Notes: generated from the letters alone by a model not told the origin. Shown: positions 1-64,000, counted from the stretch's first letter. The stretch is DNA of 64,000 nucleotides from an uncultured bacterium (GCA_963843795.1 CAWJLW010000009.1:1-64000); one strand, 5' to 3'. Translations and numbers: made by a program.

Positions 1-2
1 GG

Positions 3-1058
3 CACGATTCGCGACGTCTTTTGGCGCTGATATTTGGCGTCAGTGGTGTGGCTTTGATCGGTTTGTTTGCCGCGCGTGGCTTCTGGCCGACGGTTGTGCT
101 GCTGTGCCTGCATAGCCTATCTTATGTCGCGATGACGCCCCTGCAGGACGGCCTTAATTTCGCGGTTCAAAAACAGCGTGCGGTCGCGGGAGAGAAAACG
201 CTTCCTTTTCATCAGATTCGCGTTTGGGGCACCGTGGGATTTATTGTGCCCAGTCTGCTGTTGTTCGGCTTTCTGGCGCAGGGCGCACACCTCAATGCGA
301 TTTTGATCGCAGCCAGCTTTTTTTGTTTGCTGGGCTTGCTCAATGCGCTCCGTTTGCCGGACACGCGAATCGGCTCCACTCCCTTAACCATTGCCGAAAA
401 TCCTTCTCCAGAAACTGATTCTCCTGCATCATCGAAAGCGCAATTGCCGTTTGTTGAAGCCTGGAATGTTCTGCGACGCCCACCGGTGATCGTTTTTTGT
501 CTCAGCCTGATGCTGGTGCATCTGACATCGGCGGCCTACTACGTATTTTATCCGCTGTATTTATCCGAAGTCATCGGTATTGAACAGCAATGGATTGGTC
601 TCATTTTCAATTTGGGAGTTCTCTGTGAAATCGGCTTTATGCTGGGCTTTGGCTGGTTACTTGATCGTTTAGGATTCAAAAAATTCATGGCTGTAGGCAT
701 GTTTTGTTTGGTCATTCGCTTGGGGATGCTGGCCGCTTTTCCCACCTTAACTGTAGCGATTGGTAGCCAGATTCTGCATGGAATGATTGTGATCGCCCTC
801 CAAATCGCGCCCGCTTTGTATCTGAATCGTCAGGCCGGCGACCAATACCGCACCACAATGCAAGGTCTGCTCACAATGTTGACCGGTGCGGCTCGCGTGG
901 CAGGAAGCATTATCGCCGGGCAAGTGGCCGAGGTAAGTTTGCTGCAAGCTTTCGGCTCTGCAGCGGTTCTTAGTTTGCTCGCAGCCGTGTTTTTCATCGG
1001 TGCTTTCCGCGATGATGCCAACAGCGATGTTTCTGCCGACATTCCTGCTCGAGCCTGA
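3..1058 (+). CDS. MFS transporter (nucleoside/oligosaccharide permease-like), probably 5'-truncated by the window edge
   Basis: Many hydrophobic helices, motifs 'IRVWGTVGF' and 'GWLLDRLGFK'. The frame is open back to base 3. Confidence 0.85.
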   Translation, partial: HDSRRLLALIFGVSGVALIGLFAARGFWPTVVLLCLHSLSYVAMTPLQDGLNFAVQKQRAVAGEKTLPFHQIRVWGTVGFIVPSLLLFGFLAQGAHLNAILIAASFFCLLGLLNALRLPDTRIGSTPLTIAENPSPETDSPASSKAQLPFVEAWNVLRRPPVIVFCLSLMLVHLTSAAYYVFYPLYLSEVIGIEQQWIGLIFNLGVLCEIGFMLGFGWLLDRLGFKKFMAVGMFCLVIRLGMLAAFPTLTVAIGSQILHGMIVIALQIAPALYLNRQAGDQYRTTMQGLLTMLTGAARVAGSIIAGQVAEVSLLQAFGSAAVLSLLAAVFFIGAFRDDANSDVSADIPARA

Positions 1059-1199
1059 ACACACATCCTGACACCATTTCATCGAAAAAATTGCTCTATT
1101 TTCAGGCATTCTGAACACATATCTATTGCAGCGTCGAATTCTGCCTTGCAAGTACTTGCAGAAATTAAAGTTTTTGTGAACACTTGTGCTGCTCTCCAT

Positions 1200-1217
1200 T
1201 GCTAACGCGCGTTAGCA
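1200..1217. promoter_or_regulatory. Perfect 18-bp palindrome TGCTAACGCGCGTTAGCA, candidate operator upstream of the CAZyme operon
   Basis: Perfect dyad in the MFS-GH95 intergenic region. Function is inferred. Confidence 0.4.
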
Positions 1218-1389
1218 GAATATTGTTGTCGGCTTTTTGTGACAATTGTCGCGAACTCTTATCGCGAGGCAGTTTGGCGTTTTTGTCTAAATTTTATTTA
1301 CGATGAGTGATATTGTGGATAAGGTTGGCGTTAGACGGTTTCGCTGGTTCTCAATAATCGTCCGGACAGCCGTATCCCCGAAGCGACGC

Positions 1390-1421
1390 GCCAGCGCCTC
1401 GTTAAGCCAGCGCCTCGTTAA
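1390..1421. repeat. 16-bp tandem duplication GCCAGCGCCTCGTTAA x2
   Basis: Direct repeat at 1390-1405 and 1406-1421. Confidence 0.9.
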
Positions 1422-1484
1422 GATGGGCTGTTTTAGCGGTGCGAATTGATTTTTGGCCCGCAAGTACTTGGATAAAGATAAATT

Positions 1485-7597
<6,113 letters not shown>

Positions 7598-7645
7598 GAA
7601 ATTTTGAACTTGTTAGAGCCGTCTGCAAAGACGAAAAGGAGTGGA

Positions 7646-10600
7646 ATGAAAACGCGATTTTTTCTGTTGGCCGCCACGTTGATGCTGGGCACGAACGCCT
7701 TTGCGCAAGACCCAAATTTTTATGTTTTTCTGTCGTTTGGGCAGTCGAACATGGAAGGTTTTCCGGGCATCGAAGAGCAGGACAAAGCGCCTGTCAGCGA
7801 ACGCTTTCGCATGCTACCTGCGGTCGATTTTCCCCAGATGCAACGCACAAAAGGGCAATGGTCGAGCGCCATTGCGCCCCTGTCGCGCCCGAATGCAGGC
7901 ATCGGACCGAGCGATTACTTTGGCCGCACTTTGGTCGCCAATCTTCCGGCCAATATCAAAGTCGGCATCGTCAATGTTTCCGTCGCGGGCTGCAAAATCG
8001 AGTTATTCGAGAAAAATAGTTATGGCGAATATGCCGCGACCGCTCCCGATTGGATGAAAAATGTCATCGCGGCTTACGGCGGCAATCCGTATCAGCGTCT
8101 GGTCGAAATGGCGCGCCTGGCGCAGAAAGATGGCGTCATCAAGGGAATTCTGCTACACCAAGGCGAATCGAATACCGGCGACAAAATGTGGCCGAACAAA
8201 GTCAAAGGCGTTTACGAAAATCTGCTGAGCGATTTGAACCTCAAAGCGACCGAAGTTCCATTGCTGGCAGGTGAATTAGTCGGCGCCGATCAAAACGGCG
8301 CGTGCGCCAGCATGAATGCCATCATTGACGATTTGCCCAAAACCATTCCCACCGCGCACGTAATTTCCTCACAGGGTTGCGCCGCACGACCAGACCATCT
8401 GCATTTCACGCCCGCCGGTTATCGCTTGCTGGGCCAGCGCTACGGCGAAACTATGCTTTCGCTGCTCGGTCTCACACCGAAAACTTCGGTTTCTAGCGCG
8501 CTGCTTTCCAACGTGGCGCTTTCCACAAACTCGCAACTCGCGCCGACAACCACGCGAAAAGGCGCTTCGTTGAAAGAGGCTTACGCGGGCCATTTCGCTG
8601 TCGGTGTGGCGATTAACCGTGGCGTCGCCATGAGCGGTGACGACGCTACCAACAAAGACGCGGCTTTGACGCGCCAGCAATACAACCAGATTTCGCCTGA
8701 AAATGATTTGAAGTGGGAAAGCATTCATCCGCGCGAAGGCGCCGATGGTTACAATTTCGGCCCCGCCGATGCGTTCGTCGATTTCGGCCTTAAGAACAAC
8801 ATGATGATTGTAGGCCACACGCTGGTCTGGCACGGCCAGACTCCGGCCTGGGTTTTTTCCGGCACGCACACATCTGACGTGCCCGCGCCCGCCAATCCTC
8901 CCGGCAATGGCCCAGGCAGGCGCCGTCGCGGTTTTGATATGAGTGCGCCGCACGCTTCGCGCGAAGAATTGCTGGCACGCATGCGGGAACATATTCACAC
9001 TGTCGTCGGGCGTTACAAGGGCAAAATCAAGGTGTGGGACGTGGTCAATGAAGCGCTTTCCGATGGCGGCCCGAATGTGCTACGAGTTTCGCCATGGCAG
9101 CAGATTATCGGCGACGATTTCATCGAAAAAGCGTTCGAATACGCGCACGAAGCCGACCCCGATGCGATTCTGCGCTACAACGATTACAGCTCTGGAGAAT
9201 CCGGCCAAACGCCAGAAGCTCATCACCTTGATCAAATCGCTGCAAGCCAAGAAAGTGCCGGTCATGGCGATTGGAACGCAAACGCATGTCAGCGCTTCTT
9301 CCCCGAGTTATGAAGAAGAAGATCAGGCGCTGACTGAAATGGAAGCGCTGGGTTTGCCGATTCACATCACTGAACTGGACGTCAACAGCGCGCAAGGCGG
9401 ACAGGGCGCGACCGGAGCCGATGTCGCCAACAACGCGGCGACCACGCAAGGCGGCTTGGTTTCCGAAGCCGACAAAAAACTCGCCGATCAATATAGCAAC
9501 CTGTTCAAGCTGTTCGTCAAGCATCCTTCGGTGAAAGTGGTGACGTTCTGGGGCGTCAACGATGGCGTTTCGTGGCGCGCTGCGGGCAAGCCGCTGCTTT
9601 TCGATAGCAACGATCAGCCCAAACCCGCATTCGACGCAGTGATTCAAGTCGTGCAAAACATTGCGTCCACTCCCGTTACCGCACCCAATCCGGCAGTTGC
9701 GCCTAAAGCTTTAGATAGCGCGGGCTGGAAACCGGCGACTTCCAATCAGGATGGCAAGCCGTATCCGCAAGTCGATGCCGAAGGTCGCGTGCGCGCGCGC
9801 GTGGTTGCGCCGCAAGCGCAATTGGTGCAGCTCGATATCGGCGGCGTGAAATATCCGCTGACCAAAAGCGAGGACGGCTCTTGGATTGGCGATTCGGCAC
9901 CGCAGGACGAGGGCTTTCATTACTATCAGCTCGTAATTGATGGCGCGCAGGTTCCCGACCCCAACAGCCTGTATTTTTACGGCGCGAGTCGTTGGGGCAG
10001 CGGCATCGAAATTCCCGCCAAAGACCAAGACTTTTACGCGCTCAAAAACGTGCCGCACGGTCAGGTGCGCGAAGTGCGCTACTTCTCCAAAAGCCAGAAT
10101 TCGATGCGTCACGCCTTTGTTTACACGCCGCCGCAATACGATAGCGTCAGCAAACAGCGCTTTCCCGTGCTGTATCTTCAACACGGCGGCGGCGAAAACG
10201 AATTCGGCTGGACCAGTCAGGGCCGCGCTGGATTGATTATGGACAACCTGCTCGCGCAAGGCAAAGCGCAACCGTTCATCATCGTGATGGAAAACGGCGG
10301 CGATATTCGTCGCAGCGCGGCTCCGCAAGCGCCCGCTGGCGGACCGGCGCCAAATGGCGGAGCGGCGAATGCGCCGCGTGGCGCGCGCGGACCGGGCGGT
10401 CGGATGTTCGATTTCAGCGGTTTCGAGCGTCTTCTGGTCGATGATTTAATTCCTTACATCGACACCAATTTTCGCACCGTAGCCAAACCCACGCAGCGCG
10501 CGATGGCCGGACTTTCGATGGGCGGCATGCAAACGCGAACCGTGACCCTCGCCAATCCGAAATTATTTTCGGCTGTGGGCATTTTCAGCGGCGGCAGCAT

Positions 10601-10829
10601 CGCGCCAACCGAAATCGCCGATATGGCGGCGTATAAAAAGCAGATGAAAACCGTGTTTTTCAGTTTCGGTGGTCGTGAAGGCGGCGCGGTGAGCGCCAAA
10701 GCCAACGCCGATGCTTTGAAACAAGCGGGCGTGAACAGCTACTATTACGAATCGCCGCTGACCGGCCACGAATGGCAGTCGTGGCGCCGCAGCTTTTATC
10801 AGTTCGCCCAACTGATTTTCAAGAACTGA
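7646..10829 (+). CDS. Multimodular xylan enzyme: CE6/SASA acetylesterase + GH10 xylanase + CBM48/CE1 esterase, +1 frameshift near 9191
   Basis: CE6 motifs GQSNMEG, HQGESN, DHLHF. GH10 motifs PENDLKW, GHTLVWH, WDVVNE, YNDY, ITELD. CE1 motif GLSMGG. The GH10 halves lie in ORFs 7604..9313 and 8943..10829. AAGGAG precedes ATG 7646. Confidence 0.88.
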
Positions 10830-10876
10830 AACGCATAAAGTGTGCTACAAGTACTTACAGACCAGCATCATTGCCT

Positions 10877-10928
10877 GACTCTGTGTCATTGCCACCGTCG
10901 CAAGGATTCTTCGCAATGACACAGAGTC
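10877..10928. terminator. Stem-loop with 16-bp perfect arms between convergent genes (terminator or REP-like)
   Basis: GACTCTGTGTCATTGC (10877-10892) and GCAATGACACAGAGTC (10913-10928). Confidence 0.6.
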
Positions 10929-11284
10929 CCTTCAGGAGGAGTAAGAATTGAATGCAAACACTATACAGCCGAGTTCACGCGTGCGAGCTGTCGCAGCGAA
11001 TCACCAAGTAGAAGACTGAAAGCAGAAGACTAAAACACGGGCTTTTTTGATTAAAGTGCCGATAACGCATTCGCGTAACTGAGACGTCGTTGTGCTATGG
11101 GGCTGCAATGTCGAGGCTGGGAGTTGTGGCAAGTGGCTTTTTGCATGGTGCAAAATCAGGGTAACGTCTGTTCCTGCAAGCGCGTGGTTCGGTTGATGCA
11201 GATATCGCTATCCAAAGTCCATAGGAAGAGGCAGGCCTAGCGCACCACCAGTTCCGATTGGCGGTATCAATCGGGTGTGGGTCG

Positions 11285-14200
11285 TCACCTAGCTGTATTC
11301 GGCAGTGTTTTAAATTGCCATGTGCCCCACAGTTGCGGAGTAAGTTGGGCTTCGCTGGGCACATCGGCGGTGATCGCGGTGGCTTTGTTGCTCCAGTAGA
11401 CGCGCGCTGTCGTTTGCGTACCGGTGCCCCGTAAAATGCCTATATCGCCTTTAATGTTTTGACCCGCTTCGGGCTTTAGTCCCAGTGCCGATAGTGGCAC
11501 GCTGATTTCGTAATTGCCCTCGTTGTCATTTGCCATTTGCACTTGTGAGGAAATGTCCTCCACGCGATCAAGGGTGATGGTGCGCCACGGCGAGGAAAAA
11601 GGCACCGGTTCATTGCTGCCCGGCACAACGGCGCGATAAAGCAGCGCAAACGTTTTGTCTTTGACGCGTGTAATTAGCAATCGCACATCCCCTTCAACGG
11701 GTGCGCCGCGTTTGGCGTCGGCGCCGGAATTGGTGCCGATCATCAAATCAAGCGCGCCGCCAGTTTTAAAAGGCGCATTAGCCACTTCGCCCGAATTGCG
11801 TAGCAAATCGCGATTACCAGTTCGCCATGCTGCGAATAACTTATCGCCCGCAATGCTAACTGCGCCCGAAACATCGTAAGGCTTAGAATCCGAGTTGAAA
11901 TTCGCCGCCACGCCGCGTTTATCAATCGAAGCCCAATCGGCGTTTTGCCAATCTTCTAATTTGCCATCCACCTGTGGCGCATCCGCGCGCAAAGCGACTT
12001 CCAGAGTGGTTTTGCCCTGATTTTTCTGGCGCTCGGCTTCAGCTTGCACTTGAAATTCCTGTGCCTTTTGCAAATCCTCAGAGCTGACGCGCAAATTCAT
12101 GGGCGCGATGCGTTTTATGGTGTTAAGGCCGTCCACGCGCACGATATTGGGCAGGCTGCTGTTCAAATAAACTGTGCCGTCCTGCGTTTGCGTGATGGTC
12201 GGCCAAAAGTTTTCGTCGTGCAGGCTGATGTCATTCACTTTCATGTTGCGCTCGGCGATGGGCATTGTCCACAGTTTGCCTTGCCGCACATCTTGAAAAA
12301 GCTGCGCCACAAAGAGGCCATCTTGTGTGAGCAAATACATATTGCCCATGTTGCCATTGATGCCCCACAGCGGTCCGGCTTCGCCTTTGGGCGTCACCAT
12401 GCCGCCGATGAGTCGCGTGGTGCCGATAATTTCGCCCGCAAATGTAGGAACCGGCGCTTCGTGGCTGGCGTGCAAACCGGGCCACAAATTGGGATAACTC
12501 CACAAGGCTTTGCCGTTCTGCGCACCGCCCAATCCCATCGCGTTAAAGGGTTGGGGTGCATTGCTGAATACTGCCCAACCATCGGTTCCAACCAACGCTT
12601 GACCGCCGCCACTGCTGGCGGGATGATTGGCGCCTTGCACCAAAACTTCGCCTTTATCGGCGTAGCGCGGCACGCCGTTGGCCGCGAAACTTTGCGGCTT
12701 GAAATGTTCGGCATGTCCGCTCAAATTGGCGACGACAAATGATGCATCGGGCATAACCGTTACGCCATCTACCGAGCCGCCTTCAATCTGGCGAAAAGTC
12801 ACTTCGGGCGCTTGAATACGCGCATCGCCATTTAAGTCTTGCCAGAGGAAAAACAGGGAAGTTTGCCCGGATAAAGTTGCGTTTTGAGGCAAACGCGCCG
12901 CGAGATCAGCTTTGGATGGGTCGAGCGGCATTCCCAAAGGCCAATCGGTGTCTATATTGGCCTCGATGCGCTTGAAACGTAAATCGCTTAAATTGTTGTC
13001 ACGGAAGTACTCGGTATTCAGGCCGTTGGTTTGTGAGTCCGCATCGGGTCGCAGCGCCGTTGTGGGAACAATTTCCAAAGATTGACTCTGGCTCTGCCAC
13101 AGCAAATGCGTGCTGGCACCGCCGCCTTGCTGGCGGTATTCCAATTTGATGCTGTAAGCCTTGCCCGCTTCCAGTTTTACGCTGCCCTTAAATTCGCCAC
13201 CCGCGTTCCACTGGTCAAATAGGGCCTCATTATTAATCCATAAACGCGCTCCATCATCGCTGCGCACCACAAAGGTGTAATCCTCGGAAAATTGGGGCGT
13301 GATAACGCCGCTCCAACGCACCGAAAAGTTATCGCGTTGCGGCAATAAATCGCGGAAGATGCTCCAATCGTTGGCCTGTCCCATCGCGGCAACGGGGCGC
13401 GCGATTCCGTTTTTGCCCAGAAGCCACAAGCCCGCTATGGACGCACCATTAGTCGGATTCGAGTTGTAGCAATTAGTCAAATACTGACGGCCATTTGTAT
13501 AAATGGGCGTTTCGGGTTGGCCGTTGGCTCCATAGCCATCGGGCAATTGTAAATCATTTTTATCGGGCCGAAAAAACACATTGATCGGATGGTTTTCACC
13601 GTTTTTCCAGTCGAGTTTGAACTCCATGCCGGTGTAGTAAAAACGCGTTTTGTCTCGTGGATCGAGCGTGCCGCCGCCGCCATATTGCGACGGGCCATAA
13701 AATGCTTTCCACAACGCTCCGGTTTGGGTGTCCCAAACACTGACGCGCTTGGGTTGATAATCTTCTTCGGCCACCCACAGGCGCCCATTGACATCAATCG
13801 ACAGGCCTTTCGGGTTGTTCATATGGTTGACATCATATGGCCCCGCTTTGGGCGCTCCGGCTTTGCCAATGGCGCGCAGCATTTTGCCGTTGGTGTCGAA
13901 AACTTTCACCTGATGGCTGTCACCGCGCTCGCTGATGTAAATATTGCCGGCAGCATCTAAGGTAATGCCCTGCGGGTCTTCGAGGTTGCTCGATAGAATT
14001 TGCGGCGCAGGCAATTTGCTTACGTCTTGGGCCACTGGCGGCGCATTGTAAACCCCAAGGGTGTTGATAGACCAGTAGCTGTCGGTCGTGGTGCCGGTTT
14101 GCGTGATTTTGAAATAGCGCGTGGTGGTAGGCGCTATCGCAATCGAAGTGACACCGAAAACACCCTCACCCGTCGTGATGGTTTTCCAATTCTGCCCGTC

Positions 14201-16504
14201 GTCGGAAACCGCTAATTCGTAACTTTTAGGCGAATCTCGATCCGCGTTGGAAGTCAGCACCAGCAGCGAAAAAGTCTGCGGCGTTTTCATGTCCACTGTG
14301 AACGATTGGCCGGACGCCTGCCAGCCATTGGTTGACCAGCGGCTATTGGCATCGCTATCAAGCGCCTTGCTCGCGTCTTCGCCGTGCGTGCTGGCCGACG
14401 CTGCCCAATTAGTCGAATCAAGGCGCGCGGCGGGCGCGAAGGAGGGCGGCAAACTGTAACGCTGCAGTTGATTGCCGGATAAGGCCAATAAGCGGCCTGA
14501 GGCATCAAAAGCCACGCCGCGTCCATCGGGCAAAGCCACTAAAGCACGCTGGCGATTTAATTCGGTATCTACCAAAAGCAGTTGGTTTTGCTTGGGCAGT
14601 GTCGCCGCCAACAAGCCATTGCGCGCGGCGAGGCCGCCCAATACGGAACTGTCTTTTTTCTCTTGTTCTGAACTGCCGGGAAATTTAAATGACGGATTCA
14701 ACACGACCCTATCGCCGCTTGGCGTGAGCGCGGTTAGACGCAGTTCGCCTTCCCATGCCGCGCCGACATAAGCGTAAGCATCGGGCGCCGGTTTATCGCC
14801 CGTATCGCGCGCCAGATAAGGCGCTGCCGTCCAGTTGCCGCCAATCCAGCCGCGTCCCCATTGTTTGCGACCATTCAAATCGACGCCCGCCAGACCACTG
14901 CCGCCTTCGCTGACATAACTACCCAAAAGTACTTGCGCCTGGCTTTTGGGGTCGTTACGATTGGCGGGCACAAACAGCGTGCTGGAAGGCGGCGTGTGAT
15001 TGGTCAGCCAGCCACCGGTGCCGTCTTGCGTGTCCCACGCCGGATTACCCGCGTTGTAAACCGAAAATTCATAACGCAAATCAAGAGCTTTGCGATACAG
15101 GCCGCGCACGCGATACTGTCCCGGCACCACGAATTGAGCCGGAATATGATACAAACCGTGATGAGCCGCTTCGGGGTCGCGCGCCAAATCATCGGTGCCA
15201 TCCCACCACACCACGTTTTCCCCGGCTGGAAAAAAGGTTTCCGACACCAAGTTACGCACGCGCTTGCCGCTCATGCCTTCAATAACCAACGTCACATAAG
15301 CCGCGTGGGGCAAAGTAAAGCGCACGGGGATAGGCGCGTGCGGCGCATCTTGTTCAACGGCTGGAACCGGGAGCAGCGCGGTTTTAAGTTCGGCTTTATC
15401 CAACGTTTGCAAGGCCAGCAATTCGCCCAGCCAAACCCGCTTGCCGTTTTTAGAGTTGCCGTTCATGTGCGGATGCCCTTCGCGGGTGACTTTATTGAGG
15501 CGCAGGCGCAGGGCACGCGTGGTGACATTTTTGCCAAAGTCGAGCCAGTTCGGCCCGAGTTGACGTGGATATTGGTTTTCGAGGTTGTCCCAGGTGGAAA
15601 TGGTCTTCCAGTCGGTTTCGCTGGCCTCACGCGGATGTTTGTTTTCCGGCCCCTGATAAATTTGCACTTCTGCCGCGCCAAAACCGGCCCAGAGAGCATT
15701 CAAACCGCGCAACGTAACGGCGCGCGGCCAAGTGAGAATCAGCCATTCAGGATTTTCGGCCACTGGTTGCGCGGCGCCTTCCGGCCCGTTATCCCACGCA
15801 TTCCAAGTGCCATCGTTGCTGTTGTTATTGATTTTCGACACTGCTTCATTGCGCGAACGTGCCGTCGCTACTGCTTGGGGCGCAATGTTGGCAAAGCGGT
15901 CGGATAACACCAAAACGCCGCCCAGCCAACCGGCATAAGAGCGGTCGGTGGGCGCTGCCGTGTGCGTGAAACGCAATGCACGTGTCGAAGTATTGGGAGG
16001 CAAAACCCACAACGCGTAATCTTCGCGGTCGGCTTCGCTGCCAGAGATCGCGGCACTGCCGGTGCCCGTCATTCGTTGGGCCGGTAGCCACTGCGCTTCG
16101 TTGCCCATGTCGCCGGGATAAGCCGCCGAACTTTTTAATACGCTGAGTTGACCGCCGCCGCGCGTCAAAACCGAGCCAACAACCAGCGGTGTTTTCCATC
16201 CCAGTCGCAGATAGCGCGGACCCGGTTTTTTTGAATCGCTAAAGCTCACACCGTCCCATTCGGGTGCTGAATCTTGTGTCCAGAAAACATGGCGCGGCCC
16301 GTCTTTTTGCTCCATTGGTTTTTCCGCGCTATCGACCCATTGCGCAAAAGCTGCCGTGTCCAGATCGTCAGCCAAAAGTGGCGTATCGAAGGCGCTTTTA
16401 GCGACTACGTTGGGTTGTGCAACCGCAGGTTGATGCGCTGCCCAGAAAGAAAAAAGAGTAAGGGAAAGCGCGCAGTAATGCGCGCGAAGCGGATTCATTT
16501 TCAT
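11285..16504 (-). CDS. Giant secreted protein of unknown function: FlgD-Ig-like, NHL/beta-propeller, F5/8-C (CBM32-like), PA14 and C-terminal CBM9-like domains
   Basis: Signal peptide. 'RVRNLV...WDG' (FlgD-Ig), 'PQGITLDAAGNIYISE' (NHL), 'ALDSDANSRWST' (F5/8), 'DNFSVRWSG...SDDGARLWIN' (PA14), 'VDGKLEDW' (CBM9-like). Confidence 0.8.
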   Translation of the reverse strand: MKMNPLRAHYCALSLTLFSFWAAHQPAVAQPNVVAKSAFDTPLLADDLDTAAFAQWVDSAEKPMEQKDGPRHVFWTQDSAPEWDGVSFSDSKKPGPRYLRLGWKTPLVVGSVLTRGGGQLSVLKSSAAYPGDMGNEAQWLPAQRMTGTGSAAISGSEADREDYALWVLPPNTSTRALRFTHTAAPTDRSYAGWLGGVLVLSDRFANIAPQAVATARSRNEAVSKINNNSNDGTWNAWDNGPEGAAQPVAENPEWLILTWPRAVTLRGLNALWAGFGAAEVQIYQGPENKHPREASETDWKTISTWDNLENQYPRQLGPNWLDFGKNVTTRALRLRLNKVTREGHPHMNGNSKNGKRVWLGELLALQTLDKAELKTALLPVPAVEQDAPHAPIPVRFTLPHAAYVTLVIEGMSGKRVRNLVSETFFPAGENVVWWDGTDDLARDPEAAHHGLYHIPAQFVVPGQYRVRGLYRKALDLRYEFSVYNAGNPAWDTQDGTGGWLTNHTPPSSTLFVPANRNDPKSQAQVLLGSYVSEGGSGLAGVDLNGRKQWGRGWIGGNWTAAPYLARDTGDKPAPDAYAYVGAAWEGELRLTALTPSGDRVVLNPSFKFPGSSEQEKKDSSVLGGLAARNGLLAATLPKQNQLLLVDTELNRQRALVALPDGRGVAFDASGRLLALSGNQLQRYSLPPSFAPAARLDSTNWAASASTHGEDASKALDSDANSRWSTNGWQASGQSFTVDMKTPQTFSLLVLTSNADRDSPKSYELAVSDDGQNWKTITTGEGVFGVTSIAIAPTTTRYFKITQTGTTTDSYWSINTLGVYNAPPVAQDVSKLPAPQILSSNLEDPQGITLDAAGNIYISERGDSHQVKVFDTNGKMLRAIGKAGAPKAGPYDVNHMNNPKGLSIDVNGRLWVAEEDYQPKRVSVWDTQTGALWKAFYGPSQYGGGGTLDPRDKTRFYYTGMEFKLDWKNGENHPINVFFRPDKNDLQLPDGYGANGQPETPIYTNGRQYLTNCYNSNPTNGASIAGLWLLGKNGIARPVAAMGQANDWSIFRDLLPQRDNFSVRWSGVITPQFSEDYTFVVRSDDGARLWINNEALFDQWNAGGEFKGSVKLEAGKAYSIKLEYRQQGGGASTHLLWQSQSQSLEIVPTTALRPDADSQTNGLNTEYFRDNNLSDLRFKRIEANIDTDWPLGMPLDPSKADLAARLPQNATLSGQTSLFFLWQDLNGDARIQAPEVTFRQIEGGSVDGVTVMPDASFVVANLSGHAEHFKPQSFAANGVPRYADKGEVLVQGANHPASSGGGQALVGTDGWAVFSNAPQPFNAMGLGGAQNGKALWSYPNLWPGLHASHEAPVPTFAGEIIGTTRLIGGMVTPKGEAGPLWGINGNMGNMYLLTQDGLFVAQLFQDVRQGKLWTMPIAERNMKVNDISLHDENFWPTITQTQDGTVYLNSSLPNIVRVDGLNTIKRIAPMNLRVSSEDLQKAQEFQVQAEAERQKNQGKTTLEVALRADAPQVDGKLEDWQNADWASIDKRGVAANFNSDSKPYDVSGAVSIAGDKLFAAWRTGNRDLLRNSGEVANAPFKTGGALDLMIGTNSGADAKRGAPVEGDVRLLITRVKDKTFALLYRAVVPGSNEPVPFSSPWRTITLDRVEDISSQVQMANDNEGNYEISVPLSALGLKPEAGQNIKGDIGILRGTGTQTTARVYWSNKATAITADVPSEAQLTPQLWGTWQFKTLPNTAR

Positions 16505-16911
16505 ACTTTGATTTTGAAACTTTTCACTGGCTCAGGTAGAGCAACGGACGCTCTTGGACCGGCGATGCGAAATGGAAATCGTTGGCAGGTCAGATCAGCG
16601 ATGAAGAAGCCGAAGCCGGTGTCGCCCGTCGAACGTGCAGTAATTGACGACTTATGCCGAACTTTTTTATCATGCCAAGCACAATCATCTGCTTCGTGTG
16701 ACCTCCGCAAGTACTTGCAGAGTTGCCCCACATGTAAAGTCCCAGGCACGATCATGTCCGCCGTGTGACTCTCCCTAAAATGCAAGGTTATGTTGCGTCT
16801 CAAACCCATACTTTCACGCCTTTTTTCGCCACATGGCGCGATGTTTTCGCATTCATCATTACGTTGGAAAATTGCGTTGCAAAAGGATTTCTCTCCCTCT
16901 CGACAAACCCT

Positions 16912-16928
16912 TTGCAATAATGTTGCAA
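16912..16928. promoter_or_regulatory. Dyad TTGCAA-N5-TTGCAA, candidate operator upstream of the GntR regulator
   Basis: TTGCAATAATGTTGCAA in the divergent promoter region, next to AT-rich TATAAT-like boxes. Confidence 0.4.
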
Positions 16929-16968
16929 CGAACGCTTATAATTACCGAAATATAGTTATAATAAAGGA

Positions 16969-18075
16969 GTGATGAAAACGACGAGAAATTCAACATCGAT
17001 TTATGGAAGGCCGGCGGACAGCCAGCGGCACATCGTTCAAGAGTTGCGTACTCGGATTGTATCGGGAGCCTTAGCGCCCGGCAGCCGGTTACCCACGCGG
17101 TTGGAACTTGAAAGCCACTTTAGTGCGGGAGCCACCACTGTGCAGCGCGCCCTCGAACTTTTGCGGCGCGATGGCTTTGTGGAATCCAGAGGACGCCAAG
17201 GCACTTTTGTGGTTGATAACCCTCCACATTTGGCTCGCTACGCTGTTGTGTTTCTGAGCGCTGCCGCCGCCTTTGAGCGCAATCGCTTTTCTACTGCCCT
17301 TGACAGCGAGGTGCGCCACCTGCGTCATCGGCGCCCCGACTTGCATATCGCTGAGTACTACGGCGTGGAAGGGCACGAAGATTCCGAGGACTATCAGCGT
17401 CTGGTGCGCGACATACGCGCTCAGCGTATCGCGGGGCTGATTTTTACCTCAAATCCCTATCGAGTGAAAGGAACGCCGCTTTTGGACGAATTGACGATGC
17501 CGCGTGTGGCGCTCATGGATCCTGAGGAAGACGGTGAGTTTCCAACGATTGGTCTGGATATGGAATCTTTTTTCATGCGGGCTTTGGATGATCTTCAAGC
17601 GTGCGGGCACAAACGGATCGCTTTTCTCAATCCACCGGGAATTTGCGCTTGGCGGGAGAAACTACTTCCACTTTTGCAAGAGCGTCAATTGGAGACACGG
17701 CCCTTCTGGTGGCAGTGCGTTTCGCAGAAAATCCCGGAAGCGGCGCGGTACGCGACTCATTTATTGATGCGTTGTGAAGAGCGTCCTGACGCTTTGATTA
17801 TCAGCAACGACAACTTATTGGAATACGGGACTGCGGGCCTTGTCGCTGCCGGAACTCGGGTGCCGGAAGAGCTTGCGGTGGTGGCCCATTGCAATTTTCC
17901 TTACCCCACACCAAGTGTGCTGCCGGTGCGGCGGTTGGGCTTCGATGCGCGCTGTGTTCTGGAATCTTGTATCGAAAGCATTGACATCCAACGTAGCGGT
18001 GAGGAAGTGCCAAGCATTACGACTATCCAAGCCATCTTCGAAGATGAGCTACCTGCTCAAACTCCAACGTTTTGA
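16969..18075 (+). CDS. GntR-family HTH regulator with LacI-type sugar-binding domain (AraR-like architecture)
   Basis: PGSRLPTRLEL...TVQRALELL...GRQGTFV, then GHKRIAFL, PDALII, RVPEELAVV. Confidence 0.9.
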   Translation: MMKTTRNSTSIYGRPADSQRHIVQELRTRIVSGALAPGSRLPTRLELESHFSAGATTVQRALELLRRDGFVESRGRQGTFVVDNPPHLARYAVVFLSAAAAFERNRFSTALDSEVRHLRHRRPDLHIAEYYGVEGHEDSEDYQRLVRDIRAQRIAGLIFTSNPYRVKGTPLLDELTMPRVALMDPEEDGEFPTIGLDMESFFMRALDDLQACGHKRIAFLNPPGICAWREKLLPLLQERQLETRPFWWQCVSQKIPEAARYATHLLMRCEERPDALIISNDNLLEYGTAGLVAAGTRVPEELAVVAHCNFPYPTPSVLPVRRLGFDARCVLESCIESIDIQRSGEEVPSITTIQAIFEDELPAQTPTF

Positions 18076-18177
18076 AGTGCCGTTAGACAAACATAAAATT
18101 ACAGCTTCTTTGTGGCAACCAATTCGACTGCATTTTATGACGTAGCTTTTAATTATTCACCAACTCTCACCAACACA

Positions 18178-21100
18178 ATGAAACTCAACCCTCTTTTTAC
18201 AATTGCGACATTGTTAGCTTTGTTTTCTGCGGCGCAGGCTGTGCAAACCGACAATCGCGGCATTCATGCCGTGCCCGCTTCCAAGCCCCTCGTCGTCGAC
18301 GGCAAGCTGGATGATTGGGATTTGTCTGGCCAAACGCTCATCACGTATGATGTCGAATCTCTGCGCGATGTGTACTCGGCACAGGTTGCAACTGCTTATG
18401 ATGCCGATAATTTTTATATCAGTCTGCACTGGAAAGACCCGATTCCGATGGGCAACACCCACGACCCGCGCTATCAGGCCAACAAAGGCTGGGCGGGCGA
18501 TGCAGTGCAATTGCGCATCAAAACCGACAAAATTGCGCATCTTACAGCGTGGTATTACGCGACCAAGCAGGAGCCAGCCCTGCAGATTTCCTACGGCAAA
18601 AGCCTGACCGAACCTTTCGACGGCGGCGACATTCAGCTTTTTCGCACGGCAGGCTGGAAGCTGCAACAAGGCGCGGAAATGGCGTTTCTCAAAGACGCTG
18701 ATGGGCGTGGCTACGTGCAAGAAATCAAGCTGCCGTGGAGTTTGATCGCGACGCGCGCTTTCAAAGCGGGCGAGCAATTCAGCATGGGTTTGGAGCTTTT
18801 GTGGGGTGAGGCCGACTGGCCGGTTCACCGCTACGCCGATAATTTGCAACCGGGCGCGGGCAGCCGCGAATTCTTCTGGACGGCGCACGATGCCTGGGGG
18901 CCAATTTTCCTTGAACCCAAAGGCAATCTCAAGTTGCCGACGCCGTCGTGGCTTCTGGCATCGGCGACGGAAGTGGCGCAAGGCCCGGTCGAAATCAAAT
19001 ATTCGATTCCCCAGTCGGCGCGCGTTACTCTGGCAATTGATGACGCGAAAACCGGACGCCGTGTGCGCAATCTCATCGCCGCCGCGCCGCGAGAGAAAGG
19101 TGCGCACATCGAAAAATGGGACGGACTCGACGACGACGGGAAGCCGGTGGCGCCCGGGGAGTACTCTTACAAAGCGATTTACCACGACGGAATTCGCGCC
19201 AACTGGGTCATGAGTTTTGCCAATCCCGGCAACCCAACCTGGCAAACCTCAGATGGGCGCGGCGCCTTCTACGGTGACCACACTGCGCCACAGGCGGCAG
19301 CCGCCGCTGGCGAGTATGTCGCGCTCGCGGCTCCAATGGGCGAAGCGGGCCAGCACTTGATCGGAACCGATTTGAATGGGCAGCGGTTGTGGGGATTAGC
19401 AAACCTCGTGGCTTTCGATGGCGGGCGCATCTCGCTGGCCACTGACGGCAAAATACTCTGGGTGGCCTCTGAAGGCAAGCAAAGCATTATCTACCGCGTG
19501 GAAGTCGCGACCGGAAAATATGCGCCCTGGGATATGAAAGCCCTTGACGCTTCGGGCGCAGAATATCGCGTTCTCGAACTCAAAGTTTCCGATCTGCCGG
19601 GCTTGGGTGCGGATCCGAAACTCGGCGCCAACATGAGCGCGGTCGCGCTGCGCGAGCAAGTACTTGCAGTCGCTCTGGCACGCGAGAACAAAGTGAAATT
19701 GCTCGATGCCCAAACCGGAAAAACGTTGCAGGAATTGGACATCGCCGAGCCGCACGCGGTGGTTCTGGACGCGGGCAAAAAGCCGATTATGCTTTCCAAA
19801 GGCCGTCTGCGTCGCCTGAGTGAAAACGGCGCTTCAGCAGCGTTTTCCGATGCAAGCTTTCCCGATGGTTATGGCTTGGCCATCGACGCACAAGGCAATG
19901 TTTACCTTTCGGTTCGCGGCAGCGAGCAGAACGTAAAAGTCTTTTCGCCTCAGGGCAAGCTGATTCGTGAAATCGGCAAGCGCGGAGGACGCCCTGCCCT
20001 TGGAATCTATGATGAGGCGGGAATGCGAGAGCCTGCCGGTATCGCGATAGATTCGCAAAATCGCCTGTGGGTTACGGAAGAAACCATGAATCCCAAGCGC
20101 ACCAGTATTTGGGATGTCAAAAGCGGCAAGCTCATCAAAGAATTGGTCGGCACCACAACTTACGCCGGGGCCGGCAGCATCAATCCATTCGATCCGACGA
20201 TGGGCTTTTCGGACAACACGGCTTATCGCATTAACTTGCAAACCGGCGCATGGAAACCAACGTACTCACTGGCCCAAAGCTCAACTTCCGCGCACGGCAC
20301 CGATTCGCGTCACGCTGACGATTTGTTCCCGCCCGCCACGCACAACATCACCAGTAAAATCGTGAAGCGCGGCAACCTGACATACATTTACACAACCGGC
20401 AGCGCGCGCGGCGCCAATGAAACTCACGTCACGTTGTGGGATGGAAAAACGTTCCGCTCCGTCGCGCATCTGGGACAGTTGCCGCCAGCGACCAACAAAG
20501 ACCGCGAGTCCGAATGGGCCAAATATACCCATCCGTTTTTCGCTGGTCAGGAAGGCAAGGCGTATTCCTGGATTGATGCCAATAGCGATGGAAGGGTACA
20601 ACGCGACGAACTCACTTTTACCGATATTCAAGTGGATGGTAAAACCGTTTCCCTGCAAACACACTACTGGGGCCAACTGCCCGACGACGAAGGCACGATC
20701 ACCTATATGACGGGTGGCAACAATGGTACTTCCAAAAACACACTGCTCCAATTCGCTGTGAAAAGCACCAACAAAGTCGGCGCACCGCTCTATGACATCA
20801 CGCAGCCGCGTGTGTTGAAACTCGATCAACCGCTTCTCAAGCCGGGCGAAGGCATGATCGTGGGAGGAAAAGAGGGGCGCATCTACCTCAACCAAGACCC
20901 GGTTTTCACTCTCGACCGCAACGGCAAAATACTTGGCACTTATCCCAGCCATCATGTCAGCGTGCACGGCTCGCACACCGCACGGGCATCGCGCGCCGGT
21001 TACCTGATCGGCCCGTCCTCGATTTTAGGAACCGCCGACATGGGCAAAGACATCGGCGAAGTCTTTTACCTCAACGGCAACCTCGGCGAAAACTACCTTT

Positions 21101-22128
21101 TCACGCAAGACGGATTGTATATCCAGACTTTGTTCAAAGACACGCGCGGTTATTTCGATATTCCCGCTCAAGCGGTGCGTGGCATGAGCTTCGACGCCAC
21201 AACCGCGGGCGGCGAAAGCTTCGGCGGCAACTTTGTGAAAACTCCAGACGGCAAAACCTACGTCACGCTGGGCGCAACTGACGCGCGCGTCGTCGAAGTG
21301 AGCGGTTTGAACAGCATCAAGCGCTTAAACGGCACGTTCAATTACTCGCCAGCTCAATACCTAGCCGCGCAAACTTTGATGCAGGAAAAAATCGCGCAGG
21401 CCAGCACGCCGCGCGAGTACTCTGTTGCCCATGCCGATGCGCCCGCGACCATTGACGGCAAGGCCGACGAATGGCCCGAACTTTTGGACGACGATGTCAA
21501 GAACGCAGGCAAAATTCTGGAAATTCAGGATTCGCCACAAACGCGTTTCGGTCGCGTTGCGATGCGCTATGACGCCAATAATTTGTATCTCGGCTATCGC
21601 ATCTTTTCGCCCGAAGGCCGCATCCGTAACGCCGGACAAAACGAAAAGTTACTCTTCAAAACCGGCGACGCCGTGGATTTAATGATCGGCCAGAACCGCG
21701 AAAATGCGGGCGCAGCGATCGCTGGCGACACGCGCATTTTGCTGTCAACGCTGGAAAACGAGCCGATTGCCATTCTCAACCAGAAAGTCGCGCCGGACGC
21801 AGCCGCGAACGAGCAGTTCGACTTTTCTTCGCCGTGGCGTACGATTCCTTTTGCGCGCGTTGCCAAAGCGGGCGGCGTAAAGATGGCGACCGGCAGTATT
21901 GACGGCGGTTACTTCGTGGAAGCCGCCATTCCCTGGACGACTCTGGGCATCACGCCGCGAGCCGGTTTACAACTCAAAGGCGATGTCGGAGTACTCTTCG
22001 CCGATGTCGGCGGCACGCAAACCATCTCGCGCCAGTATTGGAGCAACAAAGCCACCGGCCTGGTGAACGATGTTCCCGGTGAAGCCGACCTCACGCCCGC
22101 AATGTGGGGCACCCTCACGTTGCAATAA
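18178..22128 (+). CDS. Giant secreted protein of unknown function, paralogue of 11285..16504 (CBM9-like, FlgD-Ig, NHL propeller, CBM9-like)
   Basis: Signal peptide from ATG 18178 (MKLNPLFTIATLLALFSAAQA). Shared motifs NGNxGxxYLxTQDGL, FKTGxAxDLMIG, FSSPWRTI, YWSNKAT, DVPxEAxLTP. Confidence 0.8.
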   Translation: MKLNPLFTIATLLALFSAAQAVQTDNRGIHAVPASKPLVVDGKLDDWDLSGQTLITYDVESLRDVYSAQVATAYDADNFYISLHWKDPIPMGNTHDPRYQANKGWAGDAVQLRIKTDKIAHLTAWYYATKQEPALQISYGKSLTEPFDGGDIQLFRTAGWKLQQGAEMAFLKDADGRGYVQEIKLPWSLIATRAFKAGEQFSMGLELLWGEADWPVHRYADNLQPGAGSREFFWTAHDAWGPIFLEPKGNLKLPTPSWLLASATEVAQGPVEIKYSIPQSARVTLAIDDAKTGRRVRNLIAAAPREKGAHIEKWDGLDDDGKPVAPGEYSYKAIYHDGIRANWVMSFANPGNPTWQTSDGRGAFYGDHTAPQAAAAAGEYVALAAPMGEAGQHLIGTDLNGQRLWGLANLVAFDGGRISLATDGKILWVASEGKQSIIYRVEVATGKYAPWDMKALDASGAEYRVLELKVSDLPGLGADPKLGANMSAVALREQVLAVALARENKVKLLDAQTGKTLQELDIAEPHAVVLDAGKKPIMLSKGRLRRLSENGASAAFSDASFPDGYGLAIDAQGNVYLSVRGSEQNVKVFSPQGKLIREIGKRGGRPALGIYDEAGMREPAGIAIDSQNRLWVTEETMNPKRTSIWDVKSGKLIKELVGTTTYAGAGSINPFDPTMGFSDNTAYRINLQTGAWKPTYSLAQSSTSAHGTDSRHADDLFPPATHNITSKIVKRGNLTYIYTTGSARGANETHVTLWDGKTFRSVAHLGQLPPATNKDRESEWAKYTHPFFAGQEGKAYSWIDANSDGRVQRDELTFTDIQVDGKTVSLQTHYWGQLPDDEGTITYMTGGNNGTSKNTLLQFAVKSTNKVGAPLYDITQPRVLKLDQPLLKPGEGMIVGGKEGRIYLNQDPVFTLDRNGKILGTYPSHHVSVHGSHTARASRAGYLIGPSSILGTADMGKDIGEVFYLNGNLGENYLFTQDGLYIQTLFKDTRGYFDIPAQAVRGMSFDATTAGGESFGGNFVKTPDGKTYVTLGATDARVVEVSGLNSIKRLNGTFNYSPAQYLAAQTLMQEKIAQASTPREYSVAHADAPATIDGKADEWPELLDDDVKNAGKILEIQDSPQTRFGRVAMRYDANNLYLGYRIFSPEGRIRNAGQNEKLLFKTGDAVDLMIGQNRENAGAAIAGDTRILLSTLENEPIAILNQKVAPDAAANEQFDFSSPWRTIPFARVAKAGGVKMATGSIDGGYFVEAAIPWTTLGITPRAGLQLKGDVGVLFADVGGTQTISRQYWSNKATGLVNDVPGEADLTPAMWGTLTLQ

Positions 22129-22216
22129 AAGTTTCGGGGTGCATCAGGTTATTATGGACATGAATTATTTAGCCACACCCCGCAGAGTTACTTGCACCGT
22201 TTAAAAGTCGATTGCA

Positions 22217-23500
22217 ATGAGTTATCTACCGTTTTGGAAATTGTTAGGCTGGAGCGCCGCGCTGATTTTGGTAGGCGCGCTGGAAACCCGCGCGCAAACC
22301 GCGCCGCGCCGCGAAGTGGCGATGCCGTCGTTTCGTGATTTCGACCGTCGCGCCCGCGCGGGCGAGCGCTTGAACGTGGTGTTCTTCGGCGCTTCGCTGA
22401 CTTGGGGCGCTAACGCCAGCGACCCTCAGCAAACTTCGTATCGTGCCAACGTCGCACGTCGTTTTGAAGCGGCTTATCCGGCGGCGCATTTCAAATTCTG
22501 GGATGCGGCGATAGGTGGCACCGGTTCACAGTTGGGCGCGTTTCGTTTGCAGCGCGATGTGCTGCGCCATCATCCCGATTTGGTATTTCTGGATTTTTCG
22601 GCCAACGACGACATCACTTCCGCCGACACCGAAACGCTGGCGTCCTACGAATCTTTGGTGCGGCGCATCGTTACGCGAAGGCAAATGCCCGTTGGTGCAG
22701 GTGATTTTTCCGTTTCAGTGGAATGTAGAAAGCGGTGATTTATCGAAAATGCTGCGCCGCACCGCGCACCTCGAAATTGCGCGCGCCTACAATGTGCCCG
22801 TCGGCGATGCCATCGCGCTGTCCATAGAGCGGGTGAAAAATGGCGACACCACGCTGCAAATTATCTGGCCCATTGACGGCGTGCATCCTGGCGACACGCG
22901 GCTACCGGTTGTTCGCCGATGCCGCGTGGAGCGCGTTTCAAAAAGCCGTGGCCGAAAGAAATCGAGTGCCGCGCGCCCGCGAAAATGCTTTATCCGACGA
23001 CTTATCTGCATTGGAATCGTGGGCGCATTTCGCAACTGGGGGCGCTGCCGGTCGGCTGGAGCGTGGGCGCGCCGCATCGCGTTGCGGCGTACTTCGATTT
23101 TCTGATGTCGCGCTGGTTGGACGATGAAGTTGTCGCCACCAATCGCGCTCAAAATGTGGCGCAGGAAGTCGGGCGTTTGAAAGTCAATTTTCGCGGTTCG
23201 ATGGTGATGCTGCTCGGCGAAGCCACGCCCCAAAGCGGAAAATATCGCGCCTACATCGACGGCGCATTGATGCAGCACACGCAAGACGGCAAAATGCTGG
23301 GCGAATACGATCCGGGCAGCTTCGCCCGCGCTCTCAATGGCAACGGACATCATGTGCAAGTACTTGCCCATGGCTTGGATACCAACACGATGCACACGCT
23401 GGAAATCGAACCGGTTTTCGACGCTGACAGAGCGCAGGAGCTGCGTCTGGAAAGCATTTGCGTGGCGGGCGCAGATGCTTTCGTCGCTCTTCAACATTGA
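22217..23500 (+). CDS. SGNH/GDSL hydrolase with C-terminal accessory domain, broken by three +1 frameshifts (about 22673, 22898, 22955)
   Basis: FFGASLT, IGGTGS, DFSAND, DGVHP motifs spread over four overlapping ORFs. The first and last ORFs share one frame. Confidence 0.8.
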
Positions 23501-23693
23501 TGGAACCAAAATGCAGACGATGCCCTGAGTTTGCCACCCGCGGCGAATGCGCAGGCTGCCATAGCGATGCCGATGCTGCTCAACAAACGGCGAATCTGCA
23601 CCACTAACTGATAATCCCGTTGTGCAAGCTTTCTGGGCTTTTACGCGTGGCGTAAAATCTACTCACTGACACTTCCAGCACCCGACATTGCAA

Positions 23694-23885
23694 TCACACA
23701 CCATATTCGTGGCGGTGTTGCTGGATAAAGCCGTGCTGGTGACAAATCTCGGCAGTAGTGACGCCGCTTTCTTGCTGCTTGAGGAGGCCGATGATCTGCT
23801 CCTCGCTCCATCGCTGCTTCATTTGAGAATCTCCTTTTTCTTGAAAATCCTCCTCCTATTCTGGCCTACTTTCAGGTGAAAGTCA
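23694..23885 (-). mobile_element. IS3-family (IS407 group) remnant: left end and truncated orfA
   Basis: Minus strand begins TGACTTTTCACCTGAAAGTAGGCCA, then AAGGAG and ATG 23822 encoding MKQRWSEEQIIGLLKQQESGVTTAEICHQHG, after which it degenerates. Confidence 0.8.
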
Positions 23886-23938
23886 CAAGTACTTGCAGCA
23901 CGCAAGTTTTGATTTTACTTTCATAATTAGCGCCAGCC

Positions 23939-23985
23939 AAAACCAACAGCCGTCGCCCCATAACGAGGCGACGGCTGTTGGTTTT
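23939..23985. terminator. Bidirectional intrinsic terminator
   Basis: 19-bp arms AAAACCAACAGCCGTCGCC and GGCGACGGCTGTTGGTTTT, just downstream of the small ORF 24002..24100. Confidence 0.85.
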
Positions 23986-24001
23986 ATGGTTTCAAGGTTT
24001 T

Positions 24002-24100
24002 TTAGCTACCATCGTTCATGCCGGTGAATTTTGCAACGGCGGCCACATAGGCCACTGACACTCCCACCACGACGCTAGCCATACCAAATATAGCGAACAT
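24002..24100 (-). CDS. Small hydrophobic peptide (32 aa)
   Basis: MFAIFGMASVVVGVSVAYVAAVAKFTGMNDGS, with AAGGAG RBS upstream and a terminator downstream. Confidence 0.65.
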   Translation of the reverse strand: MFAIFGMASVVVGVSVAYVAAVAKFTGMNDGS

Positions 24101-24531
24101 TGACGTCTCCTTTTTACTTGTTTCGAAGTTGCGGACAAGCGAACAAGGGTACGGTCCCACTTCATAACTATTGCTCTTATTAGCCATGCTTGATTGCGTG
24201 TGCTATGTCGGTTCTGAATTTTGCAGCGGCAAAGCTGTAAGCAAGTTGTAGCAATGCTCTTCAAGGGCAAGAGTTAGGTCAAATAGCAATGCAGCGCATT
24301 CACGAAACCAAAGGGTTTCCAGAGGTATGGACCGGAGCGAAAGCGTTCGAACCTGGCCAGCATGCACCTTAGCAATTTCCTGTTGTGTAAATGTTGATAC
24401 TTTTGAAGAAATCCAAGCCCAAATCGCCCCGATTTTCGGTGATAATAAGTTGGCGCAAGTACTTGCTGTGTGAGATGAAGGCTTGCCGAAAATCAAACAA
24501 AGGCTAAACGGTGGTAAGCCGGGAAAAAGAA

Positions 24532-24990
24532 ATGAAAAAGTATCTTGTGGGTCATAAAGAATCGCGATTTGGGGAAAAAGGGTTTTGCATTGTTGAGGCT
24601 GGCGACGAAAGAGAAGCTGTTTTTCAATTTGGGCTTCATGTGGGCCGCCATGACGAATGCTTTCTGGAAGAGATTATTTGTCAAGATTGGGGAGAATGTT
24701 TTGAAGAGCAATTCTGGGATATTTCGGGTCCCATGTTTCGCGGCTTGAATCCGTCCGCACAACAAGAGGCCATTAAGCGATTTGAAGACTGTGTGTGTAA
24801 GTCTTTTGCGGACCGTCCGGAGTGGGCAAATTTGTATCTCGTTCGCTGCAAAGAAGCACGAGAGCATGGTGACTGGAGAATTCGGGCAGATTTTCCGCCA
24901 GAGATGTTGGCGGCAATGTGGGCAATTCAATATGGAGACGCTTGCATCGCTTTCGAGTTGACAGAAATTCTGGTGAGTGAAAAAGTATGA
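24532..24990 (+). CDS. Hypothetical acidic protein
   Basis: About 152-aa ORF in a lower-GC patch; no motif recognised. Confidence 0.5.
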   Translation: MKKYLVGHKESRFGEKGFCIVEAGDEREAVFQFGLHVGRHDECFLEEIICQDWGECFEEQFWDISGPMFRGLNPSAQQEAIKRFEDCVCKSFADRPEWANLYLVRCKEAREHGDWRIRADFPPEMLAAMWAIQYGDACIAFELTEILVSEKV

Positions 24991-25237
24991 TACGCGTATC
25001 GCTTCCATGCGATTTCAGCAAACGAAGACAGTTGGATACAAGATACATTTTCGGCCTCGCATCTCAGGCAAATAGCCTACGATGGCCATGATTATACGGT
25101 GCGCTGACGCGGGTTGAGCGCGCAGAATTCGCTAATATGTGCTTCACCCAAGCCAGCGCCTCAACAAAATTCCTTTGGCGCACCGGCGACATGCCGCCTG
25201 AATCTCACGATTTGCCACTACAACCTCACTGATAAGT

Positions 25238-25275
25238 CAAAAAGCGCGCTGCAAGTACTTGCAGCGCGCTTTTTG
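25238..25275. repeat. 38-bp perfect palindrome centred on GCAAGTACTTGC, with A/T tails (terminator-like)
   Basis: CAAAAAGCGCGCTGCAAGTACTTGCAGCGCGCTTTTTG. Confidence 0.95.
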
Positions 25276-25586
25276 GTTGACATGTTAAATTTGGCATTTC
25301 AGCAAAATACACAACTAAAATACTTGTATGGTAATAGCGAAGCGTAGCCAAGTGGCAATATACATTCGCAGTTGGCTTTAAGGAAACAGTGCCACAGGTG
25401 ATCGTCACCGCGCCATCGGCTTATCGGCAATCAAAGACGAAATCCTGCCGCACGACCAGTTGTAAACCGGTTGAATAATTCGGAAACTGGCGCGAAACAA
25501 GCTTTTTCCGTTCGAAAGCCTCCTGCGACCAAAGCTTTGCGGCCTTCTGCATCAGATGATGCAATAAGCATAAAAGGAATATTGAT

Positions 25587-27482
25587 ATGCGATTCTTCCC
25601 TCTCCCTTTTGCCTCCCCGATGTCCCTGCTAACATGCACACTTGTACTGGTTCTTGGGGTTTTCACCAATCTGTCGCAGTCGACTGCGGCGCCGGAATTG
25701 AATCCGAATTTACCGACAGTCTTTGTAGTTGGTGACTCGACAGCGCGCAACAATGCGAACGGCGCACAGGGTTGGGGCGACCCCTTTGTTGCTTTTTTCG
25801 ACCCGACAAAGGTGAACGTTTTCAATCGCGCGATGGCCGGACGCAGTAGCCGCAGTTACATTAGCGAGGGGCGTTGGGACAATGTTCTCAAGGAGATGAA
25901 AGCGGGCGACTTTGTTCTGCTTCAGATGGGTCACAACGATGGAGGTCCGATTGACACCGGTCGCGCCCGCGCTTCGTTGCCTGGTTTGGGCGAAGAAACG
26001 CGCGAAATCACTAAGCCCGATGGCAGCAAAGAACTGGTGCACACTTACGGTTGGTATATGAGGAAATTCATCGCCGATACCAAAGCCAAAGGCGCCACAC
26101 CCATTCTGCTTTCCCTCACTGTGCGTAACCTGTGGAAAGAAGGCAAAGTCGAGCGCGGGTCGGGCCGTTACCGCGAGCAGATTATGGAGCTCGCGCAGTC
26201 GCAAAAAGTCCCGTTCGTGGATGTCACCAACATCATTGCCGACCAGTATGAAGCAATGGGACAGGAAAAAACCAAAACCATGTTTGGCCCCGATTACGTT
26301 CACACCGGCCCGAAAGGAGCCGAGTTGAATGCGGCCTCGGTAGTGGCTGGCCTGAAAACCCTTCCAAATTCTCCACTGCAGTTCTTCCTCTCTGAAAAAG
26401 GGAAAGCCGTCACAGCGTATGCTGCGACTTCCACAAGAGCTGCTGTCGCTTCTGCTGCTCAGGCGACGAACGCCACTAACCTTACGGTGCCAGCTGTCCT
26501 TGCGGGAGCCGCACCAGTGGCTCGAACGCGGCGACTATTGCCGGTGCCCGCCGATCCTGCATTGCCTACGCTGTTTCTGATTGGCGATTCGACGGTGCGC
26601 AATGGACAGGGCGATGGCGGCAATGGTCAGTGGGGTTGGGGCGAGCCCATTGCCGCTTACTTCGATCAGACCAAAATCAACGTGGTGAATCGGGCTGTGG
26701 GTGGGTTGAGTTCGCGCACCTATCTGACCGGTGGCTTTTGGGACGAGACCAAGGCAATGATTAAGCCGGGCGATTTTGTCGTGATTCAGTTCGGCCACAA
26801 CGATTCGGGCGCTATCAACGACACATCGCGCGCGCGCGCGAGTTTGCGCGGAACCGGTGAGGAAAGCGAAGAGATCGACAATTTGCTGACCAAGAAGCAC
26901 GAAACTGTTCACACCTACGGATGGTATTTACGCCAATACATCGCTGAGAGTAAAGCCAAAGGCGCTATGCCAATTGTCTGTTCGCCGATTCCTCGCAAAA
27001 GCTTCACGGATGGCAAAGCCAATCGCAACATGGGAACTTATGGAGGCTGGGCGGCAGCAGTCGCCCAGGCGGAAAGTGTGGCGTTTATCAATCTCAACGA
27101 GATTATCGCGCGCCAGTATGATGCGCTGGGGCCGGAGAAAGTAGAGCCGCTCTTTGCTGATCCCAACACGCACACCAGCCTGGCCGGAGCCGAGTTGAAT
27201 GCGGCCTCGGTTATCGCTGGCTTGAAGGCATTGCAAGAGAATCCACTGGCGCCCTACTTTTCCGCTAAAGCCGCTCAAGTGGCCGCCACCGAAGTTCCGG
27301 TTGGAGAAGCAGCTACCCCAAAACAGCAGAGAACAAATCTTAAGAATTCGAGTCGCTGGCGCACGGGTGAGTTGCTATCAAGCCAGCAGGCTGAAATAAA
27401 GGTGATGAACTCCCCTGCAAGTACTTGCAGGGGAGTTCGCCGTGCCATTTGGCTTATCGAATCACTAATTTTTCTGATATGA
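25587..27482 (+). CDS. Tandem two-domain rhamnogalacturonan acetylesterase (CE12); true C-terminus uncertain
   Basis: Two copies each of GDST, NRAxxGxSSR, QxGHND, HTYGWY and a His-containing D..H motif. The tail after about 27320 looks non-coding. Confidence 0.9.
   Translation: MRFFPLPFASPMSLLTCTLVLVLGVFTNLSQSTAAPELNPNLPTVFVVGDSTARNNANGAQGWGDPFVAFFDPTKVNVFNRAMAGRSSRSYISEGRWDNVLKEMKAGDFVLLQMGHNDGGPIDTGRARASLPGLGEETREITKPDGSKELVHTYGWYMRKFIADTKAKGATPILLSLTVRNLWKEGKVERGSGRYREQIMELAQSQKVPFVDVTNIIADQYEAMGQEKTKTMFGPDYVHTGPKGAELNAASVVAGLKTLPNSPLQFFLSEKGKAVTAYAATSTRAAVASAAQATNATNLTVPAVLAGAAPVARTRRLLPVPADPALPTLFLIGDSTVRNGQGDGGNGQWGWGEPIAAYFDQTKINVVNRAVGGLSSRTYLTGGFWDETKAMIKPGDFVVIQFGHNDSGAINDTSRARASLRGTGEESEEIDNLLTKKHETVHTYGWYLRQYIAESKAKGAMPIVCSPIPRKSFTDGKANRNMGTYGGWAAAVAQAESVAFINLNEIIARQYDALGPEKVEPLFADPNTHTSLAGAELNAASVIAGLKALQENPLAPYFSAKAAQVAATEVPVGEAATPKQQRTNLKNSSRWRTGELLSSQQAEIKVMNSPASTCRGVRRAIWLIESLIFLI
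27407..27438. repeat. 32-bp perfect palindrome centred on GCAAGTACTTGC
   Basis: GAACTCCCCTGCAAGTACTTGCAGGGGAGTTC. Confidence 0.95.
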
Positions 27483-28720
27483 CTTTTACCAACTCAGCGG
27501 CTACTCAAACCGAAAAGTTAATCGAAGAAGCTCCCGTCGAGTGGATGGATGCCACAACCGGTCATCGCCTGCTTCGCCTGTCGCGCGAGGCGAATAGTGC
27601 CAGCCTTTATTTCCACCAGAACGCTTACACCCCCGATGGCCAAAAGCTCATTATCACTACGCCCCGCGGGCTGTCGACCATCGATCTCCAAACGCGCGCT
27701 ATCGAGCCGGTTGTCAATGGTAAAATCAATGTCATTATGGCCGGGCGCAAAACCGGGCAGATCTATTACAGCAGGGATAATCGGTTGTATGCCGCTCATG
27801 TGGATACGGGTGTCAGCCGCGAAATTGGACCGTTACCGGCTGCTGGCCATGTGGCGACCGTGAATGCAGATGAAACGCTTCTGGTGGGCACCATTACCGA
27901 AGGTGGACGCGACAGATTAAGAGACCATGCCACTCCCCAAAAGTCTGCTCCGGTTGCGCCGCATGGCCATTCGCTAACTTTCGCCGAGCAAAGAGAAGTG
28001 ATGTTGAACAACCGGCTCGAACAACGGTTGCCGATGACGCTGTTCACAATGGATGCGCAAAGCGGTGAAATCAAAACGCTTTATCAAAGCACAGATTGGC
28101 TCAATCATCTGCAGTTTTCGCCCACGGATCCCACACTGCTGATGTTTTGTCACGAAGGCCCGTGGCACAAAACTGATCGTATCTGGACTATTCGCACCGA
28201 TGGCAGCGCGCTCACCAAGATTCACACCCGCACCATGAACATGGAAATCGCCGGGCACGAGTTCTTCAGCCCGGATGGCGAAACGATCTGGTACGACCTG
28301 CAAACTCCGCGCGGTGAAGATTTCTGGGTCGCTGGTTACCATTTGGCAAGCGGCGCCAAAACCTATTATCATCTGCAGCGCGATGAATGGTCGGTGCACT
28401 TCAATGTATCGCCCGATGGAACGCTTTTCGCCGGTGATGGCGGCGATAACGAGATGGTGGCCCACGCTCCCGACGGCAAATGGATTTACCTGTTTCGTCC
28501 GCAGGGCATCCCCGATGTCGCGGGCCTTAAAGCGCCCGACTCGCAGGATTTAATTAAGCCGGGTTTCTTCCAATCCGAACGTTTGGTTGATATGAGGCAG
28601 CACGATTATCGTCTCGAACCCAATGTCACTTTTACGCCCGACCAGAAGTGGATCGTCTTCCGCTCGAATATGTTCGGTCCAATCAATGTGTTTGCCGTTG
28701 AAATCGCAAAGAATCAGTAA
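27479..28720 (+). CDS. ogl: Oligogalacturonate lyase family protein (PL22)
   Basis: LYFHQNAYTPDG, WLNHLQFSPTDP, FCHEGPW, GHEFF. Beta-propeller, no signal peptide. Confidence 0.88.
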   Translation: MTFTNSAATQTEKLIEEAPVEWMDATTGHRLLRLSREANSASLYFHQNAYTPDGQKLIITTPRGLSTIDLQTRAIEPVVNGKINVIMAGRKTGQIYYSRDNRLYAAHVDTGVSREIGPLPAAGHVATVNADETLLVGTITEGGRDRLRDHATPQKSAPVAPHGHSLTFAEQREVMLNNRLEQRLPMTLFTMDAQSGEIKTLYQSTDWLNHLQFSPTDPTLLMFCHEGPWHKTDRIWTIRTDGSALTKIHTRTMNMEIAGHEFFSPDGETIWYDLQTPRGEDFWVAGYHLASGAKTYYHLQRDEWSVHFNVSPDGTLFAGDGGDNEMVAHAPDGKWIYLFRPQGIPDVAGLKAPDSQDLIKPGFFQSERLVDMRQHDYRLEPNVTFTPDQKWIVFRSNMFGPINVFAVEIAKNQ

Positions 28721-28953
28721 AGCCCCGAGACAGGCGTTTTTAGCCGTCGTCGAACCGCCAACCTGGAGCTTTGAAACGACTTTGTCAAAGCTGTGACCTT
28801 GTGTCGATACAATTCGAAATATTGGCTTTGTGTGCCGCTCCCAAAACTGTCCATATTTGGTTCGTTCTACACTTTGAAATGTGAAAAAGGCGTGCTGTGA
28901 TCAGAAAATTTCGTGTCGGGGATTAAAGTTTCAAAGCTTGGCTATGCAAAACG

Positions 28954-28995
28954 GCGAAAAAGTCGTCTGCAAGTACTTGCAGACGACTTTTTCGC
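28954..28995. terminator. 42-bp perfect palindrome centred on GCAAGTACTTGC, between convergent genes
   Basis: GCGAAAAAGTCGTCTGCAAGTACTTGCAGACGACTTTTTCGC, 19 bp downstream of the 29015 stop. Confidence 0.85.
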
Positions 28996-29014
28996 TGCCT
29001 TCTTCGGTCTTCGA

Positions 29015-29266
29015 TTAATCGTCGTTAATTTCCACATCGTGCTTTTTCGCTGCACGCTTGATGCGTTCTTTAATGGATTGAACTTCGTCCGCATCATATT
29101 TGGCGGCGTTGTCTTTGTGATTGATGTAGCTCCACGCCGCGCGAACATGTTCGGCGCTGTCGATGGGATATTTCTTGTTAGCCGAATCGGCAAATTCGAC
29201 ATCGCCGTATTTGTGTTCGCCTTCGCTTGGCGTTACATCATCGCGTTTTTCAATTTTTTCGCTCAT
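29015..29266 (-). CDS. Small conserved protein (DUF6582-like)
   Basis: KYGDVEFAD..NKKYPIDS.EHVRAAWSYIN, with GAGGAGG RBS. Confidence 0.8.
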   Translation of the reverse strand: MSEKIEKRDDVTPSEGEHKYGDVEFADSANKKYPIDSAEHVRAAWSYINHKDNAAKYDADEVQSIKERIKRAAKKHDVEINDD

Positions 29267-29466
29267 CGCATTTCCTCCTCGTCCTGTGCCCCGATAACAC
29301 GTCGTAAATCAGGTCTAACAATAGCAACCTAATCAACTGATTCAAACTTTGTCCTAACAGCCAGCAGTATTGAAGAGTGGCGTGCTCAAACCATAAAAAA
29401 TGGAGCAGCGCGTTTTGAGAACGCGCAGGCCAAAGTATTTAAAAAGACGAAATGCGCCCAAACCGG

Positions 29467-29494
29467 TGCCTTAACTCCAATGCCTTAACTCCAA
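29467..29494. repeat. 14-bp tandem duplication TGCCTTAACTCCAA x2
   Basis: Direct repeat in intergenic DNA. Confidence 0.9.
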
Positions 29495-29558
29495 TGTGAC
29501 TTTTGCGACAAGCGCTTTTTCTTGGCCAGCGCGCAATCACATTACGGTCATGCACGTC

Positions 29559-31631
29559 TTATGCCTTTGCATCGAGTTCGAGACGCAAATAGTCATAGAT
29601 CACACCTGTCGTTAGCTCTCCGGCTGGGACGGTTAGAGTCATTTCGTTTTCGCCCGGTTTGAGCAGGGTGGCATCGAACTTCAAGTTCTGTTCCTGCCAC
29701 ACGCCCATTGCCGTGTTGTAACGCAATGCATTGGTGCCAATCGGCTGCAGGGAACCAACATCCTTGCCATTGACGGAAACCTGCAATCCACCAGCGCCAT
29801 CGGCTCCGGTCAAAGCGAGACGCAAAATGGCTCGACCCTGTTCGGACTTGGCCATGTTGAACTTGATCGTCCAGGTCGTCGCGCGTCCATGGCCCCAGGC
29901 TTTCCAGGGGTCGGGCGAGCCGTTCGGCAATGTTTTTACCCAGCCAAAAGGCTGATTAGCCGGATCTTTGGCTTCGGGATTGAGCCAGTCCATGTTCTCG
30001 ACATGCGGCACTTGTTCAAAAAACCAATCTTTGCCGGGAGCGCTTTTGCCGATGGTGTAAGTGATGTCGTTGGGGAAGAGCAGCGCGTAACGAAAATTCC
30101 AACCCCAGAGCCAATAATTGGCGCCGTCCCCTTTGAGGAATTCGCGGGAGGAGCGGTCGGCAGAGCCAATTTCCCAGAGCTGTTTTCCATAGCGCACTGG
30201 CGTCCATTCAACTTTGCCTAAATCAAGAGTCTTGCCCGCTTCGACGGTCACATTCGCTTTGGCAAATTCGCCCAGTACACCATCCGCAAAGGCGTGCAGC
30301 GTGTAGATGCCAGGACGAGCGTTTGTGATGCTGAATGTACCATCATCGTTGCCCTCGTTCCAGAATTGGGGATATTTGCCATCGTGATCCCAGGTAATTG
30401 TAGTGCCGTGGCCGGATCGACGAACAAAAGGCGTGTCCATTGTCTGATACTCGGGGTGAGCCAAACCCACCGTCAAATGCGGCAGCTTCTTCGAGGCAGC
30501 CTGCGGATCGTTGAGCACGAGCCGACCAGTGACCGTGCCGCGTTGATTTTTGTGAAGATAGTCCAAGCCGTTGACCCAGCCAAAAGGCCATGCGGCTTTG
30601 ACTGCGTTGGCCTTTTTAAGTGCATCTTGAAAGAGCGCGGTTGCGTTGTTTGTCCAAGCAGGGGGAATGGTGGGATTACCCTCGGTCGTGGTCAGAGTAT
30701 CCAGATCGGTCTGCGACGGCGTTTCGGGATTGTTGAGAGTATTAAAGTAAACAAAAAGCGGCCCGACCACTTTGCTCCACTTTTCCCCGGCGGCGATAAT
30801 GGTGGGAGTGCCGCCCGCATAATGGCCCGAAGTCCAATAGGTAATCAGCGTCGCGCCCAGATGGGCGCCCAGGTCAAGCCGCGTTGCACCTCCGCCAATG
30901 TATTCGGTGGACGGGTTAATCATATACGCGCCGATGTGTTCCTGTGTACTCGACCAGCCAAAAGCCGGCAGCTTGGGGAGCACGCCAGAATAGCTGTATT
31001 TATGTTCGACCGAACCCTTGTAGAGGCCGGTGTTCATGATCGATTGTTCCTTGGCGTGGATGACCACCCCCGAGGCGTCCTCCGCCATCTTCATGTTGCG
31101 GTCATCATCCACCGAAAGCCAGTTGAAAAGCGGGTTCATCTGCAACAAAAAGCGGCCTTCGCCGAATCCAAATTCGGGATAGTTTGCCGGGTGTGAATAT
31201 TGAGCGGTGGCATAAATGCCGCTGACGTCGCGCTCCATGGTGTAGCGCACCACGACGTCTAAAGGGCTACCAACGCCCTTCACTTCGACCTCACCGCGCT
31301 CACCACCGTTTTGAGCCGGGTCAATCGTTATGGACGTCGTGATTTTCCCAGAGGGGCCTTGCGACCAGCGACCCGGACGCTTCTGCGGGTCATTGATGAT
31401 TTCATGGCCATGATAAACGAGCGACGGCATGCCACCGCCCTTGTCTATAGTCGCCTTCACAATACCGTTGTCCATCATCCAGGTCGGGCCGTTGTCGGTG
31501 ATTTTGACTGGCGCATCCCTATTAGGTTTTGCCACGACTGGTGCGGCATTGGAAGCTCGAAGCATGAGCAGACTTAGAGTCGAAACAAAGATAGCGGAGC
31601 AAACTGTTTTCATGGGATTACCAAATTTCAT
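29559..31631 (-). CDS. Rhamnogalacturonan lyase (PL4 family)
   Basis: MDNGIV, VEHKYSYS, HYAGG, QRGTVTG, RPGIYTL, LWEIGSADR, IYDYLRLE. Signal peptide from ATG 31631 or 31613. Confidence 0.88.
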   Translation of the reverse strand: MKFGNPMKTVCSAIFVSTLSLLMLRASNAAPVVAKPNRDAPVKITDNGPTWMMDNGIVKATIDKGGGMPSLVYHGHEIINDPQKRPGRWSQGPSGKITTSITIDPAQNGGERGEVEVKGVGSPLDVVVRYTMERDVSGIYATAQYSHPANYPEFGFGEGRFLLQMNPLFNWLSVDDDRNMKMAEDASGVVIHAKEQSIMNTGLYKGSVEHKYSYSGVLPKLPAFGWSSTQEHIGAYMINPSTEYIGGGATRLDLGAHLGATLITYWTSGHYAGGTPTIIAAGEKWSKVVGPLFVYFNTLNNPETPSQTDLDTLTTTEGNPTIPPAWTNNATALFQDALKKANAVKAAWPFGWVNGLDYLHKNQRGTVTGRLVLNDPQAASKKLPHLTVGLAHPEYQTMDTPFVRRSGHGTTITWDHDGKYPQFWNEGNDDGTFSITNARPGIYTLHAFADGVLGEFAKANVTVEAGKTLDLGKVEWTPVRYGKQLWEIGSADRSSREFLKGDGANYWLWGWNFRYALLFPNDITYTIGKSAPGKDWFFEQVPHVENMDWLNPEAKDPANQPFGWVKTLPNGSPDPWKAWGHGRATTWTIKFNMAKSEQGRAILRLALTGADGAGGLQVSVNGKDVGSLQPIGTNALRYNTAMGVWQEQNLKFDATLLKPGENEMTLTVPAGELTTGVIYDYLRLELDAKA

Positions 31632-31828
31632 GGATGAGTTATACCTTCGGGTTCGCCACCTGTCGAACATCGACTCCCTAGTCCTAGTCTGATATGAAAG
31701 GAGTGTTCGCCTATGGAGTAATGTTTCGCCGATGCGAGACGTAACTTCAAGCTGCTGGAAGGCTTTAGCTGAACAAACGGTGAAACAGGGTTTCTTTACA
31801 AGGGTTCGTCTGCTTTGTTCTGGGCGCA

Positions 31829-32665
31829 TTAGCTGTTCAAGAATTCAACTAAGGCTGAATTGAATTGGTCAGTATGTGTTGCATTGAGGCCGTGGGGGCC
31901 ACCTTCAATAAGTTTTAGTGTGCTACCTTTTATGCTTTCATGGGCGCGCTTGCCGCTGAGCTCAAAAGGCACAATCGCGTCTGAGTCACCGTGGATAATA
32001 AGCGTTGGAATAGTAATTTCAGCAACGTCTTCGCGAAAGTCGGTGCGCCCGAACGCAGTGATGCAATCCAAGGTGCCTTTAGGTGATGCAAACGCCGCAA
32101 TATCACGATTGTAAATGCGAAAAGGTTCACTAACCAAGTTGGTTTTGTCTCCGGCCGCGAAAAAATTCCTCGTAAAATCATCGAGAAAACTGATGCGGTC
32201 GTTTTTAACTCCGTCTTGAAACTGAGCAATAGTCTCATCAGTTAGGGCACCGTCCGGATTATCTGACGATTTGTAAAGATATGGTGGAACGGCTGCTGCC
32301 AGAACGGCCTTGGTGACGCGCTCAGTGCCATAAGTGCTGATGTAGCGCACAACTTCACCACCTCCCATCGAAAACCCAACCAAGGTGGCATCGTGCAAGT
32401 CGAGGTGTTCGATAATGGCATGCAAATCAGCAGCAAAAGTGTCGTAATCGTAACCGTTCCAAGGCTGAGACGACCAACCAAAACCCCGGCGATCATAAGT
32501 GATGACGCGGTAACCGGCTTCAATGAGAGCTGGTACCTGGCTTTCCCACGAGCGCCCGCTCAAGGGCCATCCGTGAATAAGCACGACCGGCTTTCCTTCG
32601 CCTTTATCCTCGTTATAAAGTTCGATTGGTGCACCATTTTCCGAACCTACAGACAATGTAGCCAT
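31829..32665 (-). CDS. Alpha/beta hydrolase, non-heme chloroperoxidase/arylesterase type
   Basis: HGWPLS, YDRRGFG, GFSMGG, HGDSD, GPHG. GGAGG RBS before ATG 32665. Confidence 0.92.
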   Translation of the reverse strand: MATLSVGSENGAPIELYNEDKGEGKPVVLIHGWPLSGRSWESQVPALIEAGYRVITYDRRGFGWSSQPWNGYDYDTFAADLHAIIEHLDLHDATLVGFSMGGGEVVRYISTYGTERVTKAVLAAAVPPYLYKSSDNPDGALTDETIAQFQDGVKNDRISFLDDFTRNFFAAGDKTNLVSEPFRIYNRDIAAFASPKGTLDCITAFGRTDFREDVAEITIPTLIIHGDSDAIVPFELSGKRAHESIKGSTLKLIEGGPHGLNATHTDQFNSALVEFLNS

Positions 32666-33153
32666 GTTCTTAGCCTCCAAAATTTTCAAAATTCACTGAT
32701 AGTTGCAAAGACCGGCGAATTTGAGGCCATGTACTTCTGAAAATTGACATTTTTCGCGATGATACTTTGTAAGAAATGTTACTCATCAATCATGTTCACC
32801 ATATAGCCAGATTTAAGAATCAAATACGGATTTGGAAGTTGGAGAAGGGACGTTGGTAGAAAATTATGAAGTCGAGAACTTGCCGATGCGTCAACAGGAG
32901 ACAAGAGGCTTTTCGCTGCATATGGCATCTCATACCGAGCGTTCAAATCCTGCGCTTTGAGCTGGCGGTAGCGCCGCAACGACTTGAAGACATGCTTTCG
33001 GTCTGGAATTATGACTCTTACCCATGACGCGCTCGGCGTCCGATTAAATTCCCAACACAAGTAAGACCCTCTGGCTGTTATTTAAATGGGACGCTTTGCA
33101 TTCGTTGTGCTCACCGTAAAATTAAGCTCGGTTAAACTAGCGGCAGTTTCGAT

Positions 33154-33963
33154 ATGACAACCAACATTCTCGCGCGTAACAACGTCCAAATTATTGGAGC
33201 AGGAGACACAACTCTGCTATTTGCTCATGGCTTTGGCTGTGACCAAAATATGTGGCGCTTGGTGACGCCAGAATTTGAAGATAGGTATCGAATCGTGCTG
33301 TTCGACTATGTGGGAGGGGGCTGTTCCGATGTGAGCGCCTATAATCCGCAACGCTATAAAGATTTGCACGGTTATGCACTCGATGTTCTAGAGATTTGTG
33401 CGGCTTTAGATTTAGGAGAGATCGTTTTCGTTGGGCATTCGGTTAGCTCCATGATTGGTCTGCTGGCTTCGATTGAAGCACCTCAGCGGTTCAGTCACCT
33501 GCTGATGGTTGCGCCCTCGGCGTGTTACATCAATCATCCGCCAGACTACATTGGTGGGTTCGAACGCCGAGAAATCGAAGAATTGCTGGAGCTAATGGAC
33601 AAGAATTTTCTCGGATGGGCCAGCTTTTTGGCTCCGGTCGTTGTTGGGCCGGAGTCACCGGCTCATATTTCGGAACTGGAAGAAAGTTTTTGCTCCACCG
33701 ACCCCGAAATCGCGCGGCGCTTTGCCCAAGCCACGTTCTACGCCGACAATCGCGCGGACTTGGAAAAATGTATCATTCCATCGTTGATACTGCAGTGCTC
33801 GGATGACGTGCTAGCGCCACTGGGTGTAGGAAAATATTTGCACCAGCATTTGAAAGACAGCACCCTGAAAATCATCGAAGCCACTGGCCATTGCCCGCAC
33901 CTGACCCGCCCGCAGCAAACGATTCGAGAGATTCAAGAGTATTTAACGACTCAGGGCCTATAA
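33154..33963 (+). CDS. rsbQ: RsbQ-like (KAI2/D14-like) alpha/beta hydrolase
   Basis: FAHGFGCDQNMW, GHSVS, SFCSTDP, GHCPHL. Confidence 0.88.
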   Translation: MTTNILARNNVQIIGAGDTTLLFAHGFGCDQNMWRLVTPEFEDRYRIVLFDYVGGGCSDVSAYNPQRYKDLHGYALDVLEICAALDLGEIVFVGHSVSSMIGLLASIEAPQRFSHLLMVAPSACYINHPPDYIGGFERREIEELLELMDKNFLGWASFLAPVVVGPESPAHISELEESFCSTDPEIARRFAQATFYADNRADLEKCIIPSLILQCSDDVLAPLGVGKYLHQHLKDSTLKIIEATGHCPHLTRPQQTIREIQEYLTTQGL

Positions 33964-33984
33964 TATTTAAAGTTGGCATTTTCC

Positions 33985-35061
33985 ATGATTGACATTCTGG
34001 ATACTGCGCCCTGTGGTTTTCTCTCGTTTGCCGACGATGGCACTATTTTGCAGGCTAACGCGACGCTTTTGCAATGGTTAGGGGTCGAGTGGAAAGAATT
34101 AAAGGGCCGCTCCATCGAGACGCTGTTTAGTACGGGAGGTCGGGTTTTCTATCAAACCCATTTTTTTCCGCTTCTCAAGATGCGCGGTCAGGCCGACGAG
34201 ATTTACATGTCGCTGCGTCTGCCAAGCGACCCGCCTGGCGAGCTTCCGGTTCTGGCCAATGCCCACCGCCGTGAGCACGAAGGGGAACAAGTCAACGACT
34301 GCGTGTTTTTGCCGATGCAGCGGCGCAACCGCTACGAGGACGAAATTCTAGCTGCGCGCAAGGTGGCCCAAGAAGCCGACCGCGCCAAGGACGAATTTTT
34401 AGCAATTATTTCTCATGAGCTGCGTTCACCGCTTGGTGCCATTTTGGGTTGGACGGAACTTCTCAAAAGCGGTCAATTGGACGAAGCCCAAACTCGGCAC
34501 GGCTTGGACATCATCGAGCGCAACGGCAAGGCCCAGTCGCAGCTCATCGAAGATATTTTGGACATAGCGCGCCTCACCAGCGGCAAAGTGCGCCTCGAGT
34601 GGCAGGAGATTGACTTTGAAGCCGTGGTTCGCGAGGTCATAGATTCCGTTGCGCCCTTGGCCGATGCCAAAGAACTGAGGCTCGAATTTCGGAGCGAGTT
34701 TTTGTCTCCGACTAAGATGCGCGGCGACGTGGCACGACTGCGTCAGGTTGTGTCGAACTTGCTCTCAAACGCAATTAAATTCACTCCCCAACAGGGCGCA
34801 GTAAACGCCGTTTTGAGCGAGTCGGGAGCGGAAATCGAACTGTTAATTCGTGACACCGGACAGGGAATCGCCCCCGAATTTTTGCCCTACATCTTCGAGC
34901 CGTTCCGCCAGGCCGACGCCAATTCAAACCGGCGGTCGAGTGGTCTCGGAATTGGCCTTTCGCTCGTGCGCTCGCTCGTTGAAATGCATGGCGGGCGCAT
35001 CGTGGCGGAATCCACCGGTCAGGGCCAGGGCTCACTTTTTCGGGTCTATCTACCTCACTGA
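33985..35061 (+). CDS. PAS (RsbP-type) sensor histidine kinase
   Basis: APCGF...FYQTHFFPLL PAS domain, SHELRSPL H-box, NLLSNAIKFT, DTGQGI, GLGIGL. Confidence 0.92.
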   Translation: MIDILDTAPCGFLSFADDGTILQANATLLQWLGVEWKELKGRSIETLFSTGGRVFYQTHFFPLLKMRGQADEIYMSLRLPSDPPGELPVLANAHRREHEGEQVNDCVFLPMQRRNRYEDEILAARKVAQEADRAKDEFLAIISHELRSPLGAILGWTELLKSGQLDEAQTRHGLDIIERNGKAQSQLIEDILDIARLTSGKVRLEWQEIDFEAVVREVIDSVAPLADAKELRLEFRSEFLSPTKMRGDVARLRQVVSNLLSNAIKFTPQQGAVNAVLSESGAEIELLIRDTGQGIAPEFLPYIFEPFRQADANSNRRSSGLGIGLSLVRSLVEMHGGRIVAESTGQGQGSLFRVYLPH

Positions 35062-35070
35062 CCTTAACAC

Positions 35071-36427
35071 TGAATCTGCCCCGGTAGAATGGCCCCGAAG
35101 ATAAGGTCCACACTACATCGGGAGCAAAATGAACGAGAAACCTGAAAAGAAAGTGCGGCGGCAATACGACCGCGAGTTCAAAGCCGACGCCGTGCGTTTG
35201 GTGACCGAAGGCGGACACCGTTTGATGGATGTTGCACGCGAAGTAAGAATCACCCCCAAGATGTTGAGCCAGTGGCGTGGGCAGTTGGAGAAACATACTT
35301 TGCCGGAACAAGCCTTCGTCGGTCAGGGCCATGACCGCGAAGCCGAAGTCAAACGATTGGAGCGCCGAATTACTATCCTTGAGATGGAGCGCGACATCCT
35401 AAAAAAGCCATCGGCATCTTTGCGGAGCCAAAACGGTGACCAAGAAGATGCGCTTCGAGTTGATTTTGCAGTTGCGTGGGCAGAACCCCCAGTGGCCGTT
35501 GAAGGTGTTATGTCGTGTAATAGGCGTGTCCCGCAGCGGTTACACGCTGTTTTGCCAACGGCAACAGCGGGGTTTATCCAGCCAACAAAGCCAACGGCAA
35601 CAGAAGGATGCTGCGCTGTTACTGCACATCCGCGCTGCGTATCGCCGGGGCCGCTGCTATTCGGGCAGCCCGCGTGTTCACGATGAACTGCGGGAGCAAG
35701 GCATTCGCTCCAGCCGCAAACGAATCGCGCGTTTGATGAAGCAAAATGGTCTGGTGGGACGCAGCCGTGCTCGGCGGCGCGTTACCACCACCGATTCTCG
35801 TCATGCCTATCCGGTGGCGTGCAATCTGTTGGATCGGCGTTTTGCTCCGGCAGAAGTGGCTCGTCCAAATCGTCGGGCACCCATTGGGTGGGGTGCGGCG
35901 ACATCACATACCTGCCCACGCAAGAAGGCTGGCTTTATTTGGCTACGGTCAAAGATGTGTTTTCCCGCAGGATTCTGGGTTGGGCGCTGAGCGAGACGTT
36001 GGAAGCTACCTTGGTGGAAGCCGCTTGGAAGCGGGCGCTGCAGGCGCGAGGCTTCGGCCTGTATCAGGGGCTATAGTTGTATCACATTGACCGAGGGAGC
36101 CAATACGCCAGCTACCGCTTCCAAGACCTGTTGGAATGTTCTGGCACTCAGGCCAGCATGAGTCGCAAAGGCGAGTGTTTGGATAATGCTGTCGCAGAGA
36201 GCTTTTTCGGCACACTCAAAGCCGAACTCTTTGGCGACCAACCCGATAGATGCTTTGAGAGCAAACGGAAAACATTGGAGTTAGTCAGGGACTATATCGA
36301 CAACTTTTACAATTCGGTGCGCCGCCACTCTGCTTTGGGTTATAAAAGCCCCGTTGCTTTTGAATTGGCGCATCGGTTGAAATTATTTCCGCTCTTACTC
36401 GGTGTCCACTTTACCGGGGCAGGTTCA
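35071..36427 (+). mobile_element. IS3-family insertion sequence, full length (1357 bp) but inactivated
   Basis: IRL TGAATCTGCCCCGGTAGAATGG; IRR reverse complement TGAACCTGCCCCGGTAAAGTGG. orfA from 35129 (RRQYDREFKADAV). orfB integrase motifs GDITY, DRGSQY, DNAVAESFF are broken by a frameshift near 35880 and TAG 36074-36076. Confidence 0.95.
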
Positions 36428-36512
36428 CTTTTTCTTGGCCAAAGGCGCTGATCATCTTCTCGCCCTTGGCCACTTCCTGCAAAAGGGTCACGATCTGCTC
36501 ATTGCTAAACTG
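36428..36512 (-). mobile_element. Fragment of a second IS3 (IS407-group) orfA, interrupted by the IS at 35071..36427
   Basis: Minus-strand translation QFSNEQIVTLLQEVAKGEKMISAFGQEK stops exactly at the IRR. Confidence 0.7.
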
Positions 36513-36708
36513 TACTTAAGTCTGATAATCACATTCCTACCGGCGCCACTGATATACAAATTTAGCTTATGATAATGATGATTAACACATCTTATAAGTT
36601 ATAAATATCGGTTGCTGGCTTGAACATACCTTATCGGACAATTTTGCATGACAGGGTATGTTCGACTTTTGGTTGCAAGTATTTGGGTTGCAAGTACTTG
36701 CGCGACAC

Positions 36709-38217
36709 CTAAGCAAGAATTTTTTGCACGACTTCGCCTTCCACGTCCGTCAGGCGAAAATTGCGACCTTGATACTGATAAGTTAGTTTTTCGTGGTCGA
36801 GACCCAGCAGATGCAGAATGGTGGCTTGTAAGTCGTGAACATGAATCGGGTCTTCGACGATATTGAAGCCTAAATCATCGGTCGCACCGATGGTTTGACC
36901 GGCTTTCACGCCACCGCCCGCCATCCACATCGAATAGGCCTTCGGATGATGATCGCGTCCCATGCTGCGCCCTAAGGCCGCGTTCGATTCGACCATCGGC
37001 GTGCGTCCGAATTCGCCGCCCCACACCACGAGCGTATCTTCCAGCAAACCGCGCTGTTTGAGGTCTTTAATGAGTGCCGCCGAAGCCTGGTCGATTTCGC
37101 CGCATTTGGTTTTCAGGCCGCCCGCAACATCCGAATGATGATCCCAATCGGCGTGATAGCAGTTTACGAAACGCACACCGCGTTCAATTAAACGCCGCGC
37201 CAGCAAGCAGTTGTTGGCAAACGAACTTTCGCCCGGTTTGGCGCCATACATATCCAATGTGGCCTGCGTTTCACCCGACAAATCGACCAGTTCCGGCGCG
37301 CTGGTTTGCATTCGATACGCCATTTCGTAAGCGTTGAGGCGCGTGGCGATTTCGGGGTCGCCCACGGTTTCCAAACGCTGCTGATTGAGTTGGCCGATTA
37401 AGTCGAGCGAATCGCGCTGCAATGTGGCATCGAAGCCTGGCGGGTTGGCGACGTCCAGAATCGGGTCGCCTTTGGAACGAAAGTTGACGCCCTGATACAT
37501 CGTCGGCAAAAAGCCGCAGCCCCAGTTCGCGGGGCCTCCGCTCGTGCCCTGACCTCCCGAAGTGAGCACGACAAACGCGGGCAAATCAGTGGCTTCGCTA
37601 CCCAAACCATACGTCACCCACGAACCCATACTGGGACGCCCCATTTGTCCTGAGCCGGTGTTGGTGAGAATTTGCGCCGGAGCGTGGTTAAATTGGTCAG
37701 TGTGCATCGACTTAATGATCGTGATGTCGTCCACCACTTGCGCCAGATGCGGCAACATTTCCGACAATTCGGCGCCCGATTGACCACTGCGCGAAAACTT
37801 GTAGCGCGACGACATCAGCGCGGCGTTCTTTTCGATAAACGCGTAACGCTGATTTTTCACCAAGTCGGCGGGCATCGGTTGGCCATCGAATTTCACCAAA
37901 TCGGGCTTGAAATCGAACAAATCGAGCTGGCTCGGCGCGCCCGGCATGAACAAGTAAATCACGCGTTTGGCGCTCGCTTTAAAATGCGGCGCTTTGGGCG
38001 CAAACGGATTGATGACTTCGCGCTGCGCCGGTTTGGGCGTCGCGGCAAAGACTTCTTTGGAGCCGCACAACAACGATGCGAGCGCGATTTTGCCGATGCC
38101 CACGCCGCAATCGGCGAAGAACTGACGCCGCGTGACCGCGCGAATCTGTGGCTGCGCCATCGCTTGCTTACGCGCGGTGCACTGTCCTTTCAATTCATCA
38201 TTCTGATGTTGGCTCAT
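36709..38217 (-). CDS. DUF1501 family protein with twin-arginine motif
   Basis: [43 protein letters not shown] before ATG 38217. Confidence 0.92.
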
Positions 38218-38267
38218 AATCGTCCTCGATGCGGTTATCGGCTGCTGCAAGTACTTGCAGCGTACTT

Positions 38268-41200
38268 TTATTCTTTAGTTACCGTTTCATCCAAGTTCAA
38301 CAGCACGCGTGCTAAGGTTGTCCACGCCGCGAGTTGCGGCAATTCCTCGGGCGCTGGTTTTGGGGCGCTTTCGGGAAGCGCGCTTTCGGAGAGCGCGACT
38401 TTGGATGCGTCCAATTCGCCATTCGTGAAGCGCGCCAGCTGCTTCTGGTAGAACGCGGTGAGTTGAGCAAGTTCGCTCGCGTTGGGTTCGCGCGTCACGC
38501 ACAAGCGAAAAGCGAAGCGAATGCGTTCATTTACATCAGGCGATTTTTGGGCCACGATGCGGCGCGCCATCGCTTGCGCGGCTTCGACGAAAACCGTGTT
38601 ATTGAGCGTGGTCAAGGCTTGCAGTGGCGTGTTGGATTTGTTGCGGCGCGGACAACTGGCATCGGCGGTTGGCGCATCGAAAACCGTCAGGCTGGGATAC
38701 GGACTGGTGCGCTTCAAAAACGTATACATTCCGCGCCGATAGCGATTTTCGCCCGTGCTGGTGTTCCATTGCATCGCGCCATAAGATAAATCGGTCACGC
38801 CCGCGGGCTGCGGCGGAAACACGCTCGGCCCGCCAATTTTGGGCGATAACAAACCGCTCGATGCGAGCGCAATGTCGCGCACGATTTCGGCTTCGACACG
38901 AGCGCGCGGGCCGCGCGCCAGCAGAATATTGAACGGATCGCGCTTGAGCAATTCCGGCGTCACCTGCGATGATTGGCGATAGGTGGCGGATGTGACAATC
39001 AGGCGATGCATCGCTTTAGAACTCCAGCCGCGCTGCATCCATTCGGTCGCCAGCCAATCCAACAATTCCGGATGCGAAGGCGCTTCGCCCATCACACCGA
39101 AATCTTGAACGGTATTCACCAGACCGCGCCCGAAAAACGTCGCCCAATCGCGATTCATCACCACGCGCCCGACGAGCGGATTTTCGGTTGAAACCAGCCA
39201 GCGCGCCAGAGCCAAGCGATTCACGGGCGCATCTTTAGGCAACGGGTGCAAAATGGCGGGCACGCCCGGTTCGACGGTCGCACCGAGATTAAGAAATTCA
39301 CCCCTGCGATGAATTTTCGTCTCGCGCGGCACGCTGCGCTCGCTCATTACGAGCGTGGTTCCATAACGCGGCATCGAATCGCGCAAAGCTTCTGTTTTCG
39401 TGTGCTGCGCGCTCAGAAGCGGCGTGGTGTCCAGAAAATATGCTTTTAAGGTGGCATTTTGTGCTGCATCGCGCTGCGCCTTAGGCGTAAGTAAAATGCT
39501 TTCGATGGCAGCAGGCACGCCGGGCGGGCTCCAGGTACTTGCTGCGAGATTGGGCGCGTCCGTGACCGAAATGCGCAAGCGTCCGATGTTTTCCTGCTGA
39601 TGATAATTTTGCAACAGGGAAACCAACAAGCGTGCGCCTTTGGCACCCGTGAGCGGCGTTTTGAAGCGAAAAATAATCGTGTGTGCGCGTCCATCGCCGC
39701 GCGGCATTGTCCAATGGGTATCGTGTTTGCCGTCGATGGCAGCGGACGCATTAGAACCAACATCCGCGCTGGCGCTTTGTAATTCAATGGGAGCTTCGCC
39801 GCTGGCGACAGAAAATTCGCTCAATAAAAAACCGCCTTCGGGATTGCGACCCGGCCCTTGACGGGGCAAAGTCGAATCGGGCAGCACTTCTAAACGCAGG
39901 GCCGTAACACTCGGCAAAGTGTTGGCAAATTCGAGTTTGTATTCGTCACGATAAAAGTTATCGCCGCTGAACAGCAGCGAATTATCTTCCAATTTCGTGA
40001 TGCTCGCGCCGTAATTGCGGGCAAATTGAATCGGTTCCAATGTCGTCCAAGACGCGATCTTCGGAGCCAACTCGCGTTCCCATTGCATCATTTTTGTGCT
40101 GAGAAATTGCGCGCGTTGCGAAGCTTTTCCGGCTTCATCAGTTGGAATGGGCGTTTTTGGCGTATTATCGGGTACGGAGATACGGAATTTGCCCAATGTG
40201 TGCTGCGGGTAATTTTGCGCCAGTGTGACGGTAAAAACTGTGCCACCTGCGAAGCCAATCGTATTTTTAAAATGCAGTATTGCGCTACGATTCTGATTGA
40301 AATTGCCATCGCCCGCAATTGCCCAACCAGTGTTGAGATCGCCGTCGATAGCTTTTTCAATACCAAAATTTTGCTGTGAAAAATCGGCTTCTGCGCCGCT
40401 CAAAACCAACTTTTCCGCTTCGCCGCCGTTGCGCGGTGCAGCGGAAATTTCAATCTCCGATAACACAAAGTTGCCGTTGCCTGCCTCGCCCGCGCGCCCT
40501 GGACCGTTGTGAGGTAAAGCGGCATCGGTGAGAGCTTCCAAACGCAGTGCAGAAACTTTGGTCAAAGAAGTCTCGAAACGCAGCGTATAAGTATCAGTGG
40601 GCGCTGAATTGCCCGCGACTTGAATTGCACTGTCTGCAAGTACTTGCAGCGTGGCACCTGAAGTTGCAGTCGCTTGAATCGGTGCAAGTACTTGCCATTC
40701 GTTTGAAGCTTCTTCCAGCGGAAACTCGCGCTCCAGATTCGTCCGCAGTTGGTCGAGTTGGGTTTGAATGGCGGCGCGTTTGGCGGTGACTTCAGGCGTT
40801 GGAATTTCCAATACGGGTTCGTCGGCGTTGTTGAGCAGCGCCGTAAACGCATAATATTCGCGCTGGCTGAACGCATCGTATTTGTGGTTATGGCAGTTGG
40901 CGCATTGTAATGTGACGCCCAAAAAGGCCGCCGAAGTGGTTTCCACGCGATCAACTAAGGCCTTCTGGCGGAACTCTTCAACGTCGATTCCGCCTTCTTC
41001 GTTGAGCATCGTATTGCGATGAAAGCCAGTCGCGATGCGTTGCGAAAGCGTGGCATTGGGCAGCATATCGCCCGCGATTTGTTCGATAGCGAACTGATCG
41101 AACGGCATATCGCGATTGATGGCGTCGATGACCCAATCGCGATACGGCCAGATGGTGCGCTCGCGGTCTTTTTCGTAGCCGTTGGTATCGGCGTAGCGCG

Positions 41201-42047
41201 CCAAGTCGAGCCAGTGACGTCCCCAGCGCTCGCCGTAATGCGGGCTTTTCAGCAGCCTATCGACGACTTTTTCATAAGCGTCCGCGCTTTTATCGGCCAA
41301 GAACGCGTCGGTTTCAGCGATTGTCGGCGGCAAACCAATTAAATCGAGCGAAACGCGGCGCAGCAAAGTAGCGCGGTCGGCGGGCGGTTGCGGCGTCAAA
41401 CCTTCTTTTTCCAAACGCGCCAGAACGAAATTATCAATCGGATTGACGACCCAACGCGCGTTTTTCACGGGTGGCGACGCGGGATGTACCGGCTTGATAT
41501 AAGACCAATGTTTTTCGATTTCCGGTTCGTCGGCTACCGCTTCGGGCCAGTTCGCACCTTCGTCAATCCAGGCGCGAATCGTGGCGATTTGCGCATCAGA
41601 AAGCGGTGGCTGACCGAGCGGCATCTGCGCTTCCTCGCCTTGCCCCAAAATGCGCTTGACCAGATGACTTTTGGCGCTATCACCGGGCACAATGGCTGCA
41701 CCCGACAAACCACCCTTCATGGCAGGCGCTTTGGAATCCAGACGCAAACCACCGCGCACTTTTCTCTCGCCGTGGCACGCATAACAGTTTGCGGCGAAAA
41801 TTGGCTGTACTTGCGTTGCGTAATCGATGCGTTTGTCAGCACCTCGCGCCGCATTGGCAGAACTTTTCTCGGTTTTTACCGCCACGTAACGAGCGGGCGC
41901 GGCCCAGGCGGGAGAGAAACGATAAATGCTTGCGCTCAATCCAGACACCAAAAGCCCCAGCCAGAGCGCCTGCAAAACCGTCTGGCGCGGCTGTATTCCA
42001 CTAATCCGCGAACGCAGATGCCGAAGGAGATACATAAAATTTCTCAT
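38268..42047 (-). CDS. Planctomycete cytochrome c (PSCyt1) + DUF1549 + DUF1553 protein
   Basis: CYACH and CANCH heme motifs, [30 protein letters not shown]. Two inserted discoidin-like modules. Confidence 0.92.
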
Positions 42048-42100
42048 CAAGACCGTAAAATTGTGGCAACGCTATCAATAAAATAAATCCATTATCAACT

Positions 42101-42126
42101 TCGAAAATAGTTTCCGCTATTTTCGA
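42101..42126. promoter_or_regulatory. Inverted repeat TCGAAAATAG-N6-CTATTTTCGA upstream of the PSCyt gene
   Basis: Perfect 10-bp arms. Function is inferred. Confidence 0.35.
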
Positions 42127-42271
42127 CAAGTTGCTTGGACTGCACAAAGGTTCTTTGAACAATTTTTAGCCACAATGGTTGTGAGTGACTGGTTGCAAGT
42201 ACTTGCAGAGTGGGTTGGTTTACTGGGAGCTTGAATGAGGTCAGTTTTATTGGAGAGTTTGAACTGTGAGG

Positions 42272-42739
42272 CTATTGCCCGTTGCTGGCGGAAAAATCGC
42301 GTTGCCAGCCAGCGTCGGCTCGGTCTTGAATTCGGCGAAAACGTGGGGCAGCGGTGTTGAACTCTACACCGGGCGTCGTATTAAAGGGAAATCTGCGTTG
42401 TAGCGAAAGTGCGCGGCTGGGGATCTGGCCAGTCAAAAGCGCGTAGCGGCTGGGTGTGCAAACCGTCGAAGCCACGCGAAACTGGGTGGACAACAGACTT
42501 TCTTTTAATAAATTATCAATGGTAGGTATCAGGACCTTCTTGTTGCCTTCGACCTTGATGCCGCCGCGCGCCCGTTCGCTCATGGATGCAAGCGAGGCGC
42601 CTTCATCCCAATCCAAATCGTCGGTAAAAATGACAACCACATTGGGGCGAGGCTGTGTTTTGGGCTGTAGGTTTTGAGCGAAGCTACCTTGAGCGAGTCC
42701 CAGAAGGAAAAGCACGGGAAGCAAGAAGTGTTTTTTCAT
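42272..42739 (-). pseudogene. Truncated sulfatase (N-terminal fragment)
   Basis: Signal peptide, RPNVVVIFTDD and CTPSRYALLTG (CxPxR). Only 155 aa, with no room for the rest before the next gene. Confidence 0.8.
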
Positions 42740-42965
42740 AATTGACTTGATGAATTTTATGCGTTGTAAGTTTTAGATTCAATTTCTTGTGATCTGCTCC
42801 TTGCTGAAGTACTTCTTAACATCGATTTTCCCTTCTAAAGAGGTTTTGAATCAACAGGCAGTAAACCGAAAGTTCAACCCGCCAAATGAACCAGTTGGCT
42901 GCCATTGGCGCACAAACTTAGCGACATGATTGCGGTGGTTAAAAATGACGCCTGGTTTGGCAACA

Positions 42966-42991
42966 GCGCGGTGAGCAGAAGCTCACCGCGC
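42966..42991. terminator. GC-rich hairpin downstream of the REC-kinase gene
   Basis: GCGCGGTGAGC-AGAA-GCTCACCGCGC. No clear U-tract. Confidence 0.45.
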
Positions 42992-43096
42992 CGTTCTGCC
43001 TTTCAAATTTTTCTTTGTGCCGCTGGCAAAATTAAAACAGGAAAATGCTGGCGCTTTTTTAGAAACAGCACCTAATAAAAACTGTGGCCTTTTGGA

Positions 43097-44281
43097 TTAT
43101 CGAGCATAAATCGGCAAGGTAAACAAGAAGTTACTGCCTTTGCCCAGAACACTTTCCACCCAAATGTGGCCACCGTGTGCTTCCACTACCATTTTGCAAA
43201 AAGTTAAGCCCAACCCAGTAGACATCATCTTAGCTGAAGGCCCGGATTCTACTTGACCAAACTTCTCGAAAACACGCTCAAACGCTTCGGGCGGAATGCC
43301 TGGGCCGGTGTCTTTGACCGCAAAGAGTAAAGTGTTTTCGTCGGAGGCGCGCACTTCAATGGTGATACTGCCGCCTGAGGGCGTGAATTTAATGGCATTG
43401 CCCAGAAGATTAATGATTACACGTTGGATTTTGACATTATCAACAGAAATTGGCGACAAATCGCATTGAATGTCGGTTGTAACACGCAACTTTCTATTAT
43501 CAATTAAATTTTTAACCTGATTTAAACAGTGATCAATCAGAGGGGGAACACTTACGTCGCTGTAGTCCAAAGCAACCTGACCTGCTTCGATTTTGCTGAT
43601 ATCAAGCAAATCGTTAATCATTTCTAACAATGTTTGTCCACTGCGCATGCTTAATGTAAGTACTTCATGCTGAAGAGGATCAAGCTCACCAACGCTATTG
43701 AGAGTCTGCATACCCATTAAAAGAGATGTCAGCGGCGTGCGCAGGTCATGGACAATCATATGCGTCAAATTGTCGCGCAGCTTTTCCAAATTTTTAAGCT
43801 GATCATAGCGATTGCCCAATTCGTCCCACAAGTGCTTTTTTTCCAAACAGGCGCGCACACGTGCTCGCAGCAAAGTCAGCTGAAACGGCTTGGGCAGGTA
43901 ATCTTCGGCCCCCGCTTCAATGCAGCGGACAACGCTTTCGAGTTCATCAACCCCCGAAATCATAATCACCGGTATCTCTCGTAAATGCGGGTCTTGCTTG
44001 ATTTTTTCAAGAACGGTGTAACCATCCATTTCGGGCATGATTACATCGAGAAGCACCAGATCGAACTTTCGGGCCTCAAGTTGTTTCAAAGCATCTTTTC
44101 CGTCCAGTGCTAGCGTGGGATTATGTCCCAATTGACGAATATGAGCTGCCAGAATCATGCGAATAGTAGCTTTGTCATCCACAATGAGAACCTCGCACCC
44201 AGTTGGTTCCATTGCTTGTACGTCGGTGAGATCGGCGTCAAACTCATTCTCATTTGCGGCGCCTTGATTTTCCTCATTCAT
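43097..44281 (-). CDS. Response regulator-histidine kinase (REC-HisKA-HATPase)
   Basis: [38 protein letters not shown] overlap with the upstream gene. Confidence 0.93.
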   Translation of the reverse strand: MNEENQGAANENEFDADLTDVQAMEPTGCEVLIVDDKATIRMILAAHIRQLGHNPTLALDGKDALKQLEARKFDLVLLDVIMPEMDGYTVLEKIKQDPHLREIPVIMISGVDELESVVRCIEAGAEDYLPKPFQLTLLRARVRACLEKKHLWDELGNRYDQLKNLEKLRDNLTHMIVHDLRTPLTSLLMGMQTLNSVGELDPLQHEVLTLSMRSGQTLLEMINDLLDISKIEAGQVALDYSDVSVPPLIDHCLNQVKNLIDNRKLRVTTDIQCDLSPISVDNVKIQRVIINLLGNAIKFTPSGGSITIEVRASDENTLLFAVKDTGPGIPPEAFERVFEKFGQVESGPSAKMMSTGLGLTFCKMVVEAHGGHIWVESVLGKGSNFLFTLPIYAR

Positions 44282-47200
44282 AATTGATTCTTTCGCTCTG
44301 CTAAGGTCGTGCAAAATTGCAGAAAAAGTGATTCTACTTCGGATAGCAGGAATGTTGCGCCATCAAGAGTGCCACTCTTGCCAAGTTTTTCCAATTGGGC
44401 GCAATGAGCTGCTAATCCCCGTCCACCCATATTGCTGGCGATACCTTTTAGACCATGTGCCGCTTCCATCATTTGGTGAGGGTCGGAATTTGATAAAGCC
44501 ATTCGCATTTCTACGATGCAAGTTTCTCCTTCTGCACGAAAAACCTCTGTAAGCTCCGGCAGGCTGTCCTGCAAACTGGTCAGCAACAAAACGTCGATGT
44601 CAGCAGGAACGGGCGGTTTTGCCGTAGAAGAACCACGATTGGGTTTGGAAATTTGGGTGTCAGAAAGCAAACTATCCTGTTGGTAACTATCTGTAGTTTT
44701 TCGATTTCGTGACCGCTCGGAACTACGAATAAGAGCAGCTTGCAACGCTCTGGGATTAACTGGCTTAGAAAGATAATCGTCCATGCCAGCAGCCAGACAG
44801 GTTTCTTGGTCTTCGCGCATGGCATTGGCTGTTAAAGCAATGATGCGAGGACGTCTTTCGGCTGGTATCCGCTTGATAATTTCACGAGAGGCTTCCAAAC
44901 CATCCATTTCGGGCATTTGCACATCCATTAGAATTACATCGTAAGGCTGACGTTCGACAGCGGTTACGGCTTCAATTCCGTTAGCTGCTACATCGGCACG
45001 GTAACCGAATTTTTCCAGCAGGATGAGCAACAGTTTTTGGTTAATAACCAAATCTTCGGCAATCAACACGCGTAGCGGCATGCGTTGGCCCAGTGTCGAG
45101 TCATAGGGCGATGCGGGTTGAACAGGTTGTGCTTCATGTGGTAAAGCCGTGAATACTTCTGCCAAAACATTATAAAGCTGCGATTGCTTGATAGGTTTGG
45201 TCAACATTGTGGCAAATCCAACGTTTTCTGTTTCTGACAAACGCCGTGTAACCGAACTTAGGCCGATTAAGGGCAATTCCTCCGGGCCACGATAGCGGCG
45301 AATTTCTCTGGCCAGGGTAATGCCATCCATTTCTGGCATTTGAATATCCAGAATGGCGATGTCGAAATTTTCACCTTCTTGCAAAAGGCGCAAGGCTTCC
45401 TGACCATTGGCTGTTTCGAGTGATTCCATACCCCAACTGCGAGCTTGCAACTGCAAAATCTGGCGATTGGTAGGATTGTCGTCTACGATGAGAATACGGC
45501 GACCTTCCAAATGTGGCGGGCTTATTTCTATTGAAGTAGAAACGGCCTCCGTGGCTTCCATGGGTATAGCAACGTGAAAGATCGAGCCTTTACCGACTTC
45601 GCTTTCGACCCAGATGCTGCCGCCCATCATTTTGGTCAATCGCTGGCAAATGACCAGTCCCAGCCCAGTGCCACCATAACGCCGTGTTGTGGAAGCGTCT
45701 ACCTGACTAAATGAACGAAACAAGCGATCCATGCGATCTTCGGGAATCCCTATGCCAGTATCGCGCACGTCAAATTGAAGTTCATAATGATTGAGGGTCA
45801 GGGGCTTGCTGGAAAGCGTGAGTACAACTTCTCCACGTTCGGTAAATTTGACAGCGTTGCTGAGGAGATTCACTATAATCTGGCGCAAGCGCGTTTCATC
45901 GCCCAGCACAGCAAGGGGCGTATCCGGCTCGATAACATAAGCGAGTTCGATTTCTTTTTCGGCGGCTCTGGTAGCAAGAAGGTCTAATGATGATTCCACC
46001 ACCTGGCGCAAAGCCACCGGATGGCGTTCCAGTTCCAGTTGATCGGCTTCGATTTTGGAGTAATCTAAAATGTCGTTGATAACGGTTAGCAACGCATCGC
46101 CGCTGTCGCGGATAATCTCGGCATATTCGGTTTGTTCGGCATTCAGTCCTGTATCCAGCAACAGGCCCGTCATACCGATTACGGCGTTCATGGGAGTGCG
46201 GATTTCATGGCTCATCGTGGCCAGAAATTGGCTTTTGGCAATAGTGGCGGCTTCAGCGGCTTCCTTGGCCTCCAATAGCTCGACCTCAGTTTTTTTGCGA
46301 TTGGTAATGTCTACCAACAGGCCATCCCAGAGAATATCACCGTTTTCCTCTTTTTTAGGACGTGAAGCGCCTTCGACCCAGCGATATTCGCCAGATTTAT
46401 GCAAAAAGCGCCCCGACCATTTCCAAGGCTGTAATAAACGTGCGGATTCTTCTATGGATTTATCAAATCCTGGCCGGTCATCGGGATGAACAATATCAAT
46501 TAAAAGCATCGGCTCCGCGACGATAGCCTGTGGTTCCAAGCCGTAAAGTTCCCGCGAAAACTCACTGACAAAAGGAAAAGCAAAGGAGCCGTCGGTACGC
46601 ATCACAAATTGATAAACCATGCCCGGAACGTTGGCGGCGATGCGTTGATACCGCGCTTCACTGGCCTGAAGTTTTTCCTGTATTTCGCGACGTTCGGTAA
46701 TATCGGCAAAAGTAACAACAGCACCGCGCACAATGCCATCTTCAAAAATGGGAAACGAAGAATATTCCACAGGAAAAACACTTCCATCCAAACGCTGAAA
46801 AACTTCGTTGTCAATCCGGCAACCGACGCCGGTTGTAAAAGCGCGCAAAATAGGACAATCTTCCTGCGGATAAGGTGAACCATCGACTCGCAGGAAATGT
46901 GTCAACTCGTGCATATTTTGGCCGATGACATCTTCCGGATTGGTCTGGAGAATGCGCCCTCCGGCCTCATTGAGGAAAGTACAATTGCCCTGCAAATCAA
47001 CGCCATAAATGCCTTCGCCGGTTGACTGCAACAGTAGGCGATTGTAATCGGCGAGATGCTCTTGTTCTTTTTCCTTCAGTATGCGCTGCGTTATATCGTT
47101 TTGAATGCCGACGAAATAAGTAAGTGTGCCCGCACTATCGAAGATCGGAGAGATATGAAGGTCATTCCAAAACGCTGTGCCGTCTTTTTGGTAATTCTTT

Positions 47201-48735
47201 AAGGTGATGTGGCACTCTTGCGACGATTCAACTGCGCTACGCAGCGTGGCAATTGCCTCTTCATCGGTATCGGGGCCTTGAAGAAAACGACAATTCTTGC
47301 CCAGCGATTCGGCTGGCGAGTAACCAGTAATGCGTTCAAATGCTGGATTGACGAAAATGAGAGGGCAATCTTTTTGTCTGGGATCGGACACAACGAAACC
47401 TGTTGAAGTTTGATCAATAATGATCTTGTTCATGCGCAACGTTTCCTCGGTTTGTTTACGTTCGATACCCAGCGCGATGCTATCGGCAATGGAAGCCAAC
47501 GCTTGCAAACTGTCTTCTGACAAAGCTTTGCGGGCAAAAAGGGCGACAACACCCACTACACGATCCTCGACAACCAAAGGATGCCCGGCAAATGCCACAA
47601 CTCCCTCGCGACGCGCCCATTCCTTATCGCTAACGCGCGGATCATCCCAAACAGAATTGGTCAGATGCGCTTGTCTTTCCTGAGCGATAAGGCCAATTTT
47701 TAAGTGCCCGACGGGTATGCGACTATGCAGACCGTTCAGATGGGTGTATTGGCCCGCGCTGGCCTGCAACTCCAAAATTTCTCCCGCACGATCCATCGTC
47801 CAGATTCGTGCAAAGTAAGCATCGAGATGTTTGATAATTGCTTCGCTGCACTGCTGGAGAATCTCGCGCAGGGATGCTTTTTGCGTAAGCGCAACACCGA
47901 TTTCGGCTCCTAAAGCCGCTAGGCGCGTGCGTTGGAGCAATTGTTGGTCGGCATATTTGCGCTCACTTATATCACGCAGGTAGGCATTGAATGCTACATC
48001 CGTTTGGGAATGTGCAGCCGAAATGGAAAGTTCCACAGGAAACTCGCTACCATCGCGCCGCAGCGCTTCGATTTCAATGCGTTGATCTAATACTGGACCA
48101 ATACCGCTGGCGAGATACTTTTTTAAGCCTGCATGATGAGCTTTGCGCAAGCGTTCAGGAATAATCAAGCTGGCTAATTCTTGCCCCAAAACTTCCTGAC
48201 GCTGATAACCGAAAACCCGTTCGGCAGCCTGGTTCCACTCGACAACCTCTCCCTGAGAATCCATGCTGATAATACAATCCAGAGAATTATCCAGCAACGC
48301 AGCTCTTTGCGCACTGCCGGATTGCAACTTTTGATGAATATTTTCGCGCGCCACAGCGCATTGCAATGCGCGTCTTAGAAGGCGCGCGTTCAATTCTTCG
48401 ATAACAAGAAAATCCTGCGCGCCCGCGCTGAGGGCTTCCAAGGCTCGTTTGTCTTCTTCCTCTTGCGCGTCGGTAACCAACACGATGGGAGTAGAAAATT
48501 TTTGGCTACGCAGTGTGTCCAAAATCGCCACATGATCCGCTTCATCAGCACCTATACCCAGCAATATAAGGTCGACACTGCTCATCGCGGCAGATTTTAA
48601 ATCTGATGCGAGAGTAATGGTATGCGGAGTAATGGTATGCGGAGTAATGGTATGCGGAGCCGCAAAGCTTTCGCTTAAGAGCTGCTCGATGCGTGACGTG
48701 TTTTTCAGGCTATGCCGGATAAATAAAATGTGCAT
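44278..48735 (-). CDS. Cytoplasmic multi-sensor hybrid kinase: REC-PAS-GAF-LOV-PAS-PAS-HisKA-HATPase-REC-REC-Hpt
   Basis: GKNCRFLQG (LOV), SHEIRTPMN, two C-terminal receivers, AHGLKG (Hpt). Probable start at MHILF (48735). Confidence 0.92.
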   Translation of the reverse strand: MHILFIRHSLKNTSRIEQLLSESFAAPHTITPHTITPHTITLASDLKSAAMSSVDLILLGIGADEADHVAILDTLRSQKFSTPIVLVTDAQEEEDKRALEALSAGAQDFLVIEELNARLLRRALQCAVARENIHQKLQSGSAQRAALLDNSLDCIISMDSQGEVVEWNQAAERVFGYQRQEVLGQELASLIIPERLRKAHHAGLKKYLASGIGPVLDQRIEIEALRRDGSEFPVELSISAAHSQTDVAFNAYLRDISERKYADQQLLQRTRLAALGAEIGVALTQKASLREILQQCSEAIIKHLDAYFARIWTMDRAGEILELQASAGQYTHLNGLHSRIPVGHLKIGLIAQERQAHLTNSVWDDPRVSDKEWARREGVVAFAGHPLVVEDRVVGVVALFARKALSEDSLQALASIADSIALGIERKQTEETLRMNKIIIDQTSTGFVVSDPRQKDCPLIFVNPAFERITGYSPAESLGKNCRFLQGPDTDEEAIATLRSAVESSQECHITLKNYQKDGTAFWNDLHISPIFDSAGTLTYFVGIQNDITQRILKEKEQEHLADYNRLLLQSTGEGIYGVDLQGNCTFLNEAGGRILQTNPEDVIGQNMHELTHFLRVDGSPYPQEDCPILRAFTTGVGCRIDNEVFQRLDGSVFPVEYSSFPIFEDGIVRGAVVTFADITERREIQEKLQASEARYQRIAANVPGMVYQFVMRTDGSFAFPFVSEFSRELYGLEPQAIVAEPMLLIDIVHPDDRPGFDKSIEESARLLQPWKWSGRFLHKSGEYRWVEGASRPKKEENGDILWDGLLVDITNRKKTEVELLEAKEAAEAATIAKSQFLATMSHEIRTPMNAVIGMTGLLLDTGLNAEQTEYAEIIRDSGDALLTVINDILDYSKIEADQLELERHPVALRQVVESSLDLLATRAAEKEIELAYVIEPDTPLAVLGDETRLRQIIVNLLSNAVKFTERGEVVLTLSSKPLTLNHYELQFDVRDTGIGIPEDRMDRLFRSFSQVDASTTRRYGGTGLGLVICQRLTKMMGGSIWVESEVGKGSIFHVAIPMEATEAVSTSIEISPPHLEGRRILIVDDNPTNRQILQLQARSWGMESLETANGQEALRLLQEGENFDIAILDIQMPEMDGITLAREIRRYRGPEELPLIGLSSVTRRLSETENVGFATMLTKPIKQSQLYNVLAEVFTALPHEAQPVQPASPYDSTLGQRMPLRVLIAEDLVINQKLLLILLEKFGYRADVAANGIEAVTAVERQPYDVILMDVQMPEMDGLEASREIIKRIPAERRPRIIALTANAMREDQETCLAAGMDDYLSKPVNPRALQAALIRSSERSRNRKTTDSYQQDSLLSDTQISKPNRGSSTAKPPVPADIDVLLLTSLQDSLPELTEVFRAEGETCIVEMRMALSNSDPHQMMEAAHGLKGIASNMGGRGLAAHCAQLEKLGKSGTLDGATFLLSEVESLFLQFCTTLAERKNQL
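48612..48656 (-). repeat. 3 x 15-bp in-frame tandem repeat (encodes PHTIT)
   Basis: GAGTAATGGTATGCG x3 on the + strand. Confidence 0.95.
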
Positions 48736-48901
48736 GTAACTCTGGACGATATCAAAGCGAGGCGTGTTAGAAGAAAGGTAGAAAGGCGGGATTTTTGGTG
48801 GTATAAAAGCGCTGTAATTCTTACAGTGTATCACTCGCTCTGATATTACCCGTGTCGCTGCCTCACAAAACTTTAACCGTCGATTTGAGAAGGCAGTGGC
48901 A

Positions 48902-48933
48902 ATAATCTTCTGCAAGTACTTGCAGAAGATTAT
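48902..48933. repeat. 32-bp perfect palindrome centred on GCAAGTACTTGC in a divergent promoter region
   Basis: ATAATCTTCTGCAAGTACTTGCAGAAGATTAT. Confidence 0.95.
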
Positions 48934-49037
48934 AATAGCTTCAAGCGCGTAACTTCACACAGGCACAAAACAAACCGATATCATACTCGGTGACGTGGCT
49001 ACATTCTAATTTGATATTGTGAAGACGCGCTCTTTTA

Positions 49038-52000
49038 ATGACACTTCGTAAACAAACATTGCTTTTTACAGGCGCGACTTTGCTGGCGCTTTTGGGCGTT
49101 TTATTTGGCGTGTCTTCGACGCTTTTGCAGCGCAATTTGCGCGTGGCCGAAGACGAAAACGCGCGGCAGATTTCTGCCAGCGCGCTCAATATCTTTCAGC
49201 AGGAAATCAAGCAATTCAACGCTAAATTTTTGGACTGGGCGGCGTGGGACGATGCTTATGCCTTTGTCGTCGATGGTAACCCAGCGTTTGTGAAATCGAA
49301 TTTATCGGGGCAGTCGTTGGATATTTTGCGCCTCAACCTGATGGCGTTCGTGCAACCTTCGGGACGCATCGTCTGGGGTACGATGTCCGATGCCAAAACC
49401 CGAAAATTCATACCGGTTTCTGCTGCCATCCAAGCCTACTTTCGGCCCGGAACTCCTCTGCTCTCTTTCAAAAACACCAACGATAGCCATCAGGGAATTT
49501 TGATGTTGGCTGGTGGCCCGATGATGGTTTCGGCGCGTCCGATTTTGACCAGTAATCAGAAAGGCCCGATTCATGGTTATTTCGTCGTCGGGCGCACTCT
49601 CGATGACGTGGAAATTCAGCGTTTGCAGTCCACAATGCGTTTGGGGCTGGCTTTGAAGCCACTTCAAAATTCGGATTTGCCTGCCGATTTTCAGCGGGCG
49701 AGGCAAGTACTTGCCGCATCTGCCAAGCAGAGCTTCGTACAGCCGATTGATGAAAACCGCTTGGGCGCTTACTCGGTTGTCAACGATGTTTTCGGGCAGC
49801 CCGCGCTGCTGGTTCGCGTGGACGTGCCGCGCACAATCTATCAGCAAGGGCAAAGCAGTCGACGCGGATTGATATTTTCCATCTTAGTGGTGGGACTGGT
49901 TTTCGCTGCGGTGACCATGCTGTGGCTCGAGAAAAATGTGCTGTCGCGACTGGCGAATTTTAGCGACAACGTGGCTTCGATTGGCGAAAGCGGTGACTTG
50001 TCCAAACGCCTTGAAATTGCGGGACACGATGAACTGTCGCGCGTGGGCGGAGCGGTCAATCAGATGCTGAGCGACTTGCAACGCTACGAAAGTGAGCGTG
50101 CTCAAAACGCCGAGCAACTGCGCGAGGCCAAGGAAAGCGCCGAAGCCGCCAACCGCACCAAAAGCGCGTTTCTGGCGAGCATGAGCCACGAAATTCGCAC
50201 GCCAATGAACGCAGTGATAGGCATGTCAGATTTGCTGCTCGACACTTCTTTGTCGCGCGAACAACAGGAATACGCGGAAATCGTGCGCAGCAGCAGCGAA
50301 TCTCTACTCGCCATAATCAACGATATTCTCGATTTTTCCAAAATCGAAGCCGGACGCATGGAATTGGAAAGTCGCGCGCTCGATCTGCGCGATTGCATCG
50401 AGTCGGCTTTCGATGTGATTTCGGCTAAGGCTGCGGAAAAGAATTTGGAACTAGCTTTTGCGGTCGAACCCGATGTGCCGCTCGCCATCTTGGGCGATGT
50501 GACACGTTTGCGTCAGATCTTGATAAATCTGCTGGGCAATGCCGTCAAGTTCACGCATCAAGGCGAAATCGTGCTTTCTGTTTCCTGCAAGTACTTGCAG
50601 GGAAACTTTTACGAATTGGATTTTGCGGTGCGCGACACCGGAATCGGCATCGCGCCCGAAGGCATGGAGCGTTTATTTCAATCGTTTAGTCAGGTCGATA
50701 CTTCGACAACGCGCGAATATGGCGGCACCGGTTTGGGTTTGAGCATCAGCTATCGGTTGGCGCAATTGATGGGCGGTGAAATGTCGGCGCACTCTGATGG
50801 CCTCGGCTATGGCACCACGTTTCGCTTTTCCCTGCGTGCGCACGCGGTGCCGCTGCCACCCGAACGCGAACGTCTTCTGGGTCAGCAACCGCATCTCGAA
50901 GGCCAGCGCATTTTGCTAGTTGACGACAACGCGACCAATCGCCGCATTCTCACCCTGCAAACCGAATCTTGGGGCATGAATGTGCGCGCTACGGAATTTC
51001 CAAGTGAAGCACTGGAGTGGATCGAGCGCGGCGACCCGTTCGACATTGCGATTCTCGATATGCACATGCCACAAATGGATGGCGTTGTCCTTGCGCGCGC
51101 CATTCGCAAAAAGCGCGACGCCGCCACTTTGCCGCTCATTATGTGCACATCGCTGGGCCGCAACCCAAGCGATGTGGCCGCTGTGGAATGGGCCGCTTAT
51201 CTCACCAAACCGGTTAAACAATCGCAAATGTTCAACGTGCTGGCCGAAATTTTTGCTTCCGAAACGGAAGAAAAGCTGGCTATTTCCGACGATAACCGGG
51301 TTCTCGAACGACAACCTTTGCAAATTTTGCTGGCCGAAGACAACGCGGTGAACCAGAAATTGGCGCTGCGTTATTTGGAGCGTATGGGCTACGGTGCCGA
51401 TATCGCCAACAACGGACGTGAAGCCCTTGAAGCGTGCGAAAAGCAGCGTTACGACGTGATTTTGATGGATGTGCAAATGCCGGAGATGGACGGTTTGGAA
51501 GCCGCGCGCCGCCTATGCGCGCGCTTTGCGCGTCCCAACCGCCCGCGCATCATTGCCATGACCGCTAACGCGATGGCAGGCGACCGCGAAAACTGTCTGC
51601 AAGCCGGTATGGACGATTATCTCACCAAGCCCATTCGATTGGAACAACTGCGCGCGGCGCTCCAAACGGTGCAGCCTGAAGCAAATGGTGAAAACGAAGC
51701 CGCAAAGCCGTTGCAAGTACTTGCAGCCAAGCCAAGCGCGGAATCATCACCCGAAGCCGCAATTTTGGATAAAGAAGTTTTGGAAAGCTTGCGCACATCG
51801 ATGGGCGATGAATTTTTCATTGAACTTCTCGACGTTTTTTTGCTCGATTCGCAAGCCATGCTGGCGGATTTATCGAGTGCCGCGCAAGCACACGACATTG
51901 AAACTTTGCGTTTAACCGCTCACACCTTAAAATCTAACAGCGCCAGTTTTGGCGCGACCGAACTGTCGCGCTTGTGCTCCGATTTGGAACACAATTATGG

Positions 52001-52097
52001 CAAGGACGTGGCGCCTTTGCGCGTCGCTCAAATCGCTCACGAACTGGAAAAAACTATTGTCGCTCTCAATCTCAAACGCGGGAAAAACACTTCATGA
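49038..52097 (+). CDS. Membrane hybrid kinase: CHASE4-HAMP-HisKA-HATPase-REC-REC-Hpt
   Basis: Two TM helices, DWAAWDDAY (CHASE4), DELSRV (HAMP), [15 protein letters not shown]. Confidence 0.93.
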
Positions 52098-53245
52098 AAA
52101 CCGAAACCGGACACATTTTAATTGTTGACGACGACCGTATGCAGCGCATGCTCTTGACGCGCACGCTTCAGCAGCAAGGTCACAGCGTGGAAGCTGTGGA
52201 AAGCGGCGAGGAAGCCTTACAAAAACTCAAATTGTCTTCTTTCGATGCCGTGTTGTGCGATATCACCATGCCAGAAATGGATGGTTTTCAAGTTTTGGAA
52301 GCCATAATGAGCGATTCGCAGTTGCGCGATATTCCGGTCATTATGGTGTCGGGTTTTGGTGAAATGGCCGGAATCGTGGCGTGCATCGAAATGGGCGCGG
52401 CGGATTATCTTCACAAACCCGCAGACCCCGCTTTGCTGCGTGCCCGTGTGGAAAGCTGTCTGGCAAAGAAACGCTGGCAGGAACAGGAAGTCGCGCTTCG
52501 GCGGGAATCGGAAAATCGCTATGAACAATTGCAGGAATTGGAAAAATTGCGCGACAGCCTGACCTCGATGATCGTTCACGATTTGCGCACGCCCCTGACT
52601 TCGTTTCTCACCGGCTTGCAGAGCATCGAATTCTTGGGCGATTTGAACGATGACCAGAAAGAAATTTTGGAAATTTCCTCCAACGGCGGCGAAATTTTGT
52701 TGCGCATGATCAACGATTTACTCGATATTTCCAAAATGGAAAGCGGTGCTTTAGTCTTGGAAATTCAGAAAATCGCCGCGTCCGAACTGGCAGCCCATTC
52801 GATTCAAAACATCGAAGCGCTGGCCAAAAGCAAGGAAGTGCAACTGGTGACACACATCGCTCCCGATCTGCCTGATTTTTGCGGTGATGCGGACAAACTC
52901 GGTCGCACTTTGGTCAATCTCATGGGCAACGCCGTCAAATTCACGCCGCAAGGCGGCACGATCACGCTTTCCATCGGCTTTGAGCCACGACCCGAACGCA
53001 CGGACGCGGTGGTTCTGAGCGTCGCCGACAGCGGAGAAGGCATTCCCTCCGAAGCCTTTGAACGCATTTTCGAAAAGTTTGGTCAGGTCGAAGGCCGTCG
53101 CGGTGGACGCAAAATGTCTACCGGATTGGGCCTGACCTTTTGCAAAATGGTAGTCGAAGCGCACGGAGGCCGCATCTGGATCGAAAGCGAAATCGGACGC
53201 GGTAGCAACTTTCTCTTCGCGATTCCCTGTCAACTCGCTAAATAA
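52094..53245 (+). CDS. Response regulator-histidine kinase (REC-HisKA-HATPase), paralogue of 43097..44281
   Basis: [40 protein letters not shown] overlap at 52094. Confidence 0.93.
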
Positions 53246-53267
53246 ATGTTTTCAATGCAATGGTTTT

Positions 53268-56228
53268 TTACAATGGGCGCACCACGACGGGACCAAGCAA
53301 ACCGGAATCAAAAATTGGCCATTGCGAAGCATCGAAGGGCTTGTAATTGATATTCACGACATTGGCATCGCGAAAAATGCGCCACGGCACTTTGCGCTGA
53401 TCAAGATCGCGGATTCGATTGGCCGCCAGGTTGGTAACTTCGATTTCCAGCAGGTTGTCTTGCGCCTGCAAATTTTCCAAACGGATGCGATACGGATGCA
53501 TCAATAGCGTGCCGATTTCTTGGCCATTTAACCTGACCCGCGCGCTGTGACAAACTTCGCCCAAATCTAACAGCCAATCTGATTTTTGACCGTTCGGAGT
53601 ATCAGGCGCGTCGAACGTTGTCGAATAAAGTGCCGTGCCACTGAAACTTTGGGTGCGAGCGTCGTCACGGTTTGTCCACGAAGCGAGCGTTGAAGTTTGG
53701 AACGGTTGCGGCAGTTGCGGGCCGCCTTCGAGAAAGCGAACTTGCCACAGCTCTTTAACAGCAAAGGCCCCCTTTTGCGGGGCGTCGAAGGAAAAGTGCG
53801 CGCCGCGAATTGGGGCACTGCGATAAGTTCGCAGCAAAAGCGAGTGACCGGGTTCGATGCGCAGCGCTACGCGCTGAGTGCCATCCGCATTCAGCTGCAA
53901 ATCAGCGGTTCCTGTGCGTCCGCTCATTGCGTCCATTACAACAGCCGAGCGAGCGCGCGTGCCTAAATTCACTTCACCGTCCAAAATCTCCGTCCCTTGA
54001 TTAACGATGAAATAACACCAGCCGTCATCGTGCGCTTTGCGAATAAATTTAATGCCCTTGTGATCGACAATCGGCTCGCGCGCCACACCAGCCTCCTGCA
54101 ACAAGGATTCAAGTGCACCCGCAAGTACTTGCCCACGCCCCCAGGCCGCTCGATTGAGTTCGGGAGCGTTGGTCGCGCGACCGATTGGCTGAAAATCGAG
54201 CTGGTCAAGAAGCGTTTTCAATTCTGCTCGGCGCGTGGTTAAATCGGCCAAGCCGGGAACATCGGTGGGCAAGCCGTCTTGAAATAAAATCGTGCAGCCT
54301 TGTCGGGCCAAATCGAGCAGTTTTTCCAAAGTAGGAAAAGGCATTAAATGCGCCGAGGGCACAACAATCACGCCATAATCGCCGCCCGCCACGCGAATTT
54401 TTTCTTCACTGGCGGAAGCGCTGGACAATTGGCGGTCGGAGATATAATCGAAGCCGTAACCGCGCTCCCACAAGGTTTGCGCGGTTTTGCCAAGCGGTTG
54501 CTCGGTCAGCCATTCGTGATTGTGAACCGTGAAAGTGGGTGCCAGTTTGGGATTGCTGTGCCACAGATCGTGGATAGGCCAATACAGCAGCACGTCGTTG
54601 TCGGGGCGGGTGGATTGTAAAATCGACTGACAGCGCGCGAGATATTGGTTCAAAGCCGGAGCATCGTGCCAGATTGGATTACGCGGATTCATTTCGGTCG
54701 ATGCATAGAAAACCCAGCCCGGCCACTCTGCATCGTTGGGCGAATAGCAGGTGCCGTGATAAACGATTCGATTGATGCCCGAAACCAGCATTAAGTCGGC
54801 CATGCACTTCAATTCTTCAAGCGTCTCACAAAAGTGTTCGGCCATCCACGTACCGGTTTCGGCAGTAACGATGCGACGACCCGCGACATGAGCAGCCGAT
54901 GACGCGAATTTGCTAATTAAGGGATTGCGGTCGCCTTCGCCAAAATTTTCGTCGAAGCCTGATGCGAGCGGATCGCGCGTGCCTCTGCCGAACATTTCAG
55001 TTTCGGGCATATCAGCCAGCGCATACACATCGAGCAGATTGGCAGGCGAACCGTGCGCTTGATAACGGACCTGCATGCCGCGCGCGTGGCACCAGCTCGT
55101 CCATTGTGAAAAAACATCTTCAATCATCAAATCAGAAAGTGTCTCGTTATAATCGCAGCGCAAGCGTGCAGCGGAATCACTTTTGTAATCGTCGAACGAG
55201 TCATCGGTGGCAGCACACAAAAGTGGCAGTTGCTCTTGCAAATTGTAGCCACGCCGATGGGCAAAAGCGGCGGGCAACTCGGGCGACCAGTTGGAGTTGT
55301 ATTCGTAGGAATCCTGGAACATCGCCCGGGGTAAAGCGCCCTTGTATTCGTCAAAGGCCTGCGTGAACTGTTCCAGAAAACGGCTCATTGCACCCGGCGA
55401 CATCGGATTAATCATCGGGCCCACTCCGCCCGGCGCCGCGCGTTTCACCATTGGGCCATCAGCCTTGGCGCTTAGAAGATAAAGTTTCCAGGCCAGCGCG
55501 CCCGCTTCCCAATCAAGTTCGCCATCGGCGTTGATGCGCGGTTTGAGATCGACCTGATCGCCATTTGCAGAAACTGCCATCAGCGCTTGAACTTCTGTGG
55601 CAATGAGTCGCTCGGTCAACTCTTCTCCGGCGGAAATTTCAATGGCACGGGTATGAATGTGCCAGCCGCCATCTTCGCGCGTTGTTGTTGGCCCACCAAA
55701 ACACCAGCCGGTGCCCGTCGTCATATCAACGCCGAGTCCCAAACGATTGGCTTCGACAATGGTAAAATTCAGCATCTCCATCCATTGCGGGCTGAGATAT
55801 TCGATGTCGCGGTCTTCGGCGCCCAGAGTGCTGTAAATCGGAATGATATGAATTCCGCCCAGCACGCCGTCGCGGTAGCGCTGTAATTCGCGCGACAAGT
55901 TTTCCTTATCGACTGCGCTGCCATGCCACCAGTTGAAAGCCCACGGACGCGCGCTATCAAGCACCGGCCAATTCAAAGCGCCCGCAAGCGCCTCTGCGGA
56001 CGCCTGAGCCACGCTTTCTCCAATGCCCTTTTCGGCGGTTGCTTTTATCGCGGATTGGCCGGGCGCGGCATTGCCTTTGGGCACCGACAAGGCTACCGCG
56101 CCCGTCACAACAGCACCGGCAACACCAGATTTAAGCAATTGGCGACGACTCACTTTATCACTGTCACGCGTTTTCTCACGTCCTGCCGAGCTATCAGTTT
56201 TGATGCTTTCACCTCGAAGAATTTCCAT
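53268..56228 (-). CDS. GH106 alpha-L-rhamnosidase-like protein, Tat-exported
   Basis: SRRQLLK, RPWAFNWWHGSAV, TGTGWCFGGP, DSYE, QAHG, PETE, SGLLGPV. Start position uncertain. Confidence 0.88.
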   Translation of the reverse strand: MEILRGESIKTDSSAGREKTRDSDKVSRRQLLKSGVAGAVVTGAVALSVPKGNAAPGQSAIKATAEKGIGESVAQASAEALAGALNWPVLDSARPWAFNWWHGSAVDKENLSRELQRYRDGVLGGIHIIPIYSTLGAEDRDIEYLSPQWMEMLNFTIVEANRLGLGVDMTTGTGWCFGGPTTTREDGGWHIHTRAIEISAGEELTERLIATEVQALMAVSANGDQVDLKPRINADGELDWEAGALAWKLYLLSAKADGPMVKRAAPGGVGPMINPMSPGAMSRFLEQFTQAFDEYKGALPRAMFQDSYEYNSNWSPELPAAFAHRRGYNLQEQLPLLCAATDDSFDDYKSDSAARLRCDYNETLSDLMIEDVFSQWTSWCHARGMQVRYQAHGSPANLLDVYALADMPETEMFGRGTRDPLASGFDENFGEGDRNPLISKFASSAAHVAGRRIVTAETGTWMAEHFCETLEELKCMADLMLVSGINRIVYHGTCYSPNDAEWPGWVFYASTEMNPRNPIWHDAPALNQYLARCQSILQSTRPDNDVLLYWPIHDLWHSNPKLAPTFTVHNHEWLTEQPLGKTAQTLWERGYGFDYISDRQLSSASASEEKIRVAGGDYGVIVVPSAHLMPFPTLEKLLDLARQGCTILFQDGLPTDVPGLADLTTRRAELKTLLDQLDFQPIGRATNAPELNRAAWGRGQVLAGALESLLQEAGVAREPIVDHKGIKFIRKAHDDGWCYFIVNQGTEILDGEVNLGTRARSAVVMDAMSGRTGTADLQLNADGTQRVALRIEPGHSLLLRTYRSAPIRGAHFSFDAPQKGAFAVKELWQVRFLEGGPQLPQPFQTSTLASWTNRDDARTQSFSGTALYSTTFDAPDTPNGQKSDWLLDLGEVCHSARVRLNGQEIGTLLMHPYRIRLENLQAQDNLLEIEVTNLAANRIRDLDQRKVPWRIFRDANVVNINYKPFDASQWPIFDSGLLGPVVVRPL

Positions 56229-56497
56229 AACCAAAGCGAATCTTTTGTGCCGCTGATTCCTTTTTACGCGGCAGCAAGTACTTGCTACTGCCCTGGCTTT
56301 ATGCTCCGCCTGCAACGTTGTTTTTCAGAAGTGGTTCGTGTTTTAAAATGCGTTGCTGCTGAAGCGCGAGCCACAGCAAAAAGAATGGCACAACGCGCTC
56401 AGGCAAGCAACATTACCCCTGTAAAGAATGCGGCGATCAAATGTTCTGCGCCAGCATTGCATCAGGATTCTCTGTGCCGCCGTTGGGTGTAATGAGG

Positions 56498-57256
56498 TTA
56501 ATCGTCGGGGAAAATGCTGGTGCGCGGCACGGTTTCATCGTCGCAGTCGTTATCTACTTCGTCGATGAGTCGGCGGCGCATTAGGGTAAAGAAAACCGCG
56601 CCTGCAATTATGCACGAAACGGCGGGCAAAAGCAGGCAAATCGGGCCGTAGCGAAGGTCGAAAAAAGCGCCGACAAAACCGCCGCCGCCAAACGAAAGGA
56701 GCAGCGCGACCAAAAATTTCAGCTTCCACGTCACGATGCGACGATGACGCAACCAATGACCGAGCATCACGCCCAAATCGGTGACGACCCCGCTGACGTG
56801 CGTGGTGCGAATCATCAGGCCGCAGTAACTGCTGCTCATCGCGTTTTGTAAACCGCACGCAGTCGCCGCCAGCATCGGCCCACCGGAAATTTTGTGCAAC
56901 AAAAGCCAGGTCGCCACCAGCAGCAACGCGCCTTCGAGCATCAGTACCGCACCGTAACGACGTGAAGGCGACAACTTGATGGCGCCGACAAGAATGCCCG
57001 CCAGCATCGCGCCCAGTAGAAATCCCAGAATGACCGAAAGCGAACCGAACACGCCCGCGACCTGACCTCCGGCGGCATTCAATCCCAAGCGCGAAACCGC
57101 ACCCGACATATGACTGACCGGCGTATCGAAAAAGCCCAGGGTGACAGAATTGACGTAGCCCGCCGTGCCGCCCAGTGCCATCGCGCCCCACAAAATATGT
57201 TTCCATTCGCGTGAAATTGTCGCTTTGTCCAACGTTTGCGGATGGGAATAAGGCAT
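56498..57256 (-). CDS. YoaK/DUF1275 family membrane protein
   Basis: AGYVN, SHMSG, GLQNA, RTTHVSG..TD. Confidence 0.88.
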   Translation of the reverse strand: MPYSHPQTLDKATISREWKHILWGAMALGGTAGYVNSVTLGFFDTPVSHMSGAVSRLGLNAAGGQVAGVFGSLSVILGFLLGAMLAGILVGAIKLSPSRRYGAVLMLEGALLLVATWLLLHKISGGPMLAATACGLQNAMSSSYCGLMIRTTHVSGVVTDLGVMLGHWLRHRRIVTWKLKFLVALLLSFGGGGFVGAFFDLRYGPICLLLPAVSCIIAGAVFFTLMRRRLIDEVDNDCDDETVPRTSIFPDD

Positions 57257-57312
57257 GGAAGGAAGTTGGATATCAAATACTCGATGTCGGGTTTCAAGTC
57301 AGTAGCCGGTAA

Positions 57313-58170
57313 TTATTCAATCGGTGCAAATGTTTCGGTGCGAATGTCAACAATTTTTCCTTTGTAATACGGCGCGTTTCCTTCTGGCATTTGCCATGAA
57401 ACTTCGCCTTCGAGCGGAATCATCACACCGTTGCGTTGCTGATAACTCCAAAGCCGACCGGCCCACGGAAATTCTCTGGTTTCGCTTTTGGTCGAGTAAG
57501 GGCGGGCGGGCGCGAAAAAGCTGTTGATTTCTCCGCGTTCGTTGAAACTGAATTCAAGAGAAACGGTTGTCTCACCATCGCTCAAAGTGGCCAGTGCTCG
57601 CTGATCGTCAATCGGCGTCCATTGCAAATTTTTCGACGGCAAAAGCGCGGTTGGCAGCCAGACTAATTCCGCCAGATAGCGCATTAAAGAACCTGCATCG
57701 AGACCCGCGTCGTCGTGCGCGTTCATCATCGAAAAAAGCGACATTAGTTTCACTTTCATCGCGCCGCGTCCACCTAAAAAACTATCGCGCACGCGTACAT
57801 CGAGGAACCGATTCATTTTCATTTTCGCGTCCCACACAAAACCCGCTGGGTGTGCGGAAAAATTTTGAACCGAAGCGAAGGGAATCCATTTGTGGTTCAA
57901 AGAAAATTCGCCTTCGTGCCAGATTTGCGCGGTGCGAATGGGCTGCTGCCCGTCTTGCAGCGCGAAGCGAAAATACGCGGCAACCGGCGCGGGCAAAGCC
58001 TGAAAATCTGCAAAGCAAACCGCTGCGGAATTCGGCTGAGCCGCTTGCACCAGCTTTTCGACCAGCTCCCGGGTTTCGCTTTTCCACTTCGCCCCGCGCG
58101 AGCGCAAAATCAAACTGCATCCTGCGCCCGCCAAGCCCAAAGTCGCTAGGATTTTTATGCAATTTTTCAT
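57313..58170 (-). CDS. Conserved hypothetical protein (DUF6544/DUF6920-like)
   Basis: LPAPVAAYF, GFVWDA, RYLAELVWLPTALL. N-terminal anchor. Confidence 0.8.
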   Translation of the reverse strand: MKNCIKILATLGLAGAGCSLILRSRGAKWKSETRELVEKLVQAAQPNSAAVCFADFQALPAPVAAYFRFALQDGQQPIRTAQIWHEGEFSLNHKWIPFASVQNFSAHPAGFVWDAKMKMNRFLDVRVRDSFLGGRGAMKVKLMSLFSMMNAHDDAGLDAGSLMRYLAELVWLPTALLPSKNLQWTPIDDQRALATLSDGETTVSLEFSFNERGEINSFFAPARPYSTKSETREFPWAGRLWSYQQRNGVMIPLEGEVSWQMPEGNAPYYKGKIVDIRTETFAPIE

Positions 58171-58477
58171 GGTTTGGTTCTCGATAAGGTTTGATAAATG
58201 AAACTCTGTAGCGGCCTGCGAAAGCATAACTGATTTCGCCAGAACGGCTAATTGACACCGAAAACGCGCAATGCTGTCTTTACAGCTTTGGTTGCAACTT
58301 TGATTCGAGCAGCCCTGAATGAAGCCCGTCAGTTAGCCCAATGATTTCGATTTTGATTGTCAAGGAGAAGTGCTAATTTTACTTAATCGTTCGTGGCGCT
58401 CAATTTGCTCGTCCATATAGGCTGAACTGTTCTCTATCTGCCGCAAAGGCAACCGACAGTTCAAAGGTGGCACAATT

Positions 58478-58603
58478 ATGGGCGACAAATCTCCCAAGTC
58501 GAACAGCAAACAAGCGGCGCAGAAACAAAGCAAAGACAGCGCGCAGAAAAAACAGAAATCTGATGCTGAATCTTTGAAACAAATTCCCAAAGTTAAGAAA
58601 TAG
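58478..58603 (+). CDS. Small Lys/Gln-rich basic protein (41 aa), absent from the ORF track
   Basis: MGDKSPKSNSKQAAQKQSKDSAQKKQKSDAESLKQIPKVKK, with AAAGGTGG RBS. Confidence 0.7.
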   Translation: MGDKSPKSNSKQAAQKQSKDSAQKKQKSDAESLKQIPKVKK

Positions 58604-58722
58604 ACGGTAATGCTTTTTGTTTATTTCGATAGTGATCGAACTACTTCTTCACTGCTCTTCCACAAAAACATAAAGATTATCACCGAATGAACGTGTGAAT
58701 TTCTCTGATTTTTTAGAAGACA

Positions 58723-58752
58723 AAAGGCCGTGCAAGTACTTGCATGGCCTTT
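58723..58752. repeat. 30-bp palindrome (one G.T pair) centred on GCAAGTACTTGC
   Basis: AAAGGCCGTGCAAGTACTTGCATGGCCTTT. Confidence 0.9.
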
Positions 58753-59040
58753 CATCTCTTCACACCTGCCACCACGATTCGTTTCTATCGGTGCAGCCCA
58801 AACCACCGCACACGCTTGACTGCGCGCCCGTCATGCAGGCCGCACTTATCAATGCAAAAAAACTGTGGCCAAGCCGCGTCACTTAACTGGCGGCGCTGCT
58901 CACGACGCATTAGCACGATTTGCGCGCGCGCAGAGCATTCTTGTGATGAGTCCCAACGTGCTGCACGACGTGACGGCGCACGAAGCGAGCCAGATTTTGC
59001 TTACCATTCAACTCGAACAGAACAAAGACAGAAACGAGCC

Positions 59041-59613
59041 ATGAAACCTCCGACGCGCACCGAGTATTCGCAGCATTTTCAGGTTCTAAATGTCGGAGAT
59101 GCGCGCGGCGAATTGCTCCTTCGAATCCGCCCGATTGCGCCGGATGACGAGCAACGATTGATCGATTTCTTCCGCTCGCACACTGCCGCGACGATTCATT
59201 TGCGCTACGGCATGATGATGCGCGAAATGTCGCACCAAAGGGCGGCGGAATTGGTGCGGCTCGACGGCCACACCGAACTGGCGCTCATCGCCCTCGATGG
59301 CCCGACCGATGCCGAACATATCGTGGCTGTCGGGCGCTATTTTCTGGATGAAGCGACGAATCTGGCCGAAGTCGCTTTTGTCGTGCATGAGCAGTATCGA
59401 GGTCTGGGCATCGCCACACATCTGCTGCGCCAACTCGTGCAGGTAATGCGCGACAAAGGCTTTTCCGGCATCACGGCGCAAGTGCTGGAAGAGAACAATT
59501 CGATGCTGCAAGTACTTGCCGAAGTGCTGGGACGCGCCGACCAAACCACGTCCGGCAGCGGCGAAACGACCTTAATTTATCGGTTCAAAAACAGCGAATC
59601 AAAGCCGCTTTGA
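59041..59613 (+). CDS. Stand-alone GNAT acetyltransferase (Pat-type GNAT domain)
   Basis: IRPIAPDDE, VAVGRY, AEVAFVVHEQYRGLGIAT, VLEENNSML. Confidence 0.88.
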   Translation: MKPPTRTEYSQHFQVLNVGDARGELLLRIRPIAPDDEQRLIDFFRSHTAATIHLRYGMMMREMSHQRAAELVRLDGHTELALIALDGPTDAEHIVAVGRYFLDEATNLAEVAFVVHEQYRGLGIATHLLRQLVQVMRDKGFSGITAQVLEENNSMLQVLAEVLGRADQTTSGSGETTLIYRFKNSESKPL

Positions 59614-59635
59614 GCCTGTTGCCCGACTTGACCAT

Positions 59636-60751
59636 ATGATTCAATCCACGATCCTCACGGTCAACACCGGCAGTTCCTCCGTCCGATTATCGGCCTTCCG
59701 TGCCGATCAAGACGAGTTGTGTTTAATCGCAACCGAACGCTTGGACACTCAAGCGGGCGAGCCAGAAAAACTTTTGCGCGCGTTTTTACAAACGCACGAT
59801 TTGAAAAATATTTCCATCGTGGCGCATCGCATTGTACATGGCGGCGCACATTTCACCAAACCAACGCGTTTGGATGCTGAATCCGAACGCGCTATCGGTG
59901 AACTTTCTCATCTCGCGCCGTTGCACAATCCGCGCGCGTTGCGCTGGATTGCCGTCTGCCGCGAAGTGCTGGGCGAGCAAGTGCTTCAAATCGGAATTTT
60001 CGACACCGCGTTTTTCGCGCAATTACCCGCCGTGGCTGCGACTTACGCGCTACCGCACGAACTGTGCGAAAAACACGGCATTCGGCGTTTTGGTTTTCAC
60101 GGTCTGGCGCACAATGCGATGAACCGGCGCTGGCAGCAAATCAGACCGCAACTCGAAAAGGGAGGGCGCGTGATTTCGCTGCAACTGGGTTCTGGCTGCT
60201 CCATCACTGCAAGTACTTGCGGCGTGCCACAAGATACGTCGATGGGCTTTTCGCCGCTTGAAGGACTCGTGATGTCAACGCGCAGCGGCGATGTGGACGC
60301 CGGAGTACTCGCGTTTTTGCAACGCGCGGAGAATCTTTCGCCGGACGATTTGGAATCGCTGCTGAACTCGAAATCGGGCTTGCTGGGCGTTTCCGACCTC
60401 AGCGGCGATATGCGAGAGTTGCTGGAGTCCGATACGCCCGCAGCGCGTCTGGCGGTGGAACTGTATTGCTATCGCGCGCGCAAATATATTGGCGCGTATC
60501 TGACGGTGCTGGGCGGCGCTGATGCCATTTTATTTGGCGGCGGCGTGGGCGAAAACGCCGCGCCCATCCGCGAACGTATTCTATCTGGTCTGGAATGGTG
60601 CGGCCTCGTTTTCGACCGTGCGGCCAACGTTGCCGCGATAGGTAGCGAAGCCCGCATCAGTACGCCGGGAAGTCGCATTGAGGCGTGGGTCGTGCCGGTA
60701 GATGAGGCGCAAGTACTTGCACAGGAAGCTATCGCCGCGCAGACGAAATGA
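59636..60751 (+). CDS. ackA: Acetate kinase
   Basis: [44 protein letters not shown]. Confidence 0.96.
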
Positions 60752-63185
60752 ATGATGCCGAATCACAAAAAACTATGCTGACCACAACCAGACCGCCCGA
60801 AGTCCAACAAATTTTAGATGCCGAAGAATTGCGTCTCACCGATGCTTACTGGCGCGCGGCGAATTATCTGTCGGTCGGGCAGATTTTTCTGTTCGACAAT
60901 CCGCTGCTCAAGCGCCCGCTGATGGACGCTGATGTCAAACGCATGCTGCTCGGGCACTGGGGCACGACGCCGGGGCAGAACTTTATTTATGTCCATCTGA
61001 ACCGCGCGATTAAGAAATACGACCTCGATATGATTTACGTTTCCGGCCCCGGTCACGGTGGCCCGGCGGTGGTGGGAAATGTGTATCTCGAAGGCACTTA
61101 CAGCGAGGTTTATCCCGAAATCAGTCAGGACGAAGCTGGATTGCAGAAGCTGTTTTTGCAGTTCTCGTTTCCCGGCGGCATTCCCAGCCACGTTTCGCCC
61201 GAAACGCCCGGCTCCATTCACGAAGGCGGCGAACTGGGCTATTCGCTTAGCCATTCGTTTCGGCGCGGTTTTCGATAATCCCGACTTGATTGTGGCGTGT
61301 GTCGTCGGCGATGGCGAAGCCGAAACCGGCCCGCTGGCGACAGCGTGGCACTCCAACAAATTTCTCAATGCAGCAACCGATGGCGCAGTGCTGCCGATTC
61401 TGCATTTGAACGGTTATAAAATCGCCAATCCAACGCTTTTGGCGCGTATTCCTCGCGAGGAATTGGAACAGTTGATGCGTGGCTACGGCTGGGAGCCGCT
61501 TTTTGTCGAAGGCCACGAAGCCGAACCGATGCATCAGAAGATGGCCGCGACGCTCGATATTGCCATCGAGAAAATCAAAAGCCTTCAAGAAAACGCGCGT
61601 GTGAATGGCGACACCGCGCGACCGCGTTGGCCGATGATTGTGCTCAATTCGCCCAAAGGTTGGACGGGGCCGGAAGTCGTGGACGGACTGCAAATCGAAG
61701 GCACCTTTCGCGCGCATCAGGTGCCGCTGCATCCGCACGCGCATCCCGAACATTTGAAGCTGCTCGAAAATTGGATGCGCAGCTATCGGCCCGAAGAACT
61801 GTTCGATGAAACGGGCCGATTGAACGCCGATTTAGCGGCACTCGCGCCCGAAGGCGCGCAGCGTATGGGCGCCAATCCGCACGCCAACGGCGGTCTGTTG
61901 CTGCACGATTTGAAGATGCCGGATTTCCGCGATTACGCCGAAGACGTGCCGTCGCCGGGCGTGCGCGGCATCGGCGATACGCACGTCGCGGGCCGTTTTC
62001 TTCGCGATGTCGCGAAGCTCAATCAGGCGCAGCGCAACTTTCGCGTTTTCGGGCCGGACGAAACGCTTTCCAACGGTTTGGAAGCGCTTTTCGATGTGAC
62101 CGAGCGCCAATGGGAAGGCGAGACTGTTCCCAATGACGAGTTTCTCGCGCCGAGCGGGCGCGTGATGGAAATGCTCAGCGAGCATCAGTGCGAAGGCTGG
62201 CTCGAAGGCTATTTGCTCACCGGGCGGCACGGGCTTTTCAACTGCTACGAGGCGTTCATTCACATCATCGACTCGATGTTCAATCAGCACGCCAAGTGGC
62301 TCAAAGTCACGTCGGGTTTGCCGTGGCGTCGCCCGATTGCCTCGCTCAATTATCTGCTGGCTTCGCACGTCTGGCGGCAAGACCACAACGGTTTCACGCA
62401 TCAAGACCCCGGATTTCATCGACCACGTCGTCAACAAAAAAGCCGAAGTCGTGCGCGTTTATCTGCCGCCGGACGCCAACTGCTTGCTCTCGGTCATGGA
62501 TCATTGTCTGCGCAGTCGGCATTATGTCAACGTGGTGATTGCAGGCAAGCATCCGGCTCCGCAGTGGCTGACGATGGACGCTGCGGTCAAGCATTGCACG
62601 CAGGGTATCGGCATCTGGCAGTGGGCGAGCAACGATCAGGAAGTCGCGCCCGATGTGGTGATGGCGTGTTGCGGCGACGTGCCAACGCTGGAAACGCTCG
62701 CCGCCGTTTCGATTCTGCGCGCGCATCTGCCCGACCTCAAAATCCGCGTCGTCAACGTGGTTGACTTAATGCGACTTCAACCGGAAAGCGAGCATCCGCA
62801 CGGCCTGAGCGATACCGATTTCGACGCGCTTTTCACCAAAAGCACGACGGTCATTTTCGCCTTTCACGCTTATCCGTGGTTGATTCATCGCCTGACCTAT
62901 CGCCGCACCAATCACGACAATATCCACGTTCGCGGCTACAAGGAAGAGGGCACCATCACCACGCCTTTCGACATGACAGTGCTCAACGAACTCGACCGTT
63001 TTCATCTGGTGATGGACGTGATCGACCGCGTGCCGCAAACCGGCGAACGCGGCATTTATCTGCGCCAGCAACTGCGCGATAAGCTCATCGAGCACAAGCA
63101 ATACATCCGCGAAAATGGCGAAGATATGCCGGAAATCCGCAACTGGAAATGGGAGATTCCTCATGAACAAACAAGCTCTGCTTGA
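60748..63185 (+). CDS. xfp: Xylulose-5-P/fructose-6-P phosphoketolase with two +1 frameshifts (about 61260 and 62415)
   Basis: [53 protein letters not shown] across three overlapping ORFs. Confidence 0.95.
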
Positions 63186-64000
63186 TACCGCAACCGCGCT
63201 TATGGCCGCCGACAAAGGCTTGCTGGCGATGGACGAGAGTACTCCGACCTGCGACAAGCGTTTCGCTGCACTCGATATTCCGCAAACCGTCGAAATGCGC
63301 CGCGCTTATCGCGAACTGATTGTCACCACGCCCAAACTCGGCGAATCGATCAGCGGCGCGATTCTCTTCGATGAAACGATTCGCCAGCACACTAAAGAAG
63401 GCAAGCCGTTCGTGCAAGTACTTGCCGAGGCCGGAATTATTCCCGGCATCAAAGTGGACGCGGGCGCTAAAGATTTGGCCGGTCACGCGGGCGAAAAAGT
63501 CACCGAAGGTCTGGACGGGCTGCGCGAACGACTGGCCGAATACGCGCAAATGGGCGCGCGTTTCGCCAAATGGCGCGCGGTGATCGCGATTGGCGACGGC
63601 ATTCCCAGCCGCGCGTGTATCGAGGCCAACGCGCACGCTCTGGCGCGTTATGCCGCGCTGTGTCAGGAAGCCGAACTCGTGCCTATCGTCGAGCCGGAAG
63701 TTTTGATGGACGGCAATCACACGCTCGAACGTTGCGCCGCTGTAACTGACGAAACGCTGCACACGGTTTTCGATCAGCTTCACGTGCAAGGCGTGATGCT
63801 CGAAGGCATGCTGCTCAAGCCCAACATGGTCGTCGCGGGCTTGGATTGCCCGCAGCAGGAAAGTATCGAAACCGTCGCCGATGCGACGATGAATTGTCTT
63901 TTGCGCAACGTGCCCGCTGCCGTTGCGGGCGTGGCGTTTTTGTCGGGCGGACAATCCGCCGAACTCGCTTCGGCGCGCTTGAACGCGATGAACGTGCGCT
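63163..64000 (+). CDS. Class I fructose-bisphosphate aldolase, 3'-truncated by the window edge
   Basis: Own translation from ATG 63163: [49 protein letters not shown]. Confidence 0.95.

Follow-up and report, generated by a model that had tools for sequence, protein, structure and literature searches.

Genome-wide tags as dense as the one reported here have so far been described, in the literature consulted, for Neisseriaceae, Pasteurellaceae, and cyanobacteria. In Neisseriaceae, the dialects of the uptake sequence (DUS) are described as built round a common core (PMC3630211), and its spacing of 1.1-1.5 kb is described as matching the size of conversion fragments (PMC2397512). Palindromic or methylated uptake signals are reported as well, namely the cyanobacterial HIP1 (10.1101/2024.09.10.611283; PMC13756078) and the Campylobacter site RAATTY (PMC10046745); for HIP1-type palindromes, densities range from 300 to 2,700 per Mb according to PMC4390886.

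The 12-bp palindrome considered here, with the core AGTACT, was noticed in a window of 64 kb (the whole stretch of DNA that was analysed) from an Abditibacteriaceae genome. More than 2,500 copies of this one 12-letter palindrome, evenly spread over genes and spacers and surrounded by a recurrent bend pattern, together with the other versions in relatives, point to an undescribed self-recognition or DNA-packaging signal; in the literature on the motif or the lineage, we found no description of an AGTACT tag.

Number and distribution of copies

The window holds 29 exact copies (Table 1), the number given in the first-pass annotation, which span positions 1148..63425, whereas 100 dinucleotide shuffles yielded none. 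New gene calls assign 18 of them to coding sequences (CDS) and 11 to intergenic DNA, close to the approximate division into 17 and 12 claimed before but shifted by one copy. In the whole 4.30-Mb genome, 2,567 copies stand against 1.9 expected under an order-5 Markov model of the masked genome, i.e., 597 per Mb, which falls inside the range for HIP1-type palindromes, and the 12-bp core is enriched ~1,400-fold. Perfect copies outnumber one-off copies (2,567 vs 486), and the proposed extension of the consensus to (C)TGCAAGTACTTGCA(G) reappears genome-wide, with T at -1 in 66% and C at -2 in 68% of the arms.

An assembly artefact is excluded: A short-read contig of run X1 (possibly the source sample) spans the copies at 2219 and 2362 with one differing letter and no gap, and the same core occurs at ~1 per kb in a second genome of the genus and in unrelated metagenome contigs (~70% DNA identity).

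Along the 3.6-Mb contig, the density is level at 47-83 copies per 100 kb, except for 30 in the island-rich first bin. Nucleoid-occlusion and macrodomain sites (SlmA, Noc, matS) comprise tens of sites with an ori/ter bias, those of the SlmA type being few and absent near the terminus. The idea of an SlmA-type site does not agree with this flat density, and the entire class was rejected, the 2,279 sites on contig C6 being spread evenly on both sides of the GC-skew turn. Two 26-kb IS-rich islands contain no copy at all, and seven small contigs carry 7-35 copies per 100 kb vs 63 on C6.

Table 1. Copies of the 12-bp core in the 64-kb window, with their surroundings (z, hairpin score against chance)
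Feature	Coordinates	Context
core copy	1148..1159	intergenic
core copy	2219..2230	in GH95 gene (1485-3857 +); covered by short-read contig; G001 orthologue has AAAGTACTT at same codons
core copy	2362..2373	in GH95 gene; no copy at matching G001 place; covered by short-read contig
core copy	3833..3844	3' end of GH95 gene; self-complementary arms; last base C>T in one X1 contig
core copy	5904..5915	in GH127 gene
core copy	7471..7482	in GH127 gene
core copy	16707..16718	intergenic, divergent genes either side
core copy	19656..19667	in 1338-aa gene; hairpin not above chance (z +0.9)
core copy	23356..23367	in predicted CDS 22985-23500
core copy	24455..24466	intergenic
element, core 25251-25262	25237..25276	A-tract / perfect hairpin / T-tract; terminator-like on both strands (z -7.2)
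core copy	27417..27428	last codons of GDSL-lipase gene; centre of long hairpin (z -6.7)
element, core 28969-28980	28952..28997	long hairpin, inner A/T tracts; flanked by convergent genes (z -8.9)
core copy	36690..36701	intergenic, right past stop codon; ends copy-free stretch of 7.7 kb with IS remnants
core copy	38247..38258	intergenic
core copy	40636..40647	in DUF1549/DUF1553 gene
core copy	40684..40695	same DUF1549/DUF1553 gene; 48 bp past copy 40636, distance not in phase
core copy	42195..42206	intergenic
element, core 48912-48923	48902..48933	hairpin; flanked by divergent kinase genes (z -5.3)
core copy	49703..49714	in hybrid histidine kinase gene
core copy	50587..50598	in hybrid histidine kinase gene
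core copy	51713..51724	in hybrid histidine kinase gene
core copy	54121..54132	in GH106 gene; without hairpin (z +1.8)
core copy	56274..56285	intergenic by new gene call; within longest ORF by another ORF listing
core copy	58732..58743	intergenic; complementary arms
core copy	59508..59519	in GNAT gene
core copy	60209..60220	in acetate kinase gene
core copy	60709..60720	in acetate kinase gene
core copy	63414..63425	in predicted CDS 63163-64185

Flanks and spacing of the sites

The flanks, regarded as unrelated in the first-pass annotation, share a GC-rich stretch, A/T tracts ~15 bp off the centre, and a 10.5-bp cycle of AT/GC content that reaches out to 60-80 bp, inside genes too. Minima of GC content lie at offsets 15, 26, 36-37, 46-47, 55-57, 67-68, and 79-80, i.e., at half-integral turns, which is the geometry of nucleosomal DNA. 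The A/T-tract cycle anchored at the motif has a relative amplitude of 0.25 (vs 0.04-0.07 with A-tracts elsewhere as anchors) and is unchanged in CDS and in arms without the first tract; the two distal arms contribute independently (rho 0.02). At offsets 34-66, the flank amplitude amounts to 0.029 for the AGTACT tag, 0.065 for CAGCCACG (a related form, see below), and 0.002 for the Pasteurellaceae USS.

Concerning spacing, sites shun one another at less than ~1 kb (exclusion zone 0.4-1 kb), and those pairs that do lie close share a helical face, being phased at 10.5 bp (Rayleigh Z 29, n=237): Spacings of 39-42, 34-37, and 44-47 were counted 31/1/8 times in G000 and 16/1/2 times in G001. The spacing CV in G006 and G009 is 0.50-0.52 vs nulls of 0.76 and 0.88. 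This mutual avoidance, the pairs on one helical face, and the cycle around the core are new here. The in-phase pairs could be a consequence of common curved flanks.

Such a pattern might be expected if the core were bound by a protein, abundant inside the cell, which would bend or wrap ~130-160 bp and divide the chromosome into units of ~1 kb, with selection keeping the even spacing and the curved flanks. The motif-anchored cycle with its nucleosome-like minima and independent distal arms, the phased close pairs, the low spacing CV in G006 and G009, and the flat density round the chromosome are all in favour of it, and a structural role has been argued for HIP1 (PMC5861425). The Abditibacteriaceae would then possess a sequence-addressed chromatin, in which a protein binds a species-specific core about once per kb and wraps 130-160 bp; a positioning code, made of the core, nucleosome-like 10.5-bp arms, and even spacing, would be imposed on coding DNA at the expense of the encoded proteins, and new cores would have evolved several times, on three distinct branches of the family (GyrA tree). 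We consider both the wrapping protein, the main rival of the uptake tag discussed below, and this chromatin possible, but on balance doubtful. No candidate protein was found: The histone fold (PF00808) is present in 0 of 31 class genomes, which rules out histone-type chromatin and leaves other wrapping proteins as candidates, G000 yielded no RHH_1 match, and HU and EbfC exhibit no tag-linked differences by eye. Moreover, 17 of 27 family genomes lack such a tag by the tests run, many of them being purged of AGTACT, phasing and spacing of this kind, in a shorter version, are also seen in the USS, for which no intracellular reader is known, and the in-phase pairs may have the source named above.

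Wrapped arms would also be found if the sites were strong DNA-gyrase sites, in which case GTAC would be spanned by the staggered 4-bp cut and the C-terminal domains of GyrA would carry the wrapped arms. According to PMC6379681, the gyrase motif of E. coli extends over 130 bp, is symmetric, and shows GC cycles of 10.75 bp; in the family, every genome that yielded a match has just one type IIA topoisomerase A gene. Nevertheless, this is very unlikely: The phase is off by about half a turn, the A/T runs of the gyrase consensus lying near 19, 30, 39, 50, and 61 (DS10, by eye) vs 15, 26, 36, 47, and 57 here, and the DNA-binding region of GyrA is similar in tag-bearing and tag-free genomes.

Copies between and within genes

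The arms of intergenic copies are often self-complementary; they covary and end in T tracts. Between genes, there are also palindromes that are both long and perfect, and now and then the core is duplicated in tandem. Many intergenic copies have turned into hairpins with T tracts, and by sequence 191 of the 298 copies between convergent genes are terminator-like, as are 251 of 1,222 between tandem and 38 of 266 between divergent genes, but only 9 of 763 in CDS. The covarying arms, the T-tract ends, and the convergent gaps would suit a motif that is merely a favoured intrinsic-terminator hairpin. As the sole cause, however, this is refuted by the CDS copies, which are without arm pairing and in which spacing and phased arms persist; given also the low shares in tandem and divergent gaps and the presence of a Rho-like gene in the genome, we regard it as highly improbable.

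Within genes, the reading frames used by the 763 coding copies are biased (499/148/116), and QVLA peptides employ the codons of the motif in 507 of 570 cases vs 0.4% expected. Alignments to tag-free relatives are gap-free at 33 of 45 sites, where amino-acid identity is 0.32 vs a background of 0.61. Gaps adjoin the remaining 12 of 45 sites vs 9% in the background, such that a minority of sites may not be plain substitutions. Most copies thus originated by point substitution, and they have altered proteins.

That the copies are a repeat spreading by means of a REP-associated transposase or an Ssn single-strand nuclease is suggested by the long perfect palindromes and the tandem duplications of the core, but is hardly credible: Coding copies are mostly gap-free and lie at shared orthologous positions. 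The REP/RAYT system was rejected given the 763 coding copies and the sole Y1_Tnp gene, which has GTAG-type REPs of its own (30 copies) on either side. Ssn/SRM repeats are defined in PMC11893778 by a single-domain GIY-YIG gene with the repeat on its flanks; no such gene is among the two GIY-YIG matches in G000 (genome 92% complete), both being multidomain proteins of the UvrC type. Repeats of the Ssn type were not found there either, whereas an Ssn-like gene in G009 has its own, different repeats. Genome counts, flat density, and orthologue alignments support the earlier view that the signal is lineage-specific, extends over the genome without being mobile, and can be compared with HIP1, DUS, and USS; as stated then, no cognate gene is recognised among the genes of the window.

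Dialects and possible methylation

The tag exists in 10 of 27 family genomes and in several dialects: The palindromic AGTACT core is found in six genomes, a 24-bp palindrome in one, and the asymmetric CAGCCACG in three. Both halves are altered symmetrically in four dialects, whereas CAGCCACG, which lacks GTAC, has a one-sided arm and, in the stretches sampled, no clear strand bias. In several tag-free genomes, GTAC is almost purged (four samples with 0.00-0.04 of the expected number), and some factor in the family must therefore respond to it.

This purging would suit a methylation-marked repair or replication signal, serving strand discrimination or a SeqA-like reader, of which one per kilobase is enough. 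The proposed writer is the family's orphan beta-class N6/N4 methyltransferase, acting at GTAC or AGTACT. G000 has one Pfam N6_N4_Mtase gene (C6:2517365-2518135), and 13 of 18 other family genomes contain an orphan enzyme of this kind, the genes around it not being conserved; signatures of MutS and MutL are present in the genome, and HIP1 has been linked to orphan methyltransferases (PMC4390886). Yet the target of the enzyme is putative, its best solved relatives matching at E ~1e-36 to 1e-28 and its database relatives being 31-36% identical. The enzyme is present in 8 of 9 tag-bearing genomes, with G016 as the one in which it was not found, but also intact in 5 of 11 tag-free genomes tested; the orphan methyltransferase, which was to be looked for as a co-occurring gene, does not clearly follow the tag, and CAGCCACG is without GTAC. 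Altogether, such a signal is unlikely. Of the three causes suggested in the first-pass annotation, uptake and a DNA-wrapping protein each agree with the spacing and with the phased flanks. A pure methyltransferase/repair ratchet is a poor match, since neither feature would be expected from it and the enzyme does not clearly track the tag.

A possible tag for DNA uptake

A sequence-specific force maintains about one site per 1-1.5 kb and builds sites by point mutation at tolerant places; the same force favours flanks with a 10.5-bp AT/GC cycle and gains little from a second nearby site. By analogy with USS, DUS, and, following recent work, HIP1, the core may be a self-DNA tag for natural transformation that was later reused as terminator hairpin, which is the reading we prefer, with a rough probability of 0.45. 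The force would then come from a DNA-uptake receptor or a processing step, which would bind to the core and bend the DNA. Uptake and recombination would favour those fragments that carry a good site, and sites would therefore spread; a single site per fragment would suffice, which would create the exclusion zone, and changes of the reader would produce dialects.

The genomic signature (density, excess of perfect over one-off copies, frame bias, absence from IS-rich islands as from recently acquired DNA, terminators, dialects) matches that of uptake sequences, and comEC, comEA, a dprA-like gene, pilB/pilT, and minor pilins were found as competence genes. Against an uptake tag, comEC occurs whether or not a genome has the tag (30 of 31 class genomes), and no candidate receptor was found for the tag; DUS and USS are non-palindromic, whereas the AGTACT core is a perfect palindrome of other sequence, and its phased arms extend further than in the USS control. 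In this control, which consisted of prophage loci and a simple exponential null, the USS showed three helically phased AT troughs on one side, and its close pairs were fewer than expected (7 vs 22, 11 vs 25). The DUS of Neisseria exhibited no exclusion zone (pair ratio 0.87-1.05), and its phasing was just at the noise limit.

If it is an uptake tag, bacterial mate choice has arisen here independently, by way of a receptor that reads a palindrome, and the tag is the key to transforming Abditibacteriaceae; if it is read inside the cell, it constitutes a positioning code for bacterial chromatin. Either way, in this soil phylum gains, losses, and dialects occur within a single family, palindromic, long-palindromic, and asymmetric forms have similar spacing and flank geometry, and tag-bearing and tag-free sister lineages allow a comparative-genomic hunt for the reader. 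The tests for exclusion zone and phasing are applicable to HIP1, whose function is still debated.

Comparison with known systems

Despite general similarities to described systems, there are differences from each of them. The E. coli gyrase motif is equally symmetric, with ~130 bp and 10.5-10.75-bp GC cycles (PMC6379681), but its core is degenerate and its arms are about half a turn out of register. In Campylobacter jejuni, a palindromic site and a methyltransferase (CtsM/RAATTY) likewise decide on the DNA taken up (PMC10046745), whereas that site is a degenerate one of 6 bp and not a strongly enriched 12-bp core.

Cyanobacterial HIP1 (GCGATCGC) and alternative HIPs are palindromes as well: Each Mb holds hundreds to thousands of them, inside genes as well as between, other palindromes take their place in particular lineages, an orphan methyltransferase is encoded in the genome, and their spacing is non-random (PMC4390886, PMC5861425). 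A literature search yielded no paper on helical phasing around HIP1. Sequence and phylum are different, the reported periodicity of HIP1 is 10-90 kb as against exclusion below 1 kb here, and the methyltransferase of Abditibacteriaceae does not clearly track the tag; GCGATCGC itself or a derivative with GATC/CGATCG was rejected, the core being AGTACT, with GATC at 0.47 and CGATCG at 0.20 of expectation.

With the DUS of Neisseriaceae, the tag has in common species-level dialects on a shared core, inverted arrangements in terminators, and a spacing of 1-1.5 kb (PMC3630211, PMC2397512), whereas the DUS is no palindrome, ComP is known as its reader, and the control differed in exclusion zone and phasing. 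The USS of Pasteurellaceae resembles the tag in density (~0.5-1 per kb), origin by point mutation, rarity in acquired DNA, reuse in terminators, and helically phased AT tracts (PMC3458573, PMC7811141), as well as in close pairs rarer than chance in the prophage control. It belongs to another phylum, has another sequence, and is asymmetric with a one-sided arm that has faded by ~35 bp, whereas the core of the Abditibacteriaceae tag, whose uptake role is proposed, is palindromic with two arms reaching to 60-80 bp.

Abundance and placement of the tag

The claim of the first-pass annotation that the window contains 29 exact copies of the palindromic 12-mer GCAAGTACTTGC (the tag, with AGTACT at its centre) is borne out, as against 0 in 100 shuffles. 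The genome-wide enrichment that it had proposed to check was confirmed as well: the 4.30 Mb of the host genome (G000; 92% complete) hold 2,567 copies, distributed across all 11 contigs, compared with 1.9 expected under an order-5 model built from the masked genome, and 486 single-mismatch forms, compared with about 19 expected. The names borne by close homologues of one of its proteins assign the genome to Abditibacteriaceae (phylum Armatimonadota). Concerning a possible assembly artefact, one short-read contig, from a run that may be the source sample, spans two copies of the window with 1 differing letter and 0 gaps. On the 3.6-Mb contig C6, copy density is flat on either side of the GC-skew turn. 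A search of the window against Rfam gave 0 matches, and no description was found in literature (covering few subscription papers) on the 12-mer, on AGTACT over-representation, or on Abditibacteri or Armatimonad motifs or uptake. The tag is real and strong, and was not found in the literature searched.

According to our own gene calls (3,534 genes, 86% coding; obtained with a simple script on an assembly that contains split genes), the copies divide into 1,793 intergenic, 763 coding and 11 on an edge. About half of the longer gaps possess a copy, as do 67-69% of the convergent gaps of 30-200 bp. Between genes, the two arms of a copy covary and run out into A and T tracts; arm pairing of coding copies is not above expectation. 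Terminator-like by sequence are 191 of 298 convergent, 251 of 1,222 tandem, 38 of 266 divergent and 9 of 763 coding copies, and folding yielded z values of -5 to -9 in four window copies with complementary arms and of +0.9 and +1.8 in two mid-gene copies. That the tag serves as a terminator only, a role to which the convergent copies conform and the coding ones do not, is most improbable. The same holds for a mobile repeat: the RAYT-like Y1 transposase, considered as a source of copies, was rejected, as it has its own GTAG-footed REP doublets. The two largest copy-free gaps are IS-rich islands of 26 kb each with 0 copies. In coding DNA, the fifth of the genes with the strongest codon bias has 0.12 copies per kb, versus about 0.25. 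Duplications of the core (Table) and long perfect palindromes, which are also found in gaps of G000, suggest template switching at hairpins.

Table. Coordinates of features in the host genome and a relative, and dialects of the tag with the DNA in which they occur
Feature	Genome or contig	Position	Remarks
Window	G000, C9	1-64000	
GH10 xylanase domain spread over two overlapping ORFs	window	7604-10829	broken gene or assembly frameshift likely
Longest copy-free stretch of the window	window	28981-36689	
IS remnant within this stretch	window	35129-36451	HTH_Tnp_1 and integrase-core pieces
Core duplicated in tandem or overlapping	G000, C6	543417, 1491270	also in other gaps; spacing 10, 12 or 13 bp; 52 cases at <=1 mismatch
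Y1 transposase	G000, C6	751600-753300	30 REP words in G000
HU	G000, C6	985654-986061	long Lys/Ala/Pro-rich tail, as in most family members
GyrA	G000, C6	1262972-1264333	insertion of 11-16 residues close to where the breakage-reunion domain ends; in most Abditibacteriaceae, absent in G003 and G017
Single-domain GIY-YIG (Ssn-like) gene	G009, C1	3071806-3072021	has hairpin repeats of GTCATTCTGAG type on its flanks, with 41 copies of them per 260 kb examined
Dialect CAAAGTACTTTG	G001		
Dialect CAAGTACTTG	metagenome contigs		
Dialect TCGAGTACTCGA	G009, G015, G019		
Dialect GAGTACTC	G012		
24-bp palindrome AGTACGGTCGA-WW-TCGACCGTACT	G006		often only half retained

Dialects and range

The exact 12-mer, with 0-3 copies in each of the 30 other class genomes, gave a first impression of a feature of one genome, which was overturned by the dialects, i.e., other versions of the tag, derived from sampled DNA of relatives (Table). 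The form AAGTACTT occurs 2,965 times in G000 and 2,725 times in its relative G001, and at most 110 times in any of the further 399 phylum genomes sampled. An asymmetric motif, CAGCCACG, may be a further dialect or a separate system; it reaches 2,676-3,503 copies in G007, G016 and G018, with no other family genome exceeding 529, and 94% of its copies in G007 are situated within long ORFs. By these dialect counts, 10 of the 27 family genomes are tag-bearing.

Genome-wide counts of AGTACT are high (2,813-4,733) in 6 of the 31 class genomes; many others are almost purged of it, with 1-15 copies in genus g5, and G005 has 1 copy in 6 Mb. GTAC itself is almost purged in genera g5 and g2 (e.g., G005, G008, G014, G016, G042); samples from G005, G008, G014 and G016 retain 0.00-0.04 of the expected number. 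The 15 residual AGTACT sites of five purged genomes share no common locus. On a FastTree of the single gene GyrA, from which G001, G014, G024 and G028 were left out, tag-bearing genomes fall into three branches, G000 being grouped with the tag-purging g2 and g5 (support 0.91). Partial sampling of the tag-free clades, pooled to 73-224 kb apiece, revealed no hidden tag; the anchored phase scan within this search also missed its positive control and had little power.

Origin of the sites

In G000, codons of the motif are used by 507 of 570 QVLA peptides (expected 0.4%) and by 116 of 134 ASTC peptides (expected 0.2%), and the two peptides outnumber their own permutations by factors of 13 and 35, respectively. 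The signal acts at the DNA level and bends the proteome. In codon alignments, AGTACT stands opposite AAGTACTT sites of G000 at 10 of 15, 14 of 31 and 2 of 4 positions in metagenome contigs with an AGTACT-type tag (JAABUK, JAABUM and JAABUR, respectively), at 5 of 11 in G001, at 1 of 22 in genus g6, and at 0 of 45 in relatives that lack an AGTACT tag. In comparison with the latter relatives, 33 of 45 sites are gap-free, amino-acid identity is 0.32 versus 0.61, and a gap lies near 12 of 45 sites versus 9% in the background. Most sites were built by substitution, at tolerant positions; they date back far within the lineage, and a site can change its dialect in place.

Spacing and phased flanks

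Coding copies avoid intergenic ones, with a density of 0.08 per kb within 100 bp of them versus 0.41 at 1.5-2.5 kb; in the 150 bp next to a gene end, density is 0.10 with a copy in the adjacent gap and 0.24 without. With intergenic sites held fixed in the null, pair ratios are 0.65-0.71 at 200-1,000 bp in G000 and, below 400 bp, 0.16-0.28 in G009 and 0-0.2 in G006; the coefficient of variation of spacing is 0.71 versus 0.85 under the null in G000, 0.52 versus 0.88 in G009, and 0.50 versus 0.76 in G006. Under a one-site-per-gap null, the genome-wide value for G000 is barely lowered (0.82 versus 0.84) and not decisive alone; deficits persist for gaps above 4 kb (71 versus 121) and for pairs at 300-1,000 bp (ratio 0.63-0.69). 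The tag is subject to selection or drive on DNA that saturates at about one site per kb, and it has phased flanks, dialects and reuse in hairpins.

The few close pairs in G000 show a phasing of about 10.5 bp (Rayleigh Z 29, n=237), with unrelated spacers between them; this phasing is repeated in G001 (16/1/2 at spacings of 39-42, 34-37 and 44-47), and g6 has almost no close pairs. No site clusters marking an autoregulated gene were seen.

In the flanks, A/T tracts return with a period of 10.5 bp counted from the core, at a relative amplitude of 0.25 in coding sequences and 0.22 between genes, compared with 0.04-0.07 around A-tracts elsewhere and 0.01-0.04 around three control palindromes, and the cycle survives in arms without the first tract. 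Minima of GC are situated at offsets 15, 26, 36-37, 46-47, 55-57, 67-68 and 79-80 from the core centre, and the amplitude of the GC cycle declines outward from 5.7% over 2.1% to 1.1%; distal left and right arms are uncorrelated. The same phase is found, more weakly, in g6 palindromes and the JAABU contigs; in G006 the phase is shifted and close to the noise limit. The arm of CAGCCACG is strong and one-sided, its 10.5-bp GC cycle continuing beyond 80 bp, undiminished to 87 bp. Such flanks are what a protein bending DNA around the core would select.

An intracellular protein that binds the tag and wraps DNA would explain its symmetry, the length of its arms and the phased pairs at least as well as uptake does; the range is patchy, however, no candidate emerged, and we consider this explanation the main rival, somewhat less likely than uptake. 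HU and EbfC are present and did not yield a reader of the tag, showing no tag-linked changes by eye; a histone fold, RHH_1 and a single-domain Ssn (GIY-YIG) were not found in G000, and a shortlist of small proteins by codon bias was uninformative, the bias being weak. A gyrase site is as improbable as the terminator-only role: the arms in G000 and the E. coli gyrase consensus (PMC6379681) differ in register by about half a turn. G000 has one GyrA, and no second type IIA topoisomerase A gene was found in the class. The GyrA insertion was rejected as a tag-linked change, since it is not part of the N-terminal DNA-binding region and does not track the tag.

Low-GC phage contigs in IMG/VR (GC 38-45%) exhibit GTGCAAGTACTTGCAC-type palindromes, several per 10 kb, some of them adjoining purine-rich stretches on the opposite strand; the hosts are unrelated, and these palindromes are probably operators of a phage regulator.

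A signal for methylation, which may also form part of either uptake or wrapping, is a distinctly weaker contender than the wrapping protein. G000 possesses one orphan beta-class methyltransferase. Of 18 other family genomes, 13 also have this enzyme, two of them in broken form, and its carriers include both tag-bearing and tag-free genomes; searches of PDB, NCBIfam, plasmids, phages and Atlas gave no answer on its target, and no C5 or D12-class methyltransferases were found in G000.

Comparison with known systems

We favour, with a probability of about 0.45, a tag for DNA uptake or transformation, because the results agree with those of an uptake sequence in every genomic test for such sequences except sequence and symmetry, and because an extra site would add little if the same fragment already has one. 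Of the machinery, comEC is present in 30 of 31 class genomes, and comEA, a dprA-like gene and type IV pilus genes are present.

Two uptake sequences served as controls. The DUS of Neisseria (35 loci, 680 kb, picked around inverted pairs), unlike the tag in G000, shows no exclusion zone, and its phasing is at the noise limit. The USS of Pasteurellaceae type (60 of 122 prophage loci kept, each having 5 or more sites and a GC content under 50%) exhibits three phased troughs on one side, none past offset 34, and close pairs rarer than under an exponential null. Phasing and spacing are thus stronger and longer in G000 than in either control, and the control results imply that these two features alone are compatible with uptake. 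The combination of an exclusion zone with long phased arms could be the mark of a new kind of chromatin code. Compared with known systems, the tag works like USS or HIP1 and is a member of neither.
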